Notes under the pieces: generated by a model
Told to the model about the DNA's origin: nothing
Seen by the model: only the letters and a program-made list of their open reading frames with translations
The model's database searches: none
Translations under genes and position numbers: made by a program
Virus record (IMG/VR): IMGVR_UViG_3300014204_013734
Span: 96,001 to 160,000 of that record
DNA from: a virus
Taxonomy: Duplodnaviria > Caudoviricetes
Direction: 5' to 3' (one strand)
DNA: 64,000 nucleotides
Shown: positions 1-64,000 of the stretch, piece by piece
How the letters are laid out: every line of letters starts with the position of its first letter
Numbering within the stretch: position 1 is the stretch's first letter

Positions 1-3000
1 AACCCCGGAAAGGTTACGAAGCGTCCGATTTCAACTACATGGCGGGAATGGTTGCCGGGGCCGTAATTGCCCCTCTACATGCCCTCCAGAAAATGATGGA
101 CAGAGAACGAGATGCAGGAAAGAAAGCTTTCCTGGAAGGACCTGACATGAAAAACGCGGACTGGCAACCTGGGAAAAAAGATGAAGAAGGCTGGGAAGAA
201 GGCAAACGCGTCCCCGACACCATCACGGAAGGGGAAGGTAGTTTGATCCCGAACATCCTTGAACGGTTAGCAATGCTGTCCGATGACTGTAACGGTTTGC
301 TGGCCCGTTACGAAGAAGGCGTTCCGGCCGACCCGACGGAAAATATGTCACCCGAAGATGCCAAGGAATGGAAGGAACAGAACGAAGAACATCGGGACGA
401 ATTCAAAAAGGCCTTTGACGCCCTTACCAGCAAGGCACAGGAAACGAACACCTTGGCTACTCTTGAACGTCTTGCCGCCAACAAAAAGGCCAAGCATCGT
501 TCCTTGAGTGAAATTGCCGACGAAATCACTAGGGATTGGCCTTCCGTGAACTACGCCGCCAAACCGTATCTCAATGCAATGAAAAGTCTTGACCAAATTA
601 CGGAAACCTACGGGCAGGACCCCGCGAAATCCATTGTTGCTTATTTTCTGTCCAACGCTACCTCGTGGAAAGGCGAAAAAGCAAAAGCCGTCAAAGCTGA
701 GCTAAAAGCTCTCCTGAAAATACGGGGAGCGTCGGAAAAGACAGCTTCCGACAACACCGTTTCAATTATGAAGGAATTTCTTGACCGGGATTGGCCGGCG
801 GTTGAAAAGGCAGTATCCGAATTGGATTGGGACGAAGCGACAAACACCTTGAAACGTATCCAAGGTGTTTACCATCATTCCGCCGGACTGGACAAAAATG
901 TCATAGACATGCCGGATACGAAAGCATTAGGGCACATCCGAATGCTCTTGGATGCGTTTAAGACGAAAGACGAAAAAAAGATCAAAGAGGACATGGAAAG
1001 CCGCGGTCCGGTGATGGTCAAGGAATGGAAGACCAATATCGGGAAATACAAATGGCAAGCAGGATTCCAAGGAGAAGAAATCAAAAACCTGTCCGAACAG
1101 ATCGTTTCAAAGGCATTTTCCGAACTTGGCGGACCGAGCGGTTGGGATGTCAGACAGGTATTTTTCAAGGAAGGTCCTGAAGCAGCCCAAAAAGCGTTTG
1201 ATGCAGCTCTTATTCGCCGTCACAAGACTTCTTCCGAAGAAGATGGTGAAGATGGAATTGAAGCCCGATATGAAGAAGGGGTTCCCGCTGACCCAACGGA
1301 AAACATGACGGAAGAAGATGCCAAGGAATGGCGTCTTCAAAACCTGAAGAACAAAGACAACTTCAAGGGATCCTGCGTATCGGAAGAAACAGACGGTTTG
1401 CTGGCCAAGTACGAAGAAGGCAAACCTGCTGATCCAACGGAAAACATGACGGAAGAAGATGCCAAAAAGTGGAAAAACAACACGGAAGAACACAAGAATG
1501 AGTTCAAGAAGGCTGATTCTCACAACGTCATTTTTGTGTCTGTACGGGCCAAAAAATTGGAAGGGCTTGCTCCTGGTACAGAAATCAAATTCCCTTGGAA
1601 ATCGGAAGAAGGGGATCTTGTAACATGCTGCCCTTACGCAGCAGTTGTTCAAAGATCGGAATCTTCATACCTAACCCGCATTCAGGAACGACAAGGTTTC
1701 CAAGCGGAAATGATCCTTACCCTCCAACAACCACCTAACCTGAAGAATCCCGCCAGGTGGGAAAAAGACCTGAAAGCATATCTTGACAGTCCTGGGGGAA
1801 CCGTTGAAATCCTGAAGAATCCCAGGAAACCCACAATTTGGTCCAACGGGATTCCCATTACCAAAACCGCTGCCACGGGTCCGGACAAGACCGGACGTAA
1901 CTGGATGGAATTCAACGAAAAGTTGGGGCACTGGTGGGCATGGAACGGAAAACCAGGACCAACATTCAGGGTGACTGAGGTCCCTGGGCCAGGCATTCCC
2001 TTGTATCAGTTGCAAATGTTGATGGACGATGGGAAACTGTTGAAATTCCGCCATCAGGAAAAAGATCTGAAAAGGGCATTCACCTTTGCATCCGCTTTCT
2101 GGAAAACGCTCAACAGCGAAGCAGGGGGCTTGATAGATCTGACTCATCATTGGTCGCGCATTGCTTCCAACGAAGTTGAATCCCGGTTTGAAGAAGGCGT
2201 CCCGGCCGATCCAACCGAAAATATGACCCCCGAGGACAAGGCCAAGTGGGAAGCCATGAACGAAGAACACCGAGACGAATTCAAAACTTCGTCCAGGAAC
2301 GACACCCAAAAGAAAACCTTGTCCGACACCAGGACTTTACCTGAACGCAAGCCACAGGGGCAGCCAAGCACCTTTTCAACTGATTCCCGGCTAGCTTCTG
2401 CAGCCCCGTCTGGTCTCTATGGTCACACGAAACGAATTCAGGCGGATTGTGAAGCCTGCATCGGGAAACTTTCCAGGGCAGCGGAACGCATCGCCAAAAA
2501 TGCTTGGCGGAAAGACGAACAGGTTGCTCCGTTCCTTGCCGCCCACGCAAAACGGTCGGGAAGCCTTCCTGCCGCCATCTTGGTCGACGCTATGACAGGG
2601 ATCGGGCCGAAAATTGCGTCCAACACGGAAACCGTCATTGCTTCCGGGACTGCCCCTTCCGGTCTGAGTGATTCACAGGAAAGATTGTGGAACAGTTTGT
2701 GGCAGTTGGCCGTGAATGACGGGAATGCCTTCAGGGCAAATGAACCGAAAAAAGCGGTTAACGATTCCTATGATGCCTTCCGAGATCAAGCGGTTGAAGA
2801 CCTGATCTGGGAATTACGGGATGATTTCAAGAAGATACGTGCTCCGATGGTGCAAGCGTTACAGAACCATTGGCTGAAATCAAAGAAGGCGGGTTCAGCG
2901 AAGCACGGTCTTTACGGATTCAGCCTCAAGACTTCAACCCTAGGTATGTCTTCCTGCACAGCGATCCATGAACTGGCCGGCCATCTTGCAGCGGACCTGC

Positions 3001-3167
3001 ATTCCCGCCGAGCCGACCGGCACGCCAACATCACCGATTTCTTCAAGAAACACGGCAAAGAAACGAAATGTGCCAGATCAAGGCTTCTGCTGAGCTGTTA
3101 TCCTGATGCCGGAAAGACGGCGTCAGTCCCAAATTCGGTTGAGGGTTGGTTGAAATTTGACGTGTGA
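1..3167 (+). CDS. Modular repeat-containing protein (probable virion/head-cargo polyprotein), likely 5'-truncated by the window edge
   Basis: Frame is open from base 3 through the ATG at 39. Contains four 36-aa ARYEEGxPADPTENM repeats and a duplicated GLYG domain. Modules are separated by KTAS/RIAS/RLAS/KIAS/KTAA/KKAG linkers. Confidence 0.8.
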   Translation, partial: PRKGYEASDFNYMAGMVAGAVIAPLHALQKMMDRERDAGKKAFLEGPDMKNADWQPGKKDEEGWEEGKRVPDTITEGEGSLIPNILERLAMLSDDCNGLLARYEEGVPADPTENMSPEDAKEWKEQNEEHRDEFKKAFDALTSKAQETNTLATLERLAANKKAKHRSLSEIADEITRDWPSVNYAAKPYLNAMKSLDQITETYGQDPAKSIVAYFLSNATSWKGEKAKAVKAELKALLKIRGASEKTASDNTVSIMKEFLDRDWPAVEKAVSELDWDEATNTLKRIQGVYHHSAGLDKNVIDMPDTKALGHIRMLLDAFKTKDEKKIKEDMESRGPVMVKEWKTNIGKYKWQAGFQGEEIKNLSEQIVSKAFSELGGPSGWDVRQVFFKEGPEAAQKAFDAALIRRHKTSSEEDGEDGIEARYEEGVPADPTENMTEEDAKEWRLQNLKNKDNFKGSCVSEETDGLLAKYEEGKPADPTENMTEEDAKKWKNNTEEHKNEFKKADSHNVIFVSVRAKKLEGLAPGTEIKFPWKSEEGDLVTCCPYAAVVQRSESSYLTRIQERQGFQAEMILTLQQPPNLKNPARWEKDLKAYLDSPGGTVEILKNPRKPTIWSNGIPITKTAATGPDKTGRNWMEFNEKLGHWWAWNGKPGPTFRVTEVPGPGIPLYQLQMLMDDGKLLKFRHQEKDLKRAFTFASAFWKTLNSEAGGLIDLTHHWSRIASNEVESRFEEGVPADPTENMTPEDKAKWEAMNEEHRDEFKTSSRNDTQKKTLSDTRTLPERKPQGQPSTFSTDSRLASAAPSGLYGHTKRIQADCEACIGKLSRAAERIAKNAWRKDEQVAPFLAAHAKRSGSLPAAILVDAMTGIGPKIASNTETVIASGTAPSGLSDSQERLWNSLWQLAVNDGNAFRANEPKKAVNDSYDAFRDQAVEDLIWELRDDFKKIRAPMVQALQNHWLKSKKAGSAKHGLYGFSLKTSTLGMSSCTAIHELAGHLAADLHSRRADRHANITDFFKKHGKETKCARSRLLLSCYPDAGKTASVPNSVEGWLKFDV
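303..2288 (+). repeat. Four dispersed 108-bp/36-aa repeats (303-410, 1263-1370, 1404-1511, 2181-2288)
   Basis: [AS][RK][YF]EEG[VK]PADPTENM[ST]xED..xW...N.....xFK is read four times in the translation. Confidence 0.95.
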
Positions 3168-3179
3168 AAGCACTTGGAT

Positions 3180-3220
3180 TGAAAAAGCCCCGTCCAATTG
3201 AAATGGACGGGGCTTTTTCA
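3180..3220. terminator. Bidirectional rho-independent terminator
   Basis: tgaaaaagccccgtcca-attgaaa-tggacggggctttttca is a perfect 17-bp inverted repeat with A/T tails, lying between convergent genes. Confidence 0.92.
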
Positions 3221-3235
3221 TATTTGGGAAACCGT

Positions 3236-4279
3236 TCAGAAGGATCCTTCTTCCATTGCCCTAAGGACACATTCTTTCGTAAAGGACATAAAGGCAGAAA
3301 CCCGAGCAGCGGGCATCCCTTGGTCCTTGGCAATTTCCGTGACGGTCCGTCCTTCCGCCTTTTGACGGACAATATTCATACACTTTGGACAGGATTCAGG
3401 ATCCCTTGCCCGAAGAACCCCTTCAATCCGAGTCCAGAACGATTCATATTCCATGACTTCCGCAGCGGTGACGGCGTTCCGATCCACAACGTCAAAACTG
3501 GCGAACTCCGCCATCCGATCACTGGCCCACAAGACTTGCAGGTCGGAATGCTCATACATGATGTCATCTCTGCCGACCCGTTCCCGTTCGGTCCTAGCCC
3601 CCAGAAGAGACCTGGAAACAGGTTCCGTACCGGAATCACGGCAATCGTTGTAAGCGGAACGAACAGCATACGTAGCAATAAGGCTGTCACTGATCTTCAG
3701 TCCGGCGAAAATACGTCCGGCAAGGGCATCCCGATGAATGAGCCGCATCAAACAGGTCTGGACGTGGTCATCCACAATCCCGATTGCAACGGACATCTGA
3801 AGCTTCGCGGAAACCGTTCGCCGAAGGGTCTTCATAAAACCCCCATTACAGCCCCCAGTTAAGGCTAGGCGACGTTCCAAGAACAAAGCTGTGGGATTTG
3901 CCGCCCCTTGAAAACAAGGGTCTGAAAGACGAATTCCGTCAGGGGTAAGCCCCCAGAATCCCGGATCCCCCTGAACGGTAATAGGAAAAGGGTTTCTCCG
4001 GTCTGTCCCGTTCAGGAAAGCTTCTGAAACGGTTTTATACAGCCCGCTTCGGGGGTTGCCAAAAAACCAGCCGATTTCGTGACTTCCAAAATCAGACAGG
4101 TTTTCGGGATTCATTCCGGTCCGGTGTAAGGTTTCCCGGATGACGGTTTCACAAGGAACAAATTTTCCGGGGCAACCTTTTGTTTTGTCCCGAAGGGTTT
4201 CAAGAAGAGGTTTGAAAAGGACTGTTGTTGTGGGGGGTTTGATTTCAAGGAAGGACGGGAAATCAGTGTCAAGGCGCAT
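3236..4279 (-). CDS. Sigma-70/ECF-like factor with N-terminal winged-helix-like domain
   Basis: Region 2-like segment DDHVQTCLMRL...IATYAVRSAYNDCRD; C-terminal HTH GRTVTEIAKDQGMPAARVS; GFWGLTPDG wing-like motif. ATG at 4279 is preceded by AAGGAG (the track ORF starts at 4507). Confidence 0.6.
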   Translation of the reverse strand: MRLDTDFPSFLEIKPPTTTVLFKPLLETLRDKTKGCPGKFVPCETVIRETLHRTGMNPENLSDFGSHEIGWFFGNPRSGLYKTVSEAFLNGTDRRNPFPITVQGDPGFWGLTPDGIRLSDPCFQGAANPTALFLERRLALTGGCNGGFMKTLRRTVSAKLQMSVAIGIVDDHVQTCLMRLIHRDALAGRIFAGLKISDSLIATYAVRSAYNDCRDSGTEPVSRSLLGARTERERVGRDDIMYEHSDLQVLWASDRMAEFASFDVVDRNAVTAAEVMEYESFWTRIEGVLRARDPESCPKCMNIVRQKAEGRTVTEIAKDQGMPAARVSAFMSFTKECVLRAMEEGSF

Positions 4280-4390
4280 GACGGGATCTCCTTCAGGCAA
4301 CCACAAAAGGGTCACCTTGGTTGGGGAATAGGAACAAGCCAGCACGATGGACAGGGTTTTTTCAAACAGGTCCGGGTGTCGGCAGTCAAC

Positions 4391-4420
4391 ATTTTGCCAC
4401 AACCTTAAAGGCATTGTCAA
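4391..4420 (-). promoter_or_regulatory. Candidate host sigma70-type promoter for the minus-strand sigma-like gene
   Basis: Minus strand reads TTGACA-N18-CAAAAT with TGn immediately upstream of the -10 hexamer. Confidence 0.5.
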
Positions 4421-4524
4421 GCAAAAAATCCCGGTGAAATCCTTATAGAAATGTCTTGGCAGGACTTTTGAAGGAGGCTTCAATGAAGCATTGCGAATTA
4501 CGGGCAATCAAGCGGGAACTGAAG

Positions 4525-5508
4525 ATGAATAAGCTGGCTTCAGGACGTGTAGCCTTGCGCTGGTTCCTGGCGACGGTCAACACGACTGAATATGACCAGT
4601 TTCTTCGCTTACAGGTTCTGGAAGGCGCCGCAGGCGTTCCCGTGGATACTTGGTGGAGGGATGGTTGGAAGTCTGCAATCCGGCAGATGGAAGACAAATT
4701 TGCCGGAACCAACATAAATCCGGCCTGGTTGGACCCGAAAAATTCCGGTATGTTCGGAATTGTCGAATCCGCCCTCAATTCCGCCATCAGGAAATACAAA
4801 CTGAGTGCGGATCCGGATGAATTCCTTGACCATGCCCTTATGGGCTTGTCGCCGGACTTGACCAAAATCAGGGAAGTCCGTCCAGCTTGGCATGCAGGCA
4901 TGAAAGGTTCTGAAGGAATCAAATCAGGGAAAGAAACCCCAAGGTCCATCGGGGCAGGGCCCCTTGCTACGTACCTTATCCGTTTCGTAAAGCGGGAATC
5001 AGACAAGATTCACAGCTTGATGATAGATTCTCCTGAAACCGACGAACGTCCCATTGATTACGCGGACACCTCGGCCGAGGAATCTTCCGCCGGGTCTTTC
5101 CTTACGAAACTTGTGTTTGAAGACATGGATGACCCCATGGGGAAGAGAATCCGGGAATTCATGAAGAAAGTTTGGAAATCAAAATATCCCGACATGGTCA
5201 CATGGTTGACTATGTTGGAAAAGGGAACCCTTCCAAAAACCAAACAAGATTTTGCTAAATCCATCAACAAAGTCCCTGAACAACTTCAGGATATCTTTAA
5301 CCCGGCATGGAAAACCTTCGCAAAAGCCCTTTGGTCAGGATCAGGTGAAGCTAACAAGCTTTTGGAAGACCTTGAATTGTATTTTATGTCTAAAAGGGTC
5401 CCTTGGTTCTATTCTGAAGACCAGCTTCTTGAAGTCACCAGACAGAAAGTCCTGAATGAAGTTGAAAGACTTCGTCCAACCCACAAGAAATCTTTTTTGT
5501 GGGTTTAA
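4525..5508 (+). CDS. Sigma-factor-like protein with N-terminal RVALRW tag
   Basis: ADPDEFLDHALMGL...LATYLIRFVKRE resembles sigma region 2; KTKQDFAKSINKVPEQL is HTH-like. Start uncertain (4456/4483/4525). Confidence 0.45.
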   Translation: MNKLASGRVALRWFLATVNTTEYDQFLRLQVLEGAAGVPVDTWWRDGWKSAIRQMEDKFAGTNINPAWLDPKNSGMFGIVESALNSAIRKYKLSADPDEFLDHALMGLSPDLTKIREVRPAWHAGMKGSEGIKSGKETPRSIGAGPLATYLIRFVKRESDKIHSLMIDSPETDERPIDYADTSAEESSAGSFLTKLVFEDMDDPMGKRIREFMKKVWKSKYPDMVTWLTMLEKGTLPKTKQDFAKSINKVPEQLQDIFNPAWKTFAKALWSGSGEANKLLEDLELYFMSKRVPWFYSEDQLLEVTRQKVLNEVERLRPTHKKSFLWV

Positions 5509-6290
5509 AGATTTTTCTTGACTTTTTCTTGAAGGGATGACAACATCCCTTTTGTGTTTAGTTGTTTCACCCAGGTTCACTGAAAACTTTTCAGGTTGTC
5601 GTTGGAAACATCCCGGTAAGCTTTTCCTTTCTTTCAGGAAGGCCCGCACTCGGGACATAGGAAGGAACCTCCAAAGGGTTTGGAATCCTTTCTGGATCCA
5701 ATGATCGGGAAACCGATACGGAAGCCATTGAGCTAAGCAATCGCCGTCAAACAAACCTGGGTGTTGAAAATCAAACCTTTCCTTGGAAAACTTCACCTGA
5801 GTCCCAAGGAAAGAAAAGGATGCAAAGTCCACGGCGTGTCCTTCCGATCCTGTAGTTAGGATCAATGGACCCGGGGAAAGGTTTTAAGGAAGATCAGGTG
5901 GTCTTCCTAACCGTTAAAACCGTTTCCTTCAAACTCGTCGTAAACCCTTTTTCCTTCAACCCCCTTTCCCCCAAGAAAGAAAAGAAGAAGGAAGGAAAGT
6001 AGGGAGCCCGTAGGGCGACCGTGGCAAAAGAAATAGTTACCTAACGGTTAATGATTCTGATGATTCTGGTTTCTTTGATTCTGAAATTGAAGTTGTTACT
6101 GTTCCTGTAAGCTTTCTTGGTTAAATTAGTACGGATGATTGTTTACCTGTTTCTTCTTGTCGTTTCAGTCCTTAGAGTAAGGGATGGAACTAGACAATCT
6201 AAAATTGAGGATCCCCTGGATCCAAGGGTGAGGTGTATTTAAAAATAGTCCCTTGATGGATTTCCTATGGTACTTCCTTAATTGGAGGTC
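5509..6290. other. Long non-coding, hairpin-rich region; candidate replication origin and/or structured ncRNA
   Basis: No credible ORF. Several stem-loops, a pyrimidine/purine inverted tract, three TGATTCTG repeats, and an apparent A+C-rich to G+T-rich switch across it. Confidence 0.45.
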
Positions 6291-6293
6291 ACT

Positions 6294-6740
6294 ATGGAAA
6301 TCCTGGTTGAAAATGAAATCAGAAATCTTGCCGTAGGGTGCCTGCATGTTATTTACGGAAGGGCTTCGGTAGAATTTCCTACGTCTACCAGAGCACATCC
6401 GTCTTATTGGGTTTTCGTAGGGTTAAACTTCTTTGGACCCTTGTCAGATGAATACCGAACGGTATTTCCTTTCCGTGTTTGGTGGAAAGTTTGGAAACAG
6501 GTTATCGTTCCGGTTGTTAAGGATTCCTGGAATCAAAACATATCTCTTCCAGGGACTTTGGATGACAAACTAGAAATCCTGATAGCAGAACTTACGAACC
6601 GATTACGTCTATCAGGAATGATTCCTGATAGCCCTTCCGTAGAAATCCCGGATAATCAAGTAAATCCTACTCAAGCAGGTTTTTATGGGAATGCTTGGTG
6701 GGTTAGACTCCACTTCAAGTTGGAAGACCTGTCTGAATGA
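6294..6740 (+). CDS. Hypothetical protein
   Basis: ORF with GGAGG Shine-Dalgarno before ATG 6294. Confidence 0.65.
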   Translation: MEILVENEIRNLAVGCLHVIYGRASVEFPTSTRAHPSYWVFVGLNFFGPLSDEYRTVFPFRVWWKVWKQVIVPVVKDSWNQNISLPGTLDDKLEILIAELTNRLRLSGMIPDSPSVEIPDNQVNPTQAGFYGNAWWVRLHFKLEDLSE

Positions 6741-6816
6741 AAATGAACAAGTTAGCTTGTCAGGTTCTTCCTTCCTTGATTGCTGGTTCCTCTTCTTTTG
6801 GGCTTGTTAGGAAGGT

Positions 6817-7023
6817 GTGAGCATTGTGAACGAAAAATCTCAAGAACCTAAGAAAACCGTTTGGATTGCCTGCCGAGCGACGGAAGGTTGTAACGGCAAT
6901 CTTGCCATTATTGAACAGACTTTTGATCACCTGCTTTCAAACGGGCAGAATTCCATAAACAGCGGCGTTTCTATCCGTTACGTCTGTCAGACGTGTGGGC
7001 GGGCATTCCACGTAACACGTTAA
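6817..7023 (+). CDS. Small zinc-ribbon protein
   Basis: CRATEGC...CQTCG motifs; AGGAAGG upstream of the GTG start. Confidence 0.7.
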   Translation: MSIVNEKSQEPKKTVWIACRATEGCNGNLAIIEQTFDHLLSNGQNSINSGVSIRYVCQTCGRAFHVTR

Positions 7024-7064
7024 GGGTACGCTTTCCGGGTAACTTTTCCCGGAGGTGGTTAACC

Positions 7065-7673
7065 ATGTCTTCTTGCATACTCTTTCACGGTCCCGGAGCC
7101 CGTTCGGCCGCTTTATCGGAAGCATCCAAGATAGGGGTTCTGATAGCCCCTCCTTTCGGGGATGACGGGCTTAAAACCGGAACGGCACGGGAAATCGTTT
7201 TGCTTATGCAGGATACTCCTGTTGGGTCTTCTGTTGGGACTTTGGTAATTGGGCCAATGGATGCCGACAGAGCCAATCCAAAGGCATGTGATGTCCTGTT
7301 GAAGTGTTTGGAAGAATTTGACGATGCTTTAGTTCAGCCCATCTTGTGGGCTTCGGACTTGGGTAGTGTCATTCCTACGATCCGGTCCCGTTGTTTGGCC
7401 CGGTGGGTTCGGGATATTCCTGTTGTCGACGAAGAATTGGAAGACATCGTGGCTGAACTGGTAGAAGCAGTCTTGTCCGACCGTTTGGCTAAAGTTTCTG
7501 CTCTTGTTCGTAACGTGGATTCAAAAAAGTTACCCGACCTGATTGGGATGATTGCCGATCATCTGGTAGGGGACCCTGCTGGGGTTGCCTTATGGGAACG
7601 GGTCAGGAAAGTTGCCATTTGGAAGAACCCGACTGTTGTTGAATTGGTCGGGGCCTTGGTTGGGGGCGCTTAA
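7065..7673 (+). CDS. holB: DNA polymerase III delta'-like clamp loader subunit (shortened)
   Basis: ANPKACDVLLKCLEE and IPTIRSRC (SRC motif); degenerate P-loop; GGAGGT SD. Confidence 0.75.
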   Translation: MSSCILFHGPGARSAALSEASKIGVLIAPPFGDDGLKTGTAREIVLLMQDTPVGSSVGTLVIGPMDADRANPKACDVLLKCLEEFDDALVQPILWASDLGSVIPTIRSRCLARWVRDIPVVDEELEDIVAELVEAVLSDRLAKVSALVRNVDSKKLPDLIGMIADHLVGDPAGVALWERVRKVAIWKNPTVVELVGALVGGA

Positions 7674-7675
7674 AA

Positions 7676-8647
7676 ATGGGGAAGGTTCCTGTTTTTGCCG
7701 TGTCCGGATCGGATGATTTCCATCGTTTGCGTAATTTGTTGCGATTGATTACCGATCATCAGGAAAATGGTTGGAAAATCGATCGTATTAACGGTACTTT
7801 GGCTTCTGATCTTCGGGCGGCTTTGTCGCAAAATTCCGTTTCCTTCATGGCTGCCGGTCCCATCCTGGTAGTTGTAGATTCACCTGAAAAGGCGGATTTA
7901 GGGATTCTTGAAGCCCACTCCAAAAAGAAGAGTTCCGATACGGTCATTCTCCTTCATTACGAAGGGGATCCGAAGGAAAACACAAAGTTTGGCAAGTTTT
8001 TGAAGGGGTTGGGAAAACAGCATAGGAACTACCCTTCACCCAAGGAATGGGAAGCTGACCAGATTGCCGCGGATTTCGTCGTGTCGGAATTAAAGACTCT
8101 TGGAAAGACAATTGATCCAAGGTTGGCGGCCGCCCTTGTTGCCAAGGTTGGTTCGGGTCTTGGGTTCCTTTCCTTTGAAATCAAAAAGATTTCCACGTTG
8201 GCGGATGCCGATGGAATCACGGAAATAGATGCTGTCAGGATTAAAGGAAGCATAGCTCCTTTGGCGGAGACGGCAATTCAGCCGATTGTTGCAGCTCTTG
8301 CTCGTCGGGATGTCAAAGCCTTGGCCGGGCATTTGGATCGGTTGAAGAACACCTGCAAGGATGACCAAACGATACGGTTATGCAGAATCTTGTTTGATGG
8401 GGCTTCCAAGTGGCTGGCGGTTGCTGAATTTCGGGATCGGGGCGTTGGGCAGGACGAATCCGCAGCCGAGATGGGGGTCAACCCGTGGTTTTGGAAGAAC
8501 AAAGTGGTTCCCCAGGCAGGCCACTGGACGCGCCAGGAAGCCGCTAGGCTGATTATCAAGCTGGGGGACGCTGAAAGGGCTGTCCTATCGGGACAAATCA
8601 ATCCTTGGGCTAAATTGGTGGCGGGATTGCTGGAATCTTGTCGTTGA
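7676..8647 (+). CDS. holA: DNA polymerase III delta subunit-like protein
   Basis: 323 aa; N-terminal GSDDF; ...LVAKVGSGLGFLSFEIKKI...; C-terminal MGVNPWFWKN...QAGHWT...LGDAERAVLSG matches HolA architecture; adjacent to holB-like gene. Confidence 0.75.
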   Translation: MGKVPVFAVSGSDDFHRLRNLLRLITDHQENGWKIDRINGTLASDLRAALSQNSVSFMAAGPILVVVDSPEKADLGILEAHSKKKSSDTVILLHYEGDPKENTKFGKFLKGLGKQHRNYPSPKEWEADQIAADFVVSELKTLGKTIDPRLAAALVAKVGSGLGFLSFEIKKISTLADADGITEIDAVRIKGSIAPLAETAIQPIVAALARRDVKALAGHLDRLKNTCKDDQTIRLCRILFDGASKWLAVAEFRDRGVGQDESAAEMGVNPWFWKNKVVPQAGHWTRQEAARLIIKLGDAERAVLSGQINPWAKLVAGLLESCR

Positions 8648-8711
8648 AATCTTAATTGAGATTCCCTTTCGGGATTCTGCTTTTTGTCTATCACCAAACG
8701 GAGATCAGAAC

Positions 8712-11700
8712 ATGATTTTTTCCCAGTCTGCCGATGACCGGAAGGTGCGTCAGTTTTCTCTCAGCCCGACATTTATTGAACAATTCCGAGGAAAGCAGCC
8801 TGAATGGGGATTCGGGGGTTTGGGTTATTTCACGTATAAGCGCACGTATGCCCGTGCTCTTCCTGAAGGTGGGACGGAGGAATTTTGGCAAACGGTGCAG
8901 CGGGTCGTTGAAGGTTGTTTCAACATCCAGAAGATTCATTGCAGGCAAATGGGACTTCCTTGGAAGGAAGACAAGGCTCAGAATTCCGCCCAGGATATGT
9001 TCCACCGTATTTGGGACTTCAAGTTCACGCCTCCAGGACGTGGTTTGTGGACCATGGGTACGGACCTCGTTTACGAACGAGGGGCAGCCTCACTTATGAA
9101 CTGTTTCGCTGGAGAAACAGAAATCATCACAGCCGACGGCACGAAGCCGATTGGAAGTCTGGTAGGTACAGTCCAGAATTTACTTACCAGAGGGGGGGAG
9201 TGGGTCGATGCTCCGATCCGGTCCTTTGGGGTTCAAAAGTTGTGGCGTCTTGTCCTGACACGTCAAGGGGTGAAGAAAACCTTGTTTGTTACGGGCGATC
9301 ACAGATGGTTTTGTAGGGACCGTAGGAATGCGAATCGGAACCGTGGTTTTTTGGAATTCAGGACTTCGGAACTGCGCCCTGGGGTTCACCATCTCCAATA
9401 CATCTTCGGGCAGGGTGTGAAGCGTGTGAAACCTTCTCCGTTCGGTGTGGCCCATGGATTTACTTTTGGGGATGGGACATGCCAGAGGAACCGAAATGCA
9501 GGTGCCGTGTACATGTTTGGGGAGAAGGATGCCGCACTGAAACCTTACTTTTCGTTATGCCCTCCTCACGAAATCAAAAATGGGGCTGGATTTGGGGCGT
9601 TGCCTAATTTCTTCAAGGATCGTCCTTCCTTACGGGAAACAAAAGCCTATTTGCTTGGGTGGCTTATGGGATATTTTGCTGCCGACGGGTCAGTAGAAAA
9701 AGCTGGCCAGACGGTTCTTTCCAGTGCCGACCGGGGAAACATCGAATTCATTCGGGACGTGTGTGTTGCCCTCGGAATCGGCATTTATTCAATAGGGAAG
9801 AATTCTTGCATATCCAACCTAACAGGTAAACCACATGTCATGTATCGTTTGGCACTGATGCGGAACACCCTACCAGAAGATTTTTTCCTCATTGACGAAC
9901 ACCGAAACAATTTCCTTAAAAATGGCGGGGGGGATGTTCTTCAGAGAAAGTGGACAGTTCTTTCGGTTGAAGAAACCGACAGGGAAGAAGAAGTTTTCTG
10001 TGCCGTTGTGGAGGGCAAAGGTGCTTTTGCGTTGGATGGAAATATCCTGACTGGAAATTGTTCCTTCATCTCCTCGGAAAATTTGGCGGACGATTTTTCG
10101 TCTCCTTTCTGTTTCCTGATGGACATGTCAATGCTCGGAGTTGGGGTCGGAGGAGATACCCGAGGAGCCGGAAAGGTGAAGCTGTGTCCTCCGAAAATAA
10201 CGGACCAACCGTTCGTTGTTGAAGACAGTCGAGAAGGTTGGGTCAACCTTCTTCGCATGGTTCTGAATTCCTTTGTAGGTAAGGCTTCTTTCCCGACGGT
10301 TATTGATTATTCCGGGGTCCGGGGCCGTGGGGTGCCGATCAAAACATTCGGGGGGGTAGCTTCCGGTCCGAAGCCCCTTCATGTCATGGTTGAAAGTATC
10401 ACTAGGTTGCTCCTTCCCAAAGGCATGACGGTTTCGTTTCACGTGGAACAGGATGAAACGGCAGGTAAGATTTTCAAGGTCGGTGTAGTAATGGAAGGTT
10501 CCGGCGAACCTTACAAAATCACGTCATCAATCATTGTTGACATCTTCAACATGATCGGCAAATGTGTTGTATCCGGAGGAATTCGACGTACCGCAGAAAT
10601 CCTATTCGGGGAACCTGACGACCAGGAATTCATCGCTTTGAAACAGGATCAGGAAGCTTTGAATTCCCACAGGTGGGCTTCCAACAATTCCATCTTTGCC
10701 AAGGTCGGGATGGATTATTCTTCCGTGATGGATTCCGTGGCAGTGAATGGAGAACCGGGCCTTTGCTGGTTGGACAACATGCGACGGTACGGGCGCATGA
10801 TGGACCCCCCGAATGACAAGGACCGTAAGGCCATGGGGGCAAACCCGTGTTTTTCGGGGGATACTTTGATCGCCGTTGCCGACGGACGTGGGTCGGTTCC
10901 TATCCGCACCCTTGCTGAAAACGGGAATGATATTCCCGTTTATGCTGTTGACAGAAAAACCGGCAAGGTTGACATCAAGTGGGGTCGTAATCCCCACAGG
11001 ACTCGGGAATCCAGTCCATTGGTTGAAGTTTTGTTTGAAGACGGCGGTTCCTTGAGGGTGACGCCTGACCATGGGATGCTGCTTTTGGATGGAACCAAAG
11101 TGCATGCCGAAGACTTGAAACCGGGGGACAGTCTGCCCAGGTTCATGAAGCGGAAGGAAAAGATTTCCAAGGCCAATCTGAGTGATTACTGGCAAGTATG
11201 TACAGACACCAGGGACGCGAAAAGCAAGGCCATGGAACACAGGCTTGTGGCCCGCTTCAATGACCCTGAAGCGTGGGATCGTCTGTACAACCAACAAAAG
11301 ACAAACGGTTGGATTAAGGGAGGAGTTGTCGTACACCACGAGGACTTCAACTCTTTGAACAATGCCCCAGAAAACCTTTCCATCATGACTTTCAGGAATC
11401 ATCGGGCACTTCATGCCAGAAGTCTTGTGGGAAACAAGAATCCCATGTGGGGGAAGGTGCATTCGGAAGAAGCGTGCCGTAAGATCGGGGACAAGACGTT
11501 GGAACGGTGTTCTGATCCTGTTTTCCTGGCCAAGTTGTCCGCTTCACATACGGAAGTGGAACGGGAAGCTTTGTCAAATAGGCTTTCGGAACAACAGCAA
11601 CAGAACTTGTTGGAATACTGGAAAGACCAAGCATCCAAGACGGATCTGGATACGGTTTGGGTAGAGGGTCGGTTGCATGCCGTCAAAAAGTGTGAAACCT

Positions 11701-14700
11701 GTGGGGAAGAATTTGTAGTCCCGTGGGGAAAGCGTGGCAGGTGTTATTGTTCCATTGCCTGTACGAACGAAATGTTGGCGTCCCTTCCTGTCCGCAAAGA
11801 AGCGCAACGTGTTGTATTTGAAGACATGCAGCATCAGACGTTGCATGATCAGGTCATGATCCACAAGGATTTGATTCAAACGTTGGGGCGAAAGCCACTG
11901 AAGAAGGAATGGGAAGCGGCATGCAAAGTACGTGGCGTGCCTTGTCGGATACGATTTGGGGAAGCCGGCAAATCCGCTTCTAACCCGTGGGTAGTGAAGT
12001 CTTGGGCCGAGCTGGAATCCCGTTCGGCAACTTACAATCACCGTGTCAAGGAAGTTCGCAAGGTTGAAGGTGAAGAACCTGTGTACAACCTGACTGTGGA
12101 TGATTATCATACCGTGGCGGTGATTACCGAAAGCGAGAGGGGCGGTGTAGTTTCAGGTGTCTTCACTGCACAGTGCTTGGAACAGACTCTTTTTGATCGG
12201 GAATGCTGCTGCCTTGTTGAAACGTATCCGGCGCATCATGATACCTACGAAGACTTTCAGAAGACGTTGAAGCAGGCGTATCTTTACGCCAAAACCGTCA
12301 CGTTGGTTCCGACCCACGACCTTCGGGCGAACGCCGTCATGATGAAGAACCGCAGGATTGGTTGTTCCATGAGCGGGATTACGCAAGCCATTGCCAAATT
12401 TGGGCGCCGGGAATTTCTGAACTGGTGTGATAAGGGTTATGGTTACATCCAGGAACTTGATCGCACCTATTCCGATTGGTTAGGGATTCCCTTGTCAATC
12501 AAGACAACCAGTGTGAAACCGTCAGGTTGTCGTCCATGGTATGCCCTTACCTGTACCAACCGGGGTATTTTGACGTTGGAAGAACTGTTCAAGGATCATC
12601 CTGAAGGTAAGGATTGGGCCAATCTTGTTGACAAAACCGTAGCTGACGGGTCGGGGCAGATTATCAAAACATACGTCAACGGAACGGTTCCTGTCAACCG
12701 AATTACGTTGTCCTATCACTTGGTATTGGAATCTACGTTGAACCATAGGTGGAGAGTTATTGGGAAGGAATTGGCTAACCCACGCAAAATAGACGGTGTG
12801 TCTTCCCGTTTCTTGAAGTTTCCTACTCCTGAATGGGTAGAAACGAAGGATTTGCTTCCCGGACATGTTCTAGATGTTCTTCCTGGGGTGTACAAACATT
12901 CTGAAATGCAACGGACGCTTTCTCCTTTATCTTCTATTGCTCTCAAGATGAGAGGGGACGCCGACGAAATCCGGCAACCTGAAACTATGACACCGGATTT
13001 GGCGTGGATGTTGGGTTATATGTGGGGTGATGGGGCTATGTCGCCTAGTAAATGGCGGCTCCGGTGGACAGATGGCATCCGTGAAAATCTGGATAAGTTG
13101 GTCCGTCTCTTTCAGGATATCTTCGGAATATCTGCTTCAATCAATCCGATCAGCAGCGAAAATGCGTCAACGGTAGAAGTTGGCTCTAAAATGCTGTGGC
13201 ATTGGTTGATCAAGAACGGGGTTTTCAAGTATGATGCTGATCAGTTGGATTTGATCCCTGAAGTCGTTCGGGGTTCGGGTTGCGAATCCATTATCGCTTT
13301 CGTGGCTGGTTTGTTGGATGCAGACGGTTCGGCAGGTCTTTCAGGCAAATGGGGCAAGGCGGTTGTCACTACGGCTGACGAGCGGTTTGCTCGGCACCTG
13401 CAAGATGTTTGTTGGGCGGTTGGCCTGTGTTTTGGGAGAAGTCATCAAACACAAGGTTCCGGTTTCCAGAAGAAAAAGAGTATGTGGCATCTGACATCTT
13501 CGGCGGTGATGAATTCGGAAGCTTTTGATTTGCTGGTTCGCCATTCAGTTAAGGCTAGTATTTACGCTGCGTCTGAAGGTTTTCCTGGATGGCTTCATAA
13601 CCATGCGGTTAGATCCTTGCGTGTTGGAAAGGTGTTGTCCAACGAACCTGTCGGGGAAATGCCAACTTTTGACGTAGAAGTAGCGAAAGAACATTGGTAT
13701 TATGCTGGAGCAGTCCCGAGTCATAACACCGTCAGTCTGTTGTGTGGGGCCACTCCCGGTATTCACTATCCCCATTCCGAATACTACATTCGGCATGTAC
13801 GGGTCGCAAACACCAGCCCACTTGTTGAAGCTGCCCGGAAAGCAGGTTATGAAGTCTATGCCGATGTTTACGCCGGTGACACTTCGGTCGTTGCCTTTCC
13901 GGTAGCAGAAAAGAACTACCTCAAAGGTAAGGACCAAGTCACGGTTTGGGAACAGTTTGCTAATGCCGTCGACATGCAGCGGCATTGGGCCGATAACCAG
14001 GTATCCTGTTTGACGGGAGATACCCTTATCCGTACTAATTCCGGTTTTCGTAGGATGTCGGACATCCCTTCATTGTTGGGGTTACCTTCAGTTCCAGGCA
14101 CTTATCCATGCAATGTTCCCTTCCAAGTGTTGAACACCGACAACGGTTGGAGTTCCGTGTCAGCAATCCTTATCAACCCTGCAAAACCACTTGTGGAGAT
14201 AGAGATGGAAGGGTTGTTGACGGTGAAAGGAACCCCTGACCATCGTATGAGGGTTTTGGGGGAATCTCTTGAGTTGGAATGGCGAAATCTGTCGGATATC
14301 AAGAAGGGGGATTATTTGGTTGAATTTTTGAATTCCCCTTCTTGTCCTGACAGTAAGTCTTTGCTTGATTTTCGGTTGAAGAGTTTCTGTCATGTGGATC
14401 GGACTTCTTCTAATCGGGATTTGTTTGTTCCGGTTACTATGACGGAAGCTCTGGCGGAATTGTTGGGATATATGGTATCCGATGGTCATTTGGTTCGGGA
14501 CTGTGGTTCCTTCGGTTTGACGCAAAGGGCTAACAATGTTGTTCCGAAGTTCAAGGGTTTCATCAAGAATCTCTTTGGACTTGATCTTAAAGAAACCTTG
14601 GATGTTCGGGCTCCTTCGGGGGATCTGTTGATTGTGAATGGCTCTAGTGTCAAAATTCACCGCTGGTTTGAATGGGTAGGGCTTTATGACGCTGAGTTAC

Positions 14701-15638
14701 AGAAAAGGGTCCCTTGGCCTATTTCAATGTCCAGTGGAAAAATGTTGAAAGCGTTTCTTCGCGGGATCACTTTGGATGGGCATGTGAGCAAACGGAATGG
14801 ACGCATTATTGTGATGACTACCGAATCATTCCGTTTGGCGGAAGAGCTAGTAGATGTTTTGAGGTTGCTGGGATTCCAGGCATTGATCACGTCAAATCAG
14901 AAGGAAGGTAAAGTACGGGTTTTCAAGTCATTTGGAAAACCGTACATTACGTCTAATACGTGGTGTGTTTCGCTATCCCCCGAACAATCAAACAGGTTTT
15001 TCCGCATGGTTGGGTTTGCGGAAGACAGAAAGATGGAAACTTACCATAAGTTTGGGGATAAGAAGCGGAGAAGTCTTTTCGGTTGTGTTCCGGATAAAGG
15101 ACTTCGGCAAATGATGCGGGAACTTTCGCATCGGTGCAAGAGTTCTTTTATGAAGGACCATTTTCATAGCCATTCCTGTCATTTTGGAAAGGCTGTGTCT
15201 AGGCAGACGTTACTGCAAATGTCTGATATGGGTGTTCAGATTCCGAGTCATTTGATTGATCCTTCTTTCACATTCAGGGTCGTGAAAGAAGTTCAGTTTT
15301 GCAATCCGGAACCTACTTACGACATGACCGTTGACGACGGGCATAGTTATGTTGCAAATGGGTTTGGTGCACACAACTGTACTATCACTTTCCGTCCCGA
15401 AGAAGTGAATGACGCCAAGACATGCTTGGAAACGTTTGACGACCAGTTGAAGGGGGTTTCCCTTTTACCTATGATGGATACGGACCACGGTTACGCTTAT
15501 CCGCCCTATGTCGCGATCAGTCGGGAACAGTATGATGAAATGACCAAGAAACTCCGACCGATTGAATTGGGGGCTTCTATCCATGAAGTTACGGAAGTTT
15601 TCTGCACCAATGACACGTGTGAACTGAAAAAACTCTGA
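8712..15638 (+). CDS. nrdJ: Class II (adenosylcobalamin-dependent, monomeric-type) ribonucleotide reductase with four inteins; about 690 aa after splicing
   Basis: YKRTYAR, PPGRGLW, LMN/C, VVSGGIRRTAEI, GEPG, GANP/CLEQ, NRRIG, TSVKPSG/TVSLL, WADNQVS/CTITF, C-terminal FCTNDTC. Confidence 0.95.
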   Translation: MIFSQSADDRKVRQFSLSPTFIEQFRGKQPEWGFGGLGYFTYKRTYARALPEGGTEEFWQTVQRVVEGCFNIQKIHCRQMGLPWKEDKAQNSAQDMFHRIWDFKFTPPGRGLWTMGTDLVYERGAASLMNCFAGETEIITADGTKPIGSLVGTVQNLLTRGGEWVDAPIRSFGVQKLWRLVLTRQGVKKTLFVTGDHRWFCRDRRNANRNRGFLEFRTSELRPGVHHLQYIFGQGVKRVKPSPFGVAHGFTFGDGTCQRNRNAGAVYMFGEKDAALKPYFSLCPPHEIKNGAGFGALPNFFKDRPSLRETKAYLLGWLMGYFAADGSVEKAGQTVLSSADRGNIEFIRDVCVALGIGIYSIGKNSCISNLTGKPHVMYRLALMRNTLPEDFFLIDEHRNNFLKNGGGDVLQRKWTVLSVEETDREEEVFCAVVEGKGAFALDGNILTGNCSFISSENLADDFSSPFCFLMDMSMLGVGVGGDTRGAGKVKLCPPKITDQPFVVEDSREGWVNLLRMVLNSFVGKASFPTVIDYSGVRGRGVPIKTFGGVASGPKPLHVMVESITRLLLPKGMTVSFHVEQDETAGKIFKVGVVMEGSGEPYKITSSIIVDIFNMIGKCVVSGGIRRTAEILFGEPDDQEFIALKQDQEALNSHRWASNNSIFAKVGMDYSSVMDSVAVNGEPGLCWLDNMRRYGRMMDPPNDKDRKAMGANPCFSGDTLIAVADGRGSVPIRTLAENGNDIPVYAVDRKTGKVDIKWGRNPHRTRESSPLVEVLFEDGGSLRVTPDHGMLLLDGTKVHAEDLKPGDSLPRFMKRKEKISKANLSDYWQVCTDTRDAKSKAMEHRLVARFNDPEAWDRLYNQQKTNGWIKGGVVVHHEDFNSLNNAPENLSIMTFRNHRALHARSLVGNKNPMWGKVHSEEACRKIGDKTLERCSDPVFLAKLSASHTEVEREALSNRLSEQQQQNLLEYWKDQASKTDLDTVWVEGRLHAVKKCETCGEEFVVPWGKRGRCYCSIACTNEMLASLPVRKEAQRVVFEDMQHQTLHDQVMIHKDLIQTLGRKPLKKEWEAACKVRGVPCRIRFGEAGKSASNPWVVKSWAELESRSATYNHRVKEVRKVEGEEPVYNLTVDDYHTVAVITESERGGVVSGVFTAQCLEQTLFDRECCCLVETYPAHHDTYEDFQKTLKQAYLYAKTVTLVPTHDLRANAVMMKNRRIGCSMSGITQAIAKFGRREFLNWCDKGYGYIQELDRTYSDWLGIPLSIKTTSVKPSGCRPWYALTCTNRGILTLEELFKDHPEGKDWANLVDKTVADGSGQIIKTYVNGTVPVNRITLSYHLVLESTLNHRWRVIGKELANPRKIDGVSSRFLKFPTPEWVETKDLLPGHVLDVLPGVYKHSEMQRTLSPLSSIALKMRGDADEIRQPETMTPDLAWMLGYMWGDGAMSPSKWRLRWTDGIRENLDKLVRLFQDIFGISASINPISSENASTVEVGSKMLWHWLIKNGVFKYDADQLDLIPEVVRGSGCESIIAFVAGLLDADGSAGLSGKWGKAVVTTADERFARHLQDVCWAVGLCFGRSHQTQGSGFQKKKSMWHLTSSAVMNSEAFDLLVRHSVKASIYAASEGFPGWLHNHAVRSLRVGKVLSNEPVGEMPTFDVEVAKEHWYYAGAVPSHNTVSLLCGATPGIHYPHSEYYIRHVRVANTSPLVEAARKAGYEVYADVYAGDTSVVAFPVAEKNYLKGKDQVTVWEQFANAVDMQRHWADNQVSCLTGDTLIRTNSGFRRMSDIPSLLGLPSVPGTYPCNVPFQVLNTDNGWSSVSAILINPAKPLVEIEMEGLLTVKGTPDHRMRVLGESLELEWRNLSDIKKGDYLVEFLNSPSCPDSKSLLDFRLKSFCHVDRTSSNRDLFVPVTMTEALAELLGYMVSDGHLVRDCGSFGLTQRANNVVPKFKGFIKNLFGLDLKETLDVRAPSGDLLIVNGSSVKIHRWFEWVGLYDAELQKRVPWPISMSSGKMLKAFLRGITLDGHVSKRNGRIIVMTTESFRLAEELVDVLRLLGFQALITSNQKEGKVRVFKSFGKPYITSNTWCVSLSPEQSNRFFRMVGFAEDRKMETYHKFGDKKRRSLFGCVPDKGLRQMMRELSHRCKSSFMKDHFHSHSCHFGKAVSRQTLLQMSDMGVQIPSHLIDPSFTFRVVKEVQFCNPEPTYDMTVDDGHSYVANGFGAHNCTITFRPEEVNDAKTCLETFDDQLKGVSLLPMMDTDHGYAYPPYVAISREQYDEMTKKLRPIELGASIHEVTEVFCTNDTCELKKL
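9102..10058 (+). mobile_element. RNR intein 1 (319 aa, LAGLIDADG)
   Basis: Starts CFAGET; TGDH block B; GFTFGDG and GYFAADG motifs; ends ILTGN before Cys. Confidence 0.9.
10848..12173 (+). mobile_element. RNR intein 2 (442 aa, HNH endonuclease, C-terminal Gln)
   Basis: Starts CFSGDT; TPDH block B; VHHEDFNSLNNAPENL HNH; VYNLTVDDYH block F; ends VFTAQ before the Cys of NPCLEQ. Confidence 0.9.
12528..13727 (+). mobile_element. RNR intein 3 (400 aa, LAGLIDADG)
   Basis: Starts CRPWYAL; TLNH; LGYMWGDG and VAGLLDADG; ends VPSHN before Thr. Confidence 0.9.
14007..15377 (+). mobile_element. RNR intein 4 (457 aa, LAGLIDADG)
   Basis: Starts CLTGDT; TPDH; LGYMVSDG and LRGITLDG; ends FGAHN before Cys. 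Confidence 0.9.
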
Positions 15639-15680
15639 TTATTTTGATTCCGGGTTCCATGTTTTCGGGTAAGTGACGAC

Positions 15681-16211
15681 ATGGAACCTGGAATTAAAAC
15701 GGAAATCTTGACAGGGATTTTTTGGAAGCGGGACGGGAAGTCCTTGTTTGTGTCCCCCGAAGAGGACGGCAGAGACCCCGTAGAAGTTTCCGTCGTTCTT
15801 GAACCCTTCTTGGATTCCAAAATTCAGATTGCCCTTCACCACTGGCCGAGTGCCCCGCAACTTGGTTTGTGGGGCGGGGGTTGTTGTTTGTGGCAGTCCC
15901 ACGGTAAATGTCCGGCCGGTCATCACGACAATCCTGCTTTTCTATTGAATGTTGGTGGGAAAGGTTTCCTTCGCCGAGCTGGTGATTCCTGGTGGGTAGA
16001 GCTAGAAGGCGGAACTGTTGAACCGCTTCCTTTGGAATTGATGGATGGACACAGGGGTCGGTTGACCGTTGTCACGTTGGTTGACATGGAAGAATTTCAC
16101 AAGGGATTTTCATCCGAGGATGCCCTCACACAGACTGCAATCTTAGGGTCGCAATTACAGGATATCAAAGCATTGTTGGATCGTTTCAAAGTGTCTTTGA
16201 AGGAGGGCTGA
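15681..16211 (+). CDS. Hypothetical protein (Cys/His cluster)
   Basis: ORF abutting recD2; GCCLW...CPAGHH. Confidence 0.7.
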   Translation: MEPGIKTEILTGIFWKRDGKSLFVSPEEDGRDPVEVSVVLEPFLDSKIQIALHHWPSAPQLGLWGGGCCLWQSHGKCPAGHHDNPAFLLNVGGKGFLRRAGDSWWVELEGGTVEPLPLELMDGHRGRLTVVTLVDMEEFHKGFSSEDALTQTAILGSQLQDIKALLDRFKVSLKEG

Positions 16212-18533
16212 GTGTATTTTTCTGGCCGTGTCCATTCTATTACGTTTGAAGATCCTTCGCAGGGTTTTTACATCCTTCGTATGGTTCTTGACAACGGGGC
16301 AGGTTTGGCGGTAGTTCGGGGTTATGTTTCCGGTTTGGGAATACAAATCGGGACTTGGTTTGGATTTGATGCTGATTGGGTCACCCACAAGGAATATGGC
16401 AGGCAGTTGGCTATCAAAAAGGCTCCTATTTTTAAGGGTCTTTGGGATGCAGACACGGTAGTTCAGATCCTTTCCAGCAATGGGGTTGGCGGGTTGGTTT
16501 TGGATCAGCTTCGTAAAGGGGCTGACGGTGATGACGCGTTCGTCAAAATGCTTGATGACGTCCAATCCATGGGGAAGATACTTAATGATGTTTCCATTGC
16601 TCAGCATGTTGCTGAACAGTGGCGGTTTGTAAGGGTTTATTTTCAATCCATCATGTTTCTCGGGGATTTGGGGCTTCCTGCCGGGCGTATCCGGCAGGTT
16701 TGGGCTATGTTCGGGGATGAAGCACAGCAGGTATTAAGTGTCAATCCTTGGGCATTGGTCCGGGTAGAAGGTATCACATTTGAACAGGCGGACGAAATTG
16801 CTTCCAGATTAGGTTTAGACCCTAGTAATCCTGAGAGGATTAAAGGGGCTGTCTTTTATGCTTGTCGGAACAGTTTGAATTTCGGTCATCTTTTCCTTAC
16901 TGCAACCCAGGTGCAGGCTGATGTTATTTCCCGTATTCCGGATGTGGATTCGCAAGCAATAGCTGTTGCGTTGTCTGAACTCCACAAAGCAGGTTTGTTG
17001 GTAGTAGACCGTTCTACTAGGCCTGGGATGACCGCAGTCTACGACCCCAAGGCATTGGATATTGAAAAAGGGGCATCCAATCTGTTGGGGGTGCGTGTAA
17101 TTAAGGCAGCTTTTGTTAAGAAAACCGGCATTGATCCGGTACCTTATATCAAGGCGTTGGCATCGGTTGGGCCAGCAACTGCTTTGGAAGCGGGAAGGAA
17201 ACGCCCAAATCTTCGGAAAGTTGTAGAAGCCGCCGTTCGGGATTGGGCTAGTTCTGAAAAGTTGGAATTGGAACCGGATCAGAAGGTAGGTGTCGTTAAT
17301 GCCCTTTTAGAACCCGTATCTATTTTGACAGGGTTGCCCGGTACGGGGAAGACTTTGTCAATGCGGGCTGTTGTTCGGATTCTTCAGGAGGCCGGGATCC
17401 CATTTCTCCTTTGTGCTCCTACGGGTATTGCCGCTAAGAACATTGCTTCTGTGACTGGCGCAAACGCTTACACTATCCACAGGGCATTTGCTGCCCGTGG
17501 TTCTTCGGACAACCATCGAGAATCTACTTATGCCGGTATTGTTGGTGAATCCGAATCTGGAGTTGGGGGATTTGATGAATCTGGATCGTGGGGGTACGGA
17601 GATGGAAATACACATCCTGCTCAGGTAGTCGTTATTGACGAATGTTCAATGTTAGATGGTCACTTGATTTGGAGAATGTTGACTTGTACATCTGAACATT
17701 GCCGTGTCGTCTTTGTTGGTGATGCTGCACAGCTTCCTTCTGTGGGTCCTGGTAACGTTCTCCGGGATTTGATTGCGTCAGGAAGATTTCCGACGGTTAA
17801 CCTTCAGAAGATTTTTCGTCAGAAAGATACTAGTGCTATTATTTATGCAGCACACGCCATTTTCCGTGGTGCTATTCCTGATTGTGAACCCCCATCTGAT
17901 TTTTCCTTGGTTCAGATGCCTAATGAGGAAGGTGTTTTGAATCTCATCCTCCAACTTTCCAAAAAACTGTATGATTCCAGACATAATTTTCAGATATTGT
18001 CACCAAGGCACCAGGGTGTAGTTGGTGTCACTAACCTGAACATTCGGTTGCGTGAATTGTTGAATCCTTGCAAACCAGGGCTTCAGGAAATACGCTTTGG
18101 CGAGGAAACGGTTCGGGAAGATGATCGCATTATGGTCGTAAAGAACGACTACAAGTTGGGGGTATATAACGGAGATGTAGGTAAGATTTCAAAGATCAAC
18201 CGACGGTTGAAGGAAGTAGAATTGAAGATTTTCGGGCCTTCCCCTCTTTACATAAGGGTTCCCTTCAAGGATGTAGGAAAATTGGTTAGATTGTCGTATG
18301 CTTGTACTATTCACAAATGCCAGGGCCTTAGCTATGACATCATTGCTATGCCTTTGGTGGAAGGTTTCCGGCAGCAGCTTCAACGCAACCTGCTTTATAC
18401 GGCTGTGACACGGGCGAGGAAAAAAGTGATTTTGGTTGGGACTATGGGTGCATTGGCGACTGCCGTAGCTAATGATAGGGAGGATCTCCGTAACACGCTT
18501 TTCCGAGACAGACTTGTGAAGGATTTCGGGTAA
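16212..18533 (+). CDS. recD2: RecD2-like SF1B helicase
   Basis: N-terminal OB/HhH region (NPWALVRVEGITFEQAD); GLPGTGKT; CAPTGIAA; IDECSM; GDAAQLPSVGPG; YACTIHKCQG; RNLLYTAVTRA. Confidence 0.95.
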   Translation: MYFSGRVHSITFEDPSQGFYILRMVLDNGAGLAVVRGYVSGLGIQIGTWFGFDADWVTHKEYGRQLAIKKAPIFKGLWDADTVVQILSSNGVGGLVLDQLRKGADGDDAFVKMLDDVQSMGKILNDVSIAQHVAEQWRFVRVYFQSIMFLGDLGLPAGRIRQVWAMFGDEAQQVLSVNPWALVRVEGITFEQADEIASRLGLDPSNPERIKGAVFYACRNSLNFGHLFLTATQVQADVISRIPDVDSQAIAVALSELHKAGLLVVDRSTRPGMTAVYDPKALDIEKGASNLLGVRVIKAAFVKKTGIDPVPYIKALASVGPATALEAGRKRPNLRKVVEAAVRDWASSEKLELEPDQKVGVVNALLEPVSILTGLPGTGKTLSMRAVVRILQEAGIPFLLCAPTGIAAKNIASVTGANAYTIHRAFAARGSSDNHRESTYAGIVGESESGVGGFDESGSWGYGDGNTHPAQVVVIDECSMLDGHLIWRMLTCTSEHCRVVFVGDAAQLPSVGPGNVLRDLIASGRFPTVNLQKIFRQKDTSAIIYAAHAIFRGAIPDCEPPSDFSLVQMPNEEGVLNLILQLSKKLYDSRHNFQILSPRHQGVVGVTNLNIRLRELLNPCKPGLQEIRFGEETVREDDRIMVVKNDYKLGVYNGDVGKISKINRRLKEVELKIFGPSPLYIRVPFKDVGKLVRLSYACTIHKCQGLSYDIIAMPLVEGFRQQLQRNLLYTAVTRARKKVILVGTMGALATAVANDREDLRNTLFRDRLVKDFG

Positions 18534-18574
18534 AGGAAAGTGTGTTGTTTCTAACCGCTAAGGAGGCTGGAAAG

Positions 18575-18988
18575 ATGGATGAAAGCAAGAAGGAAAAGTT
18601 GACACGTGCAGTACAGAACGTGAAGGATCACCTTCGTATCACGAAGGTGGTTTGTACCAGAACCGTTAAAGGCCCCAGAGGGGATCACTATGTTGGTTTT
18701 GCAGGGGCGTGGGATTCCATTCAAGATGATGCCGGAGGGGCTTCTGAACTGATTGGCATCTTGGATGCAGAGGGTAAGGCAACGGGTTGTCATCAGCAAG
18801 GTATGACCTTGAAGGAAGCAAAATTAGCATCTTTGATTCTTGGTCTTCAGGCTGATATTGCTGCTCACGACAATGCAGTTGCTGGGGGGAATCTTTCCAT
18901 TCCAAACCACGAAGAAGCAGTTAAAACCATTCGTCACAACTATTCCCGGTTATTGGCGGATTTGCTTGGTGAAGATGGGGATGTCTAA
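18575..18988 (+). CDS. Hypothetical protein
   Basis: AGGAGG SD before ATG 18575; coupled to next gene. Confidence 0.7.
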   Translation: MDESKKEKLTRAVQNVKDHLRITKVVCTRTVKGPRGDHYVGFAGAWDSIQDDAGGASELIGILDAEGKATGCHQQGMTLKEAKLASLILGLQADIAAHDNAVAGGNLSIPNHEEAVKTIRHNYSRLLADLLGEDGDV

Positions 18989-19863
18989 TGTTGGACCAGA
19001 ACCCGCCAACTTCGTCAGATAAGTTTTTCAGTCAGGCGGATGCAGATCGCATCTTTAATGAATTGAAAGACCTTCAGGTGGATCTTGACGATGATCCCCT
19101 GGCTTTTGGACCGAAGCGGTTGAACAACAAGGTGTCGGAAGTTCGTCGGATGCTGGCTAGGTGCGAACGAATTTTTTTAGACATGTCCCAAAAATTCCAT
19201 TTTTGCCGGCGACAGCTCAAGATCGCAACGTTGAACTTGGAACTTTCCAAGAAACACCTTCTAGCGAATGATCCGGACGTGCGTGCTGGTCGCAGTGTTG
19301 CTGACCGGGATGCTATTGCAGCAGGAAAACTGGCTTCTGAAATACACATTGTCCATGAATTGGAGATGTCTGAACAGGATTTAGGTTCTGTCCTACAAGT
19401 AGTCAAGGCAAAAAGGACGGACCTTAAGGATGCTGAAGGGCGTCTTAGGGATCAGATCCGAATTTGCCAAGAGGAAATTGGGCTTGGTGCCAGATGGGGT
19501 TCCCGCGCTTCCAAAGCATCGGACATTGATTTGACACCAGGAATTGCTACACCGGCTGATTTGTCCAGTATGAATGACTTACTTGTTGGTGTAGATGGGG
19601 AAATACACCTGTCTGAAATCAAAGAGGAAGAGAGGGAAAAAAAGGCCCTTTCCGAATCCTTGACAGAAGAGGTGGATTTGGAAAATGTATTGCCTTCTAC
19701 TACCACAGCGGCAGATACAGATTCCTTTCTGGAATTGAATATTTCAGAAACACCAGTTCTGCGGAAATCCCGAAAGGACGTTCCTGTCCTAGACGACTCT
19801 GTTTTGGATGATTTGTTGAAGGTGTTTGAGAACCCTGCTTTGGGGGTAGATAAAGTGTCGTGA
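18988..19863 (+). CDS. Coiled-coil protein, possibly a UvsY-like recombination mediator
   Basis: Helical N-half with SVADRDAIA segment and acidic tail; lies before SSB-like, RuvC-like and RecA genes. Function inferred from context. Confidence 0.5.
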   Translation: MLDQNPPTSSDKFFSQADADRIFNELKDLQVDLDDDPLAFGPKRLNNKVSEVRRMLARCERIFLDMSQKFHFCRRQLKIATLNLELSKKHLLANDPDVRAGRSVADRDAIAAGKLASEIHIVHELEMSEQDLGSVLQVVKAKRTDLKDAEGRLRDQIRICQEEIGLGARWGSRASKASDIDLTPGIATPADLSSMNDLLVGVDGEIHLSEIKEEEREKKALSESLTEEVDLENVLPSTTTAADTDSFLELNISETPVLRKSRKDVPVLDDSVLDDLLKVFENPALGVDKVS

Positions 19864-19929
19864 CGAGGACCTGTCCAAAAGATGACCTGTCCCGTCTTTT
19901 TCAACCAAAGGAAGGAAAAGGAGAAGAAG

Positions 19930-20664
19930 ATGTCAGTGAACAAAGGATTCAAGGAATTTGCGTTTGATGCAGGCGATGAACACGTTGGCAACAAGTCCAT
20001 GCGTTGGAAGGGAACGGCAGGAAATACCTACCGGTTTTCTTTCATTTCTTGGCCAGGGCTGGAAAAAGGCACCCCTGATTTTGAAGCCCCAAGTCCCAAA
20101 TTCCTCGGGGCAAGCACGAACTACATTCAGGGGGCCGGATTCGTGGTCAACAACGGTCCTGAATTCACGAAGCTGGCTGGTGACCGTCCTCGCAGCCGTA
20201 TTGGTACGGTCATTGTTGAGTGGCCTATGGACAAACGGGGTAACATCGACAATGCCCGAATCATTTCCGGCGACATTGATGTTTTGGTCTGGGTGTTTTC
20301 AGGGGACAAATACAAAACCCTGAAAATGCTCAGCAAGGAATTTCCCTTCGGGACTCACGACATCAAGGTGGAGGTGACGGACACCAACTACCAGAAGATG
20401 ACAATTACCCCCTGTCAGGAAAGCTTGCTGCGCAAGCTCATGGAAAACCCGAAGGGAAAGGAAGTTGTCGCGGGACTTCTGGCTAAAGCCCAAGACTTGG
20501 CGTCTAATCTCTCCAACGAGATTGGTGTTGAGATGACGATTGAACAGGTTCGCGCCAAGATGTCGGGTCTTCCTGCGTCAGGCAATCGGGCGGCGGTAGG
20601 CACCCCCGACGCAGCTACGACTGGGGATGTAGACGGTTTGCTTGACAACCTGTTGGGCGGATAA
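19930..20664 (+). CDS. Putative single-stranded DNA-binding protein (gp32-like)
   Basis: Beta-rich core, flexible linker and acidic C-terminus DVDGLLDNLLGG; strong purine-rich SD; recombination-cluster context. Confidence 0.55.
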   Translation: MSVNKGFKEFAFDAGDEHVGNKSMRWKGTAGNTYRFSFISWPGLEKGTPDFEAPSPKFLGASTNYIQGAGFVVNNGPEFTKLAGDRPRSRIGTVIVEWPMDKRGNIDNARIISGDIDVLVWVFSGDKYKTLKMLSKEFPFGTHDIKVEVTDTNYQKMTITPCQESLLRKLMENPKGKEVVAGLLAKAQDLASNLSNEIGVEMTIEQVRAKMSGLPASGNRAAVGTPDAATTGDVDGLLDNLLGG

Positions 20665-20668
20665 CCGC

Positions 20669-21355
20669 ATGGTTTTGCTGGGGCTCGATCCGTCCCTCAC
20701 GAATTTCGGCTGGGCCTTACACGATACTGACGGTGTAGGGCCTAGCCGTTGTTTGAAGAGGGGGCGGTTTCACACTTCGTCCAAGACGTTGTTCGTTGAC
20801 CGTTATTGTGACATGCGGTCAAAAGTGGTTTCTCTCGTTGAAGATTGCGGGGTGCAGCGTCTTGGCATCGAATACCCGATCTTCAATGATCTCTGGTCCG
20901 AAGGCATGTATGGGTTGTTCCTTTTCACATGCGAAGCTTTACGATCAATGAAGGTTGATGTTGTGTTCTTTTCCCCGGGGCAAGGCAAGGCGCAAGCCAG
21001 GGATTTGTTGGTTGAAGTCGTTGACCCTGATACGGGTTCAACTACCTTCCAGCCACTGCGGCCGAAAAAGTGGAAGATGGAAAAGCCAGACATGGTAGAA
21101 GCGGCCCGTTTTGATACTGGCGGCAAGGGGAAGTGGGATCACAATGAAGCGGATGCTTATTGGATAGCCAGGACTGCAGGTCGGTTCTGGTTATTCCATG
21201 ATGGCGTTTTGAAACTAGACGATTTGACGGTTCTTGAACGCAAGCAATTCGCTGAGATCAGGACCGTCAAGCGTGGGTTGCGGGCCGGTCAGGTTGAGAT
21301 GAAGGGTATTTCATACCGGGAAAACGAACGGTTTTTTCTGTGGTCCAAAGAATAA
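20669..21355 (+). CDS. RuvC-like Holliday junction resolvase
   Basis: LLGLDPSLTNFGW, IEYP and HNEADAY carry the RNase H-fold acidic residues. Confidence 0.8.
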   Translation: MVLLGLDPSLTNFGWALHDTDGVGPSRCLKRGRFHTSSKTLFVDRYCDMRSKVVSLVEDCGVQRLGIEYPIFNDLWSEGMYGLFLFTCEALRSMKVDVVFFSPGQGKAQARDLLVEVVDPDTGSTTFQPLRPKKWKMEKPDMVEAARFDTGGKGKWDHNEADAYWIARTAGRFWLFHDGVLKLDDLTVLERKQFAEIRTVKRGLRAGQVEMKGISYRENERFFLWSKE

Positions 21356-21388
21356 CCGTTTCACAAGAAAAAGCACAAGGAAAAACAC

Positions 21389-22645
21389 ATGGCAAAGAAA
21401 GCTGACGTTAAGAAAGACACCCGTCCGGCCAACGCCCTGACGGAATCCGTTTCTCTTCTGGAAAAAATATTCAGTTCCAAGAAAATGTCGAATCCGTTCG
21501 TGACTTTGAACGAAGACGACTTTACAACATCGCTTCCACATATCCCTACCGGGTCCATCACGATTGATTACTTGATGGGTGGGAAGCTGAATCGTTACGG
21601 GGTTCCTCCCTGCCCTGGGTTTCCTAAAGGGCGTGTCGTCAATCTCTATGGCCAAGAATCGTCTGGTAAGACGACACTGGCCTTGACGGTTGCTGCTAAT
21701 GTTATCGCCATGGGCGGTACGGTGGCTTACATTGACTTTGAAAATGCAATTGTGCCCAGCTACGCCAAGACGCTTGGGGTTCCCATCGAAGACAAACATC
21801 ATTTCATGCTCATGCAACCTGAAACTTTGGAACAGGGAATTACGATTCTCTACGCCTGTGCCATTCGGGGTGTGGACCTTATCGTAATTGATTCCGTGGG
21901 TGCAGGTATTCCGAAAGCGGTCATGGAGCAAGGTCTTGATGAAAAGGGCAGTTCGGGTCGTGTTGGGGCATTGGCCCAAATGTGGTCCAATATCCTGCCT
22001 CAGATACGAACCCGGATCATGAAATCCGGGTCTTGTGTGGTTGGGATCAGTCAGCTTCGAAAGACCATCAATACGTCTGGTTATGGGGATGCTTCCGGGA
22101 CTACTACCCAGGGGGGAGAAGCTTGGAAGTTCTATTCCGATATTCGTTTCGGTCTCAGGAGAATCAAGACCGAAAAGAATAAGGAATTTGATGCCCTGTC
22201 TCATTCTTCCAAAGATGAAATTTCAACCGGAACGAAGATCAAGGCCAAGGCCGATAAGTGTAAGGTTTCGGCCATGCAAGGTCGTGAGGTTGAGTTTTAT
22301 ATCCGCTTTGGGGAAGGGATTGACGATCTTCGTTCTGTCGTGGAATTCGCGGAAAAGGTTGGCATCGTTCACCGTGATTCTGGGAGTTCTTGGTATTCTT
22401 GGGAACGTCCCGACGGGGAAGTCCTGAAAATCCAAGGGATGGAAAAGTTCAAGGAAGCTGTGCGGTCTACCCCCAACGGTATTGAAGAATTGCGCCGGGT
22501 CACAAAAGAACGTTTGTATGCGTCTGATATCCCCTTGGTGGCGGAAGACGACAAGACGGAAGAGGAAGAACTCTTGGACATTGAAAGCATTCTTTCTGCT
22601 GGTAGCGTTAAACCTGCGGAAACTTCAGAAGAAGCAGGTTCTTGA
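21389..22645 (+). CDS. recA: RecA recombinase
   Basis: IPTGSITID; GFPKGRVVNLYGQESSGKTT; YIDFENA; LIVIDSV; SQLR; GGEAWKFYS. Confidence 0.96.
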   Translation: MAKKADVKKDTRPANALTESVSLLEKIFSSKKMSNPFVTLNEDDFTTSLPHIPTGSITIDYLMGGKLNRYGVPPCPGFPKGRVVNLYGQESSGKTTLALTVAANVIAMGGTVAYIDFENAIVPSYAKTLGVPIEDKHHFMLMQPETLEQGITILYACAIRGVDLIVIDSVGAGIPKAVMEQGLDEKGSSGRVGALAQMWSNILPQIRTRIMKSGSCVVGISQLRKTINTSGYGDASGTTTQGGEAWKFYSDIRFGLRRIKTEKNKEFDALSHSSKDEISTGTKIKAKADKCKVSAMQGREVEFYIRFGEGIDDLRSVVEFAEKVGIVHRDSGSSWYSWERPDGEVLKIQGMEKFKEAVRSTPNGIEELRRVTKERLYASDIPLVAEDDKTEEEELLDIESILSAGSVKPAETSEEAGS

Positions 22646-23736
22646 TGCCGGTTCAAATCCGGGTTCGTGACTTCCAGTCCATCCACGATGCCACAATCAT
22701 CGTGGATGGACTGACGGTTGTCACCGGACCAAACAACGCTGGTAAATCAGCTCTTCAACGTGCGGTCCGCGCGGCATTTCAGAATGCCCGCGGATCGTCG
22801 TTTGTTCGTAGAGGGACTACAAAGTCTGTTGTTGATATTGATTTTTGTGATGGTCATTCCGTTCATTGGGAAAAAGGTTCCGGCAAAGATACAAAACCAA
22901 CTTATATTATTGATGGGGGTTCTCCGCTGCATCCGGGTCAGGGTGTTCCTGATGAATTGGGGGATCTTGGCGTTAAGTCCGTTGTGGCCGGCGGGAAGAC
23001 ATTGTGGCCACAGTTCGCACCCCAGTTTACAGGCCAGGTGTTTCTTCTTGATGAATCGGGAGCTGTGCTTGCGGAAGCGGTTGCAGACGTAGACCGGGTT
23101 GGACAGCTTAATCAGGCCTTACGGTTGGCAGAATCTGATAGGCGGGCAGGGATATCGGAAAGGAAAGTTCGGCATTCAGACGCCGAACGTTTAGAACAGG
23201 ATTTGCAGCGTTATGACGGGGTTGATGACCTTGGGGTCGTCTTGGACGGCTTGGAAAAGGACCAAAGTCAGGTAGTACGGATGACGGCGGCGATATCCGG
23301 GTTGGAAAAGCTGAAGTCCGATTATGATAGGTCAGTTTCCCTTGTGTCTTTGCTGTCCGGGGTTTTGACTGTAGAAGTGCCGAATGTGGGGGAACTTCAG
23401 GCACTTGGTGAGGGAATTGCAGTTTTATCCGCCTTGCACAGCAGATTTCAGAATGCAGATGTGCAGGTGAAACGATTGTCCGGTTTGGAGGATGTGGACA
23501 CCGTTGTTGATACAGAGTCAATCGTGAAGGTAGGTCTGGCACTTGATATTCTGGACGGGCTTGAAACCCGTTGGAAGGCGGCAACTGAAAGAGAACAGGC
23601 CGCAGAAAAAGAGGTCAGCCAATTGGTAAAGGAAGCTGAAGAGGTAGAACAATCGGTGGCGGCGTTCTTGGAAGAAATCGGAACCTGCCCTTATTGCGGG
23701 TCCTCAACGGCAAGCACAGGAGGTTCATTGTCATGA
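22645..23736 (+). CDS. SbcC/Rad50-like ATPase, N-terminal half
   Basis: VRDFQSI, Walker A GPNNAGKS, Q-loop-like PQF, coiled coil ending in zinc-hook CPYCG; no Walker B. Confidence 0.85.
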   Translation: MPVQIRVRDFQSIHDATIIVDGLTVVTGPNNAGKSALQRAVRAAFQNARGSSFVRRGTTKSVVDIDFCDGHSVHWEKGSGKDTKPTYIIDGGSPLHPGQGVPDELGDLGVKSVVAGGKTLWPQFAPQFTGQVFLLDESGAVLAEAVADVDRVGQLNQALRLAESDRRAGISERKVRHSDAERLEQDLQRYDGVDDLGVVLDGLEKDQSQVVRMTAAISGLEKLKSDYDRSVSLVSLLSGVLTVEVPNVGELQALGEGIAVLSALHSRFQNADVQVKRLSGLEDVDTVVDTESIVKVGLALDILDGLETRWKAATEREQAAEKEVSQLVKEAEEVEQSVAAFLEEIGTCPYCGSSTASTGGSLS

Positions 23737-24344
23737 AAGCACAATCAGGTAAAGGGTCTTCAGTTCACCGTTGTGTTCAGACCGCTTTGTTGGTCATGAT
23801 CTTGGTTGTCTTGGTCATCCGGGGTTTCGGTTCCGCTGAAGAACCGGTTTTGAAACCCGCACCTATGACTGACCAGCAACAAGTGGATTTGGTTCTTGAA
23901 GCTATGCAAATCATGGCGGCAACGGAAAACCCAGGAAATTTGGATGCCTTATTGGCGCGTCGGGGCGTCAACCCCAGGGATTTGGCAAACAGCATTCTGG
24001 CTAATGCCAAGGAAGCAAAGATTGATCCGCTTCTTCTGGTCGTGATGGCCTGGATTGAAACCCGTTTCAACCCGAAGGCCGTCAGCGATTTTATTAACCG
24101 TCCACAAGAAGGGAAAAACTGTGGGCTTCTTCAAGTTCGTACAGATATTCCCGGTCGTCCGTCATGCGAAAAGATGATGAACGCAGATGAAAACTTGAAG
24201 TGGGCAACCGCACACCTCCAAGAATTGATTTCTGGGTGCGGGGGGGAATTGTGTTTGAAGAAGTACAACGCGGGCGACTATTCAGACCGCGTTTGGAGGA
24301 AACTGGACTGGTTGCAGAGGAAAATGCAGTGGCGGAAGGTTTAA
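23733..24344 (+). CDS. SLT-family lytic transglycosylase with N-terminal membrane anchor
   Basis: Hydrophobic ALLVMILVVLVI; AWIETRFNPKAVS (catalytic Glu); GLLQV; YNAG. Confidence 0.85.
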   Translation: MKAQSGKGSSVHRCVQTALLVMILVVLVIRGFGSAEEPVLKPAPMTDQQQVDLVLEAMQIMAATENPGNLDALLARRGVNPRDLANSILANAKEAKIDPLLLVVMAWIETRFNPKAVSDFINRPQEGKNCGLLQVRTDIPGRPSCEKMMNADENLKWATAHLQELISGCGGELCLKKYNAGDYSDRVWRKLDWLQRKMQWRKV

Positions 24345-25303
24345 TCTTAGTTTGGCGGACGGATGCTCATCTGTCCGATTTCGCCCCTGAATCCAGGGTA
24401 GACGACTGGGCCTTGGCCATCCTTGGTAAGCTCGCACAAGTCGGCGAGATAGCCAGGAAGGCCAAGGCTTCAGGCATCCTGGACGGGGGGGATCTGTTTC
24501 ACGTGAAGACGCCTTCACGTAACTCACACGGGTTGGTAGGGAGGGTTGCTGCTGTTCATGCAGCCAATCCTTGCCCGACATGGGCTACCATTGGGAACCA
24601 CGATGTCAAATACGGAAATTCTGAATTTCTGGAAGAAAACCCTTTGGGGGTGTTGTTTGAATCTGGGGTATTGAGACGTCTATACGGTCCCCACGAAGCA
24701 TTCTTTGAAAAGGGGGGTGTGACAGTCAGGGTCGTCGGCATTCCTTATCACGGGACTGAATATGACATGTCCAAGTTTTCCACTCTTCAGAAGGGGGCGG
24801 AAGATTATCTTGTGGTAGTAGCCCATTGCTTGGCCAGTCGTACCGGTAGATCAATGTACGAAAAGGAAGATGTCCTTAAGTATTCGGATCTTTTGGCATT
24901 TGCCCCTGATGTGTTTTGTTTCGGTCATTCCCACTCCAACCAAGGCATAGAAGAAATAGCTCCGGGTAAGTGGATCATCAACACAGGCAGTTTGTCCAGA
25001 GGAGCCTTGAATCAGGATGATATAAATCGTGTTCCTTCTTGTGTTGTTTTGAAGTTCACAAAAACCGAAATCAAGGTAGTCCCAATCCCGTTGAAAGTAG
25101 CCCCTGCGTCGGAAGTATTCAACTTAGAAGGACATCAGCGTTCCTTGGAACAGGATATTTCCATGGAACAGTTTGTTGATTCTCTGAAAGAGGTTCTGTC
25201 GGATAGGAGTAAGGGTTCTGTCCTTGAATCGGTTCGGGATATGCCTGGTATTGATGACGAAGTCAGGGAACGGGCGGTGCATTATCTGGAAAGGTCCTTG
25301 TGA
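24329..25303 (+). CDS. SbcD/Mre11-like metallophosphoesterase nuclease
   Basis: TDAH, GGDLFH, GNHD, VAH, FGHSH, NTGSL motifs; GTG start at 24329 after AGAGGA. Confidence 0.9.
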   Translation: MAEGLILVWRTDAHLSDFAPESRVDDWALAILGKLAQVGEIARKAKASGILDGGDLFHVKTPSRNSHGLVGRVAAVHAANPCPTWATIGNHDVKYGNSEFLEENPLGVLFESGVLRRLYGPHEAFFEKGGVTVRVVGIPYHGTEYDMSKFSTLQKGAEDYLVVVAHCLASRTGRSMYEKEDVLKYSDLLAFAPDVFCFGHSHSNQGIEEIAPGKWIINTGSLSRGALNQDDINRVPSCVVLKFTKTEIKVVPIPLKVAPASEVFNLEGHQRSLEQDISMEQFVDSLKEVLSDRSKGSVLESVRDMPGIDDEVRERAVHYLERSL

Positions 25304-25830
25304 TGATTCAGGAACCGAAGTTGTCGATTGAATTGGTTCCAAAAACAACTTGGGGCAGGAATCTTCGGCAGCTTCTTTCAACTTCCAATTGGGACATTTT
25401 GAGGAAACGGCAGTATGTCTTGGCTGGTGGTGTGTGCGAAATCTGCGGGGAATCGGGCAAGGATCAGGGATTCAGGGAAGCTCTTCACTGCCATGAAGTT
25501 TGGGATTATGATGAACCAAACGGAATTCAAAGACTTGTCCGGGTCATTGCACTTTGTCCTTTGTGCCATGACGTGAAGCATTTCGGGTTTGCTACCGCCT
25601 GGAAAGGTCCCGAAGCAGCGAAACGGGCATTTGCCCATCTTTTGAAAGTTAACGGTTGGACTAAGGCACAAGGGGAAGCCCATATAGGGGAAATGTTCAA
25701 GCGGTTTGTTTTCAGGTCCGGCCAGGAATGGATCCTTGATGTCAGTTGGCTTGAACAATCGGGCATCCGTCTTTCCAAAGTGAAATCTAAAAAGCAGGGT
25801 AAGAAACGTGGGGAAGCAGGAAGAAGGTAA
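25303..25830 (+). CDS. HNH-family nuclease-like protein
   Basis: CEICG...LHCHEVWDY...LCPLCHDVKH. Confidence 0.8.
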   Translation: MIQEPKLSIELVPKTTWGRNLRQLLSTSNWDILRKRQYVLAGGVCEICGESGKDQGFREALHCHEVWDYDEPNGIQRLVRVIALCPLCHDVKHFGFATAWKGPEAAKRAFAHLLKVNGWTKAQGEAHIGEMFKRFVFRSGQEWILDVSWLEQSGIRLSKVKSKKQGKKRGEAGRR

Positions 25831-25890
25831 ACGGGTGAAGCGAACCTTGGGGTATTATGTTTTGGTTTCGGTCTTTGCAGCGAGGTTAGA

Positions 25891-26877
25891 ATGCCTAAAA
25901 AAGAATTCACGTTGTACTGGTCAAGCTTTGATTCTTACGAAAAATGTCCACAGCAATTCCTTTGGAACAAAGGATGGGGGATGATTGATGTTGGTGGAGG
26001 TATGGGTCGGCCCAAACCGAAGCCTCTCAAGAAATCCGAACACCATGCGGTTATGGGGACTGTAATACAGGCTGTCATTGAACGGTTTTATAACGACGAG
26101 CTATGGAATGCCATGGCCCCGTTGATGTTGAGAGACCGTTTAATGGAATTGGCGGACGAGCATATGAAGTTGGAACTGGCTCGCCGATTTGTTGATTGGC
26201 GTTTAGCTGGAATGACCCCCGAGGAGATGAAGCAAGGGATCAAAGACGGCATTATGGGTTATATGCGGACGATGAAACAGCACAGATTTCTTGGTCCTTA
26301 TGCCAAGGCCGAAGTGGATCTTGTCGCTTACGTCAATAACTGGACCCCCATTGGCGGCCGTGCTGATGTGATTTTCCGTCGGGACGACACTGGAACTACT
26401 ATTCTTGACGGCAAGAATTCCCGTCGGTACAAGGACGGGAAGGGTGGTCTTATGACCTACACGGATCCAGACCAGCTTCGGTGGTATGCCCTCTGTTTTT
26501 ATCTTGCCTACAACAAAAATCCAGATCGTTTGGGTTTCGTTTATTATCGCTATCCGTTCGGAAATCCAGTTCTTGATGGGGACGGTAATCCGACCGGGGA
26601 GACTGAACCCGGTGTAGATTGGGTTCCTTTTACTAGGGATGATCTTAAGGGTTTGGCTGAACGGGCTGTAGAGGCCCGGAAGGGAATGGACAGAGAAAAA
26701 TTCCCGGCTACTCCGAATTACAAGATCTGTCGTTTTTGCGATTACGAATCAGTGTGTCCGGAACGTCAGACACAGAGGGACCAGAATCGCAGAGCCCCAA
26801 AAAACGTAGATACTCTTTTGGATGGCATCTCTGGAATCGTTGAATTTACCATGGACAACGAAAATCCGGGTAAGTAG
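25891..26877 (+). CDS. PD-(D/E)XK exonuclease, Cas4/AddB-like with Fe-S cysteines
   Basis: N-terminal CPQQF; GRADVI...ILDGK; QLRWYA; C-terminal CRFCDYESVC. Confidence 0.85.
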   Translation: MPKKEFTLYWSSFDSYEKCPQQFLWNKGWGMIDVGGGMGRPKPKPLKKSEHHAVMGTVIQAVIERFYNDELWNAMAPLMLRDRLMELADEHMKLELARRFVDWRLAGMTPEEMKQGIKDGIMGYMRTMKQHRFLGPYAKAEVDLVAYVNNWTPIGGRADVIFRRDDTGTTILDGKNSRRYKDGKGGLMTYTDPDQLRWYALCFYLAYNKNPDRLGFVYYRYPFGNPVLDGDGNPTGETEPGVDWVPFTRDDLKGLAERAVEARKGMDREKFPATPNYKICRFCDYESVCPERQTQRDQNRRAPKNVDTLLDGISGIVEFTMDNENPGK

Positions 26878-26908
26878 AAACGAACGTCCTACAGGGAGCG
26901 TTGAACGA

Positions 26909-27184
26909 ATGTCTTTGGAAGAAAACAAAAAGAAGTTGGACGACCTGACAAAACGTCGGGATACTTGTAAGGCGAAAATGGAACGGGCGAAGGGACGGTT
27001 GGACAGTGCACGTCGGGAATTGGATTCCGTCGTTGCTGAGTGTCGAAAGAAAGGAGTTGAACCCGATCAGATTCCTGATGCCTTGTCCAAACTCCAGGAC
27101 AAGTTTGCCTCTTTGGTTGTGGATTTGGAACGGCGTGTTGAAGATGCCGAAAGATCTATCATCCCCTATTTGGAGGAAAAGTAA
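26909..27184 (+). CDS. Small coiled-coil protein
   Basis: Helical heptad pattern; GGGAG SD. Confidence 0.75.
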   Translation: MSLEENKKKLDDLTKRRDTCKAKMERAKGRLDSARRELDSVVAECRKKGVEPDQIPDALSKLQDKFASLVVDLERRVEDAERSIIPYLEEK

Positions 27185-27185
27185 G

Positions 27186-28385
27186 ATGAAGTTTACGGTT
27201 GCGAAGAAGGACTTGTCTTCGGCTTTGGAAGTCGTGACGCCTGCTATGGCCAATACGGGGGACATGACTGCCCATTACTTGTTCCGCAAAGCTGCAGAGG
27301 CTGATCGGATGGAAGTCCTAACCCATTCCGGGAGGATTGTGGCTCTGTGCCCATTTATTGCTCGGGTGGAAGATGTTTCGTCTGAAGAAGCCTTCCAATT
27401 TACCATTGAGGGGTGGCGACTCCGCACGTGGTTGGAATCCAAACCGGATTCCGCTTTGATGTTTAGCTTTGATCCGGTTACCAAGCAGGTTTCTGCTGAA
27501 GCCTCTGGTCAGAGTTCGCATTCCGCCGCAATCTTTGATTCTTTGGACCCTGCCAATTGGATTTGTTGGGACAAGACGTACAAAGAAGCAAAAGAAGTGT
27601 CCTTGATTTCGGCTGCACGACTCCACCATGCTTTGGGCCATGCCAAGAGCTTTGCATCGGTTCAAGAGAGCCAGGCGCCAGAAATCTGCGTGTGTGTGAT
27701 TCAAGACGGAATCATGAAATCAACGGACAAGGTGTCCGCAACTTTCCTTAAGGTCCAAGGACTTGAAAATTCCACGTTGAAAGTTCATGTCCGGGACGTT
27801 GCAGGGCTTTTGTCTTTCTTGGCCTTGCTGAAGGAAGAAGATGTTGGGATTATGGAACATCCTCGCATGATGTTTTTCCGTCGTCAGGATGGGGCGGTTT
27901 ACGGGGAAAGTCGTTTTACGGCGGCATTCCCAAGTTTCAAATGCCCTCCTGAAACGGATGCTTATTCGTGGACGTTTGATGTGGACGCTTTGCGAAAAGG
28001 CACGAAGCATCTTTTTGCCAGTGCAAAGAAAGATGATGTGAGGGTTAGGTTTCAGCGTCCCGACTTGGATGGACCGGTTATTATGTCCATGCCGGTCGCC
28101 GACAAGCCGGTCTTGACGTCCGTCAAGCTTGATGTTGTAGAAGGTGAGTCTTCTGCTGACGCACCTGCTCTTCCGGCAGAAGGTTTCCAAGTTTCGTGTC
28201 CTCGAATGTTGGACATCATCAATTTGCAGAAGGCGGATACCATTCGGTTGGGGGTCAACCTTCGTGTTGACAATGGGGAAGTTCTGGGCGGATACCTTCG
28301 CTTCCGGGATATTCGTTTTTCCGATAAGGACGGCAACGGGGGTGACGAATACATCACCGTGCTGGTGTTCTTGGAAAACACTTGA
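27186..28385 (+). CDS. dnaN: DNA polymerase III beta sliding clamp-like protein
   Basis: Starts MKFTVAKKDLSSALEVV; 399 aa; three-domain pattern with ...MKSTDK... and FPSF; co-occurs with dnaX/holA/holB. Confidence 0.75.
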   Translation: MKFTVAKKDLSSALEVVTPAMANTGDMTAHYLFRKAAEADRMEVLTHSGRIVALCPFIARVEDVSSEEAFQFTIEGWRLRTWLESKPDSALMFSFDPVTKQVSAEASGQSSHSAAIFDSLDPANWICWDKTYKEAKEVSLISAARLHHALGHAKSFASVQESQAPEICVCVIQDGIMKSTDKVSATFLKVQGLENSTLKVHVRDVAGLLSFLALLKEEDVGIMEHPRMMFFRRQDGAVYGESRFTAAFPSFKCPPETDAYSWTFDVDALRKGTKHLFASAKKDDVRVRFQRPDLDGPVIMSMPVADKPVLTSVKLDVVEGESSADAPALPAEGFQVSCPRMLDIINLQKADTIRLGVNLRVDNGEVLGGYLRFRDIRFSDKDGNGGDEYITVLVFLENT

Positions 28386-29041
28386 TGTCAACGGAATCCA
28401 TCAGCAGCCGAATCGTGTCGTTGCGTTCACGGTTTGACAGGGTCTTGGGAAAGCGGGATGGTTTGAAGTCCAGTCTTTCCCGGACCCTTGCTGATGTCCG
28501 TCGGTTGGAAGCGGAAGAAGTTCTTCTTGAAAAAGTCGCTGAATTATTCAGGCAAATTCTTGACCAGGAAGTTACCGTTGGAGTGCAGGCTGTGGAAAGG
28601 CTCCAGACGGAAGGACTTCGGGCCGTGTTTGAAGGTCAAGATTTGCAGGTCAAAGCGTCCGTAGAAGTGTCAAGGGGAAAGGTGTCTGTTGATCTTGTTA
28701 CCGTCCAAAAACAGGATGATGGATCGGAAATTGAAGGTTTGTGTAACGATTCTTTCGGTGGGGCCGTAACCACGGTCCAATCCGTCCTTCTTAGGATCAT
28801 TCTCATTATTCGTCGGGGACTTCGTCCAATTCTGTTTCTGGACGAGACACTTCCTGCCTTGGACGATAACCACACCATCAATACTGGTAGATTTCTTTCC
28901 ACGTTGTGTAAGCGTCTTGGAGTTGATGTACTGCTTGTCACACACAATCCTGTTTTGGTGGAAGCAGCGGATAAGGCCTACCGGATCGTTAGAAAAGATG
29001 GAATTGCGACCTTTGAACAGGTTGGGAAGGGTAAGTCATGA
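28385..29041 (+). CDS. SbcC/Rad50-like ATPase, C-terminal half
   Basis: Coiled coil, signature-like SFGG, Walker B LFLDE, H-loop LLVTH; no Walker A. Confidence 0.85.
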   Translation: MSTESISSRIVSLRSRFDRVLGKRDGLKSSLSRTLADVRRLEAEEVLLEKVAELFRQILDQEVTVGVQAVERLQTEGLRAVFEGQDLQVKASVEVSRGKVSVDLVTVQKQDDGSEIEGLCNDSFGGAVTTVQSVLLRIILIIRRGLRPILFLDETLPALDDNHTINTGRFLSTLCKRLGVDVLLVTHNPVLVEAADKAYRIVRKDGIATFEQVGKGKS

Positions 29042-29451
29042 AAACGGAAGGGCAAGTGCGTCAGCAATTGAAGCAAGTGCTTTTCCGCCATCTTCAGCGG
29101 AAACTCAAGGGGATTTTCAGGAAGATCCCGGAAACTTGCGTCCATAACGAAACCATGGGCAAGGTTTGTTTTTGCGGCTTGAACAGCTTTGATCAAAAAT
29201 CCATTGTGGTTTGTGATAGTTCTGTTACGGGATGTATTGAAAAAGCGAAATCCTGTCCTGCATGGAAAGCACGTCGCACCAAGATAGAAATAAAAGAAGA
29301 GTTTAGAACCCTGGTAGCGGGTAATTTCGGTCGTATTGCCATTGAATATCCTGATGTGGCGGCTCTTTTGTGGGTGCTTGGTTCAGAAGGGTTGGAACAT
29401 GATTTGGACGAAGTAGTTGGAAGCCACTCAGATCAGGATGTCACGCCATGA
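29038..29451 (+). CDS. Cys-rich hypothetical protein
   Basis: Coupled ORF; CVHN...CFCG...VCD...C...C. Confidence 0.7.
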   Translation: MKTEGQVRQQLKQVLFRHLQRKLKGIFRKIPETCVHNETMGKVCFCGLNSFDQKSIVVCDSSVTGCIEKAKSCPAWKARRTKIEIKEEFRTLVAGNFGRIAIEYPDVAALLWVLGSEGLEHDLDEVVGSHSDQDVTP

Positions 29452-30005
29452 GTAATTTGTTGGAAGTAGTACGATTCCGTGATTCAGGTAAGATGCCACT
29501 TCTGATTGACGATATTTTGGTCAATCCTGAAACGGCTCCTTATTTGGTGTCGTCAACCCAGGGTTTGGTGTGGGTAGAAAAGGCAGGGACCGGGAATAAG
29601 ATTCGGGCTGCCGTCAACCACGATAAAATTCCTCCTGGGCATCTGTTTTTTTCCGTAATTCAGGAAGTCGCCGCCAGAAGCCGTTCCGATAGTTGGGGAA
29701 GTGTGCGGCCATTCACACGGGAAGGTTTGAAGGAAGCCGTAGCATATCTTAATTTTTACGAATTGTTGGATTTTGAATTGCTTGTTTCCAGTTGGTCAAA
29801 AGATGAAAATTCAGGTTTTGGTTTGGGAGAAGATTCGTTGGATATCCCTGTTTGTTCGTGTTCGTGGCTTCCAAAGGGATGGGCTGTTTTGGTTCCTCGG
29901 GATAGGTCTTTTGTCGGAACCTTGGGGCATTTATCCAACTACAGGACCATTGTCATTGTACATAACGCGAGCCGCGGTATTGCAATTCTTAACAATGGGG
30001 ATTGA
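29448..30005 (+). CDS. Hypothetical protein
   Basis: Coupled ORF (ATGA overlap). Confidence 0.7.
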   Translation: MSNLLEVVRFRDSGKMPLLIDDILVNPETAPYLVSSTQGLVWVEKAGTGNKIRAAVNHDKIPPGHLFFSVIQEVAARSRSDSWGSVRPFTREGLKEAVAYLNFYELLDFELLVSSWSKDENSGFGLGEDSLDIPVCSCSWLPKGWAVLVPRDRSFVGTLGHLSNYRTIVIVHNASRGIAILNNGD

Positions 30006-30007
30006 TT

Positions 30008-30715
30008 ATGGGTTGGCTTTCAGAAGCAGTAGCAAAATGTGCCCTGACATCTGACATGGAGGAATACTTGTATGGGCGAGGCGCCCAGGAAGCTACCATA
30101 TTGGATGAAGGTTGTGTGACGTGGCACAGATTGGAAGAACCGTCCCCGGACCCGGTGTTTGCGAAACGGTACGGTAACTTTGGGGAACGTTTGGAAGGAT
30201 TTTTGGTTATTCCCGTCCGATCTCCGAAGGGATCCTTTATCGGGATGGAAGCTCGTAACATATCAGTGAAGTACCTTTCAGATTGGCGGGAAGTTGAAGC
30301 TGAATGGAACCCATTCATGATCGGGACCAGGCGGGCTGTTGAAAAACTGTGGGCTGGTGGGGATGCCTGGATTGTGGAAGGGTTTTTTGACAAGTGCCCT
30401 TTGGAATGGGTCGTCCCTTCTGGAGATGCCGTTTTGGCGACAGTAACTGCTAAACTGGCTATTCGACACGTTGAATTTCTCCGCAGACATTGTCGGGGTT
30501 GGGTTCATATGGTCTACGACCGAGACGAAGCAGGTAGACGTGGGTCAGAGGGATATGCGGATTCAAGCAACAAGCGGCATTGGGGGGCATTGGATGCCCT
30601 CCGCCGGGTAGGATTGAAGTGTCGGGATGTCCCCTATTCCGGGGGAAAGGATCCTGGTGAGCTTTGGGATCGGGGAGGCGTACAAGCGTTGAAAGCGGCT
30701 TTCCCCACTATTTGA
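30008..30715 (+). CDS. dnaG: DnaG-type primase catalytic/TOPRIM core lacking a zinc-binding domain
   Basis: EYLYGRG; LVIPVRSPKGSFIGMEAR; IVEGFFD; VYDRDEAG; KDPGE. Confidence 0.85.
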   Translation: MGWLSEAVAKCALTSDMEEYLYGRGAQEATILDEGCVTWHRLEEPSPDPVFAKRYGNFGERLEGFLVIPVRSPKGSFIGMEARNISVKYLSDWREVEAEWNPFMIGTRRAVEKLWAGGDAWIVEGFFDKCPLEWVVPSGDAVLATVTAKLAIRHVEFLRRHCRGWVHMVYDRDEAGRRGSEGYADSSNKRHWGALDALRRVGLKCRDVPYSGGKDPGELWDRGGVQALKAAFPTI

Positions 30716-30732
30716 CAAAGGAGGTTCTTGTC

Positions 30733-31179
30733 ATGGCTGAACTGTTTAAGGCAAACGATACGATCATGGCTACCGTTAAGGATCTGGTGGCTAAGTATCA
30801 TCCCAATTTGATTGGGATAGTTGACGAAATTGCTGTTGTTTTCAAGGAAAAGGCATCGCAAGTCGGTGACGTTGTGGTCATCGGTAAGACGGCCAAGGCA
30901 TCACCCCTGTTCAACATCCTTGGAGATGTTCCTTGGAAGTTCATCATCACCCTTGCCAGCGATGAATTCAACGCCATGACCGAAACGGAACGTGTGGCTT
31001 TGCTGGATCATCACCTCTGTGCTTGCGGCGTAGAAGAAGATGAACAGCAGAATCTGAAGACTTTCGTTAAGATTCCTGACGTGAGCTTCTTCAAGGAGGA
31101 AGTGGAACGTCATGGATTCTGGAGGACGACCGGAAGTAAGGCGAAGCCGGAAGTGATCCAAGATTTGTTTGGGACGTGA
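30733..31179 (+). CDS. Phage metallopeptidase-like protein (degenerate HExxH)
   Basis: FIITLASDEF...ERVALLDHHLCAC...PDVSFFKEEVERHGFW; GGAGG SD. Confidence 0.6.
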   Translation: MAELFKANDTIMATVKDLVAKYHPNLIGIVDEIAVVFKEKASQVGDVVVIGKTAKASPLFNILGDVPWKFIITLASDEFNAMTETERVALLDHHLCACGVEEDEQQNLKTFVKIPDVSFFKEEVERHGFWRTTGSKAKPEVIQDLFGT

Positions 31180-31196
31180 TACGAGGAGGCATTCCC

Positions 31197-32663
31197 TTGA
31201 GCCTTGACACGAAATACAGGCCCTTGAAATTTGACGATGTTTTGGGGCAGGAAACCATCATCAAAATCCTGCGCCGCTTCGTTGCCACCAAAACCGCTCT
31301 GCGACAATCGTATTTGTTTGCAGGACCTTTTGGATCCGGAAAAACCACTTTGGGTCGGATAATGGCAAGGGCTTTGCTGTGTGAATCTCCGACGGAAACA
31401 GGCGATCCTTGTGATACTTGTCCGTCTTGTCGGGCATTGCTTGAAGGGAATTCCTTAGACTTTGTGGAAGTGGATGCTGCTACCAATTCAGGCAAGGATG
31501 AAATTCGCCGGATTACCGAGGAAATTCAGTACACTACATTTTCCGGGAGACGGCGGATATATCTCTTCGACGAATCTCACCAGCTCTCCAGAGATGCCCT
31601 GGATGCCATGCTGAAACCCCTTGAAGAAAATCTCCCGGGGTCTCAAGACAAGAAGCTGGTCTGTATATTCTGTACGACAGAACCTGAAAAAATGCGGGCG
31701 ACGATTCTTTCCAGGTGCGCATCAGCATTTGTTGTTCAGCCTCCAGCTCCTGAAATCATTGCGAAGCGTTTGGAATTGATTTGCCGGGAAGAGAACATCC
31801 CTTATGAATTCAACGCCCTGGTTACGATGGCGGAAGTGACGGAATGTCATATCCGTGACGCCATCAAGGCGGTTGAGGGGATTTCAATGTTGGGGTCTTT
31901 GAACTCGGAAAACGTAGGGGTTTATCTCAAGCTGGACCTTAACACAGCCTACTTGGAGGTCCTGGAAAATATTGGGATGGATTTGGCCACTGCCATGAAG
32001 GTGGCCAAGTCCATCCTGGAACGTACTTCGCCTGCGACCGCATACGAAAAACTGGCGGATGTAGCCTTGTTGGTGTATCAGACAAGTCTTGGGGCGGTAA
32101 AGCCCTGTTCATTTTGGGACCTGTCCAAGATTGAAGCGGTTGGAAAACGGCATGGAGAAGCTCTGTTAAGTTTTGCCAACCGTTTTGCAAGTCGTCCTGG
32201 TCGTCCAACAGCATCTATGCTGCTGTGCGATATTGGGTGTCTGCATCATGTTGGGGGGAATATTCCTGCTGATGTCGTTATAGCAGCCCCCAAGATTCAT
32301 CCTGTCGCTTCACCAACCACTTGTTTGACACAGCCGACGCCCCCCATTGAAAAAAATATTCAACCACAACTTCAGACTCAACCTGATCTTGGTATTATGA
32401 CAAGTGTTACGTTAGCGGCTCCGTCGGGTCGTGGTGGCGGGGTTCATGTTGACAAACGGGCTGTCCACAAAAATCTTGGTAGTGATCCAGGGTTGGCTAA
32501 AGTGTCTAGGATCACCCCGGAGGAATTTTGCAGATTTTTGGCCTTGCGTTTGAATGAACTGGAAAGGGAAAGGGCTAACGAAGCCAATGACAGTGCAGGA
32601 TCGTCGAGACGCATCAACCTGGATAGCTGTGGAATTGAGTCCACAGGGCGAGGCCCGGGTTGA
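31197..32663 (+). CDS. dnaX: DNA polymerase III gamma/tau clamp loader ATPase
   Basis: KYRPLKFDDVLGQ; GPFGSGKTT; C-x-PCDTCPSC zinc site; EVDAATNSG; DESHQLS; LKPLEE; TILSRC; TTG start after GAGGAGG. Confidence 0.95.
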   Translation: MSLDTKYRPLKFDDVLGQETIIKILRRFVATKTALRQSYLFAGPFGSGKTTLGRIMARALLCESPTETGDPCDTCPSCRALLEGNSLDFVEVDAATNSGKDEIRRITEEIQYTTFSGRRRIYLFDESHQLSRDALDAMLKPLEENLPGSQDKKLVCIFCTTEPEKMRATILSRCASAFVVQPPAPEIIAKRLELICREENIPYEFNALVTMAEVTECHIRDAIKAVEGISMLGSLNSENVGVYLKLDLNTAYLEVLENIGMDLATAMKVAKSILERTSPATAYEKLADVALLVYQTSLGAVKPCSFWDLSKIEAVGKRHGEALLSFANRFASRPGRPTASMLLCDIGCLHHVGGNIPADVVIAAPKIHPVASPTTCLTQPTPPIEKNIQPQLQTQPDLGIMTSVTLAAPSGRGGGVHVDKRAVHKNLGSDPGLAKVSRITPEEFCRFLALRLNELERERANEANDSAGSSRRINLDSCGIESTGRGPG

Positions 32664-33411
32664 AGAAGGTACTTTAGAACTATTGCTTCGGTCTGATTTG
32701 GGTGTTGATTCCAACTTCCCAATATTTATTCCAGCGGTCATCTACAATCGGGGTCATCGGAAAACGACCATCCATTTGATGGAAGGTTATGTTTTTATTG
32801 GTTCCAGCCTTCCTGATACCCTCTATTACCGACTTGAAAACCGACCTTACATTTCACGAGTCATGTCTACTAATACGGGTCCGCATCATATGCGGACTTT
32901 GAGTGTTATTCCCGATTCTGAGATTGAGGGGTTGAAACGTCAGCTACAGGCAGAAATCGGGATGTTGGTGTCTGTTGGGGATAGGGTTCGGGTTGTTGAA
33001 GGAACATACCGATCCTTGGAAGGGATTATTCAGGGGAGAGATGAGGAAAACGCTTTCGTTGAATTTGATTTTCGTTCCATGTTGTCTGTTGCTACCGTTC
33101 CGTTGGCTTTCTTGGAATCCGCTTCAGACGAAGAGGATAAGGGGATTGATATTCGTATCCCAGGTTATGTGCGATACACTGGATATATGTGCTGGCCTTC
33201 TAATCTTGATAAGTCGCTTGGAAAACTGTTGGGGTCCGCGGATTTTATTGATGTTTGGTATGAAGATAGTTTTTTGGGGAAAAAACGGGTTGCTTGGAAT
33301 AAACGCCGAATATTCCTCGGAAAACCTTTGTTGGCAGAACTACCAGAAGATCGGACGGTTTTTACCATATCCAAGAAACCTGATGGGTCTTTTGTCGTTA
33401 GGTCCCGGTAA
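32587..33411 (+). CDS. nusG: NusG-like transcription factor (NGN + KOW) with C-terminal extension
   Basis: WIAVEL...IFIP...LMEGYVFI NGN domain; VGDRVRVVEGTYRSLEGII KOW motif; overlaps the dnaX 3' end by 77 nt. Confidence 0.8.
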   Translation: MTVQDRRDASTWIAVELSPQGEARVEEGTLELLLRSDLGVDSNFPIFIPAVIYNRGHRKTTIHLMEGYVFIGSSLPDTLYYRLENRPYISRVMSTNTGPHHMRTLSVIPDSEIEGLKRQLQAEIGMLVSVGDRVRVVEGTYRSLEGIIQGRDEENAFVEFDFRSMLSVATVPLAFLESASDEEDKGIDIRIPGYVRYTGYMCWPSNLDKSLGKLLGSADFIDVWYEDSFLGKKRVAWNKRRIFLGKPLLAELPEDRTVFTISKKPDGSFVVRSR

Positions 33412-33485
33412 TCAGTAAAAGGGTTTGCTTTTTTCTGTGCTTTTCGTTATCCTTAACAAGGGTGTCCTGAATGTGAGGAAACGAC

Positions 33486-34091
33486 ATGTCTTCTTGGTCA
33501 TTTGGACATACTATGGATCCTTCTGAACTTGAAGCCCGCTTTTCAATGGAAGATAGCTTGGCTTATCTGGATTCCATTTTTACGGAACCCACAGACGAAG
33601 ATTTGGGGCGCATTGAAAAGGTTCGTGAAATTCTGGCCCAAATACCCCCCAGAGAAGCTGATTTCGTTGATTTGTACTTCTTCAAGAAACTGCGTCAAAC
33701 GGACATTGCGGAAATCTTTGGTGTTAGTCAACCTACGGTAAGTTATCGTTTGACTAGGGCAACCGCCCGAATCCGATTTTTGCTGGAAATCCCAACTATT
33801 GGTCGGGATGATTTGGAAAAGACCCTTTCGGAAATACTATCCGACCCACTTGACATCAGTATCATGCTGTTTATGTGGGAAACTACCTGCCAATCCGAGG
33901 TGGCAAAACGTCTAGGGGTCAGTCAAGGTTTGGTCCGACACCGGTTTCTGAGGTCCTTGCGACGAATGGAAGGTATCCCCCGCCTAGAATGCTTCGTGGT
34001 TCTTTTCACCTACATCGCTGACAATCCAAATATTCTTCGGGAAGTGCAACGTCCAGCTTGGAACGAGAAGGTTTCGTACTGTCTTCGCTGA
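33486..34091 (+). CDS. Protein with two sigma-70 region 4-like HTH domains
   Basis: IPPREADFVDLYFFKKLRQTDIAEIFGVSQPTVSYRL and QSEVAKRLGVSQGLVRHRF. Confidence 0.8.
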   Translation: MSSWSFGHTMDPSELEARFSMEDSLAYLDSIFTEPTDEDLGRIEKVREILAQIPPREADFVDLYFFKKLRQTDIAEIFGVSQPTVSYRLTRATARIRFLLEIPTIGRDDLEKTLSEILSDPLDISIMLFMWETTCQSEVAKRLGVSQGLVRHRFLRSLRRMEGIPRLECFVVLFTYIADNPNILREVQRPAWNEKVSYCLR

Positions 34092-34171
34092 TTTTCACCG
34101 TTTATTCGTTTATCATGTAGCCGTGGTAGGGCTTGCACGCTTTAAGCGGTGTGGGCTGGAACGGAGGTTCC

Positions 34172-34471
34172 ATGAACGAAATGGGAAAACGGATCGTTAT
34201 GGCTCGGGATGTTGCCACGCGGTGGATATTACGGGTGGCAAAACCGGAATATCGGTTGCGTATCTATTCGTGTGACGCTAAGGAATGGTCCCGAAAATTG
34301 CGTTGTTTTCGTGACGGAAAATCCGTCATGGCGGGGGTGAAACCTGCGGGGGATCTGGGAATACACGAAGAATTTGATGTCTTGGAAGTGTGGTCATCAA
34401 ACCGCACAACTGTAGACCAGATCAAGGAATGGTTTGAAACTCGGGGTTTTGAAACTACTGGGGTTTGGTAA
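34172..34471 (+). CDS. Hypothetical protein with N-terminal DVATRW tag
   Basis: GGAGG SD before ATG 34172. Confidence 0.7.
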   Translation: MNEMGKRIVMARDVATRWILRVAKPEYRLRIYSCDAKEWSRKLRCFRDGKSVMAGVKPAGDLGIHEEFDVLEVWSSNRTTVDQIKEWFETRGFETTGVW

Positions 34472-35154
34472 TGGCTTTGATGCGTCAACAGTCTGTATTC
34501 ACCTTCAAATCCTCGTCAGGGGGGGTGGATTACTATTTTGACATTGTTGTAGATGCCCAGGGACTTTTGTCCTTTCGTAATATCCGATCCCCCCAAGGGG
34601 TTGTAGATCCTGGTACAAATATCCCCAATTCTGTTATTGACGATATCACTACGGCAAAGCAGTTGGTTCAGCAACTTGTTGGGGAAACCCAGGCTGCTTC
34701 TGGGACAGTGACGTTTACAGGGGAAACAAGTCAAGCTGTGACAATCCCTGCCGGGACCCTCAATAACACCAACTATCGGGTGGTTTGTACGACGACTGAT
34801 GGCACCGCCCTGACTATTGAAAATAAGACTACCGTTGGGTTCAATATCGTGGCGGCTACCGCTTATGGCACCGTAGCGGATCCCAAAACGGTTGGTTGGG
34901 TCGTTTTGACTAAGACCCAAGAAGCCAGCGTGACAGGGGGTGTTTTGGCGTTCACTCCTGCGGATGCTGGACAAAAATCTGTAGTGTTTTCACCAGCTTT
35001 CACGTCAAACGCTTATCGGGTCATCTTATCGGAAGTTGGCTTTTTTAAGGCGTTTGTGGTTTCACAGACAAAAGCTGGTTTTACAGTGGGAATTGGGTAC
35101 ACCCTGGAACCCGGTGAAACCGTGCTGGTTGGATACGATGTTTTCGTATCGTGA
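34471..35154 (+). CDS. Virion structural protein with two tandem beta-sandwich repeats
   Basis: SGTVTF...VTIP...NYRVV and GGVLAF...VVFSPAF...AYRVI; Thr/Val/Gly-rich. Confidence 0.65.
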   Translation: MALMRQQSVFTFKSSSGGVDYYFDIVVDAQGLLSFRNIRSPQGVVDPGTNIPNSVIDDITTAKQLVQQLVGETQAASGTVTFTGETSQAVTIPAGTLNNTNYRVVCTTTDGTALTIENKTTVGFNIVAATAYGTVADPKTVGWVVLTKTQEASVTGGVLAFTPADAGQKSVVFSPAFTSNAYRVILSEVGFFKAFVVSQTKAGFTVGIGYTLEPGETVLVGYDVFVS

Positions 35155-35166
35155 GGAAGCCTAAAA

Positions 35167-35511
35167 ATGAGATGTCGTCCTTTTGACGTGTTGGTAAAAC
35201 CTCTGGGTCTTGATAAACCGCAGGTAGTGTTGGATAAAGAACCTTCAGTTGAAGAGACTTTGGAAAATGCGGTTCAGAGGGCCTTGGGTTGGGTTTACAT
35301 GGCAGACGTAGGGAAGGCCGGTAATCCCCCGGCGGTGAATCATTGGTGGCTCCGTCGGGATGTGCAGCTTGATGGCAGGATCGCCCAAGTTCTGGAGCAG
35401 AATGGCTTTGTAGAAGGTCGGAACAAAATTGCTGGTATTCCCGCTGAAGTCCGCCTTACCCGGGAAGGGGTAGCGGTAGCCCGACGCGCTATTGAGGGGA
35501 TTCGGTCATGA
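35167..35511 (+). CDS. Hypothetical protein
   Basis: GAGGAA SD; coupled to next gene. Confidence 0.7.
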   Translation: MRCRPFDVLVKPLGLDKPQVVLDKEPSVEETLENAVQRALGWVYMADVGKAGNPPAVNHWWLRRDVQLDGRIAQVLEQNGFVEGRNKIAGIPAEVRLTREGVAVARRAIEGIRS

Positions 35512-36776
35512 CCCAGGCAGCTTTCAAGGTTGACCAATTGAAAGTGGAACCCGGATTGACTGGGGTTCGGGTGATGAAGGCTGAACCCGGGACTGGAAAG
35601 TTGCAGTTTTTTGATCCGGATGCTTTGGCCGGCGTGACTTTGGCTGGTATTTCTGGTGTCGCCGTAGATCAACTGTTTATTGTTGGCCTTTCAGGTACAG
35701 GAGCCAAGTATAAAACCATCAAGGATGCCCTTGCTGCTGCCCGAGCGTTGCGTTTGGCCGGTAGCACGGACGCTTACCTGATCCTGGTGTTTCCTGGTGC
35801 ATATGTGGAAACAGAATCCTTGGTTGTGGATTTCAATGATGTTGTCATCCAGGGATTCGGCGGGTCCGTGTCCCTTTCCATAGACGACCATGTTTTCCAA
35901 ATTAAGGCATACAGTTCAGGTGCGGTTACTATTTGGCCGGAACGTGTTTGTCTGTCTGGTCTTCGTCTCATCAACGCCAGTCCAACAGGGAAAGCCTGCG
36001 TTTACATAGAAGGCGGCGATGTCAGTGCCGTCAGTTCCAGGGTTGGATTGAAAGGTATCGTCCTGGACCAGATATGTTGGGAAACTTCTGTATCCGGTAT
36101 TGCCTTACAAGCAATTTCCGCTAATCACGTTAAGGTGACTGGCGGATCCATGAAAGAATGCGCCGGGGGCGGGAGCCAGGTGCAGATTGACACCTGTGCT
36201 TCGTTTGTTTTGGAAGGGGTGCCGGACGGGTCCAGTTGTCTGCTGGATCTGGATTCCAGTCATGATATCCCCGAAGATGGTATTGCTAACTCCGTCTATC
36301 GTGTTACGTCCAGTGCTTTGTCCGGGTTGGTTTCAACCTTGACGGGCGGAGGGGCTTTGGACCTTTTGGGATGTGATGGGGCATTTAACGTCATATTCGG
36401 CGGAGCTTTGCGTAAGGCGCACGTCATCGGTTGCCGTTTGGGTGTTGTTTCGGTCACTGGAACTGTGCAGATGGCACTTGACGGGACTATTTACACGTCC
36501 TTGTCTGGCGTCGCCGGGGCGACCCTTTCGGAACCGATCCAGGCAGGATTTGACGTTTCTATTCCTGTTGGCGACACTGCTGTGTCCGTGACCATTCCCA
36601 GACAACCAGACACGAATTACATGGTTGGTGTGTCCATGCGGGATCAAACGCCTACGACTTGGAAAGTCACGGTGAAGACGGTCACTTCGTTCACTGTCGT
36701 TTTTACGGATGTGGACATTGTGAACGTTCGGACTTTTGATTGGAACCTTATCCGGTCCGTGAAAAACCTGGTGTGA
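35508..36776 (+). CDS. Tail fibre/spike-like protein with beta-helix-like region
   Basis: AKYKTIKDALAAA...ILVFPGAYVE resembles a pectin-lyase-type start; Gly/Ser/Val-rich; C-terminal PDTNYMVGV beta-sandwich resembles the repeats in 34471..35154. Confidence 0.65.
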   Translation: MTQAAFKVDQLKVEPGLTGVRVMKAEPGTGKLQFFDPDALAGVTLAGISGVAVDQLFIVGLSGTGAKYKTIKDALAAARALRLAGSTDAYLILVFPGAYVETESLVVDFNDVVIQGFGGSVSLSIDDHVFQIKAYSSGAVTIWPERVCLSGLRLINASPTGKACVYIEGGDVSAVSSRVGLKGIVLDQICWETSVSGIALQAISANHVKVTGGSMKECAGGGSQVQIDTCASFVLEGVPDGSSCLLDLDSSHDIPEDGIANSVYRVTSSALSGLVSTLTGGGALDLLGCDGAFNVIFGGALRKAHVIGCRLGVVSVTGTVQMALDGTIYTSLSGVAGATLSEPIQAGFDVSIPVGDTAVSVTIPRQPDTNYMVGVSMRDQTPTTWKVTVKTVTSFTVVFTDVDIVNVRTFDWNLIRSVKNLV

Positions 36777-36786
36777 GGAAACTTCC

Positions 36787-37344
36787 ATGAGCAATGATTT
36801 TTGGGAAGACATGGGTAACGCCTTTGTAGTTGAATCTGCTATTGATACGCATCTTCAGGGGCGGGAACTGCAAGGTGCTTCCACAACGTCTATGCGGGAA
36901 TTGACGGACAAGGCGAGGGCAGAAGCAGCTTTGGCGCCCCAACCTGCTGGGACCCGAGTAGCGTTTAAGTCAAATCTTGGGTCTCTTTTGACTTATAAGG
37001 ACTGTCCAGAACCTGATCTTGGAGGGACGGTTGTTTTGGTGAAAACCGGGGAAGGTAAGACGACCCATCTGGATGGGAACATGTTTGTTCTGTGGGATGA
37101 TGGTGTGTTTCGGTCCATACGGGCGGAGCATCTTCGGCTTGCGGGTGTGTCCAGAAAGACGGCACAACGGTTCCGGGTTGTTGTGTCAAATTTAGGTGAT
37201 TTGTCTGGGCTTTTTGCGGTTGCTGGTCAGTCCGATGAATTGGTTCACAAGGCGACGCAGGATCTTTGGTCGCTTAAGAAAGATGGGGACAACTTCGTCA
37301 TTGAACGCCTTTTCAATGAAACGGGAAAACCCCTGAAGGTGTAA
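36787..37344 (+). CDS. Hypothetical (probable virion) protein
   Basis: GAGGAA SD; SH3-like FVLWDDG segment; RKTAQ linker. Confidence 0.7.
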   Translation: MSNDFWEDMGNAFVVESAIDTHLQGRELQGASTTSMRELTDKARAEAALAPQPAGTRVAFKSNLGSLLTYKDCPEPDLGGTVVLVKTGEGKTTHLDGNMFVLWDDGVFRSIRAEHLRLAGVSRKTAQRFRVVVSNLGDLSGLFAVAGQSDELVHKATQDLWSLKKDGDNFVIERLFNETGKPLKV

Positions 37345-37347
37345 GGA

Positions 37348-38373
37348 ATGTCCATGTCAAACAGAAAAGCAGGAATTGGGGTTTCTAATTCCGATTCCGT
37401 TACCCTTCATGAGGTAGCGGCTTCCTTACGGTCCAAAGTTCCTGGTTTTGAGGAAGTTTACATTGCAGATATGGCGGCTGAAAGCGATGGGAGGATTTGG
37501 GTCAAGTTGAACTTCGTTCCGGATTTGGGTGATGTCCGTGATGTCAGACCTGGATTTAATCCGGTTCTAATTGGTAAGACCTTGTTGACCAGGGCTGAAC
37601 GTTTTTTGGAAAATACCCTTCCTGGTAGGGTTAGGATTGAAGCTAGGTTTACCCCCAGACAACACGGAACGATTCCTAAACCTTCGCATCCAGATGCTGG
37701 TGCCCGTGTGTTGTTTAATTTTTACAAATACAATCCTTACACGATTGAATTCCGTTGGACGAAACCGTCCCTTGGCACGAAAGGAGCCAAAGTCATGTCT
37801 GAGCAATACATTCGTCGGAGTCTTGAAAAACTTGCGGCCGGAAACCCTGATCTTCGCAAGTATCTTGTTCCCCTTATGAAGGAAGCAGCTTTGCCAATCA
37901 GTGCTGACAAACTGCCGAAACCAAGTCCCTGGACGATTCCCATCCCGTGGGATGAAGCCAAGGAGCAGTTGGCGGCGAACCTCAATGTGTTTGTAACCGC
38001 CGGATGTTCCGTCAGAAAGCTTCGGCCCGTGATGGATCCGTATGCCCAATTCCTTTACAAAGGGTGGGTCTTTATGGTTAGCGTTAGAAAGCAGATGCCG
38101 AAAGTTCCCGGCAACTTGTGGGTTGAAAACGACGAAGCTACCGCCGTAGCCTCAAAACTTCCGCGCCTTGTGCTTATGGCTTCCTATTTCCTGAAGAATG
38201 CGTCCGGGGGCATGGTTGATCGGAAACTGTTGGACAAGGTGAATCCAATGTTTTCGTCAAAACCGGCCCGTCTGTTGGCCTACGGAATCCTTGAATCTTT
38301 GTTGGAATTCAAGGGTCTCAGTATTTCGGGTGAGCAGACCCCCGAACTTCCTGCGGAAAAAGACAAGGGGTGA
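37348..38373 (+). CDS. Hypothetical protein with internal LVPLMK tag and possible internal start at 37795
   Basis: 341-aa ORF; AAGGAG SD before in-frame ATG 37795. Confidence 0.7.
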   Translation: MSMSNRKAGIGVSNSDSVTLHEVAASLRSKVPGFEEVYIADMAAESDGRIWVKLNFVPDLGDVRDVRPGFNPVLIGKTLLTRAERFLENTLPGRVRIEARFTPRQHGTIPKPSHPDAGARVLFNFYKYNPYTIEFRWTKPSLGTKGAKVMSEQYIRRSLEKLAAGNPDLRKYLVPLMKEAALPISADKLPKPSPWTIPIPWDEAKEQLAANLNVFVTAGCSVRKLRPVMDPYAQFLYKGWVFMVSVRKQMPKVPGNLWVENDEATAVASKLPRLVLMASYFLKNASGGMVDRKLLDKVNPMFSSKPARLLAYGILESLLEFKGLSISGEQTPELPAEKDKG

Positions 38374-38376
38374 TTC

Positions 38377-39234
38377 GTGTCAACGTCCGTTTCCAGGGTT
38401 GTCGCTAGGTGGGAAATCCGCCAAGCAGCGAGGGTCATCTGTGGGACCCGGTCTTTCCGGTCTCGTCAGGCCTCCCTTTCCGGTTTGACACCGGAAGCCC
38501 TGGAAGCGTTCGCTTCTTTCTGGATTCCCCCGAAAGGAAAAGTGGCTTTTGGGGGAATCATCAAGCGTTTGAAGCAGTTGGCGGAAGCCTTCAAGAAAGC
38601 TCCCCGTCTTTGGGAACAATTCAAGAAGGTTATAGGAGCGGAAAGTTTGGCTGATATCCCTGGGGCAATTAAGGATTTGGCGAAAAAGGGGCGGGATGTC
38701 CTCAAAGGGGTAGTCGGCAAACTGTTCGGGACGTGGCCTTTGAAAATCTACACCTTGGAGAAAAGCAAGCTTTTGAGTTTCCAGACAATTTTGGATCGGC
38801 TTTTGAAGAAGCATCCGAAATTCACCCATTGGCTTGATTCCAAAGTAAAACCAAAGGTTAATCAATTTGATATTTGGTTGCGTGAAAATATTCCTGTTGT
38901 TTCAAGGGCTTTGCTGGTAGCTGTTTACTTTTTCATCTGGTTCAATGTTATTGAGTTTGAATGGGATTTCCATTCCCTGACGGAAGCCTTGACGGGAAAT
39001 ATGAGTTTGGTAGATCTTCTTGGAAGCTTGCCAAGTTCCGCCGTCGGGGCGTTGTTAAGTTCTCTTGGGTTGGGGATGTTCTCCCTTCTTCCAGCAGCTT
39101 TTGTTGCCCGTCTTGCTTGGTTGATCGCCCATAGATACGTACATTGGACGGGCAAGGGCTTTGAATTTGATATGGAACGGTTGTCCAACGATTTGGGGAT
39201 GTCCGTTCAGGAACTTGAAGCGGAAGGCATCTGA
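38377..39234 (+). CDS. Membrane protein with N-terminal RVVARW tag
   Basis: Hydrophobic segments ALLVAVYFFIWFNVI and AVGALLSSLGLGMFSLLPAAFVARLAWLI. Confidence 0.7.
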   Translation: MSTSVSRVVARWEIRQAARVICGTRSFRSRQASLSGLTPEALEAFASFWIPPKGKVAFGGIIKRLKQLAEAFKKAPRLWEQFKKVIGAESLADIPGAIKDLAKKGRDVLKGVVGKLFGTWPLKIYTLEKSKLLSFQTILDRLLKKHPKFTHWLDSKVKPKVNQFDIWLRENIPVVSRALLVAVYFFIWFNVIEFEWDFHSLTEALTGNMSLVDLLGSLPSSAVGALLSSLGLGMFSLLPAAFVARLAWLIAHRYVHWTGKGFEFDMERLSNDLGMSVQELEAEGI

Positions 39235-39235
39235 C

Positions 39236-39889
39236 ATGTCGGATTCTACAACGAAGGTCGCTACCCGTTGGTTGCTCGCCCATTATACCAAGACCGCTGG
39301 TGAAGTCCGATTCATCAAGGACAGGGGTGGTGACGAGAAGCAGTGGGGTTGGTCTCTGCAAGGGCCTTCGCAGCGGGAAATGCCCGCTGAATTTACGTTT
39401 GACCCCAGGAATCTGAAACCTTTGGCCCGGACACTGAGATCAGCCTTGGCCGCCTTGGGGCATACGCAGAGTGCCTACAACACGTTCACGAAGATCAAGT
39501 CCGCTACCGTGTCCCCTGACGGCAATCTTGGGGGAAAGGGATACATCCAGCGGATTACAGACATTCGGCGACAGTGCATGAACTGTTCAGAAGCGTTGTC
39601 GTCGGTTTGTGACACCCTTTATGATGAAATTCACGCCGCCCACTGGAATCCTACCATTGCAGAGCAGAGTCCACGTGAACGTGAAGAGGTCGTAGACATC
39701 ATGGAAGATGTGGACGATATTCGTCAGTCCCCCGAAAGCTGGGCGGAAGGCGAGGAAGAAGAAATGGACGAAGAAGGTGCTGGTGGGGAAGGTGGTTGGG
39801 AAGGGGAAGGGGAAGAAATGAAGACGGAAAAGATGGCTATGATTCACAGGGTAGCATTCCGTCATGCTATGGAACGGAGGATTTCATGA
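39236..39889 (+). CDS. Hypothetical (probable virion) protein tagged at both termini
   Basis: N-terminal KVATRW...KTAG, acidic stretch, C-terminal RVAFRH. Confidence 0.75.
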   Translation: MSDSTTKVATRWLLAHYTKTAGEVRFIKDRGGDEKQWGWSLQGPSQREMPAEFTFDPRNLKPLARTLRSALAALGHTQSAYNTFTKIKSATVSPDGNLGGKGYIQRITDIRRQCMNCSEALSSVCDTLYDEIHAAHWNPTIAEQSPREREEVVDIMEDVDDIRQSPESWAEGEEEEMDEEGAGGEGGWEGEGEEMKTEKMAMIHRVAFRHAMERRIS

Positions 39890-42318
39890 AAAAGAACGCC
39901 GAGGACTGGACTGATTTCCTGGCGACATCGGACCTTCCAGACGGTAATGATTTGACGTTTGTGGAAACGAATGGAACAACGTTCGGCCTGGACAGTTTTG
40001 ATTTTGATACTGTAGATAACGCCGGAGCCGAAGACAGTGCCCGTCTTCCTGAAACTAAAGGATTGGCCGGACTTCCTGACGGCATCGTTACGACTGCGGA
40101 AGAGGGGCCGGATTTCGTGGGTTTGATGAAGACTGATGATGGGATTACCCTTGACGATATGTTGTCGGAAGAAGAAGGGGCGTTACCGGAAGATAAGACC
40201 GCTTCTACGGTCAATAACTTGGATTGGTTGGATCCGACGCAAGGACAGGACCTTAGTCGACTTCCAAGGCGGAAGCCCGTTATCCCGCAACTGGACAATC
40301 AGTGGGGAGGAGGGGTTCGGACGGATGGGTTGACCTTGATTCCGAACATCGACAAGGATATTGCTGATTGGCGGTCTTCCGTCAGAAGCGAACCAAAGGC
40401 GCAACTTCCACAAGATGTAAAGGATGATGCTGTTCGTTTGGCATCCCGGCTTTTGCATTATGGCCAGTCGTTTGAATCCGTGATCGTTGATTTGGCTAAA
40501 AAGACGGATGTGAAGACCGCTAGGGAAGCTGTGTCGGTCCTGGAAGAAGATGCAGGTCTGGCTGGAAAGGTGTTTGTCCGAGCTTCTTCCTTTCCTGGTT
40601 TGCGTAAGGGCCAATGGTTGCCTGAATTGAAGAAGATCGCCCGCGGTGCACGGTGGGTCATCACGGATGACCCGTTGGTTGCCAGCCGTCTTGGTATGGA
40701 AATGGTTTCCAATGTTCCTTGGTACGAAGCGGAACGCCACTACTTCCCCAAGATTGCCTCTTTGGTTGCCCGTAAGCTGGCGTCCCATCCTGGAGACCCT
40801 AAGCGGACACTCAAGGAAGCCTTTGCCGCAATGAAAGATGTTGCTGAAGTTCAGGTCACGGACGTAAAACCTGTGGAACCCAAACCTACCGTTGCATCGG
40901 CGGCGGTCGCCGGGAAGGTGTTGCGGGATTTCGTGCCTGGTCAGGTTTCCGTCAAGACACGGGAAGAACACCAGGCGGCGCGGAAAACTCACGCTGTTTT
41001 GGGTGATTTGGTCAGGTGGGTTAAAGAAGGTAAACTTTCCAGTGAAGCTGCTTTGAAAATCAAGGAATCCGGTAAATCCCCGGAAGACATGTCTGCCGCC
41101 GCGACGAAAATGATCTTGGCAGCTACCGGCAAAGAATCCACATATGGTGGTATTGGCACTACGATGAAGGCTGTTTCTGGAATTGTCCCTGATGAACCAG
41201 TTACTGTGAAGCAGGCTGCTATTGACAAAGCTACCAAAAGCAAGGTGTTGAAAGTCCTTGCGGTTATGGTGAAACGCGGAACTTTGACTAGGGCCAAGGC
41301 TGAAAGCATCGTTCGGGAAGGGAAGACGACGGCGGGGATTCGGAAGTTGGCGGCTGAGGCTATCCAATCGGAAAACACCGGGGATGTAAAACCACCAAGG
41401 AAACCAAAAGCAGTATACGAAGGCACAGTTCAGAGACAGGCCGTGTCGTCCGTTCCAGATCGTTCTGCCCAGCAGGCGGAAGTCGTGGAAAAGAATCTTC
41501 GTCGGAAAGCCGGAATTTCTGTTGGCCAAGCCGTTAAGGCTGGTTTGCTGGACAGGCAAACTGCGGAAGGGATCCTTAGAACCTGCAGAACTTCGTCAAA
41601 GATTCAGGCAGCTCTTGAACGGAATCTTGGCGGTGTCACGAAAAGCACTTACCAAGGGATCGGAAACGGTCAGGTGAATGTTTTCAGTCCCAGGAAAGCA
41701 AATCGGGAGATGACTCTGGAACAGGAAGGTGTATTGAAGGCAGCTAAGATTTCTGGGATCAAGGCCGGGGAAATTGCCAAATTCCTGAAGGATGCACGAA
41801 TCCAGATGACTGAAGGGTTGGCTGGTTCCAGGTTGGATCAGATGATCAATGCCAAGTTTTCCAAACCTCTCATTAAGGCGTCCAGGCAGCTCTTGAAGAC
41901 ACTTCGTCACGAACATGAAGGATTGTCCGGACATCTTTACGTGGATGCCGCTGCTTACGCTTCATCGTCTGGAACAACCGGGTGCGAAAAGAATGCCGCG
42001 AAGCATCGGATGAACGGTTTGAAGTTCGTTCTCGCCATGTCAAGGTGTAAAGATTGTGTGTTCGCGAATGTGGAAGGTGTCTGTCAGCAGTACAACAAGA
42101 AAATCGCTTGGGATTTTCCAAGGGAAGATTTGGAATCTTGGCGGCAACAGTCCGTGAAGATGGCGGATGCGTCCGATGCTGAAACTACAGCCGCCATGTT
42201 CAACCCATCAGAATACGGATTGCAAGACGCCATGGAATTTGATCTGGAACATCGGGTTTCATCCGAAAAGCTTGGGGATGTTTTGTTTGGCGGGTTTGAA
42301 ATCGGTGAAGGGGACTGA
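39886..42318 (+). CDS. Large hypothetical (probable virion) protein with three internal repeats and a C-terminal Cys cluster
   Basis: GGAGG SD; acidic N-terminus ending DKTAS; three VKxGxL repeats; CKDC...C. Confidence 0.8.
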   Translation: MKKNAEDWTDFLATSDLPDGNDLTFVETNGTTFGLDSFDFDTVDNAGAEDSARLPETKGLAGLPDGIVTTAEEGPDFVGLMKTDDGITLDDMLSEEEGALPEDKTASTVNNLDWLDPTQGQDLSRLPRRKPVIPQLDNQWGGGVRTDGLTLIPNIDKDIADWRSSVRSEPKAQLPQDVKDDAVRLASRLLHYGQSFESVIVDLAKKTDVKTAREAVSVLEEDAGLAGKVFVRASSFPGLRKGQWLPELKKIARGARWVITDDPLVASRLGMEMVSNVPWYEAERHYFPKIASLVARKLASHPGDPKRTLKEAFAAMKDVAEVQVTDVKPVEPKPTVASAAVAGKVLRDFVPGQVSVKTREEHQAARKTHAVLGDLVRWVKEGKLSSEAALKIKESGKSPEDMSAAATKMILAATGKESTYGGIGTTMKAVSGIVPDEPVTVKQAAIDKATKSKVLKVLAVMVKRGTLTRAKAESIVREGKTTAGIRKLAAEAIQSENTGDVKPPRKPKAVYEGTVQRQAVSSVPDRSAQQAEVVEKNLRRKAGISVGQAVKAGLLDRQTAEGILRTCRTSSKIQAALERNLGGVTKSTYQGIGNGQVNVFSPRKANREMTLEQEGVLKAAKISGIKAGEIAKFLKDARIQMTEGLAGSRLDQMINAKFSKPLIKASRQLLKTLRHEHEGLSGHLYVDAAAYASSSGTTGCEKNAAKHRMNGLKFVLAMSRCKDCVFANVEGVCQQYNKKIAWDFPREDLESWRQQSVKMADASDAETTAAMFNPSEYGLQDAMEFDLEHRVSSEKLGDVLFGGFEIGEGD

Positions 42319-42320
42319 CG

Positions 42321-42668
42321 ATGAACAAGGCAGTTATGGACAAACTAGACGAAGCTTCAGATTTGGTTGATAAGGGGCATCGGTTTTCCGAAGCAGTAAA
42401 AATACTGGACACGCTTATGCAGCGAGAAGAGGTGTATGCTTTCAAACCGTTGTATGCACTTCTGGGGAATCTGTACCATGAAATTGGGGCGTTGGCAACG
42501 CAGAAGCGTCCTAGCAAATCCTGGATTTTCCGACTTCGGGATAAATTCTATGAAGCTTCAAAACTGGTTCATAAAATGCCGGATACTTTGGAATCCAAGG
42601 TTGCCAAGATTGCGGCCGAACATCCCGAAACGCGACAATACTTGGTTCCAATCCTGAAAAGCCGGTGA
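42321..42668 (+). CDS. Small helical (TPR-like) protein with C-terminal LVPILK tag
   Basis: ASDLVDKGHRFSEAVKIL...YALLGNLYHEIG; ends IAAEHPETRQYLVPILKSR. Confidence 0.7.
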   Translation: MNKAVMDKLDEASDLVDKGHRFSEAVKILDTLMQREEVYAFKPLYALLGNLYHEIGALATQKRPSKSWIFRLRDKFYEASKLVHKMPDTLESKVAKIAAEHPETRQYLVPILKSR

Positions 42669-42684
42669 AAAAAGGAAACTGACG

Positions 42685-43176
42685 ATGAACAAGAGACGCG
42701 TCTATTCCGGGAAGCCTTTCACTGTTCTGACAGGAATTGCCCCGCTTGAAAGGACCGCTACGTTCGGGCAAATCATGGCTGGTGGAAAGTTGTCAAACGA
42801 CCTCATGGTTACCGATCCGGCCGGGATCGTTCCTGCGTCCGGGTCTTTCACCGTCAACGACAATGATTTCACCACTGGACGGGCTGAAATCATTTTGGGA
42901 AACTACAGCATCGTTAGTAATGTTGATTTTTATCCTGGGATTAACGTGGCGGCTACCGCAGCCAATATCGTCCTGGCCATCAGTGGGATATTGCCTGGAT
43001 TCAGGGCAGATCGAATCGGGGCGGTAGTTACGGTGTATTATGATGACGGGTCGGCGAATGACGTTGACTTCCGGGTCGTCCATCTTGGTGAAAAGGTGAA
43101 CTTCAATGCTTTGTCGCCATCTACCGGTCTTTTGCAGTTCGGTAGTCCAAGAACGCAGGGCATGACTATTTCCTGA
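42685..43176 (+). CDS. Probable virion structural protein
   Basis: Beta-rich ASGSFTVND...AATAANIVLAI pattern; AAGGAA SD. Confidence 0.65.
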   Translation: MNKRRVYSGKPFTVLTGIAPLERTATFGQIMAGGKLSNDLMVTDPAGIVPASGSFTVNDNDFTTGRAEIILGNYSIVSNVDFYPGINVAATAANIVLAISGILPGFRADRIGAVVTVYYDDGSANDVDFRVVHLGEKVNFNALSPSTGLLQFGSPRTQGMTIS

Positions 43177-43187
43177 AAGGATTTTCC

Positions 43188-43892
43188 ATGAGGAGATCAA
43201 AAGACCTAATAGATAAGGACAAGATTATGGCTTTGGTGCCGAAGGGGGCCACCAGAATCCAAGTTAAGGACGAATTTGGGAATAAGAGATACCGGAGTTT
43301 GTTTGAAGTTACGGATACGGATGAAATCCAAATTTCCAAAACAGGGGAACCTGTTGTTATGATGTCCAAACCCGGTCGTCCACTGGATGTGGAATTGAAA
43401 CCGGCTACCCCCGCCGTAGCTGAAATGATACGCCAGAAGGAAAAGGCTCTGGACGAAGATCCTATCATGGCACACGTCAAGCGGGATCCGGAATCCAGTG
43501 ACGTGCTCCATTTTGCCCTTCAGGCTTTGGCGGAAGAAGCTGCCAGCATCGGATTTGAACGGAAGGAAGCTGAACGACGTGGGGAATTTACGTCGGACTT
43601 GTCTATTCGTCGGGTTAACACCCTGAAGACACTTGTGGATACGTGGCTTAAGCGGAAAGAACAGGTGTCAGCTAAAGAGATTGATCTCAAGTCCCCTATG
43701 TTTCAGGCTCTTTTTGGATTTATGTTGGAAACGGTAGGGGATGCTATGAACACCTGCGGGGTTCGTAGAGAGTTGATTGAAACCGTCTTTTCCAAACTCG
43801 CCAAAGAAATGGAATCGGGTCAATGGGAAGCGGATGCCCGTATTCGTATGAGAAATCCTGGGGCCAAGACCTCAGTGAAGAAAGGAAGTTGA
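43188..43892 (+). CDS. Hypothetical protein, candidate terminase small subunit
   Basis: Helical protein two genes upstream of terL. The CDS is clear; the function is inferred from position only. Confidence 0.4.
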   Translation: MRRSKDLIDKDKIMALVPKGATRIQVKDEFGNKRYRSLFEVTDTDEIQISKTGEPVVMMSKPGRPLDVELKPATPAVAEMIRQKEKALDEDPIMAHVKRDPESSDVLHFALQALAEEAASIGFERKEAERRGEFTSDLSIRRVNTLKTLVDTWLKRKEQVSAKEIDLKSPMFQALFGFMLETVGDAMNTCGVRRELIETVFSKLAKEMESGQWEADARIRMRNPGAKTSVKKGS

Positions 43893-43893
43893 C

Positions 43894-44349
43894 ATGGCCC
43901 TTTACGAAAAAGTGGCTGCTTTGGCCAATTCCGTACCGGAACTTCGTCAACATTTGGTTCCACTTCTGAAGGAAGCAATGGAATTTCCAACGGAAGATGC
44001 TTTGAAAGATTACTTGGAAAAGCACCCGGATGCTGACCGGTCTAAACACACCGTCAAGCAAAAGAAGGACGAAGCTCGGAAACCTGATGAGGGTGTAGCT
44101 AAGAAGTTGGGGATTTCAGAGGAAGACATGGCAGCTTTGTCCAACAAGGCAAAACGCAGTTTCCCTAATTCTGTCGCGTTCAAACATTTGTTTCCAAAGG
44201 CAAAGGGGTTTAGTTTTACTGATTTGGATTATGCAAGCAATTACAGTGACGCCGATTTGAAGTCTGAGTTCGGTATCAGCAGGGATGATCTTAATAAATA
44301 CCGAGAACTTACACGGCATTTGATGAAGGCAAAGAAACGGAAGTCCTAA
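43894..44349 (+). CDS. Hypothetical protein with N-terminal LVPLLK tag
   Basis: MALYEKVAALANSVPELRQHLVPLLKEA. Confidence 0.75.
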   Translation: MALYEKVAALANSVPELRQHLVPLLKEAMEFPTEDALKDYLEKHPDADRSKHTVKQKKDEARKPDEGVAKKLGISEEDMAALSNKAKRSFPNSVAFKHLFPKAKGFSFTDLDYASNYSDADLKSEFGISRDDLNKYRELTRHLMKAKKRKS

Positions 44350-44352
44350 TCT

Positions 44353-46233
44353 ATGGGCAGCAACCTAGCTAACATCGCTCTCGGGGTGGCTCGGGCCTCC
44401 CGAAACAGGTCGGTGTTGCAGGACACCCCGGCCGATATCATTCAGTTCATTGAATCCCCTTGGGGCATCCACATGCCCTTATTTCCAGTCCAGCGTGTTA
44501 TTCTGAAAGCATATTATGGGTTGGAACTGGACGACAAGGACACGTTTGAAGTTTACTCCGATTGGCATTTGAACAAGATTCGGAATTTCACCGAAGCTGG
44601 GTACTTGCGTTACCTCCATGATGAAGGTCGATGCAACGTCCGGGAAATAGTTCCAGGAAAACCCAAGACGGAACTGGTGTTGAGCATAGGCAGGCGTGGC
44701 GGGAAAACCCTTTTGTCCTCATGTATATCATCTTATGAGTCATATAGATTGATTATGAAGGGAGATCCGAAAAGCTATTACGGGATTTCCCCGTCAACGA
44801 CCATTCAGATTATTGCCATTGCTACGGATAAAGATCAGGCGGGATTGTTATACACGGAAGTTTCCGGACATTTCCGTGGTTGTGACTTTTTCGGTCCCTA
44901 TACGGCTAACAACACCTTGTCCTACGCTAGATTCCAAACTCCGAGTGACATTGAAAAATATGGGCGGTATGCTGATAATCCATCAGCTATGGCGTCGGTG
45001 AAAGTGACGTTCCGGTCGTGTATCGCCAAGGGACTTCGTGGACCTGGTAATATCGTCGTCATCATGGACGAAGCGGCCCATTTTACGGATGGGGGTCAAT
45101 CTTCCGCTGAAGCCGTGTACACTGCCGTCACGCCGTCTACATCAACGTTTGCCCCCAAGGATCCGAACGACAAGCGCAAACCAATTGGGGATGTTGAAGG
45201 CAAGATTATTTCCATCAGTTCCCCATTGGGGAAGCAAGGTCATTTTTACAAACTGTTTCAGACAGGTATGAAGGGTGGAAAGGCGGGGGCCAGCATGCTT
45301 TGTATCCAGGCGCCTACCTGGGAAGCTAACCCGACTCTTCCTGCGTCTGAATACGAAAAGCATTATCACAAGGATCCGACGATATTCTTTACGGAATATG
45401 GCGGAGAATTTACAGACAGAACCCGAGGCTGGTTGGAACGGCCGGAAGATTTGATCGCCTGTGTTGACAAGACGCGTCGGCCAATGACCAATGGGATTCC
45501 TCGTCAGCCCCATTTCATTGGAATTGACCTTGGGCTCGTCAATGATGCCACGGCAGTTGCCATTGGGCATCATGATCTGATTGGGGGTCAGAAGAAAATC
45601 GTTCTTGATTTGGTAGATCAGATTAAGGCGGGGGAAGGGAAATTTTCAGATGTGACCCGGCTGGAATTTGATGATGTTGCCGACTGGATTCTCCAACTGT
45701 CGAAACGGTTTTACTTGGCGGAAGGAATGTTTGACCAATGGACCGGGATCCCGTTTGAACAAGCTTTGGAAAAACGGGGCTTGCGCCAACTGAAATCCGT
45801 GGTCATGACTAAGGCCTTGAACAGCGAAATATATCGAAATTTCAAGGATGTGATGTGGGACAAGTGGTTGGTTCTTTACGATTGGCCTATCCCTGCGGAT
45901 ACTTCGCAGGGGGCGCATTGTGCCTATCTTGAAGAATTGTTTGAACTTCAGGCGGAATATCAATCTAAGTACGTGACCGTTGTTCACGCTCCACAAATAG
46001 AAGGCAAGCATGACGATAGGTCAGATGCCTTGGTGCGTATGATTTGGATGGCCAGCAACGCCCTTGGAAACATGAAACATATGACAGGGACTAGGGGCGG
46101 ATTTGCAACTCTAGGATCGTATCAGGCGTTTGAATCTATGTGGAGGAAATCCAGAATCAAAGCATTGCGGGGCGGTTCAAGTCCTGAACGCCAAATTCCC
46201 AGACAAGGCAGACAATCCCTGCGTACGAGGTAA
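44353..46233 (+). CDS. terL: Terminase large subunit
   Basis: LFPVQ; Walker A GRRGGKT; Walker B VIMDEAAH; ISISSP; nuclease IGIDLG...FDQW...HDDRSDA. Confidence 0.93.
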   Translation: MGSNLANIALGVARASRNRSVLQDTPADIIQFIESPWGIHMPLFPVQRVILKAYYGLELDDKDTFEVYSDWHLNKIRNFTEAGYLRYLHDEGRCNVREIVPGKPKTELVLSIGRRGGKTLLSSCISSYESYRLIMKGDPKSYYGISPSTTIQIIAIATDKDQAGLLYTEVSGHFRGCDFFGPYTANNTLSYARFQTPSDIEKYGRYADNPSAMASVKVTFRSCIAKGLRGPGNIVVIMDEAAHFTDGGQSSAEAVYTAVTPSTSTFAPKDPNDKRKPIGDVEGKIISISSPLGKQGHFYKLFQTGMKGGKAGASMLCIQAPTWEANPTLPASEYEKHYHKDPTIFFTEYGGEFTDRTRGWLERPEDLIACVDKTRRPMTNGIPRQPHFIGIDLGLVNDATAVAIGHHDLIGGQKKIVLDLVDQIKAGEGKFSDVTRLEFDDVADWILQLSKRFYLAEGMFDQWTGIPFEQALEKRGLRQLKSVVMTKALNSEIYRNFKDVMWDKWLVLYDWPIPADTSQGAHCAYLEELFELQAEYQSKYVTVVHAPQIEGKHDDRSDALVRMIWMASNALGNMKHMTGTRGGFATLGSYQAFESMWRKSRIKALRGGSSPERQIPRQGRQSLRTR

Positions 46234-46238
46234 AGGCT

Positions 46239-46496
46239 ATGGCTTCTGACCCCAAATCGCCCGTTAGGGCTGATCATAGGTTCTTGAAACAGCTCGCTTC
46301 ATCCGTTTTAGGTGGTAAGGTAGATGTCAGGCCGGATGAATGTGATCAGGCCGCTAGGATTTTCCATATTCTTGGGGGATCCTGGGTGAAGGTGTTCATG
46401 GGATCTTCGTGGGATATCGGTCTTTTGAAAGACATCCTGAAACAATTGCACAAGGCAGGGAAGCTTACCTTGACGGTTGATTGGCAGGTGCATTGA
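46239..46496 (+). CDS. Hypothetical protein
   Basis: Short ORF between terL and portal, coupled to next gene. Confidence 0.65.
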   Translation: MASDPKSPVRADHRFLKQLASSVLGGKVDVRPDECDQAARIFHILGGSWVKVFMGSSWDIGLLKDILKQLHKAGKLTLTVDWQVH

Positions 46497-46780
46497 TGGG
46501 TCGGTTAAGGGCCAGATTGGCGGGGAACGAAATTGACAGGGAATTGAAATCCTGTCTGGCTGAAGCGGAACGACATTTGGAACGGGCTCTTGCCGTGTGT
46601 CGCAGGGTAGCCAAGACGGAGCACTTGTCATCCCGTAAAGCCTTGAATGCTGCTAAGGTTGTTGGGTCATCCCTGTCTGCAATACGGTCTATCGGGAGTC
46701 TGGTTCCTTCCATTGACGTGTCTGATCCCGATTTAACAAAACCTACCGAAGAATCTGAACGGGGATCCTTCAGGAGTTAG
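46496..46780 (+). CDS. Hypothetical protein
   Basis: Short coupled ORF before portal. Confidence 0.6.
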   Translation: MGRLRARLAGNEIDRELKSCLAEAERHLERALAVCRRVAKTEHLSSRKALNAAKVVGSSLSAIRSIGSLVPSIDVSDPDLTKPTEESERGSFRS

Positions 46781-46791
46781 AAGGTCTAATA

Positions 46792-49700
46792 ATGAATCAG
46801 GATGAAAAAGTGGTCAAGAAGATACCCATCAGGAAGGGTATCGTTACGGGTCGACCCAACAAGGTTGTCACTTCAGCCATGCGGTCTAAAGTGGCATTTC
46901 CGACTTCCGGCGGTACTATCACGGGTTCCGGCGGGAATTTCTATTCTCCTGAACTGTCGACTGACTTCCTTGAACTCCCCCAAAGTATCAATGAACGTTG
47001 GAATTACTATCGCTTTTTCTATGACAACGAACCCTTCGTCGGGCAGGCTATAGATCTGCATACGGAACTTCCCCTTTCAAAAATCCGTCTGGTGCCGCCG
47101 GAAGCCAAGAATAGAGATTTGGCTCAGCAGGCGTTGACCTTTTGTGAAAAATGGTCCAAGAACATTCGGCTTCTTCACCGACTCATTGCAATCGTCCACG
47201 ATTATCACCTGATTGGGGAAGTGTACGTCTTTGCCGAAGACACTTCTCCTGATCTGCCACAGGATGTCCGGCAGGAACCCTTGCGGGAAATCACTTCCGA
47301 AGGGGAAGCCATAGAACGTTGGATAGATCGTCCTGACGCGGATGCACGGGCAATTGATTGGCTCAAGAGAAATTACAAGGGGTGGTCCGCTTTGAGGGTG
47401 CTTCCCCCTGAACAAATCCACATGACGTCATTCCCGTTCACTGACGAAAAAATTATTGAACTGGTTCCGGATTCTAAGACCAAGGACATTGTGGAAAAGG
47501 CTGACGCCGGGGATCTTCAGGCTGTCAGGGTCGTGGAATCCATGCCACAGGACATCATCCAGGCAATCAAGGAAGGTAAGAATATCCCCTTGAATACCGA
47601 TCCTGATGCCGGGTCTTTCGTTCATTATCTGGCTCGGAAGCGGAGTGATTACGACGAACACGGCAAGTCCATTCTTCAACGGTGCCTTCTGCCTGGAACA
47701 CCTATTTGGATCAAGCGGCATGGGACTATCCAACAGATTGCTGTGGAAGAGGTGAATGATTCCACGGATCTTTTGTTGACTCACCTGGGCCGGTTTATGC
47801 CTTGTAAGGCAGGAACCCGCCCGGTAGATGAAGAAATCACCGTCCTTGAAATCGAAGGTGTTGAAGAACCTTTGAAGCTGACTTCCGACCACGAAGTCCT
47901 TCGTGTCCTTGAAGACGGGTCTGAAGAGTGGGTTGCAGCAGGCAAACTGCAAATCGGGGATATTGTTCGGGAAAGTCATGTCCTTCTCGATGGAAATCCG
48001 GATGGAAATCCGGCAATTCCTTATCATTTCAAGAACATTGACATGGTCAGTTGGTGGTCGGGTCGTATCCTTGATTCAATCAAGCGCGGCAGACCCGGCA
48101 CAGATTTGTTGGAAACAGAACGGAAAGTTGTCGTTGAAGCTATTCATCCTGATGGGAATGGTATTGTCGTATCCTTCCGTCATGAAAATGACAATCGGAA
48201 CCGAGTGAAGATTAGTCCTGTGTTGGAAAAGATACTTTCTTGGGCGTTTAGCCTGGAAGTTCCCGTTGTCAAAACGCAGGCGGAAGTAGCTGTTCTTGCA
48301 GGGGTGTCGGAACGTGATGTTAGGATGTACGTCCCCCGTCTCCGTAAAGAAGGTCTGCTGAAGACGGAAGTCAGGTCCCTTGGCAGGGGGAAGGGTCAAT
48401 CCGTGACGTGGTTCCCTGCGGTAACTGGGACGCTTCCCCCTATTATTACAACCCTGTCTTCCCCTATCAGGAATATTGCCGTTGATGAAAATTTCTGTTG
48501 GTTGCTTGGGGCATGGTTTGGGGATGGTTTCGTTTGGACGGAACACGAAACTTTGTTGAACGTTGACTGTGTCGGATGGTCCCTTCACGACCAAGATGTT
48601 GAAGCTAAGGTCGTGGAATTGGTTGATAAGTATTTTGGTTCTGTGAATGTGAAGCGGGGTTGTCTCGTTGACAAGAACACGGATTCCGATGACCTTCGCA
48701 TTGAAGACCCCCTTTTGGCCCGTTGGTTTATGGAAGAATTTGGGTACACGGCACAAGGTAAGCAGATGCCCGAATGGCTTTTCCATCTTCCCGAAAGTTA
48801 CGTCCTGGCTTTTCTTCGTGGTCTGTTAGACACGGATGGTTGGATAGGGGTTGATACGGCATTTCAGATTGGGTTCGGCATGGACAATAAGGTTTTGATT
48901 GACCAGATGCACCTGTTGTGTAATCGGGTCGGGATCAAGACACATGTTGGGAAAAACCATAAGAAGGAACGTTCCTGGACAAGAACCTGGAACACCAAGA
49001 AGGGTGTTCGGGAAAAGACCTATGATTACGAAGCCAAGACTTATCCGACTTTGACTTGTTCTCGTTCCGAAGATGTTCGGCGATGGGCAGGGGAAGGAAG
49101 TATCAAGGGTTCCAGGGTTGAATGGGTAGACAGGGAACCAGACAACCGTAGGGGACCTAAGATGATCGGCGGATGGCTGGTCCACAGGATTGCTTCGGTT
49201 TTGAATACCCCCTACAAGGGTCCGGTGTGGTCGTTTGATGTTGAAGAGGATACTTCTCATTTTACTTCAATCATCACACATAATTGTTTGAGAACGCTGG
49301 TCTTCAGAGACAAGATTCGGCAGGCGCATACGTCCATTGCTTCTCGACACATGACGCCTTACCGGGTCATTTATGCCGAAAATATGAATGATGACCAGAC
49401 GGAAGCCTTGCGTGATCAAGTAGACTTGGCTTTACAAGACCCCGACTATTCCATCATCACGAACTTCGCGGTGACGTGGGAAGAAATGGGCGCCGATCAG
49501 CGGTTGCCCGACTGGTCTTGGGTGTGGGACATGACGGATCGTCAGCTTTATGCCGGTCTCGGCGTAACTGAAAGTCTGTTGTCCGGGGAAGGGGCCTATG
49601 GGGGTGACAGACTTCACCTAGAAGTTATCAACACCAGGTACATGTTACTGCGTGAAATCCTTCAAGATTTCGTTGAACATGATCTGTTCCGTCCTATGTG

Positions 49701-50070
49701 TGCAAGGATGGGGTTCGTTGAGGAAGACGATGAAGGGAATGTAGAACCTTTGGTTCCGCGTTTGTCCTTCACTCGTCTTGCTTTGCGTGATAATTCGGAC
49801 ACCTTTGACGCCTTGTTCAATCTCTACCAGAAGGGCAGCCTTGACATTGACATCATTCTGGATCTTCTCAACATAGATCCGGTAACAACCCGAGAAAAGC
49901 TGCAACGGGATGTGTTCACGTTGAATGATTCTTCGTTCAATGAAGTTTTACGGGGCATCTACCAGAAAGTCGGGGATCTTTTGGTAGAAGGTTCCGATGT
50001 TACGGAAAAGATTGCCGAAAACCTTGGACTGGTGTTCAAGAAAGTCAAGGAAGGCGGCGAACGTTTCTGA
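46792..50070 (+). CDS. Portal protein with intein (about 558 aa after splicing)
   Basis: Follows terL; YRFFYDNEPFVGQAIDLHTELPLSKI...DYHLIGEVY...GKSILQR/CLRTLVFRDK...AGLGVTESLLSGE pattern is typical of portals. Confidence 0.8.
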   Translation: MNQDEKVVKKIPIRKGIVTGRPNKVVTSAMRSKVAFPTSGGTITGSGGNFYSPELSTDFLELPQSINERWNYYRFFYDNEPFVGQAIDLHTELPLSKIRLVPPEAKNRDLAQQALTFCEKWSKNIRLLHRLIAIVHDYHLIGEVYVFAEDTSPDLPQDVRQEPLREITSEGEAIERWIDRPDADARAIDWLKRNYKGWSALRVLPPEQIHMTSFPFTDEKIIELVPDSKTKDIVEKADAGDLQAVRVVESMPQDIIQAIKEGKNIPLNTDPDAGSFVHYLARKRSDYDEHGKSILQRCLLPGTPIWIKRHGTIQQIAVEEVNDSTDLLLTHLGRFMPCKAGTRPVDEEITVLEIEGVEEPLKLTSDHEVLRVLEDGSEEWVAAGKLQIGDIVRESHVLLDGNPDGNPAIPYHFKNIDMVSWWSGRILDSIKRGRPGTDLLETERKVVVEAIHPDGNGIVVSFRHENDNRNRVKISPVLEKILSWAFSLEVPVVKTQAEVAVLAGVSERDVRMYVPRLRKEGLLKTEVRSLGRGKGQSVTWFPAVTGTLPPIITTLSSPIRNIAVDENFCWLLGAWFGDGFVWTEHETLLNVDCVGWSLHDQDVEAKVVELVDKYFGSVNVKRGCLVDKNTDSDDLRIEDPLLARWFMEEFGYTAQGKQMPEWLFHLPESYVLAFLRGLLDTDGWIGVDTAFQIGFGMDNKVLIDQMHLLCNRVGIKTHVGKNHKKERSWTRTWNTKKGVREKTYDYEAKTYPTLTCSRSEDVRRWAGEGSIKGSRVEWVDREPDNRRGPKMIGGWLVHRIASVLNTPYKGPVWSFDVEEDTSHFTSIITHNCLRTLVFRDKIRQAHTSIASRHMTPYRVIYAENMNDDQTEALRDQVDLALQDPDYSIITNFAVTWEEMGADQRLPDWSWVWDMTDRQLYAGLGVTESLLSGEGAYGGDRLHLEVINTRYMLLREILQDFVEHDLFRPMCARMGFVEEDDEGNVEPLVPRLSFTRLALRDNSDTFDALFNLYQKGSLDIDIILDLLNIDPVTTREKLQRDVFTLNDSSFNEVLRGIYQKVGDLLVEGSDVTEKIAENLGLVFKKVKEGGERF
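47683..49284 (+). mobile_element. Portal intein (534 aa, LAGLIDADG, extra HTH)
   Basis: Starts CLLPGT; TSDH; LGAWFGDG and LRGLLDTDG; VWSFDVEED; ends ITHN before Cys. Confidence 0.9.
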
Positions 50071-50142
50071 TTTTCTTCGTTTTTTTCCTTATCGGCCGCC
50101 CCTTACGGACGCACTTTCTTCGGGCGTGAGGGTTCTGGCATT

Positions 50143-53100
50143 ATGCAGCAGACAGTTTCCAGCGCAAAAGACGGCAGAAAGACGGGGGACGGGTCCGGGG
50201 TCGGATTTTTCATTCCCCTTCCTCCTGATCTTGGGGCGCAGTTCCCTGACCTTGGGGATGAAGACCGCAGCAATCCGCATACGACATTTCTTTACGTTGG
50301 GGAAGTTCCTGAAGAACGAGAAGCCGAATTCCTGGAAGTGTCTGCCCGTGTCCTGGGGACGTTGGGCGGTCTTGTTCGGGGTTATCTTGATCACCTTGAC
50401 TATTTTACGCAGCCAGACAAGGACCGGAAGGTCGCTGTCATGGCGATTCGGTTTGACAAGGATCTTGCAGCACTTAGATGGAATCTACGCGATGCCCTTC
50501 TTGATGCCGGTTTTCAGGTAGCTGATGGATTCCCCCTTCTGTACAAACCGCATGCAACTATCCAATACATGGAAGGACTTGGTTCCGAATGGAAAGGTCA
50601 TGTCCCTTCCGGGTCATGGTCATTTGACAGGATGGAAGTTTGGGGTCTGCCGAAACTGCATTCCGTTTATTTTGGTGAATCCGTGGAAGGACGTGTAGCG
50701 TCCAGGTTCCTGGAATCCATGGAACACGGGGTTTCGGTTGCCTTGATGAAGTTCTTGTCGGATGTTGCCAAAAAAGCAGGCGTGTCAAAAAACACCTACG
50801 TAGTAGGCGGGGCCGTTCGTAATTTCATTTTGGGGGTGCCCGTCAAAGACGTGGATGTCGTGATAGATTCCATTGCTTCGGGCAAGGATTCCGCATGGTT
50901 CGCCAAAAAGGTCAAGGAAGCGATTCCCGTCCCAACCAGTTTCGTGACCAATCAGTACGGTGTTGCATTGCTGACGGTGAAGGGGGATTGGTTCGTTGAT
51001 GGGGCTAATCTGAATGGGGAAACCATAGAGATTGCCAACGCCCGGAAGGAATCCTATGGTGGGGAAGCGGGCCAAGGTTACAAACCCCATATGGTCGCTC
51101 CTGCGACCATAAAGGAAGATGTCATCAGGCGGGATTTCACTTTCAACACCCTCATGTGGCGTCTCCATGATCTATCTTCCGGTCCCGATGCGGCAGAAAT
51201 CCTGGATATAACCGAATGCGGATTGAAGGATCTGCAGGCGGGGGAAATGCGGTGCCCTTCCGATCCTGACAAAACTTTTTCGAATGATCCTTCCAGATTG
51301 ATACGGGCCATAAAATTTATTTTGAAATACGGATTCAAGGTTCCCCCGGAAGTGGAAGCTTCTATTCGCCGTAACGGTCTGAAGCTCAGAAACGTCCCTC
51401 CTGGTCACCTTAGCAACATGATCATTGAATTGTTCTACGAAGGTGGGTGGGGTCGGCGTGCTTTGGAAGAAATGGACAAGTTGGGACTCCTGGAAGTCAT
51501 CAAAGACATAGCTAGGACGGACAAACCTTTCAGGGAAGCCTTGTCCAATTGGGCAGACCGCAAGGCTGACATTTCTTTCCTGTTTGACCTGATTGACATC
51601 GGGATGCCGACCGGAAGGCGTTTGAACTTCCTGACACAACCGCAGAAGGACCGTCTCAGGGAAATAACCGTACAATGGCCTGCTGAGAAGTCCGACGAAT
51701 TTGTAAACCTGCTGGAACAGCCTGGGCGCATCAAGGGTCTTGCTTTCGGGGGATTGATCCAGGAACTTGGGCTTCAAGGACCAGGAATCAAGGCGTTGAC
51801 CGACACCGTTCGCCAACGGCTTCTTGACGATCCTGATTTGGTCAGAAATCCTGACAAGCTCAGGAGGTTGGTCGGGTTGGGGAAAACGGCCGGGATTGAC
51901 AAACCCTTGGACAAGGACTGGTTGATGGCCGTCCGACGGGGATGGTTGAAATTGATGAATCCTGCTATCCGTGATTACGGCGATGTGCTGAAAGCGTTTA
52001 ATGCTTTGGATGCCTTTGCCGAAAACTTGCAGGATCAGGTGCTTAATGTCAGGCGTGATCTTTTTACGAACGATGTCAGAACTGACAAGGTAATTGCCGG
52101 CATCAAGAGGCTTCGGGAAGCAATTTCGGATTCCAGATACCATGCGAAGTTTTGGTCCGAGTGGCTTGACGGGACATCCGTGGGTTTTCGGTTGGGGGAA
52201 GATCGGACCGCAGATGCCTTGAAGATGTTGGAATTGTACCGCACGAATTTTTCTGATGCTTCTGGAACTTCAGTGAAGGGGCGTAAAAGTCCCAGCAACC
52301 CTTGGGCGAATAGCCGACAGGTTCCGTTGACTTATATCCTGGACGCGGTTTTGAAGGGGCTTTACGAAATTGCCAAAAAGAATCTGGAAGTAGGGGAGTC
52401 CGGGGACATACCGGAATATGAATCGTTCTTTCGGGAATTTTCCCTGGGAGGCATGAAGATTCTTATCAGTGATCCGAAAACACATGGTAAGGCGATAGGT
52501 GCCTATGTCCGTCAGATTGGTAAGGCAAAGCATCTTTTGGAAGCGGCTGGATTCGCCAAGGATTGGCGTGGGTTGATGATGGTCCAGTCGTCTGATTGGC
52601 ATGTTTTGACTGACACGGAAAGGGAAATATATCGGCGCAGAGGTTATGACATTCAGGAAACTGCGGGGCAGTATAGAAGTGGATCCGATTCCATTGTCCT
52701 GACTTCCCCCCCGGATTGGTCTTTGGTATTGACAATCGTGCATGAGATCGGACACCGACATTGGTCCAAGTATTTGGATGTTTCCGACAGAAAACGTTTC
52801 GCGGACTGGATTGCCGAAGGTTTGGCTCCGGTCAGCGACTACGGGAAAACCAATCCGTCAGAAGCTTTTGCAGAGGTATTCGCTCATTATGTGAATCGAA
52901 AGAACATGACCAGAGACCAGTTGGAATCCTTCAAAGCAGTGGTCAATAAGACGGCGTCCGAAAAAAAGGTGTTGAAAAACAAAAAAGGCTGCTTGATTTT
53001 GGCTCGTGTAGGGGGTTTGAGTCCGGTTAGGCAGCGCAACGAAGCGGCGCCTGCCCGTAAAGGGTTGTGGGCCTTTCTATGGCCTTGGTTTGACACTTGG

Positions 53101-56100
53101 TTGCTTAGTGGCACGAATGCTAGGGGGTGGCTTGAGAATCAAGATCAAAAAGGGGGCACGCGGTTGGAGGATTTCAAGCGCGAAGGCTACCGGAAATTCA
53201 AACATTGCGGTTATGTGTGGACGCATTTTGATATTCCAGGAAAAGAAGTTTTGACTAAAGGTCATTGGAATTTGGTTCATTCCTCGGATCTGGCGCGGGA
53301 AATTCCTCGGATATACAAGAGCGAACTTAAAGCTTTACGGAAACAGTATTGGGAAGATTCTAAAACCCCTACTACCCCGGCCGGAGTTGAAGAACAGAAA
53401 CAGCAATCCCTTGAATTTGCGGAATATTGGATACGTCGTCAGGACTGGTCCGAAATGTGCGAGGTGTTTGTTGAACCCCATATGGCGGACAAGACGGCGG
53501 CATTCACTGAAAGCGACTTGGAAACTGCCACCAAGGAGTTTGAAGAAGTTGTACAGCGTCTTACTGACAAGAGGGCCCTTTTTGAAAAAGCCTTTGCAAA
53601 CGAAAACGTTGATGACCCAAGGTATTTGCGACACAGGAAAATTGGGCTCAAGGCATGGATGGAAAAACCTTGGGCCTGGTTGGTTTTTAACGGGAATAAG
53701 TTGTCAAGAATCGTGTTGGAACGGAAATCAGTTCCTTCTGGGCAGGGGAAGGCTTTGGAAATGGCGGCTCGGACTTTCATGTCAGCCAAGCGTTTTCCTG
53801 CAGATTTTGAAGGGTGGATGGCCAAGAATTCAAAGTATGTGGCTTTCCTTCTGAATGCCGCGAAAACTTGGGAAGACAAGAAAGAAGGGGGTTCAGAACT
53901 ATTCAAGATCGGTCCATTCACTGTCCACAATACCATCGGGGCGGCGGATGCCGATTTGGAAGGTGTCCGAAAGATGTTTGAAGCAGCAACATCTGCTGTC
54001 GGACGATTGGGCGGGGATTATTCCGATTTCAAGAAGGTTCTTTACGGAGATGTGCTTGTCGTTGCCCGGTTGAGTCAGCCTAAAGTGATGGCTTGGTATA
54101 CCCCCAATGAGGATGCTGTTTATGTCCGGCAGATGAAGACCGCCGGGATTGACGATGTCCACAATCTTATTCACGAATTGGCTCATCGGTTTTGGAGAAA
54201 GTTTGCGGACGCTAAATTGAAGGCGCGTTGGGTACAACGTGATGACATTGTGCGGTGGGGGGATGATTGGTTCAAGGGTTTGAAGTTGCCTGGGATAGGG
54301 GACACCCTTCCAATTATCTTGAACAAGCAAAAGTATCCTAAGATTGTTGATTTGGACGCCAAGGTTTACAAATTGGCGGTGCCAACGATTTTGGATCCTT
54401 ACAATACTGTTTCCATCCCTCGGACCAAGGTTTTGGAATGGGTTCGGGAAGATGCCAAGAAGGAACAGTTTCCTACCCCCTATGCCGCCAGAGGAGGGGT
54501 AGAAGAACACTTCTGCGAAGCCCTTGCCCTCAAGGCACTCGGTAAGCTCCAGAAGAATCACGAAGAAGCTCTTGATAGAGTGTTCAGCGGGGAACCTGAT
54601 CCGAAGGAGATTGCGTTTGTCAAGGATGTTCAGGAGGCCCTGCGGAAACAGAATCCGTCTGTTGTAGCGTTCCGTCATCTGAAAAAGGCTGGGTTTTTCA
54701 ATGTTGGGGATAAAATTTGGTTCGGCAAATATAAAAACAAAGCCGGGATTATAAAGGGCTTTTCACGGGACCCAAAAGGCAATCCGACCGTCATCATTTC
54801 CCCTGTACCCCAAGGACGGAAGCAAGACAAGGAATTTGGCTTGTACAAAATCTGGCATGCCGATCCTGCCAAAAAGGTTGCCGTCCGTTGGATTTTTGGT
54901 TCCCCTGTCAGGGAACCTTGGCAAATGACGTTTGATGAGTTTCGGCGTGAAGTCAAAACCCAAAGAATTGAATGGAAAGCTGTTCAGACGTTTGAAGATT
55001 TTTTGAAAACGAAGAAGGTTGATCCAAAAGAGCTGCCTTCCCTTGAGGAAGAAGCTGACGTTTTGGGGGGTTTGCTTTTCAGTCGTCCAAATATGACGCA
55101 ACATGAAAAAGGTCGTTTGAAAGGAATTGTCCACAAAAAAATGCTAAAGGATAAGCTTGTTAAGGAATGGAAAGACACCGTGGACAAGGTTGAAACCCAC
55201 ACTGATCTTGATTTATCTAGAAGTTCCGATGCTGCCTATTTGAAGGTCCAGCACAAACGGGCTATCAGGAAGGCATTATCTGAAGGGAATCCAGTTCCTT
55301 CCGAAGTTCTTGCAGAATATCCCGACATCAAAACCGGGATGCGTGTCGCCCAGGATGATAGATGGGATCGTCGGAAGCCAGAAGCGTTCCGAACCCTGAT
55401 TCCCGAAGGTATTTCTAAGAGAATTTACCAAGAACAGATCGGGGAAGTCGGGGGTTTCAAGGTGTGGTTGGTAGACGGCATCGTAATTCGTGACAAAATT
55501 GATATTGATTTCACGGCAGGAGGGAACCCGTCAAGGTACGGTTACATTCCTGCGGATGAAATTTGGTTGGAAAAGACTGGGGATTCCCCATTCAGGAATT
55601 TTGATTTGGCCGCTACCTTGATTCACGAACTTGTTGAATCTTGGGTGATGTCAAACTTGGGGTGGGATTACGACAGGGCTCACGACACGGCTTCCAAATT
55701 TGAAAAGGGGTTCAGGAAGCATCCCCGACTGGTGCCGGAGAACCGGATTCTTTTGATTGCGGAATTCTTGTACCGGAAATGGTTGGGGAGTTCCATGTCG
55801 GGTCGGGTTGCCGCCCGTTACAAGGACAAGAAGACCGTTAAAGATAAGAACGGCGACGACATGGTCGTTTACGAATACAGTGACCGACAGATCGCCAACA
55901 GGAATCGGGAAAAGGCGGAACGGGTTGAAAAGCTCCGCGGCAAGTTGGACAAGCTGGTTTCTCAGGTCAAGAAAGACCTGAAGTCTGACGATGAAAAAAC
56001 CCGCATGACCGCCTTGGCGGTTGGGTTAATTAATGACGTGTACGAGCGCGTTGGAAATCCAGGATCCGCCAAGGACGGTCATTTTGGGGTCACTGGTTGG

Positions 56101-59100
56101 CTTGTCAAGCATGTGTCCTTTTCCGATGGGAAGGCCCTTCTTAAATATGTTGGCAAGTCGGGGGTTGAACAGGACAAGGAAACATCGGACGCTGGTTTGG
56201 TGAAAGCGTTGAAGGATGCCGTCAAAGGCAAGAAGAAGGATGATCCGATCTTTGAATTTGATGGAGGTCGGATCAGTTCAGAAACGGTGAACGAATATCT
56301 GAAACCTTTTGACATCACGGCGAAGGATATCCGTGGACTTCACGCCAACAAAGAAACGCAAAAGGCGTTGAAGGCTATCCGGGCTAAGGGCGGAAAGCTT
56401 CCAGAGGATAAGAAAGAACGGGAAAAGAAGCTCAAGGAGGAATTCAAGAAAGCTGTGGAAGAAGCGGCGGAAATCGTTGGACATGAACCTACCACACTTA
56501 AAAATCTGTATTTGGTTCCAAATCTGTACGAGGCGTTTATTGAAGACGGGACGGTCAAGGAAAACCTAGCGAAACAGAAAACAGCGTCCGTTGCTGCGGT
56601 AGATTTGGAAGAACAATTGAAGCTGTTGTCTCCTTCAGACCGTCACCGGTACGATGAACGGTTGAAGGAGGATCAGGAATTTAGGACTAACCAGGCTGTT
56701 ATCTTTTTGGATCGTCGTGTTCCGAAAGATCAGGTTGTCCGTCTTGAAAAGGAACGTTATCAGAAAATTTACAGGTTGTTGAAGGAATCATATAAGAAAG
56801 CACTACGAGATGGAAAAGATGTTTGGGTGCGAGGTGTTCCACAACTTCTTCCCTTGTTTTACAAATATGCCGTTGAAGCTTTGTCCGCTGAATTTCCAGG
56901 ACTTTCTTTTTCCAAACCTGTTGGATTTCTGATGAAAGATCACCAGAAGCCCCTTCGTTTGTGGGATGAAGCTGAGTATATCCATGACTACGTGGAAAAG
57001 AACCTGGGGAAAATTCATCGTGCTACCAAGACGCACGGGGAAAGGGAAGACGAGGAAGTCGCCGAATTGGTTAAGCCCTTGCCTAAGAAAAACCCCCCCA
57101 GGAATGATCTCCGGAAGGAACGCATGGAAGAGAACGACGGAGATGTAGGAAACCAGGGGGCCGACGAAGATAAAGACATGTCCTTGAATTACAAGCGGGT
57201 TGCCAACCGTTGGATTGAAGGAACCCAGAAAAAGCTATCTCCTGATCAGGAAACGCTTTTGCGTTCTTTGTGGTACAACGGGGATGATGCTGCTTTGGCG
57301 ACGTTCTTGGATTGGCCACGTTCCAAAGTCAAAAGAATTGTAGACCAGTTGCAGAAACTTGGTCTTGTGATTGTAGATTCCGACGGGATCATACAAGAAA
57401 ACACAAAGACAAATAGGATTGCCAACCGTTGGTTTCATTCCAAAAAAGACCTCATCAACGTTCGGAGAAAGGAAGATGGCAAGGTCGTTCAAGTCACCGA
57501 AGAGACCTTGAAGGAATCCCCTGATGAATATGAAACCTTGGAAGAAGGGGAACCCGAACCCGAACCCAAACCCGAACCCAAACCTGAACCTGAAAAGAAA
57601 GTTTGGGAATCAGATATGGGTTTGGTCAAGGATGATCAAGGCAAGGTGACTGGAGTTGATAAAGGCGGTAATGCCTTCAAGGAAACAGCCAAGGAATACG
57701 GGAAGGACACTGTTGAACTGGTTCTTTTCCTGCGTGCCTTTGCGCAGGGGGCCAAGATCAAAATCCCCCCTGCCCTTGCGAAAACGAAAGCCTGGAAGGA
57801 AATCTCCGATTATCCGGTTGAAACCAATCCGGCCCTTGTCAAGGGACTTTTGGAAGCCAAAGATTCCCCCTACAAGGAAGTTTTGGATGCGTTTGACGCA
57901 GCCACATCAAAGGGGAAACCTTCAATCATTCCCGAAAAGAAAAAAGAAGTTGAAGCCCCGACGGTCCAGGAAGGTGAATCCAAACCTGTTCCCAAACCGG
58001 AACCCGTTCCGGCCGTTGAAGAACCCGATACATCTGAAAAGGACTTGGATGCCGTTGTTGGTATGCTGGAAGTTGATCCTGACATGCAGGATGCTTCAGC
58101 AAAAATCACCAAGCGTTTATCCGACCCTAAAACCAGAGAAGAAGCGGTACGGGCATACCGGGAAACCTTTGACGAAGTCATGAATGAATTGAAGAACCAA
58201 GGGGGGGAAGGATTTGATGTGTCGGAATCCATGGCTACCGACCTTGGGGATGCTTTAAAGAATCCTGCCGGAGGGCGTGACGGAAAAGATTTGGGTCGCG
58301 ATTTAGCCCTTCATTCCATCGCCAAGCGTTTGGCGGATCCTGCTAATTTGGACGGGGTTGGTCTTTCGGAAGAGCCTTTGGATGAAATGACCCTTATTGA
58401 TCGGGGTGATCGTGCCCTGGAATTTTATGTCAAGTTTCCCGCTAATTTCCGTCAGGAAGTTGCTCGCCAAATGGTGGATAGGATCAGGGAAGCTAAGGAA
58501 AAAGGCGGTCCGCAAATACAGGAACTTGAACGCATTACTGCGGGTTTGCAAGCTGCTGCAATCGTTCATGATGATTTCAAGGACAAGAGGAACAAATGGC
58601 CCCTTTCTATTTCCCGTCCCGCCCCTGTTTTTAATGGGATTGTGAAATCTCTTTATGAAAAAGGGGATACTCGGGTTGTTGCGTCTTTCGGTATCGGGGC
58701 TCAAGGATTAGCTACGCCGGAAGGTCGGGAAAAATTGCGGCAGGCATTGGATTCCCTTGATGAAGATGAATTGTTTGAAGCGTTGGGCGGGGAGAAGGGC
58801 GAATGGGGTTTGATGATCCGAAACCTTAAGAAAGGGGGTTTGAGGGAAAAGGACAAGGCATGGTATTTGAATTTCATGAAGGAAATGACTGTTGGTGAAG
58901 TTACGACAGGGAATACGGTAGTGATGCAGGCGGCTACGAACGCCCAGGAAGTGAAGGCAAAGGCGGATAAAGAAAGAGAACGTAACCGGGAAGTGAAGCC
59001 GACTTCAGCCCAGATGGAACCTTCCTGGTCGGACTTAATTGATCCTAAATCCGAAAACACCATCGGGGAAGCGGCGGACGCTGTTCACAAAGATGCCCAG

Positions 59101-59439
59101 GGACGATTGCGGAAATTGCTTGAAGCTCTTTCCAAATGCTTCTTCGCTAAAGACGAAGCAAAAGGATTCCGGGATTGTTGGAATTCTTATTCTCATGGGG
59201 TCGGTATAGCACGTGGTAGCACCGGGAAGTTGGCCTTCAGTTCGGAGGAAAACGACGCCCCTAAAGAAGAAGAGATTTTAGGGTTTTTCCAGCTTCAACA
59301 GGCGGGGGCTTACCTGGAATCGGCGGAACGGAAATTCGGTCCGTTGCCGGTCAATAATCCACTGAAAGTCCAAATCCAGACTGCAATTCGTTTGGATGAT
59401 CCTTCAGAGTTGGATAAACGGTACGTACAGAAGAAATGA
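50143..59439 (+). CDS. Giant polyvalent protein: 2H phosphoesterase, CCA-type nucleotidyltransferase, three zincin-like domains, topoisomerase IB, wHTH and unknown domains
   Basis: PHTT/PHAT; GGAVRN..KDVDV..EDVIRRDFTFN..DPSRLIRAIKF; HEIGH, HELAH, HELVE; ERVGN..VGKSG..KDIR..GH..LY. Confidence 0.88.
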   Translation: MQQTVSSAKDGRKTGDGSGVGFFIPLPPDLGAQFPDLGDEDRSNPHTTFLYVGEVPEEREAEFLEVSARVLGTLGGLVRGYLDHLDYFTQPDKDRKVAVMAIRFDKDLAALRWNLRDALLDAGFQVADGFPLLYKPHATIQYMEGLGSEWKGHVPSGSWSFDRMEVWGLPKLHSVYFGESVEGRVASRFLESMEHGVSVALMKFLSDVAKKAGVSKNTYVVGGAVRNFILGVPVKDVDVVIDSIASGKDSAWFAKKVKEAIPVPTSFVTNQYGVALLTVKGDWFVDGANLNGETIEIANARKESYGGEAGQGYKPHMVAPATIKEDVIRRDFTFNTLMWRLHDLSSGPDAAEILDITECGLKDLQAGEMRCPSDPDKTFSNDPSRLIRAIKFILKYGFKVPPEVEASIRRNGLKLRNVPPGHLSNMIIELFYEGGWGRRALEEMDKLGLLEVIKDIARTDKPFREALSNWADRKADISFLFDLIDIGMPTGRRLNFLTQPQKDRLREITVQWPAEKSDEFVNLLEQPGRIKGLAFGGLIQELGLQGPGIKALTDTVRQRLLDDPDLVRNPDKLRRLVGLGKTAGIDKPLDKDWLMAVRRGWLKLMNPAIRDYGDVLKAFNALDAFAENLQDQVLNVRRDLFTNDVRTDKVIAGIKRLREAISDSRYHAKFWSEWLDGTSVGFRLGEDRTADALKMLELYRTNFSDASGTSVKGRKSPSNPWANSRQVPLTYILDAVLKGLYEIAKKNLEVGESGDIPEYESFFREFSLGGMKILISDPKTHGKAIGAYVRQIGKAKHLLEAAGFAKDWRGLMMVQSSDWHVLTDTEREIYRRRGYDIQETAGQYRSGSDSIVLTSPPDWSLVLTIVHEIGHRHWSKYLDVSDRKRFADWIAEGLAPVSDYGKTNPSEAFAEVFAHYVNRKNMTRDQLESFKAVVNKTASEKKVLKNKKGCLILARVGGLSPVRQRNEAAPARKGLWAFLWPWFDTWLLSGTNARGWLENQDQKGGTRLEDFKREGYRKFKHCGYVWTHFDIPGKEVLTKGHWNLVHSSDLAREIPRIYKSELKALRKQYWEDSKTPTTPAGVEEQKQQSLEFAEYWIRRQDWSEMCEVFVEPHMADKTAAFTESDLETATKEFEEVVQRLTDKRALFEKAFANENVDDPRYLRHRKIGLKAWMEKPWAWLVFNGNKLSRIVLERKSVPSGQGKALEMAARTFMSAKRFPADFEGWMAKNSKYVAFLLNAAKTWEDKKEGGSELFKIGPFTVHNTIGAADADLEGVRKMFEAATSAVGRLGGDYSDFKKVLYGDVLVVARLSQPKVMAWYTPNEDAVYVRQMKTAGIDDVHNLIHELAHRFWRKFADAKLKARWVQRDDIVRWGDDWFKGLKLPGIGDTLPIILNKQKYPKIVDLDAKVYKLAVPTILDPYNTVSIPRTKVLEWVREDAKKEQFPTPYAARGGVEEHFCEALALKALGKLQKNHEEALDRVFSGEPDPKEIAFVKDVQEALRKQNPSVVAFRHLKKAGFFNVGDKIWFGKYKNKAGIIKGFSRDPKGNPTVIISPVPQGRKQDKEFGLYKIWHADPAKKVAVRWIFGSPVREPWQMTFDEFRREVKTQRIEWKAVQTFEDFLKTKKVDPKELPSLEEEADVLGGLLFSRPNMTQHEKGRLKGIVHKKMLKDKLVKEWKDTVDKVETHTDLDLSRSSDAAYLKVQHKRAIRKALSEGNPVPSEVLAEYPDIKTGMRVAQDDRWDRRKPEAFRTLIPEGISKRIYQEQIGEVGGFKVWLVDGIVIRDKIDIDFTAGGNPSRYGYIPADEIWLEKTGDSPFRNFDLAATLIHELVESWVMSNLGWDYDRAHDTASKFEKGFRKHPRLVPENRILLIAEFLYRKWLGSSMSGRVAARYKDKKTVKDKNGDDMVVYEYSDRQIANRNREKAERVEKLRGKLDKLVSQVKKDLKSDDEKTRMTALAVGLINDVYERVGNPGSAKDGHFGVTGWLVKHVSFSDGKALLKYVGKSGVEQDKETSDAGLVKALKDAVKGKKKDDPIFEFDGGRISSETVNEYLKPFDITAKDIRGLHANKETQKALKAIRAKGGKLPEDKKEREKKLKEEFKKAVEEAAEIVGHEPTTLKNLYLVPNLYEAFIEDGTVKENLAKQKTASVAAVDLEEQLKLLSPSDRHRYDERLKEDQEFRTNQAVIFLDRRVPKDQVVRLEKERYQKIYRLLKESYKKALRDGKDVWVRGVPQLLPLFYKYAVEALSAEFPGLSFSKPVGFLMKDHQKPLRLWDEAEYIHDYVEKNLGKIHRATKTHGEREDEEVAELVKPLPKKNPPRNDLRKERMEENDGDVGNQGADEDKDMSLNYKRVANRWIEGTQKKLSPDQETLLRSLWYNGDDAALATFLDWPRSKVKRIVDQLQKLGLVIVDSDGIIQENTKTNRIANRWFHSKKDLINVRRKEDGKVVQVTEETLKESPDEYETLEEGEPEPEPKPEPKPEPEKKVWESDMGLVKDDQGKVTGVDKGGNAFKETAKEYGKDTVELVLFLRAFAQGAKIKIPPALAKTKAWKEISDYPVETNPALVKGLLEAKDSPYKEVLDAFDAATSKGKPSIIPEKKKEVEAPTVQEGESKPVPKPEPVPAVEEPDTSEKDLDAVVGMLEVDPDMQDASAKITKRLSDPKTREEAVRAYRETFDEVMNELKNQGGEGFDVSESMATDLGDALKNPAGGRDGKDLGRDLALHSIAKRLADPANLDGVGLSEEPLDEMTLIDRGDRALEFYVKFPANFRQEVARQMVDRIREAKEKGGPQIQELERITAGLQAAAIVHDDFKDKRNKWPLSISRPAPVFNGIVKSLYEKGDTRVVASFGIGAQGLATPEGREKLRQALDSLDEDELFEALGGEKGEWGLMIRNLKKGGLREKDKAWYLNFMKEMTVGEVTTGNTVVMQAATNAQEVKAKADKERERNREVKPTSAQMEPSWSDLIDPKSENTIGEAADAVHKDAQGRLRKLLEALSKCFFAKDEAKGFRDCWNSYSHGVGIARGSTGKLAFSSEENDAPKEEEILGFFQLQQAGAYLESAERKFGPLPVNNPLKVQIQTAIRLDDPSELDKRYVQKK
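57550..57594 (+). repeat. Pro-Glu/Lys linker repeat (gaaccc/aaaccc hexamers)
   Basis: EPEPEPKPEPKPEPE. Confidence 0.85.
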
Positions 59440-59559
59440 AATCCAAAAAGATGAGACTTTTTACAATGGTTAGCTTATGTCAACGGCAGTAGTAATAGAG
59501 GGCATGCGTGTGCCCATGCTGCTGTCCGACTTTCAGGCTGCCATCCAAAGGAGGAGCTT

Positions 59560-60507
59560 ATGGCCAAGAAACTGACGACGAAGGGCGCGCTGTCCGTTAC
59601 AGGTAACCTGGATCGGCTCGCAAATTTGTTCCAGACGGAACACGAAACCTTGGGTGTAGAACCTAAGGTTGCTCAGGACTTCGCATATCGTTGCGATCTT
59701 CTCAGCGACGCCATTGAAAAGACTGCAGGTGTCGATCGGGTTGCGTTGACCGAACTGGATGTAGTCCAGGAATCCGGTTACGACCCTGAACAGATCGGCG
59801 AGGAAAAGGCCGGTCCTATGATTGGTGATGCCGACGAACCCTACATGAAGGGCAATTTCGGTCAGGAAGAGAAGCGGGAACTCCGTTATGACGTGGAACA
59901 GGGCAAGATTGGTCCTGACCGTATCGTCCCTGAACAGAAACCCCTCCAGCCCGGCAAACAGGCCGGATTTGAAGTTCTTGGCAAGCAAGCCGCCGTCAAC
60001 AGTTTGACCGGTTATGAAGGGGTTTTCCGTGATGCTTCCCTTCGGTTTGCCAACGCCGGGAATACCGATCTTGCCAAAGCGTTCTTGAAGCTTGCAAAGT
60101 CTACCATGGATGCCCAGGTTGGTATCCTTACGGGAACCCGTTCCGCAAGCAATATCAGTCGCCTCATGGAAGCAATCAAGCTTCTCGCTCCTCATGTCGC
60201 TGCCGTGAATCCGGCTTCCTACGGTGAAGTTTCCAAGATGGCAGACCTGGTTTTGAAGGTTGCCGGTGAAGACGAAGAAGAAGAAGACGACGACGACAAA
60301 GAAGACGCAGAACCGGAAGATTCCAAGGAAGCCAAAAAGGCTGGGAAGAAATCCGAAGACGAAGCCAAGGATGATGACAAGAAAGACGACAAAGACGAAG
60401 CCAAAGGCAAGGACGAGAAGAAGGATGAATCCAAAGAAGACTTCCTGAAGAAGATGCAGGAAGGCAAGGACAAGAAGTCCAGCCACGGTTTCAACCTGTC
60501 GGAATGA
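59560..60507 (+). CDS. Probable head scaffold/core protein with charged low-complexity tail
   Basis: Strong AGGAGGAG SD; lies between portal-linked polyprotein and protease; D/E/K-rich C-terminus; several KxA[GA] sites. Confidence 0.6.
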   Translation: MAKKLTTKGALSVTGNLDRLANLFQTEHETLGVEPKVAQDFAYRCDLLSDAIEKTAGVDRVALTELDVVQESGYDPEQIGEEKAGPMIGDADEPYMKGNFGQEEKRELRYDVEQGKIGPDRIVPEQKPLQPGKQAGFEVLGKQAAVNSLTGYEGVFRDASLRFANAGNTDLAKAFLKLAKSTMDAQVGILTGTRSASNISRLMEAIKLLAPHVAAVNPASYGEVSKMADLVLKVAGEDEEEEDDDDKEDAEPEDSKEAKKAGKKSEDEAKDDDKKDDKDEAKGKDEKKDESKEDFLKKMQEGKDKKSSHGFNLSE

Positions 60508-60511
60508 AGAA

Positions 60512-61090
60512 ATGACCCGCAAGAACGCGACATTGTCAGTTAACTACCAACAACGGGCGAAGCTATTTGCCGTAAACGATATTGTTTACCCGTTTTGGGG
60601 TTCCGCCGAAAAGACGGGACGTGTCGTGGCGGTTTACCCGGCAATTGGGATGGTTGATGTCGAATGGCCACACGGAAATGACCGTGTACCCGTTGAGGAC
60701 CTTCAGCAACTGAATCCCCACAGTCTGTTCCAACCTCCGTCCATCCCTGCCGGGGAAGATAGTATCCCCGGTGGGGCTGGGCAGGTTTCCGTATCCCCAG
60801 GACCAGTTAACAAAAATTCAGCTCTCCGTGTGGCGGCCGCTTTCATTAAGAAAGCCCTTTATTGGGCCGACAAAGACCGGCAGTACAAGGCCACGCAAGG
60901 GGAACTTGATGACAAGTGTTACCATTGCCCGAAGTGCGGGGAAGAACTGCGGAAGGCAATCTACAAACGTCGTGATGGCGCCAGTGTCCATCTTCTCGGT
61001 TGCGGAACATGCTTGTTCCTGATCAAAAAAGAAGACATCATTGGCGATCCTGAATATGCGGGTCCGAACATCGAAATAGAAGGTGTTTGA
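60512..61090 (+). CDS. Hypothetical head-module protein (SH3-like + zinc ribbon)
   Basis: GRVVAVYPAIGMVDVEWP; RVAAAF..KKA linker; CPKCG...CGTC. Confidence 0.75.
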   Translation: MTRKNATLSVNYQQRAKLFAVNDIVYPFWGSAEKTGRVVAVYPAIGMVDVEWPHGNDRVPVEDLQQLNPHSLFQPPSIPAGEDSIPGGAGQVSVSPGPVNKNSALRVAAAFIKKALYWADKDRQYKATQGELDDKCYHCPKCGEELRKAIYKRRDGASVHLLGCGTCLFLIKKEDIIGDPEYAGPNIEIEGV

Positions 61091-61092
61091 CC

Positions 61093-64000
61093 ATGGCATT
61101 TTTGCGTTACAGTAACGCCCGGGTTGTTTCCCCCCACGTGACTCATGTGCAATGGGGGAAAATTAGGACGGCTGGCCTTGTTACTAAGGTTGGTGGCCAG
61201 TTGGACGAAAATCTTGTCGATCGGGCCAGTGAATTGTTCGACAAACAATTCAACCCCAACGACTTTCTTCTGACCCACGCCACTATCATTGCCAGCGTTG
61301 ACACGTACAAACCGGCCGGGGATATGGGGAAGACAGGTTCCTTCTTGATGGATGGATTCCGGGTCAACCGCAAATATGCGGATTATAGAATTACCCAAGA
61401 GACTCAAAAATACATCAACAGCAATTGCCTTGTTTCTGGGACGCCCATTGTGATGGCAGATGGAACAGCAAAATCAATTGAAGATGTTGTTGTAGGGGAT
61501 GATGTTATCACCCATATGGGACGGATCAGAAAAGTCACAGAAACTTTTTGTCACGAAGTTCATGGAAACTTGTATGAAATCAAAGTATATGGTTCTAACG
61601 AACGTCTGCATGTGACTAAGGACCATCCTTTTTTTGTTTTTCGTCCAAATAAACAATGTGCTGAGTGTGGAAGCCCCTTAAAAAGATCTTTGCAATGTAT
61701 TTCGCAACTGCTTGGGAAGCATTACTGTTCCAAGGAATGCTATTACAAGAAAAGGGTCACAAACAAAGAACTTCTTAAAAAGAAGCATGGGGTTTTCGTT
61801 CCCGTACATGATTTGCAGGTAGGGGATTTTGCAGCAGTTCCTGTAGTTTCAGAAGAAATTCCAGTTAATTTGACATTAGGGCAGGCTCGTTTGATTGGCC
61901 TTTTTCTTGCGGAGGGTTATTACGAATTAGATAGCCGGCACGATAATGAAAAAGTTGGGGCTATGTGGGCGTTTCATGAAAAAGAAACAGAAACATTAGC
62001 CCATACTGTTTGTTCTTTGATGAAATCAGAATTTGATGTGGATTGTGTCATTCGTCATTGCACTGATACTAAAGGTATTATGGTAACGACAAAAGTCAAC
62101 CGCCAAGCTGCGGCTTTCTTTTCCCGATGGGTTCTTGGAGAAGATTCTACTAGTAAATATCTTTGCGCGGATTTGTTGAGGGCTCAGAAACCCATTCAGA
62201 TGGAAATAATGCGTGGCTGGTTTGATGGGGATGGTTCGGCTTTTAGTACCGGAACTGAAGAAATTCCCATAAGGGATTTTCGGATGACCGGATGCACATC
62301 ATCTCGGAAAATGGTTTCCCAACTGCAAATAATTCTGCATCGTCTTGGTATTTCACCTCGGTTAGCCTATGTTCTTAGTGAAGGTCGCCAACGAACGGTT
62401 ATTGATGGTCTTGTTAAGGTGATACCTGATCCAACAAAAATTCAATACAGTTGGGTTTTGTCTTGTGGCGCTGGATGGATATCTGAATTGGTAGAAACAA
62501 CCCGATTTGAAGAATCTTATAATGAAGTCATGTCTATTTTAGGGGGGGTTCAAGAAGTTCCAGATCTTAGGTTTCTGAATGGTTTTTGTATTAGGATGAT
62601 AACTTCAATAGAACCATATCCTTATCAAGGATTTGTTTATAACATTGAAACAGAAGAAGATCATTCTTACATTGCAGGTGGAATTGCCGTACATAATAGC
62701 GATAGTTGGTCCCGTGAAGTGCTTTTGAAGGCGTATCCAACGTTCATTGGCGGGCACAATTTCTGTTTTGCACCGGGTACTAGGGTTCTCTTGGAAAATG
62801 GCATCTATAAAGCCATTGAAGAAATACGTGTTGGCGACAAAGTTGTTACCCACAAAGGTGTGTTGCAGGAAGTAACCCACAAATTTGAACGCCAATTCCT
62901 GGGGAATCTTCAGGTTATTTGTGTGGATGGGTTTGAACATCCCTTGCGTGTTACTGGAAACCATCCTTTTTTGGTGATGGAAAACCAAACTGGAAATACC
63001 TGGATTCCAGCAGATAAACTGCAAGTTGGAACCCTCTTGGCAGGGACCAGTTCGGAAATAGGTGCTGTCAATTATCGTGTCCTATCCAATGTTGAAGTTT
63101 CTTACGAAGGTCTTGTGTACAATCTTGAAGTTTGTGATGATAATTCCTACATCGTGGAACCTGGTGTTGCAGTTCATAATTGCGAGCACGTCCAGGTTGA
63201 ATCTCTGAGCAAGGGTCGCATCATTGATGCAGTTGCCCGTGACATCGGGGATTCGGTCTACGTTGACATCCTCATTGCCACTGACCGCAGACACAAGGAT
63301 CTCATTGAATCCATTGAAAATGGCAAGACGAATACACTGAGTATGGGATGTTCAGTGGACATGACTACATGTACTAAATGTGGCCACGTGGCCGCTGACG
63401 AGACCACTCTTTGTAACCATATAAAATACGAAAAAGGCAATACCTTTTTTGACGAGCAAGGACGGTCACATCGTATCTGCGAAATTTGCGGCCACCAGTC
63501 TATTGATCCGCACGGAGGGGTTCAGTTCATTGAAGCTTCGTGGGTTGCCCAACCGGCATTCACTGGAGCTGTGATGAGGAACATCATTCAGCCGACCGAA
63601 GATACCGTTCGTTTGGCGCAGCACATTCTCAATACCCCTCCGCCGCAATGGACCGAAGATTCCCGTCTGAAAGCCGCTAGGCATGAGGTTGTTGGGTCTA
63701 CAGGGACGGACGGCAACGGCAACGGCAACGGAGAAACGGTTGTAGTAGGTTCCTCAAAATTCCGTACGGCAGACATGTCTTCCGGCGGACGGCATTTCAC
63801 TGTTACGGCTGCCGAAATGGATCCTTTCATGGCAGGTTGGAACGAAGAGGATTCTTCAGGTACGGAACCGGAAAAACCACCTGTCCAGCCAACCCCAGCG
63901 GATCCTTTGACGCAGGTTGAAGACGATTTGGAAAAGCACCTTGTAGACAAGGTCGTCAAACGTGTCAGGGATCGTCTAAAAGACCAGGCTGTTGAAGAAA
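61093..64000 (+). CDS. Prohead (capsid maturation) serine protease with two inteins; runs off the window
   Basis: Open frame from ATG 61093 to the end. Spliced extein reads YINSN-SDSWSREVLLKAYPTFIGGHNF-CEH...KGRIIDA...LSMGC...CTKCG...FIEASWVAQPAF, an HK97/assemblin-type pattern. Confidence 0.85.
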   Translation, partial: MAFLRYSNARVVSPHVTHVQWGKIRTAGLVTKVGGQLDENLVDRASELFDKQFNPNDFLLTHATIIASVDTYKPAGDMGKTGSFLMDGFRVNRKYADYRITQETQKYINSNCLVSGTPIVMADGTAKSIEDVVVGDDVITHMGRIRKVTETFCHEVHGNLYEIKVYGSNERLHVTKDHPFFVFRPNKQCAECGSPLKRSLQCISQLLGKHYCSKECYYKKRVTNKELLKKKHGVFVPVHDLQVGDFAAVPVVSEEIPVNLTLGQARLIGLFLAEGYYELDSRHDNEKVGAMWAFHEKETETLAHTVCSLMKSEFDVDCVIRHCTDTKGIMVTTKVNRQAAAFFSRWVLGEDSTSKYLCADLLRAQKPIQMEIMRGWFDGDGSAFSTGTEEIPIRDFRMTGCTSSRKMVSQLQIILHRLGISPRLAYVLSEGRQRTVIDGLVKVIPDPTKIQYSWVLSCGAGWISELVETTRFEESYNEVMSILGGVQEVPDLRFLNGFCIRMITSIEPYPYQGFVYNIETEEDHSYIAGGIAVHNSDSWSREVLLKAYPTFIGGHNFCFAPGTRVLLENGIYKAIEEIRVGDKVVTHKGVLQEVTHKFERQFLGNLQVICVDGFEHPLRVTGNHPFLVMENQTGNTWIPADKLQVGTLLAGTSSEIGAVNYRVLSNVEVSYEGLVYNLEVCDDNSYIVEPGVAVHNCEHVQVESLSKGRIIDAVARDIGDSVYVDILIATDRRHKDLIESIENGKTNTLSMGCSVDMTTCTKCGHVAADETTLCNHIKYEKGNTFFDEQGRSHRICEICGHQSIDPHGGVQFIEASWVAQPAFTGAVMRNIIQPTEDTVRLAQHILNTPPPQWTEDSRLKAARHEVVGSTGTDGNGNGNGETVVVGSSKFRTADMSSGGRHFTVTAAEMDPFMAGWNEEDSSGTEPEKPPVQPTPADPLTQVEDDLEKHLVDKVVKRVRDRLKDQAVEE
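61426..62697 (+). mobile_element. Protease intein 1 (424 aa, LAGLIDADG, zinc-finger insert)
   Basis: Starts CLVSGT; TKDHPF; CAECG..YCSKEC; IGLFLAEG and MRGWFDGDG; ends IAVHN before Ser. Confidence 0.9.
62764..63180 (+). mobile_element. Protease intein 2 (139-aa mini-intein, no endonuclease)
   Basis: Starts CFAPGT; TGNHPF; VYNLEV; ends VAVHN before Cys. Confidence 0.92.

Follow-up and report, generated by a model that had tools for sequence, protein, structure and literature searches.

A four-residue motif, Lys or Arg followed by any residue, Ala and a small residue, is conserved on both sides of the catalytic core of the prohead protease predicted for an uncultured 381 kb phage, occurs in its scaffold proteins and recurs at module joints of its multi-enzyme proteins. 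We put at roughly 0.6 the probability that this motif is the substrate signal of the capsid-maturation protease, a Ser/His enzyme interrupted by two inteins. The window analysed here is a 64,000-nt stretch (positions 96,001 to 160,000) of IMG/VR record IMGVR_UViG_3300014204_013734; coordinates are those of the window, and all features described lie on the + strand. Relatives of the phage number in the thousands and include the cultured phages G and Tunturi 5. A stretch resembling this window was found in none of the other genomes compared, and megablast of the giant-protein gene described below against GenBank phages gave no match. Our literature search returned no paper describing a Lys/Arg-x-Ala head code, and nothing usable on T5 pb11/pb8 cleavage or the assemblin consensus. 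A first-pass annotation of the window had proposed that linkers of the form [KR]-x-A-[S/A/G] are cut by an HK97-type prohead protease, and every motif that it quoted lies where it was placed.

The prohead protease and its flanking motifs

The genes of the head module are ordered terminase, portal, giant protein, scaffold-like protein, orf192, protease, acidic scaffold, p232 and capsid protein, with the portal thus upstream and the major capsid protein downstream of the protease gene. The latter encodes 1,114 amino acids (nt 61087–64000 in the window, extending past its end to nt 64431). Intein 1 spans residues 114–537 (nt 61426–62697) and intein 2 residues 560–698 (nt 62764–63180); the catalytic residues are His701 in a CEH motif (nt 63187) and Ser752 in an LSMG motif (nt 63340), the codon that had already been picked out as the catalytic Ser. 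The sole family match is PHROG 18299, ‘head maturation protease’ (E 1.2e-9). Pfam searches (E ≤ 0.1) with the C-extein and with the intein-free protease of LR745208 gave zero protease matches, including to Peptidase_S78, and PDB sequences yielded none for the protease either. An AlphaFold model of the intein-free relative L037, computed from a 26-sequence alignment (core pLDDT 65–83), matches 5jbl (T4 gp21) best, with Z 8.5 and an rmsd of 2.8 Å over 125 residues; some 25 entries for herpesvirus proteases come next, with Z 5–7.6 (VZV, HSV-2, EBV, HCMV, KSHV and PrV); Foldseek alone gave a weak top match (E 0.036). His135 and Ser186 of L037, the equivalents of His701 and Ser752, are invariant in the 26 sequences. 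The model thus supports the assignment of ORF 61087 as a prohead protease with the fold of T4 gp21 and herpesvirus assemblin; the assemblin fold expected by the first-pass annotation is borne out, but the HK97-type profile is not matched.

Upstream of the core, RTAG at residue 27 (nt 61165–61176) fits the family logo W-x-x-[VI]-R-x-A-[SAG]. At this site the 26 relatives have R in 100%, A in 96% and S, A or G in 100% of sequences, with gaps and variable sequence after it, and the linker that follows is hypervariable in the family and disordered in the model. Downstream of the core, the family has K-A-A-[SA] where a hypervariable disordered stretch starts; this phage deviates, with KAAR at residue 862 (nt 63670–63681) and therefore Arg, not S, A or G, after the Ala. 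RTAD at residue 893 (nt 63763–63774), within the hypervariable stretch, could substitute for the deviant site. Of the two protease motifs proposed at first, RTAG is hence a conserved family feature, whereas RTAD is unconserved, conservation behind the core falling on K-A-A-[SA] instead. Both flanking sites fall on borders between order and disorder in the model.

The same arrangement recurs widely in the family, which includes phages G and Tunturi 5 and amounts to >2000 protein clusters when grouped at 50% identity. A profile search of a library of 1.84 billion proteins gave representative proteases, and of the 118 with a complete N-terminus 82% have the motif within residues 18–52, compared with 13% in shuffles and 2–5% in control windows of the core, and a post-core motif is present in 65% against 15% expected. 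The motif persists while its position drifts, which argues for a short linear motif rather than a structural element. Phage G gp19 and Tunturi 5 gp331 are homologous to the protease (33–40% identity over the core) and likewise carry K-x-A-[SAG] on both sides of it, with four sites around the core of gp19 and KTAA33 and KVAS265 around that of Tunturi 5. They differ in having no inteins and no C-terminal helical domain (287–300 amino acids in all), and the post-portal proteins of both phages are small, unlike the 3,098-aa protein described below. Neighbouring head proteins are enriched in the motif; in Tunturi 5 we count 14 sites in the ‘DNA ejection protein’ (3.3 expected) and 9 in the scaffold (2.3 expected), whereas terminase, DNA polymerase and sheath show no such excess. 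We found no published cleavage sites for either protease: the Tunturi paper is without virion proteomics, and the phage G multi-omics paper, with its trypsin-only search, gives no processing data.

The motif in scaffold and multi-enzyme proteins

Beyond the protease, the motif is kept at equivalent places in relatives, with hypervariable sequence after each, and an Ala with Ser or a similarly small residue behind it is conserved at the scaffold ends as it is at the sites bracketing the protease. The scaffold-like protein (nt 59560–60507) tops the whole proteome for the loose motif (7 against 1.2 expected), and the five sites attributed to it are all present. Two types are conserved in relatives: E-[KR]-x-A-G, behind which a linker of varying length begins, corresponds to KTAG at residue 54 (nt 59719–59730), and G-x-Q-A-[SAG] (with K, V or I as x) to KQAG and KQAA at residues 133 and 142 (nt 59956–59994). 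Its C-terminus, KKSS-HGFNLSE (nt 60472–60504), corresponds to KKA[SH]-HGF.L in relatives, and this tail also closes the giant proteins of relatives L075 and L069. In the acidic scaffold, relatives conserve [RK]-x-A-S about 16 residues from the start and [KR]-x-A-S-x-RPQPRK about 48 residues before the end, the latter separating an acidic hypervariable region from a conserved tail. The invariant GRAKLAAS of the capsid protein is uninformative because its entire N-arm is invariant. Further motif-rich ORFs (39796–42318, 37348–38373 and others) have no match in PHROGs. Some of the instances listed at first are probably not cut sites, namely RVAA in a helix of orf192 and KVAG and KKAG in an acidic tail; KKAG behind VAFRH and IKKA in orf192 look as if they belong to the tag helix or to a folded domain.

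The giant post-portal protein (3,098 amino acids, nt 50143–59439) contains a weak 2H match, a CCA-type nucleotidyltransferase (PolyA_pol head domain, 5.7e-16), two zincin-like HExxH regions (ATLF-like zincin, 1e-4), a topoisomerase IB (Topoisom_I, 6.3e-26), a conserved tail module and a conserved C-terminal domain; most of its segments have no match in PHROGs. With several unrelated enzymatic domains and a zincin-like peptidase in one chain, it has the composition of a polyvalent protein. We compared motif counts with 5,000 composition-preserving shuffles. The narrow forms of the motif in this phage are K-T/K-A-[SAG] and R-V-A-[SA]; in the giant protein KTA[SAG] occurs 5 times against 0.20 expected and K[TK]A[SAG] 7 times against 0.67, a count that no shuffle reached. 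The loose form [KR].A[SAG] occurs 9 times against 8.1 (P 0.42) and is therefore not enriched there, so that the motif as first proposed stands above chance in its narrow but not in its loose version; in the first ORF of the window the loose form is found 11 times against 5.1 (P 0.012). The tripeptide KTA is only second in the enrichment ranking (P 5e-5 before correction). Multidomain proteins outside the head, such as a 2,308-aa ORF, contain no K[TK]A[SAG]. Comparison among relatives provides stronger support than these counts.

Along the giant protein, module borders defined by homology have a K[TK]A[SAG] site no more than 8 residues away in only four of the seven cases (P 0.033). KKAG at residue 210 (nt 50770–50781) is 7 residues ahead of the nucleotidyltransferase domain, and RVASRF at residue 184 is a module border in L102 and L105. 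KTAG at residue 581 (nt 51883–51894) marks the end of the CCA-enzyme module, relatives’ homology stopping at residues 567–577. KTAS at residue 936 (nt 52948–52959) sits right behind the last helix of the first zincin, and LR745208 has KLAS a few residues off. The second HExxH module, which is homologous to separate genes in LR745208, starts at KTAA at residue 1117 (nt 53491–53502; homology in L039 from residue 1115). KTAG at residue 1332 (nt 54136–54147) lies within the zincin fold, 10 residues upstream of its HExxH sequence IHELAHR, is unconserved and is probably not a site. KKAG at residue 1514 (nt 54682–54693) comes immediately behind VVAFRHL at a module border (1512–1519), and RVAQ follows at nt 55342. 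The topoisomerase module is framed by RVAA at residue 1888 (nt 55804–55815) and KTAS at residue 2146 (nt 56578–56589). The former, for which L100 has KTAA in the same column, lies in a low-confidence region immediately before the first strand of the predicted structure, and the sequence upstream of it is unrelated in all relatives; at the latter, relatives have K-[KTQ]-[AG]-[SAGT] and then diverge completely, and model confidence drops from about 79 to <50. A 65-aa tail module conserved in relatives (ATKT..KPPRxDLR..LSLNYKRVA, nt 57013–57213) usually has [KR]-V just ahead of it, and its conservation ends directly behind KR[VI]A (RVAN in this phage, nt 57199).

The first ORF (nt 1–3167) provides the C-terminal 1,054 residues of a modular cargo-like protein of 1,647 amino acids with four ARYEEGVPADPTENMT repeats of about 36 residues and two SGLYG domains; its seven proposed sites are present, but its true start lies 1,776 nt upstream of the window. 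KTAS (nt 738–749), KTAA (nt 1863), RIAS (nt 2157) and KTAS (nt 3114) are known by position. RLAS (nt 2388–2399) stands immediately ahead of the first SGLYG domain, where LR745208 has KTAA, and KIAS (nt 2610–2621) and KKAG (nt 2883–2894) are the left and right borders of an 88-aa insert missing from the LR745208 homologue, which has one KTAG at the junction. Cargo modules are shuffled between relatives, and breaks in homology coincide with the motif, which is found near 22 of 109 unique junctions (8.1 expected) and 38 of 117 (10.6 expected), counts that are not independent since homologous junctions recur across several proteins.

A related sequence, RVAxRW, is present in at least 15 proteins, at N-termini, at C-termini and internally. 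The first-pass annotation had described the sites as often following this tag; no such rule emerges, and the KTA sites at residues 581, 936, 1117 and 2146 of the giant protein are without an upstream tag. We rejected tag-then-site as a rule because it is true only for KKAG or KKAS adjoining the tag and for a candidate leader near the N-terminus of ORF 39161–39889, in which KVATRW is followed 7 residues on by KTAG (nt 39254–39304). R-V-A-[SA] and K-T-A-[SA] interchange within an alignment column at the start of the topoisomerase module and at the C-site of the scaffold, suggesting that the tag belongs, at least in part, to the same motif. In R-V-A-x-R-W sites, however, the residue after Ala is not limited to small residues, and these may represent a different signal.

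Alternative readings and related systems

K-x-A-G is a frequent helix end ahead of a linker. The motif might accordingly be an uncut docking or linker signal that binds the scaffold, the shell interior or the portal, or simply ends a helix, with the giant protein packaged whole. N4 packages its 3,500-aa virion RNA polymerase unprocessed (PMC5512222), the placement of RVAxRW resembles that of a portable tag, and the loose motif is at chance in the giant protein. This last point also counts against our main reading, as do the KTAG inside a zincin domain and the Arg of this phage’s own post-core KAAR. We nevertheless regard docking as unlikely: the N-terminal site of the protease falls in sequence predicted to be disordered rather than where a helix ends, motifs flank the catalytic core on both sides like the self-release sites of related proteases (PMC4498786), the restriction to S, A or G after Ala suits a cut bond more than a docking surface, and the non-head multidomain proteins are devoid of K[TK]A[SAG]. 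It is rather improbable that the motif is a true cleavage signal read by another enzyme, either from the host or the zincin-like metallopeptidase domains of the giant protein. The two HExxH regions would suit this role, and processing of polyvalent proteins by such domains has been proposed by Iyer et al. 2017 (PMC5512222), but conservation is highest for the sites within the prohead protease, across its >2000 clusters, and within the scaffolds, and LR745208, in whose post-portal protein no zincin was detected, retains them in its scaffold-like protein and protease. In proteins rich in Lys and Ala, a degenerate four-residue motif should turn up several times, and the chance-level loose count and second rank of KTA agree with this; yet an origin by chance or composition has very little probability overall, given the excess of K[TK]A[SAG], fixed-column conservation in 26 to 44 relatives, the figures for representative proteases (82% against 13%) and the same pattern in phages G and Tunturi 5. 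Chance is already contradicted for the conserved sites and still holds for single unconserved instances.

Herpesvirus assemblin (pUL26/pUL26.5) has release (R) and maturation (M) sites (PMC4498786), and it shares with the phage enzyme the protease fold, Ala followed by Ser or a small residue and the site layout. It differs in several respects: the third residue before the presumed cut is Lys/Arg here and Val/Leu/Ile there, an extra conserved site lies N-terminal to the core here, and in the phage the protease and scaffolds are separate genes and predicted sites also occur in enzyme-carrying cargo. The assemblin consensus is (V/L/I)-x-A-S, cut between Ala and Ser, and that of T4 is L/I-x-E. From the assemblin analogy and the limitation of the next residue to S, A or G, we infer a cut after the Ala. 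Against our main reading, the T4-type and phiKZ-type prohead proteases that have been studied cut after Glu (AXE in SPN3US; PMC10052503), and T4 gp21, phiKZ gp175 and SPN3US gp245 process themselves, the scaffold and ejected head-internal proteins (PMC10052503, PMC9026906). In these phages each cargo protein stands alone and bears an N-terminal propeptide, in contrast to the enzyme chains joined at sites here, and a T4-type capsid-targeting leader ending in a cut after Glu is absent here, the conserved sites being Ala plus a small residue. The giant protein resembles the polyvalent proteins of Iyer et al. 2017, for which embedded zincins were proposed as processors (PMC5512222), in its unrelated enzymes and zincin-like domains within one giant phage protein, its shuffled modules and its presumed co-delivery with DNA. 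For those proteins no linker motif was defined; the one defined here is common to capsid protease, scaffolds and cargo, which points to the prohead protease rather than embedded zincins.

A proposed maturation scheme for huge-phage heads

If the motif is the protease’s signal, both inteins would splice out and the enzyme would be incorporated into the prohead with scaffold and cargo proteins, there releasing its own core through one site on each side. It would then cut the acidic scaffold close to both ends, trim the leaders and tails of head proteins and sever the 3,098-aa and 1,647-aa proteins at module joints. The gene position of the giant protein and the motifs that it has in common with head proteins suggest that it is packaged and delivered into the host, in which case a separate CCA-adding enzyme, zincins and topoisomerase IB would remain in the head and be ejected with the DNA. 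More tentatively, and at somewhat less than even odds, a very large branch of the T4 gp21 fold may have given up the cut after Glu and adopted, as in herpesviruses, a cut behind Ala in Lys/Arg-x-Ala-Ser, with huge phages loading an enzyme chain that is cut in the head and swapped by recombination at the joints that encode the sites.

The huge-phage clade concerned is common in metagenomes and nearly unstudied at the bench; with phages G and Tunturi 5 in culture, ordinary virion mass spectrometry could check the rule. Should the rule hold, cargo proteins would be identifiable from sequence, and one could predict for the clade where the mature forms of head, scaffold and ejected proteins begin and end. 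Multi-enzyme head proteins would then be sets of injected enzymes that act separately, and the capsid proteases of phages and herpesviruses would be linked by a substrate rule as well as by their fold.

Head module and protease

The contig holding the window is a single sequence of 381,280 bp, of which the window forms bases 96001–160000, and nearly all genes lie on the + strand. Its nearest public genomes, by terminase identity, are LR745208, an uncultured 485-kb phage (62%), and Tunturiibacter phage Tunturi 5 (30%). The 311-aa capsid protein, encoded just past the window, shares 85% identity with its LR745208 counterpart, 47% with the one from Tunturi 5 and 38% with gp27 of Bacillus phage G; a search of IMG/VR gave 481 capsid-protein relatives, from which 80 loci, all at least 82% identical, were retained. 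The head module runs from the terminase (44353–46233) through a portal with a large insert (46792–50070), a 3098-aa giant post-portal protein (50143–59439), a scaffold-like protein (59560–60507) and orf192 (60512–61090) to the protease (61087–64431, ending past the window). Beyond the window lie a 530-aa ORF encoding an acidic EF-hand scaffold (genome 160314–161906; L007:3314–4906 in the locus past the window end), a 232-aa protein and then the capsid protein. The portal has 1092 aa, compared with 564 aa in LR745208, and its homology covers aa 2–299 and 828–1092, leaving roughly 528 inserted residues that are probably an intein, because they weakly match an endonuclease and an intein-bearing reductase family. 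A 905-aa ORF behind the capsid gene (L007:6905–9622), with LAGLIDADG and HNH endonuclease matches, adds another to the inteins and homing elements, which are unusually numerous in this head module.

The protease ORF itself contains two inteins (aa 114–537 and 560–698), separated by a middle extein of 22 aa. Its exteins are unrecognised by Pfam and match PHROG 18299, ‘head maturation protease’ (1.2e-9). We modelled an intein-free relative using a 26-sequence alignment; its core (residues 55–268) superposes on T4 gp21 (Z 8.5, rmsd 2.8 Å, 125 residues), followed by about 25 herpesvirus protease entries at Z 5–7.6, and two residues of the window ORF, His701 and Ser752, fall in invariant alignment columns. 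The enzyme therefore has the fold assumed in the first-pass annotation; by profile the protein is not an HK97-type S78 member. Directly behind the catalytic LSMG, aa 753–825 (window 63343–63560) form an insertion whose Cys and His residues (C.....C..CGH...C..., CGH) are invariant. Kept in 26 of 26 relatives, this insertion resembles a zinc-binding element, here within a prohead protease.

Conserved motif sites in assembly proteins

Conserved sites in the assembly proteins provide the main evidence that [KR]-x-A-[SAG] may direct cleavage. Across 26 relatives the N-terminal part of the protease shows the consensus W-x-x-[VI]-R-x-A-[SAG] (R 100%, A 96%, S/A/G 100%), followed by a stretch varying in length and sequence; behind the core, a K-A-A-[SA] site marks the beginning of a second hypervariable stretch. 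Both sites are order-to-disorder transitions in the model. Searching 1.84 billion representative proteins with a profile yielded 2128 members of the wider family. Among the best 150 of these, 82% of the 118 complete N-termini carry [KR].A[SAG] within residues 18–52, against 13% after shuffling and 2–5% in core control windows, and the post-core site occurs in 65% against 15%. In more distant members the site moves position yet persists, which argues for a short linear motif under selection rather than a structural element.

Two sites are conserved in the acidic scaffold: [RK]-x-A-S, about 16 residues into the protein, and [KR]-x-A-S-x-RPQPRK, which lies about 48 residues before the C-terminus and separates an acidic region of hypervariable sequence from a conserved tail. 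This scaffold also has one EF-hand-like loop (DTDKDGIIARCDL; a match to Pfam EF-hand_6 at 4.7e-5, which does not reach the cut-off), a hint of a phage scaffold that binds calcium. In the scaffold-like protein the conserved sites are E-[KR]-x-A-G (residue 54) and G-x-Q-A-[SAG] (near residue 135); the protein's C-terminal tail, KK[AS][SH]-HGF[ND]L.[AE] (window 60472–60504), recurs at the end of the giant proteins from two related loci (L075 and L069), suggesting a common C-terminal address.

Among cultured relatives, protease gp331 of Tunturi 5 carries KTAA33 on one side of its core and KVAS265 on the other. Sites exceed the expectation from composition in the Tunturi 5 ‘DNA ejection protein’ (14 versus 3.3), as they do in its scaffold (9 versus 2.3) and portal (7 versus 2.5), with no enrichment in its terminase, DNA polymerase, methylase or sheath. 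Phage G gp19 has four sites around the core (4 versus 0.7) and gp7 has 8 versus 1.9. Neither the phage G multi-omics paper nor the Tunturi paper reports cleavage sites.

Motif counts and cargo joints

Within the genome, the evidence is mixed. Every motif instance quoted in the first-pass annotation was found in place. Judged by shuffling, the giant protein is enriched in the narrow forms, with 5 KTA[SAG] found against 0.20 expected and 7 K[TK]A[SAG] against 0.67, whereas the loose motif [KR].A[SAG] (9 found against 8.1 expected) is not enriched there. Crude ORF calls totalling about 119,000 residues contain 18 KTA[SAG], 5 of them in the giant protein and 3 in the modular cargo-like protein at the window start; the latter, previously taken as the first ORF, is in fact a 1647-aa protein whose start lies 1776 nt upstream of the window. 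The loose motif is enriched in this protein (11 versus 5.1) and most strongly of the whole proteome in the scaffold-like protein (7 versus 1.2). A further KTAG, absent from the first-pass list, lies at giant-protein aa 1332 inside a zincin domain, ten residues before HExxH, and is not conserved in the two LR745208 homologues.

LR745208 encodes the giant protein's domains in separate genes, with the TopIB gene directly behind the portal, and the post-portal proteins of IMG/VR relatives are different mixes of the same modules. In these shuffled modules homology ends at the motif: past the TopIB fold all relatives have K-[KTQ]-[AG]-[SAGT] and then unrelated sequences, and the module starts at R-V-A-A-[KR]-[YF] (K-T-A-A in one relative) with unrelated sequence upstream. 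In a model of residues 1860–2380 the TopIB domain is confident, confidence collapses exactly at KTAS 2146, and RVAA 1888 lies within a low-confidence lead-in. A 65-aa charged tail module (aa 2291–2357, window 57013–57213; ATKT.GE+EDEE..LV+P.PK.KPPRxDLR...DLSLNYKRVA) begins after [KR]-V and is conserved exactly to K-R-[VI]-A. It occurs once per post-portal protein in every relative and at the C-terminus of the LR745208 TopIB protein; predicted to be disordered, it may anchor or target the giant protein in the head. In the cargo-like protein, RLAS just before an SGLYG domain corresponds to KTAA in LR745208, and an 88-aa insert between KIAS and KKAG to a single KTAG. This protein also has four copies (aa 693, 1013, 1060 and 1320; window ~300, 1260, 1401 and 2181) of a ~36-aa repeat, [AS][RK][YF]EEG.PADPTENMT.ED..W....EH+.EFK, found in the LR745208 homologue too, which accounts for an excess of the tripeptides NMT, ENM, ADP and PTE. 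Across 29 post-portal proteins, unique homology junctions had the motif nearby in 22 of 109 cases (8.1 expected) and 38 of 117 (10.6 expected), counts that are not independent. An initial count, made on all homology ends without restriction to unique ones, gave no comparable excess for the control patterns [DE].A[SAGT] and [KR].L[SAGT]; A.[KR] was also raised at starts.

The ‘RVAxRW tag’ described in the first-pass annotation as a separate element preceding cut sites is at least partly the same motif with extra downstream residues, because R-V-A-S in the scaffold and R-V-A-A at the TopIB start align with K-T-A-S and K-T-A-A of relatives. Since the residue after Ala is not confined to small residues at RVAxRW sites, the element may additionally be a docking signal. 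The pattern [KR]-[VI]-A-x-R-[WFY] occurs at window 4546, 39254, 54874 and 57196 and in 10 or more other proteins encoded by the genome; it stands at N-termini, at C-termini and in the interior of unrelated proteins, and L-[KR]-[KR]-A frequently follows it. The RVAA of orf192 lies in a conserved folded region and was not counted as a cut site.

A candidate cutting signal

On the simplest reading, the Lys/Arg-x-Ala-small motif is the cutting signal of the prohead protease. Cuts there would release the enzyme itself, separate the scaffold from the tail with which it binds the capsid, trim away leaders and tails, and split cargo chains where their modules join. Assemblin cuts between Ala and the next residue. 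We propose an equivalent bond here, between Ala and the S/A/G residue, because the fourth position is confined to S, A or G.

Other explanations remain. The motif could be an uncut docking or helix-end signal, for which the N4 virion polymerase, a giant protein packaged whole, offers a precedent (PMC5512222). Alternatively, the zincins within the giant protein could do the processing, a role that Iyer et al. suggested for such domains in polyvalent proteins (PMC5512222), and chance remains an explanation for individual unconserved instances.

Giant multi-enzyme phage proteins form a known class, the polyvalent proteins. Processing of head-internal proteins by prohead proteases is well known from T4 and phiKZ/SPN3US, whose enzymes cut after Glu (AXE; PMC10052503), in contrast to the assemblin-like candidate signal here. 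Our literature search found no published description of the motif as a cut signal. Two points are new: a very large protease clade with a candidate signal of another kind, resembling that of assemblin, and the putative use of this signal at the joints of cargo chains.

Follow-up and report, generated by a model that had tools for sequence, protein, structure and literature searches.

The window, i.e., the whole stretch of 64,000 nucleotides analysed here, comes from the 381-kb genome of an uncultured phage. It holds part of the phage's head module, in which the gene for a giant 3098-aa protein adjoins the portal gene, and several stand-alone genes; a short recurring peptide (hereafter, the tag) is encoded in both. 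The features are as follows:

4546–4563, + strand: tag RVALRW, near the N-terminus of the protein encoded at 4483–5508, 7 or 21 aa past its two candidate starts
34208–34225, + strand: variant tag DVATRW, 9–12 aa past the start of a 99-aa protein (34172–34471)
38377–39234, + strand: protein g (285 aa), with hydrophobic C-terminal segments and an N-terminal variant tag, RVVARW, at 38395–38412
39236–39889, + strand: protein h (217 aa), with KVATRW at 39254–39271 and RVAFRH at 39848–39865, the latter 7 aa before the stop
44353–46233, + strand: large terminase, marking the head module; untagged
46792–50070, + strand: portal protein with an intein; untagged
50143–59439, + strand: polyvalent protein (3098 aa) with 2H, CCA-type nucleotidyltransferase, zincin, KOW/SH3-like, TopIB, wHTH and other modules, and six tags
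50692–50709, + strand: tag RVASRF (aa 184), where the N-terminal module meets the nucleotidyltransferase
54661–54678, + strand: variant tag VVAFRH (aa 1507), a predicted helix 15–16 aa before a GD..GKYKNK beta-module
54874–54891, + strand: tag KVAVRW (aa 1578), a predicted helix directly after the beta-module
55804–55821, + strand: tag RVAARY (aa 1888), opening the TopIB module and overlapping the TopIB signature AA[RK][YF]K.KK
57196–57213, + strand: tag RVANRW (aa 2352), preceded by a low-complexity acidic linker and ending a widely shared module that finishes '..LNYK'
57415–57432, + strand: tag RIANRW (aa 2425), after a wHTH-like unit
59560–60507, + strand: scaffold-like, acidic protein of 315 aa in which HGFNL is conserved at the C-terminus; no conserved tag
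60512–61090, + strand: head-module protein (192 aa) with a KOW/Tudor-like domain, a G/P linker, a tag-like helix RVAAAF IKKALYWA (60827–60868) and a zinc ribbon
61087–64000, + strand: prohead protease interrupted by inteins, continuing past the window end; intein-free orthologues lack the tag

All 12 hexapeptides that the initial annotation had listed are encoded at these positions in coding frames and translate as it read them, but four (VVAFRH, DVATRW, RVVARW, and RVAAAF) depart from the strict pattern [RK][VI]A.R[WFYH] and count as variants, and RVAAAF at 60827 is part of a conserved helix, R-V-A-x-x-aromatic-[VIA]-K-x-A-x-Y-W-A, in which position 4 is not Arg. The "sigma-like" label that had been given to the protein at 4483–5508 finds no support in Pfam or PHROGs. 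Across the genome's ORF set, the strict motif occurs 12 times vs 0.85 ± 1.0 in within-protein shuffles, above the shuffled background against which a check had been proposed, and the narrower form [RK][VI]A.RW occurs 8 times in the 381 kb vs 0.16. A PSSM built only from the giant proteins of other phages, i.e., without this phage's proteins, returned 18 matches at a cut-off of 11 bits or more (0.4 in shuffles), none of them in a replication enzyme, which bears out the earlier impression that these enzymes lack the tag. The consensus of the tag is [RK][VI]AxR[WYFH][LIM]; frequently, position −2 or −3 is small or hydrophobic and there is a Ser cap. Codon choice differs synonymously among the copies, which places the selection at the level of the peptide and rules out a DNA-level motif. 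Our literature search found no paper describing the tag, and term searches in PMC5512222 and in the 2021 jumbo-phage survey PMC7824862 gave no short peptide common to module borders and the ends of stand-alone proteins.

Structurally, the tag shows the periodicity of an amphipathic helix, with conserved positions in an i, i+3/4, i+7/8 rhythm and with positions 3 and 7 free in alignments of the copies, and two AlphaFold models placed helices exactly on tags, at low to moderate confidence and beside confident folds. The flanks of 87 non-redundant copies are unrelated to one another; identical flanks such as 'DPAK' do recur next to some tags.

The giant protein matches Topoisom_I, PolyA_pol, and, weakly, an ATLF-like zincin in Pfam, while its homologues add NUDIX, RNA ligase, ART-PolyVal, and InPase domains. 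It thus combines many unrelated catalytic domains, including a zincin-like one, and is encoded beside the portal among late/virion genes, as expected of polyvalent proteins. In their description by Iyer, Burroughs, Anand, de Souza, and Aravind (2017, PMC5512222), such proteins are likewise giant, multi-enzyme products encoded beside the portal, with zincins, nucleotidyltransferase, and 2H domains; they are proposed to be packaged, processed, and injected, and their domain repertoire overlaps the TopIB, CCA-type nucleotidyltransferase, 2H, and zincin domains found here as well as the NUDIX, RNA ligase, and ART domains of the homologues. The initial annotation held that the tags mark domain borders, and in part they do: 43% of 680 BLAST alignment ends against homologues lie within 20 aa of the six tags, vs 7.7% for random positions (P about 0.0005), so that the ends of homology blocks cluster at tags, but the several domains within residues about 190–1500 (~1300 aa) have tag-free borders. 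Similarly, RVAARY does precede TopIB as had been noted, although it overlaps the N-terminal signature specific to TopIB, AA[RK][YF]K.KK, and this TopIB leader is also where 23 of the 154 copies found in other giant proteins are located. A strict tag stands exactly 15–16 aa upstream of 9 of 61 beta-modules, which accounts for only 9 of 159 tags. The thought that the GKYKNK KOW/SH3-like module might itself read the tag was left as an idea, as AlphaFold gave a confident beta-barrel with low-confidence flanking tag helices that were not clearly docked on it.

Beyond the giant protein, about 15 proteins of this one phage have the tag, and 10 of 20 stand-alone sites are close to an end (no more than ~12 aa from the start or 9 aa from the stop), vs a chance expectation of 10% (P about 8e-6). 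N-terminal copies are 6–7 aa past start codons with a ribosome-binding site, and C-terminal copies 5–9 aa before the stop. Three stand-alone families retain the tag while their flanks diverge, one at the C-terminus, one at the N-terminus, and one at both ends. In the j family (93 aligned sequences), the R, V, A, R, Y/W, and L positions reach 1.5–4.2 bits, vs mostly <1 bit for the Gly-rich linker before the tag and the tail behind it; among 81 representatives of the g family, at 50% identity or less, it is retained within residues 5–16 (5–15 aa past the start), mostly at 6–8; and in the h family, both tags are retained in the L012 and L016 orthologues, while the L014 orthologue keeps the C-terminal tag and has a weak variant at the N-terminus. 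These alignments indicate that purifying selection is acting on the tag and not on its flanks. The same enzyme types, 2H phosphoesterase and HAD, are found both tagged alone and strung into polyproteins, and in one fusion a HAD domain is followed by a g-like domain, the tag lying where the two meet, in agreement with the earlier proposal that tagged enzymes come either as single proteins or as parts of polyproteins. The 2H enzyme has its tag at the N-terminus when alone (L005:2772-3251 and P0228) and at the C-terminus as the first module of a giant protein, though with only one homologue the stand-alone 2H family has little statistical weight. Ten tagged stand-alone proteins were scanned with Pfam and PHROGs, most of them without a match; a fold search with the j model against the PDB found generic helical hairpins only, and an Atlas look-up of protein h gave nothing informative.

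The tag also recurs in related genomes, as the initial annotation had suggested checking: 110 homologous giant proteins contain 159 copies vs 1.6 expected, with up to 7 per chain, and the tag has thus been kept across >100 related huge phages. A search of viral_contigs found no close relative with the giant protein, and INPHARED yielded only two distant records; in the 40-kb region around the TopIB of LR745208.1, the tag is hardly used, which makes this record not a useful replicate. Together, the data support the tag as a real portable unit that is independent of position, since unrelated proteins have it at either terminus or between their modules.

As for genomic setting, this phage and seven relatives have the gene order terminase, portal, giant protein, scaffold-like protein, protease, and capsid protein. 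In every relative examined, the giant protein is encoded between portal and protease. Genes h and g directly precede the terminase gene, and j follows soon after the gene for the capsid protein. It is within and near this head module that tagged genes cluster, but its core proteins have no tag: a conserved tag is missing from the scaffold-like, acidic EF-hand core, protease, and capsid proteins in the 7–8 phages examined, and from the portal protein here, and hence the tag is not the general prohead-protease site. Several other tagged genes, a and e among them, are far from the head module, at 86–94 kb, 100 kb, 288 kb, and 348 kb of the genome. The capsid protein (about 294 aa) matches major-head-protein PHROGs and is 87–90% identical among phages whose scaffolds are only 37–47% identical. 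Co-folding the tagged tail of j with the capsid protein, with scaffold residues 1–135, and with the 192-aa head protein returned no answer (score 0.00, no controls run) and so speaks neither for binding nor against it. An import signal for a phage nucleus, or a clamp-binding motif, was rejected by reasoning, given a capsid protein that is small (about 294 aa) and unlike the large one of phiKZ, and replication enzymes that are untagged.

The likeliest reading, to which we assign a probability of about 0.5, is that the tag serves as a portable helix through which cargo docks and is thereby loaded into the phage head, as the initial annotation had proposed. The tag would be a short linear docking motif, an amphipathic helix of two to three turns (about 12–18 residues) displayed on flexible linkers or free ends, through which accessory proteins would all attach to one acceptor, itself highly conserved, within the prohead as it assembles; once enclosed, the tagged proteins would later be delivered with the DNA. 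Besides the modules of the giant polyvalent protein, the cargo would include enzymes of RNA-repair type, a papain-like peptidase, and a hydrophobic protein. Position independence, which is typical of a docking peptide, counts in favour of docking, and a short conserved terminal tag with a flexible linker, the arrangement of encapsulin cargo, is found in j and likewise in the g, h, b, and n proteins. That the partner is a head component, and that the tagged proteins are packaged, we infer from gene position and order and by analogy with polyvalent proteins and the T4 capsid-targeting sequence. A very conserved acceptor such as the capsid protein is plausible because that protein stays so similar where the scaffolds diverge. 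A more specific and more tentative form of the docking reading would make the tag a general, clade-wide address for loading capsid cargo, i.e., a ~12-residue helix placed at either end or between modules, several to a chain, and recognised by some component of the head that hardly varies, possibly the capsid protein of 294 aa.

Three other explanations were weighed. The tag might be mainly a processing site, at or beside which the prohead protease or the embedded zincins cut and thereby free modules, with terminal copies being leftovers of gene fission or trimming sites. The tags do sit at module borders of a protein with zincin domains of its own, [RK]-V-A resembles the 'x-A' P1 preference of assemblin-type proteases, and autoproteolysis of polyvalent proteins is proposed by Iyer et al. 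(PMC5512222). Nevertheless, the scaffold-like, acidic EF-hand core, protease, and capsid proteins have no conserved tag, cleavage at conserved copies 6 aa from the start or 5–9 aa from the stop would gain almost nothing, and conservation over seven or more residues in a helical rhythm, with the would-be P1' position free, is unlike known phage protease sites. We therefore regard processing as the main function as unlikely, though cutting may occur in addition to docking. A linker or capping helix without any shared partner, inherited and spread by module shuffling (e.g., from the N-terminal helix of the GKYKNK beta-module or from the TopIB leader), is very improbable. Such an origin would fit the strict tags 15–16 aa upstream of 9/61 beta-modules, the 23/154 copies that coincide with the TopIB leader, and the recurring 'DPAK' flanks, but only 9/159 tags precede a beta-module, the flanks of the 87 non-redundant copies are unrelated, three stand-alone families without relation to one another retain the tag at their free ends, behind linkers that vary, and the models pack no tag confidently on its neighbouring fold.

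The remaining alternative is docking to a hub that does not belong to the capsid; hubs such as the clamp and SSB recruit clients via terminal short motifs. The tag would then bring enzymes to a machine of the host or the phage, e.g., the ribosome, RNA polymerase, the membrane, or a chaperone, or gather RNA-repair enzymes into one complex in the infected cell, where the many tagged proteins of RNA-end-healing types (2H, HAD/PNK-like, and CCA-type nucleotidyltransferase) could act jointly, and several tagged genes do lie outside the head module. The densest use of the tag, however, is between the portal and protease genes and in the head-module genes of every relative examined, replication and transcription enzymes are untagged, and constancy across the clade better fits a nearly invariant phage acceptor (e.g., the capsid protein) than varied hosts, which leaves a non-capsid hub rather doubtful.

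With head docking as the preferred reading, several known systems offer partial parallels. The capsid-targeting sequence of T4 (internal proteins, Alt) occurs solely at N-termini, has the gp21 site L/I-x-E at its end, and is cleaved off. It shares with the tag, for which loading is proposed, the use of a short peptide to direct unrelated proteins into the prohead, but the tag has another sequence, is also C-terminal and internal with up to 7 copies per chain, does not form a strictly N-terminal leader of about 10–19 aa, and is not followed by L/I-x-E. Encapsulin cargo-loading peptides are short, conserved, and portable, follow a flexible linker, and are read by an HK97-fold shell, with some cargo having several copies. 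Here, too, a conserved terminal peptide stands behind a flexible linker on unrelated proteins, but encapsulin peptides have a different consensus (GSL-type and relatives), which is not found here, and are extended when bound, whereas the tag looks helical; moreover, the shell here is a true phage capsid, to which the tag would hypothetically bind. Terminal helical elements also tether two other proteins inside the procapsid, the HK97 protease by a C-terminal capsid-targeting region and P22 scaffolding protein by a C-terminal helix-turn-helix, yet each such element belongs to one protein, and the tag is common to about 15 proteins and a whole clade. Head proteins of phiKZ-like phages and SPN3US have a three-residue protease site ending in Glu, which is present in core head proteins too; the likeness is one short signal for many head or ejection proteins, and the difference is that the core head proteins here are without the motif.

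Should the tag prove to be a head address, the proteins delivered into cells by uncultured huge phages could be listed from sequence alone. The list here would comprise about 15 proteins and the 3098-aa chain, and would include a topoisomerase and peptidases as well as RNA-repair enzymes and a membrane-active protein. An address that travels with its module would also explain how polyvalent proteins and stand-alone equivalents can interchange in evolution. As a phage counterpart of encapsulin targeting peptides, the tag would moreover be a handle, small and transferable, with which foreign proteins could be brought into phage heads. Even with a partner outside the head, a clade-wide, strongly selected short motif in unrelated proteins would point to an undescribed hub interaction.

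Two further observations concern individual tagged genes. One tagged protein has hydrophobic, membrane-like segments, which fit an ejection or channel protein and also a role outside the virion. A promoter shared by the tagged genes was set aside, since a k-mer comparison gave one element only, an unclassified one that is common to the upstream regions of genes a and e and found nowhere else.

All twelve hexapeptides listed in the initial annotation as copies of a recurring peptide tag, [RK][VI]A.R[WFYH], translate as claimed in the coding frames, and the motif is indeed commoner than in shuffled proteins: the ORF set of the genome (the window being bases 96001-160000 of one 381,280-bp phage contig) holds 12 matches versus 0.85 in within-protein shuffles, and 8 versus 0.16 for the Trp-only form. 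Independent support was sought because the pattern had been picked after the data had been seen. In public metagenomes the giant multi-enzyme protein, which holds six tags, is matched by 110 homologues 1,700-4,500 aa long, and these carry 159 strict copies versus 1.6 in shuffles, so that the tag is also present in related genomes; 87 of 153 comparable copies share <55% identity in their flanks. A scoring matrix trained solely on other phages' copies, with this phage excluded, returned 18 sites at >=11 bits across this genome, against 0.4 in shuffles, and none of the 18 lies in a replication gene, in agreement with the earlier impression that replication enzymes are free of the tag. The Arg, Val, and Ala codons differ synonymously between copies, and therefore selection acts on the peptide; a DNA-level element as the conserved entity is ruled out by the same variation.

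The tag had been described at the ends of stand-alone, unrelated proteins, and 10 of its 20 sites in stand-alone proteins are terminal versus an expected 10% (P about 8e-6); the start codons ahead of the N-terminal copies are preceded by a ribosome-binding site.

Terminal tag sites (genome coordinates)
86867, 92234, 134377, 135236, 348772: N-terminal, 6-7 residues after the start
88260, 135848, 170526, 288860: C-terminal, 5-9 residues before the stop

Nearly all genes of the window lie on the + strand, including a head module in the order terminase, portal, giant protein, scaffold-like protein, 192-aa protein, and prohead protease.

Head-module genes (window coordinates)
44353-46233, + strand, large terminase
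46792-50070, + strand, portal with an intein
50143-59439, + strand, giant multi-enzyme protein, 3098 aa (Pfam: Topoisom_I, PolyA_pol, and a weak ATLF-like zincin)
59560-60507, + strand, acidic scaffold-like protein, 315 aa
60512-61090, + strand, 192-aa head-module protein, directly before the protease gene
from 61087, + strand, prohead protease, split by inteins

Just past the window follow genes for an acidic EF-hand protein, a 232-aa protein, and a ~294-aa major capsid protein (phrog_2522 match). Homing-endonuclease inteins split ribonucleotide reductase (several), portal, and prohead protease (window 8712-15638, 46792-50070, and 61087-64000), and in relatives they occur instead in the terminase (L012, L015) and protease (L015); the L011 phage offers an intein-free set of head proteins. 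The EF-hand protein just past the window (~490 aa; genome 160428-161906; L002:428-1906) is an extremely acidic head-module protein that contains EF-hand-like DxDxDG repeats and has 'LW.S.PDVS..F' conserved at its C-terminal end. All relatives encode it between protease and capsid, and it could be a core or scaffold protein that binds calcium.

Within the giant protein, 43% of 680 BLAST alignment ends against homologues fall <=20 residues from its six tags, versus 7.7% expected for random positions (P about 0.0005). The proposal that the tag marks domain boundaries thus holds for borders of homology blocks, not for every border, as residues about 190-1500 comprise several domains and no tag. 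Acidic low-complexity sequence lies N-terminal to the tag at residue 2352.

Unrelated families conserve the tag as well. Protein j (genome 170178-170564, a few kb 3' of the capsid gene) has 116 homologues, and nearly all of those of ~130 aa end in a variable Gly-rich linker, the tag, and a few variable residues. Across 93 aligned sequences the tag scores R 2.5, V 2.9, A 2.1, R 2.5, Y/W 4.2, and L 1.5 bits, whereas tag position 3, the tail, and the greater part of the linker stay <1 bit. Variant tails, for example RVVERH and SVAERH, occur in distant j homologues. About 30 of 81 cluster representatives of the family of protein g (window 38377-39234, with hydrophobic segments at its C-terminal side) begin with the tag, mostly after M and 5-7 residues, and in two fused forms it sits where an upstream domain meets the g-like domain. 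Protein h (window 39236-39889), already noted as tagged at both ends, keeps this pattern in its orthologues in L012 and L016, and the N-terminal copy is a weak variant in L014. A stand-alone 2H phosphoesterase has an N-terminal tag, as does its only homologue, while the tag follows 2H when it opens the giant protein or stands as a split-off gene in L015. The tag is therefore a portable unit that is not tied to one position.

Conservation recurs with an i, i+3/4, i+7/8 spacing: position -2 or -3 is small or hydrophobic, 1-2 are V-A, and 5-6 are an aromatic residue plus Leu, with flanking Arg at 0 and 4 and positions 3 and 7 free. Judged from the sequence, such a pattern marks an amphipathic helix. 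In the AlphaFold model of protein j, the tag coincides exactly with a helix of its own, which an unstructured linker separates from a confidently predicted helical hairpin and a third helix. For giant-protein residues 1490-1600 the model is a barrel of SH3/KOW type, predicted with confidence, and the tags on either side of it are modelled as helices of lower confidence.

Capsid-targeting peptides are known from T4, the HK97 protease tail, the P22 scaffolding protein, and encapsulins. The best explanation here, to which we give a probability of roughly 0.5, is a head-cargo docking tag: tagged accessory proteins would dock as cargo on a common acceptor while the prohead assembles, with packaging as a step that we infer from gene order and analogy. 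No cultured relative was found. This reading is favored because many unrelated accessory proteins share a terminal or linker helix; that they lack a common partner is very improbable. It is further favored because the tag is densest in the giant protein, whose gene lies between those for portal and protease, and because it recurs in head-module genes of every relative while the structural core is without it; docking on a hub outside the capsid is accordingly an unlikely alternative. Packaging and injection are proposed in PMC5512222 for polyvalent proteins, whose domain repertoire overlaps that of the giant protein.

That the tag is mainly a processing site is likewise doubtful. A general prohead-protease site is improbable since the scaffold-like, acidic EF-hand, protease, and capsid proteins of 7-8 phages hold no conserved tag (intein-free sequences of relatives were used for the protease), and a cut site conserved just six residues from a protein end would be of little use; cutting at the tag in addition to docking is possible. 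Nor is the tag likely to be merely part of an adjoining domain: a beta-module follows just 9 of 159 copies, always 15-16 residues downstream, and 23 of 154 fall on the TopIB leader AA[RK][YF]K.KK. Polyvalent proteins are already a known class; term searches of Aravind-group papers and literature searches found neither this motif nor any clade-wide portable tag in them. We regard the tag as a well-supported case of a distinct helical motif occurring in any position.

Assuming head-cargo docking, a nearly invariant acceptor is plausible because capsid-protein identity is 87-90% between phages whose scaffold-like proteins share only 37-47%; giant proteins of these phages match over parts of their length only, and the shell protein is under unusually strong constraint. 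The 294-aa capsid protein itself lies at genome 162833-163717 (L002:2833-3714), with orthologues in L009, L011, L012, L014, L016, and L017. The variant RVAAAF is tag-like, as had been suggested, but it is part of a helix conserved in the 192-aa protein (R-V-A-x-x-aromatic-[VIA]-K-x-A-x-Y-W-A) that has a residue other than Arg at position 4, and we treat it as a related yet distinct element. The 192-aa protein (a KOW/Tudor-like domain, G/P linker, tag-like helix, and zinc ribbon) is a candidate adaptor; homologues in two relatives have a DUF5661 domain inserted just ahead of the helix. An SH3/KOW-like 'GD..GKYKNK.G' beta-module (window 54680-54870; giant-protein residues 1513-1576) recurs in 61 or more of the 110 homologues of the giant protein, often at the very N-terminus, directly after a tag or DUF5661 helix. 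TopIB modules of these head proteins begin with a conserved basic leader, AA[RK][YF]K.KK.V (window 55804-55850 and homologues), which overlaps in part with the tag consensus.

A second recurring terminal peptide, approximately [IL]A(A/S)EHPE(T/M)R..LVP(I/L)(L/I)K, lies ~10 aa from the N-terminus in two small proteins, at residues 15-41 of two further ORF calls, and, in a fifth protein, 5 aa short of the C-terminus. It may reflect a family of paralogues or act as a second address-like tag.

Sites of the second peptide
window 42321-42668 (C-terminus) and 43894-44349 (N-terminus)
genome 183706-184182, 185491-186048, and 186781-187251
relatives L009:62-771 and L011:3481-4398

Finally, the AT-rich spacers ahead of two tagged genes, a and e, share the 16-mer CGGTGAAATCCTTATA (window about 4410-4450; genome about 86810-86850), whose core occurs only twice in the genome and which may be a promoter of unknown class.

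Follow-up and report, generated by a model that had tools for sequence, protein, structure and literature searches.

Phage polyvalent proteins are huge multi-enzyme chains, encoded in the portal-terminase head module, in which HExxH metallopeptidases and 2H phosphoesterases recur (Iyer et al. 2017, PMC5512222). CCA-adding enzymes are not mentioned in that description, whereas the protein analysed here, P0001, carries a class II tRNA nucleotidyltransferase and a topoisomerase IB, and its modules are set apart by short K/R-x-A separators. The joining of a class II nucleotidyltransferase to an enzyme acting on 2',3'-cyclic phosphates has its precedent in the HD-type CCA enzymes (E. coli Cca and M. 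tuberculosis Rv3907c; PMC10673834); there, however, the HD domain both opens the ring and removes the phosphate, whereas a 2H domain only opens it and a separate HAD phosphatase would be needed. The eukaryotic ANKZF1-ELAC1-TRNT1 recycling pathway likewise handles tRNAs ending with a cyclic phosphate at the discriminator (N73), ELAC1 acting first to remove the phosphate and TRNT1 then adding CCA (PMC10275265), but its healer is unrelated to 2H enzymes, and in the phage the cutting would fall to a ribozyme or to a nuclease of a defence system.

Theta ribozymes are HDV-like ribozymes located 3' of CCA-less phage tRNAs, and CCA enzymes (tRNA adenylyltransferases) are 250-fold enriched in the phages that carry them (Kienbeck et al. 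2024, PMC10879173). The tRNA end expected from these ribozymes is blocked, and the paper describing them mentions neither the cyclic phosphate nor an enzyme that would remove it. The phage studied here shares the placement of the ribozymes and the CCA-type enzyme, but its ribozyme copies keep the P4 stem and it is a non-gut jumbo phage. There is precedent for each part of the arrangement (PMC5512222, PMC7824862, PMC10879173); since ribozymes, 2H, HAD and CCA-type enzyme are found here in one genome, the path could be rebuilt from a single source with native substrates.

A multi-enzyme protein in the head-gene locus

P0001 is encoded in a 64,000-nt window (the whole stretch of DNA that was analysed) of a 381-kb phage record that is 72% complete. 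The original prediction placed a 2H phosphoesterase fused to a CCA-adding domain at positions 50143-51880; the frame opening there reads on well past that end, so that the two domains make up the first 580 of 3,098 residues and are accompanied by zincin-like domains and a topoisomerase IB (Table 1). The protein sequence is identical in JGI/IMG, Logan and ENA, the longest contig being 444 kb. With several unrelated enzymes and an HExxH metallopeptidase in one chain, and in a portal-terminase context, P0001 has the features of phage polyvalent proteins. Besides the two zincin-like domains listed, a third one is degenerate, and the remainder of the chain includes regions without assigned identity. 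Of all members of the cassette, the topoisomerase IB is the most constant, being found in most related cassettes and sometimes on its own; in P0001 it is flanked on both sides by junction motifs (see below). An anthrax lethal factor-like toxin call (Pfam ATLF) was rejected, the match being a below-cut-off one to an HExxH zincin of the sort typical of polyvalent proteins.

Table 1. Coordinates of the features discussed; positions are those of the window unless preceded by C1, which denotes genome coordinates.
Feature	Position	Strand	Remarks
Terminase large subunit	44353..46233	+	weak PF03354 match; position conserved
Portal protein with LAGLIDADG intein	46792..50070	+	directly upstream of P0001; intein-free orthologue matches PHROG portal families
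Polyvalent protein P0001	50143..59439	+	3,098 aa; 2H and nucleotidyltransferase are its first 580 aa
2H phosphoesterase domain	50188..50682	+	aa 16-180; H46 at 50278, H137 at 50551
Junction motif RVASRF	50692..50709	+	between 2H and nucleotidyltransferase
Class II tRNA-nucleotidyltransferase domain	50728..51882	+	aa 196-580; CCA-like by motifs and model
Nucleotidyltransferase motifs	50848/50854; 51043; 51127; 51283	+	DxD; flexible loop; RRD; template NDPSR
Junction motif KTAG	51883..51894	+	closes nucleotidyltransferase module
Zincin-like metallopeptidase domain 1	51910..52947	+	HExxH at 52741; weak below-cut-off Pfam ATLF and Peptidase_Mx matches
Zincin-like domain 2	53500..54642	+	HExxH at 54172; homologues recurrent in related cassettes
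Topoisomerase IB catalytic domain	55810..56577	+	PF01028, E 1e-27; PDB 6z01, 2h7f
Head maturation protease with inteins	61087..63999	+	runs past window end; intein-free orthologue matches phrog_18299, E 1e-12
HDV-like ribozymes and CCA-less tRNA genes	C1:49285-58192 and 79141-86394		upstream of window (L017, L018)
RtcB	C1:69052-71538		also placed at C1:69061; insertion, probably an intein
HAD_SAK_1 (Swiss-army-knife) phosphatase	C1:87636-88295 (L159:1237-1896)		stand-alone; intact DxDxT
Rnl2-type RNA ligase	C1:377646-378794		also placed at C1:377682

The genes of the locus follow one another in the order terminase, portal, P0001 and, two genes on, head maturation protease, and P0001 carries the only 2H domain of its kind and the only CCA-type domain of the record. 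LAGLIDADG inteins interrupt both the portal and the head protease, and inteins also lie inside the CCA domain of many relatives (P0106; L052, L068, L070, L095).

The modules are delimited by a short K/R-V/T/I-A motif, which is located at module boundaries, among them the boundary that parts the 2H from the CCA domain. It was counted 41 times in 1,917 junction residues (21 per 1,000 aa) versus 0 times in 22,062 residues inside 2H and CCA domains, and genome-wide, one of its forms shows a 20-fold enrichment (14 vs 0.7). This motif may be a protease site or a packaging tag, and the polyprotein is probably cut at it; the position of the locus, together with the junction motifs, suggests that the modules are possibly carried in the phage head and would act early. 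A second large protein, encoded by a 1,647-aa ORF (window positions 1-3167, with its start 1.8 kb before the window), contains the KTA motif three times and resembles OAS1_C over a short stretch (E 3e-7); neither a nucleotidyltransferase motif nor a PDB match was found for it.

The 2H and nucleotidyltransferase domains

Profile matches to the 2H domain are weak (Pfam, E 2e-4; TIGR02258, E 1e-5 and 25 bits versus a cut-off of 65.7). Both predicted His-x-Thr motifs (HTT at H46 and HAT at H137) are present and invariant in 42 homologues, and the model of the domain (pLDDT 93.8) displays a clear 2H fold. Its closest structural match is drCPDase (Z 15.0, rmsd 3.8, 161 aligned residues), followed by YjcG (Z 14.2), LigT (13.2), ThpR (12.3) and human Usb1 (12.3), whereas Acb1 (T4 gp57B; PDB 7t27) reaches Z 8.2 over 125 aligned residues. 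Profile searches gave E 3e-6 to LigT-type proteins versus 0.8 to Acb1, and no match to the Acb1 family (PF23474) was detected in the genome, nor on P0001 at E 0.1. The domain thus resembles ThpR/LigT and drCPDase (PMC4201822; PDB 4qak, 5h7f) in its fold, its two HxT motifs and its best structural and profile matches, but it is viral, modular and 18-20% identical to them. It also departs from ThpR in its extended motifs: ThpR has HxTxxF and HxTxxR, with an essential Arg130 (PMC4201822), whereas P0001 has HxTxxY twice (the second HxTxxY is found in 143 of 147 homologues), as does the phage 2H enzyme Acb1 of T4. Acb1 needs a lid, which may lie at either terminus (10.1101/2025.08.21.671373); the C-terminus of our model is a LigT-like strand pair, and no lid is evident in it, though lids are poorly predicted. 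In the Atlas, its nearest clusters belong to viral 2H families and bear a mixture of LigT-like and Acb1 labels, with PF23474 in 11-28% of their members. The P0001 domain belongs to a separate viral 2H subfamily, the substrate of which is not readable from sequence. For the 2H, the family numbers 260 clusters with E values of 1e-30 or better, and no close member of the 2H/nucleotidyltransferase family was found in annotated phage genomes. The only annotated phage record with this type of 2H is KX853510 (Virus Rctr197k; L319), where CDS 173 encodes a 2,000-aa hypothetical protein that ends with such a domain (33%).

The second domain is matched by Pfam PolyA_pol at E 2e-16. Its model, built from a 40-homologue alignment (pLDDT 92.6), has the head-neck-body-tail fold and is best matched by 3h38 (Z 23.6, rmsd 5.0, 314 aligned residues), which we take to be the CCA enzyme of T. 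maritima; the entries that we take to be A-adding enzyme, poly(A) polymerase and CC-adding enzyme score Z 21.0, 18.1 and 16.9, respectively. Most of the motifs initially read from the DNA proved to be in place: the DxD of motif A (D236/D238, invariant in 120 of 121 family members), the R-x-E-x-Y of the flexible loop, which is of full length with an RxE start (R301, E303 and Y305 are conserved in nearly all of the 121), and the DPxRxxR near position 51286. The RRD stretch, which is motif B, is there as well; however, the EDxxRRDFTxN segment that contains it had been mislabelled as the template. The template is motif D, for which EDxxR and DDxxR are the sole forms given for CCA- and A-adding enzymes (PMC11784652), and it reads NDPSR in P0001. 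Asn occupies the first template position in 2 of the 121 family members and D or E in the remaining 119 (P0002, for example, has DDxxR), while the template D and R are invariant throughout (121/121). It is unlikely that N381 stems from a sequencing error, the protein being identical in three sources, although these may share one sample.

Other departures are family-wide, with RN standing for RD, mostly RRE for RRD, and a motif E that is not recognisable in the family alignment. As anticipated, no HD domain was found, either in P0001 (Pfam) or elsewhere in the record. NCBIfam cut-offs for CCA enzymes are not reached by P0001, and we know of no core motifs by which CCA- and A-adding enzymes can be separated. 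A poly(A) polymerase of the PcnB type was rejected, as the upstream [LIV][LIV]G[RK][RK]F signature is absent and TIGR01942 scores 96 bits versus a cut-off of 306, and a CC-adding enzyme was rejected given the presence of the flexible loop, which CC-adding enzymes have deleted. The family is viral: besides two probable phage contigs in bins, cellular matches stand at ~30% (cyanobacterial, A-adding-type), and annotated phages match at 26-37% only. Judged by its motifs and modelled fold, the P0001 domain is a class II, CCA-like tRNA nucleotidyltransferase; it would add C, C and probably A, although the Asn of NDPSR may weaken A addition. Tandem pairs of CCA-type domains are seen in P0011 and in the protein of L066:9881-12724. 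The second such domain of P0011 has lost its loop, so that a CC-adding and an A-adding enzyme could be paired in one chain.

Across relatives, the stretch from portal to protease is a variable cassette in which 2H, CCA, HAD, zincins and topoisomerase are fused, adjacent or absent. Among 34 cassettes sampled through their portal genes (with crude de-duplication, and a portal alignment seeded from CCA/2H loci), both 2H and CCA were present in 6, 2H only in 7, CCA only in 5 and neither in 16, so that co-occurrence above chance was not found at this level (P 0.26). A CCA-type enzyme is encoded somewhere in 12 of the 13 records with a core 2H, an association in which genome size, kinship and the choice of queries are confounding factors. 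Direct neighbours of 2H, 46 of which could be named among the 150 best representatives, are led by CCA (24), HAD (9) and topoisomerase (8), in a count made with a profile biased towards CCA-linked copies. Fusions of 2H and CCA exist in both domain orders, a quick tree showing ~7 changes of label, and triple CCA-HAD-2H fusions also occur. As the cassette joins unrelated enzymes, fusion by itself means little; the link between 2H and CCA is preferential, not obligate.

CCA-less tRNA genes, HDV-like ribozymes and a HAD phosphatase

The genome encodes 36 tRNA genes, 24 with an encoded CCA and 12 without. An HDV-like ribozyme lies directly 3' of all 12 CCA-less genes versus none of the 24 CCA-encoding ones (P 8e-10). 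The ribozyme copies are 68-90 nt long and possess, along with the P4 stem, the HDV double pseudoknot and the invariant catalytic C. In their alignment 97% of cells are paired and two-sided changes are seen in 15 of 22 pairs, including the one-pair P1.1; the Rfam HDV family matches at E 0.002. The ribozyme starts right after the discriminator in 11 cases and after one further C in tRNA-His, and the predicted cut site falls at most 5 nt from the tRNA end, which is the placement of theta-type ribozymes. One of the CCA-less genes followed by a ribozyme, tRNA-Asp(GUC) (C1:49489-49562), was missed by ARAGORN; another, tRNA-Arg(UCU), spans C1:55838-55987 together with its ribozyme. HDV-type cleavage generates a 2',3'-cyclic phosphate end, and the ribozymes would accordingly be predicted to cut the 12 tRNA precursors and leave this group at the tRNA end. 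Ends of this kind have been repaired with T4 kinase (10.64898/2026.08.25.746378).

The ribozymes appear not to extend to related phages. Our ribozyme model (R1), derived from this one genome, had no match in sets of 5, 39 and 25 related viral records, which are mostly fragments and overlap little between sets, and a loose descriptor applied to ~430 tRNA genes of nine relatives returned scattered chance-level matches only; the matches from three DNA pattern scans were rejected by R1 and ARAGORN. As the related records searched lack a ribozyme match, we reject the idea that 2H and ribozyme are obligately linked throughout the family, and the ribozyme-enzyme link is specific to the lineage of the P0001 phage. 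Relatives without ribozymes nevertheless have CCA-less tRNAs (43 of 65, 34 of 45, 25 of 30 and 9 of 9), and tRNA sets, mostly including CCA-less genes, are kept by each of the ten tRNA-rich relatives that were examined. In the closest complete relative, CCA is encoded on at least 62 of the 67 tRNAs, yet this phage retains 2H and CCA. Given these relatives without ribozymes, the role of the family is probably wider, namely tRNA maturation where needed and repair otherwise; the ribozymes may have spread in the P0001 lineage because end healing was already available.

A HAD phosphatase gene adjoins the second tRNA cluster and has genes for a chaperonin (PF00118) and for a C39 peptidase as its neighbours. 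The phosphatase bears a junction motif at its C-terminus and is the orthologue of the HAD fused to CCA in the CCA-HAD-2H proteins of relatives. Because the ends produced by ThpR-type 2H enzymes carry a 2'-phosphate (PMC4201822), the pathway is likely to require such a phosphatase.

A putative tRNA 3'-end pathway and its alternatives

The reading that we favour, with confidence somewhat above even, is that 2H and nucleotidyltransferase together accomplish tRNA 3'-end healing and tail addition. The substrate would be a tRNA ending at or next to the discriminator with a 2',3'-cyclic phosphate, made here by the HDV-like ribozyme on 12 precursors and, in the general case, by host metal-independent nucleases that clip the CCA tail, such as some Cas13 (LbaCas13a and RsCas13; 10.64898/2025.12.03.690598; 10.64898/2026.08.25.746378). 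The 2H domain, if its LigT/ThpR-like fold is a guide, would open the cyclic phosphate to a monophosphate, the HAD phosphatase would take the latter off, and the nucleotidyltransferase would rebuild the tail. All modules of P0001 would be synthesized as a single polyprotein of the head locus, probably cleaved at the junction motifs and possibly packaged in the head. Cas13 tail clipping yields the same tRNA end, and the pair may also restore tRNAs that host defences have clipped; we found no paper testing such a phage countermeasure.

Of the two functions put forward in the original prediction, tRNA 3'-end repair is the more strongly backed, with the fold, CCA and HAD as the nearest fusion partners, and a cyclic-phosphate substrate native to this genome all speaking for it; what it lacked was the need for a phosphatase after 2H, the phage's own ribozyme-cut tRNAs as a possible substrate, and the larger, possibly cleaved polyprotein. 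Some features of the sequence run counter to this function: the 2H domain is without the essential Arg of ThpR and has the Acb1-like HxTxxY twice, while an NDxxR template is unreported in CCA- and A-adding enzymes (PMC11784652). Host enzymes could, moreover, do the whole tRNA-finishing job. A bolder version of the pathway, which we consider doubtful, is a complete line independent of the host, with the ribozyme replacing the processing nuclease, 2H and HAD replacing the HD or ELAC1 healer, and the phage's own tail-adder completing the end; the enzymes would be released by cleavage of tagged polyproteins, would travel in the head and would also reverse CCA clipping of the Cas13 type.

Alternatively, 2H and nucleotidyltransferase might be neighbours merely because the cassette strings enzymes together. 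The nucleotidyltransferase would then add or repair tails on its own account and the 2H would be a separate counter-defence nuclease that, like Acb1 and other viral 2H enzymes, destroys the cyclic or 2'-5' oligonucleotides with which CBASS and type III CRISPR signal, which is the role proposed for polyvalent 2H domains by Iyer et al. (2017, PMC5512222) and, in its Acb1-like form, the other function originally suggested. The shared HxTxxY motifs, the PF23474-bearing neighbouring clusters, the junction motif that separates the two domains and the 7 of 13 2H cassettes without CCA are all in line with this view, but the Acb1-like function comes out the weaker of the two: along with the missing PF23474 match and the lower Z score, the comparison with T4 Acb1 aligned just 20 columns (probability 31.5), the LigT-like C-terminus shows no evident lid of the kind that Acb1 needs, poorly predicted as lids are, and the usual neighbours are RNA-end enzymes. 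HAD lies beside 2H in 5 of the 7 CCA-free cassettes, and CCA or HAD is found in 11 of the 13 cassettes that have 2H versus 7 of the 21 that lack it (post-hoc P 0.005). We regard unconnected cargo as unlikely, though deserving of some weight.

A general healing of RNA ends, compatible with the tRNA-end pathway, is less probable still. Here, 2H and HAD would ready 3' ends for the phage RNA ligases, as in anticodon-loop repair, the nucleotidyltransferase being another member of the repair kit; this task has been assigned to jumbo-phage 2H enzymes (Iyer 2021, PMC7824862). The genome does encode an Rnl2-type ligase and RtcB, with which the 2H could take part in further kinds of repair, and relatives fuse the nucleotidyltransferase to a ligase or a P-loop kinase. 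However, RtcB needs no end healing, no AAA_33 polynucleotide kinase was found in the 72%-complete record, and CCA adjoins 2H directly more often than any other domain in the count. Least probable, and indeed very improbable in our judgement, is a pair that edits ends rather than restores them, with a nucleotidyltransferase that adds C or CC only, adds A only, or tails other RNAs (perhaps disabling host tRNAs) and a 2H that is maybe an Usb1-like trimmer. The unusual motifs of the nucleotidyltransferase, its nearest cellular matches of A-adding type and the Z score of human Usb1 could be taken in this sense; on the other side stand the intact flexible loop, unlike that of CC-adding enzymes, the invariant template D and R, a best fold match to a DDxxR-type CCA enzyme, and the tRNA sets, mostly with CCA-less genes, kept by the ten tRNA-rich relatives.

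Two further observations concern the RNA genes of these phages. The first tRNA cluster contains a weak match (L017:2779-2880; 38 bits) to YrlA, a Y RNA-like RNA of a type that accompanies RNA repair systems, and a related 402-kb phage encodes a tRNA with a CUA anticodon, reminiscent of an amber suppressor (L158, G028:157500-159500).
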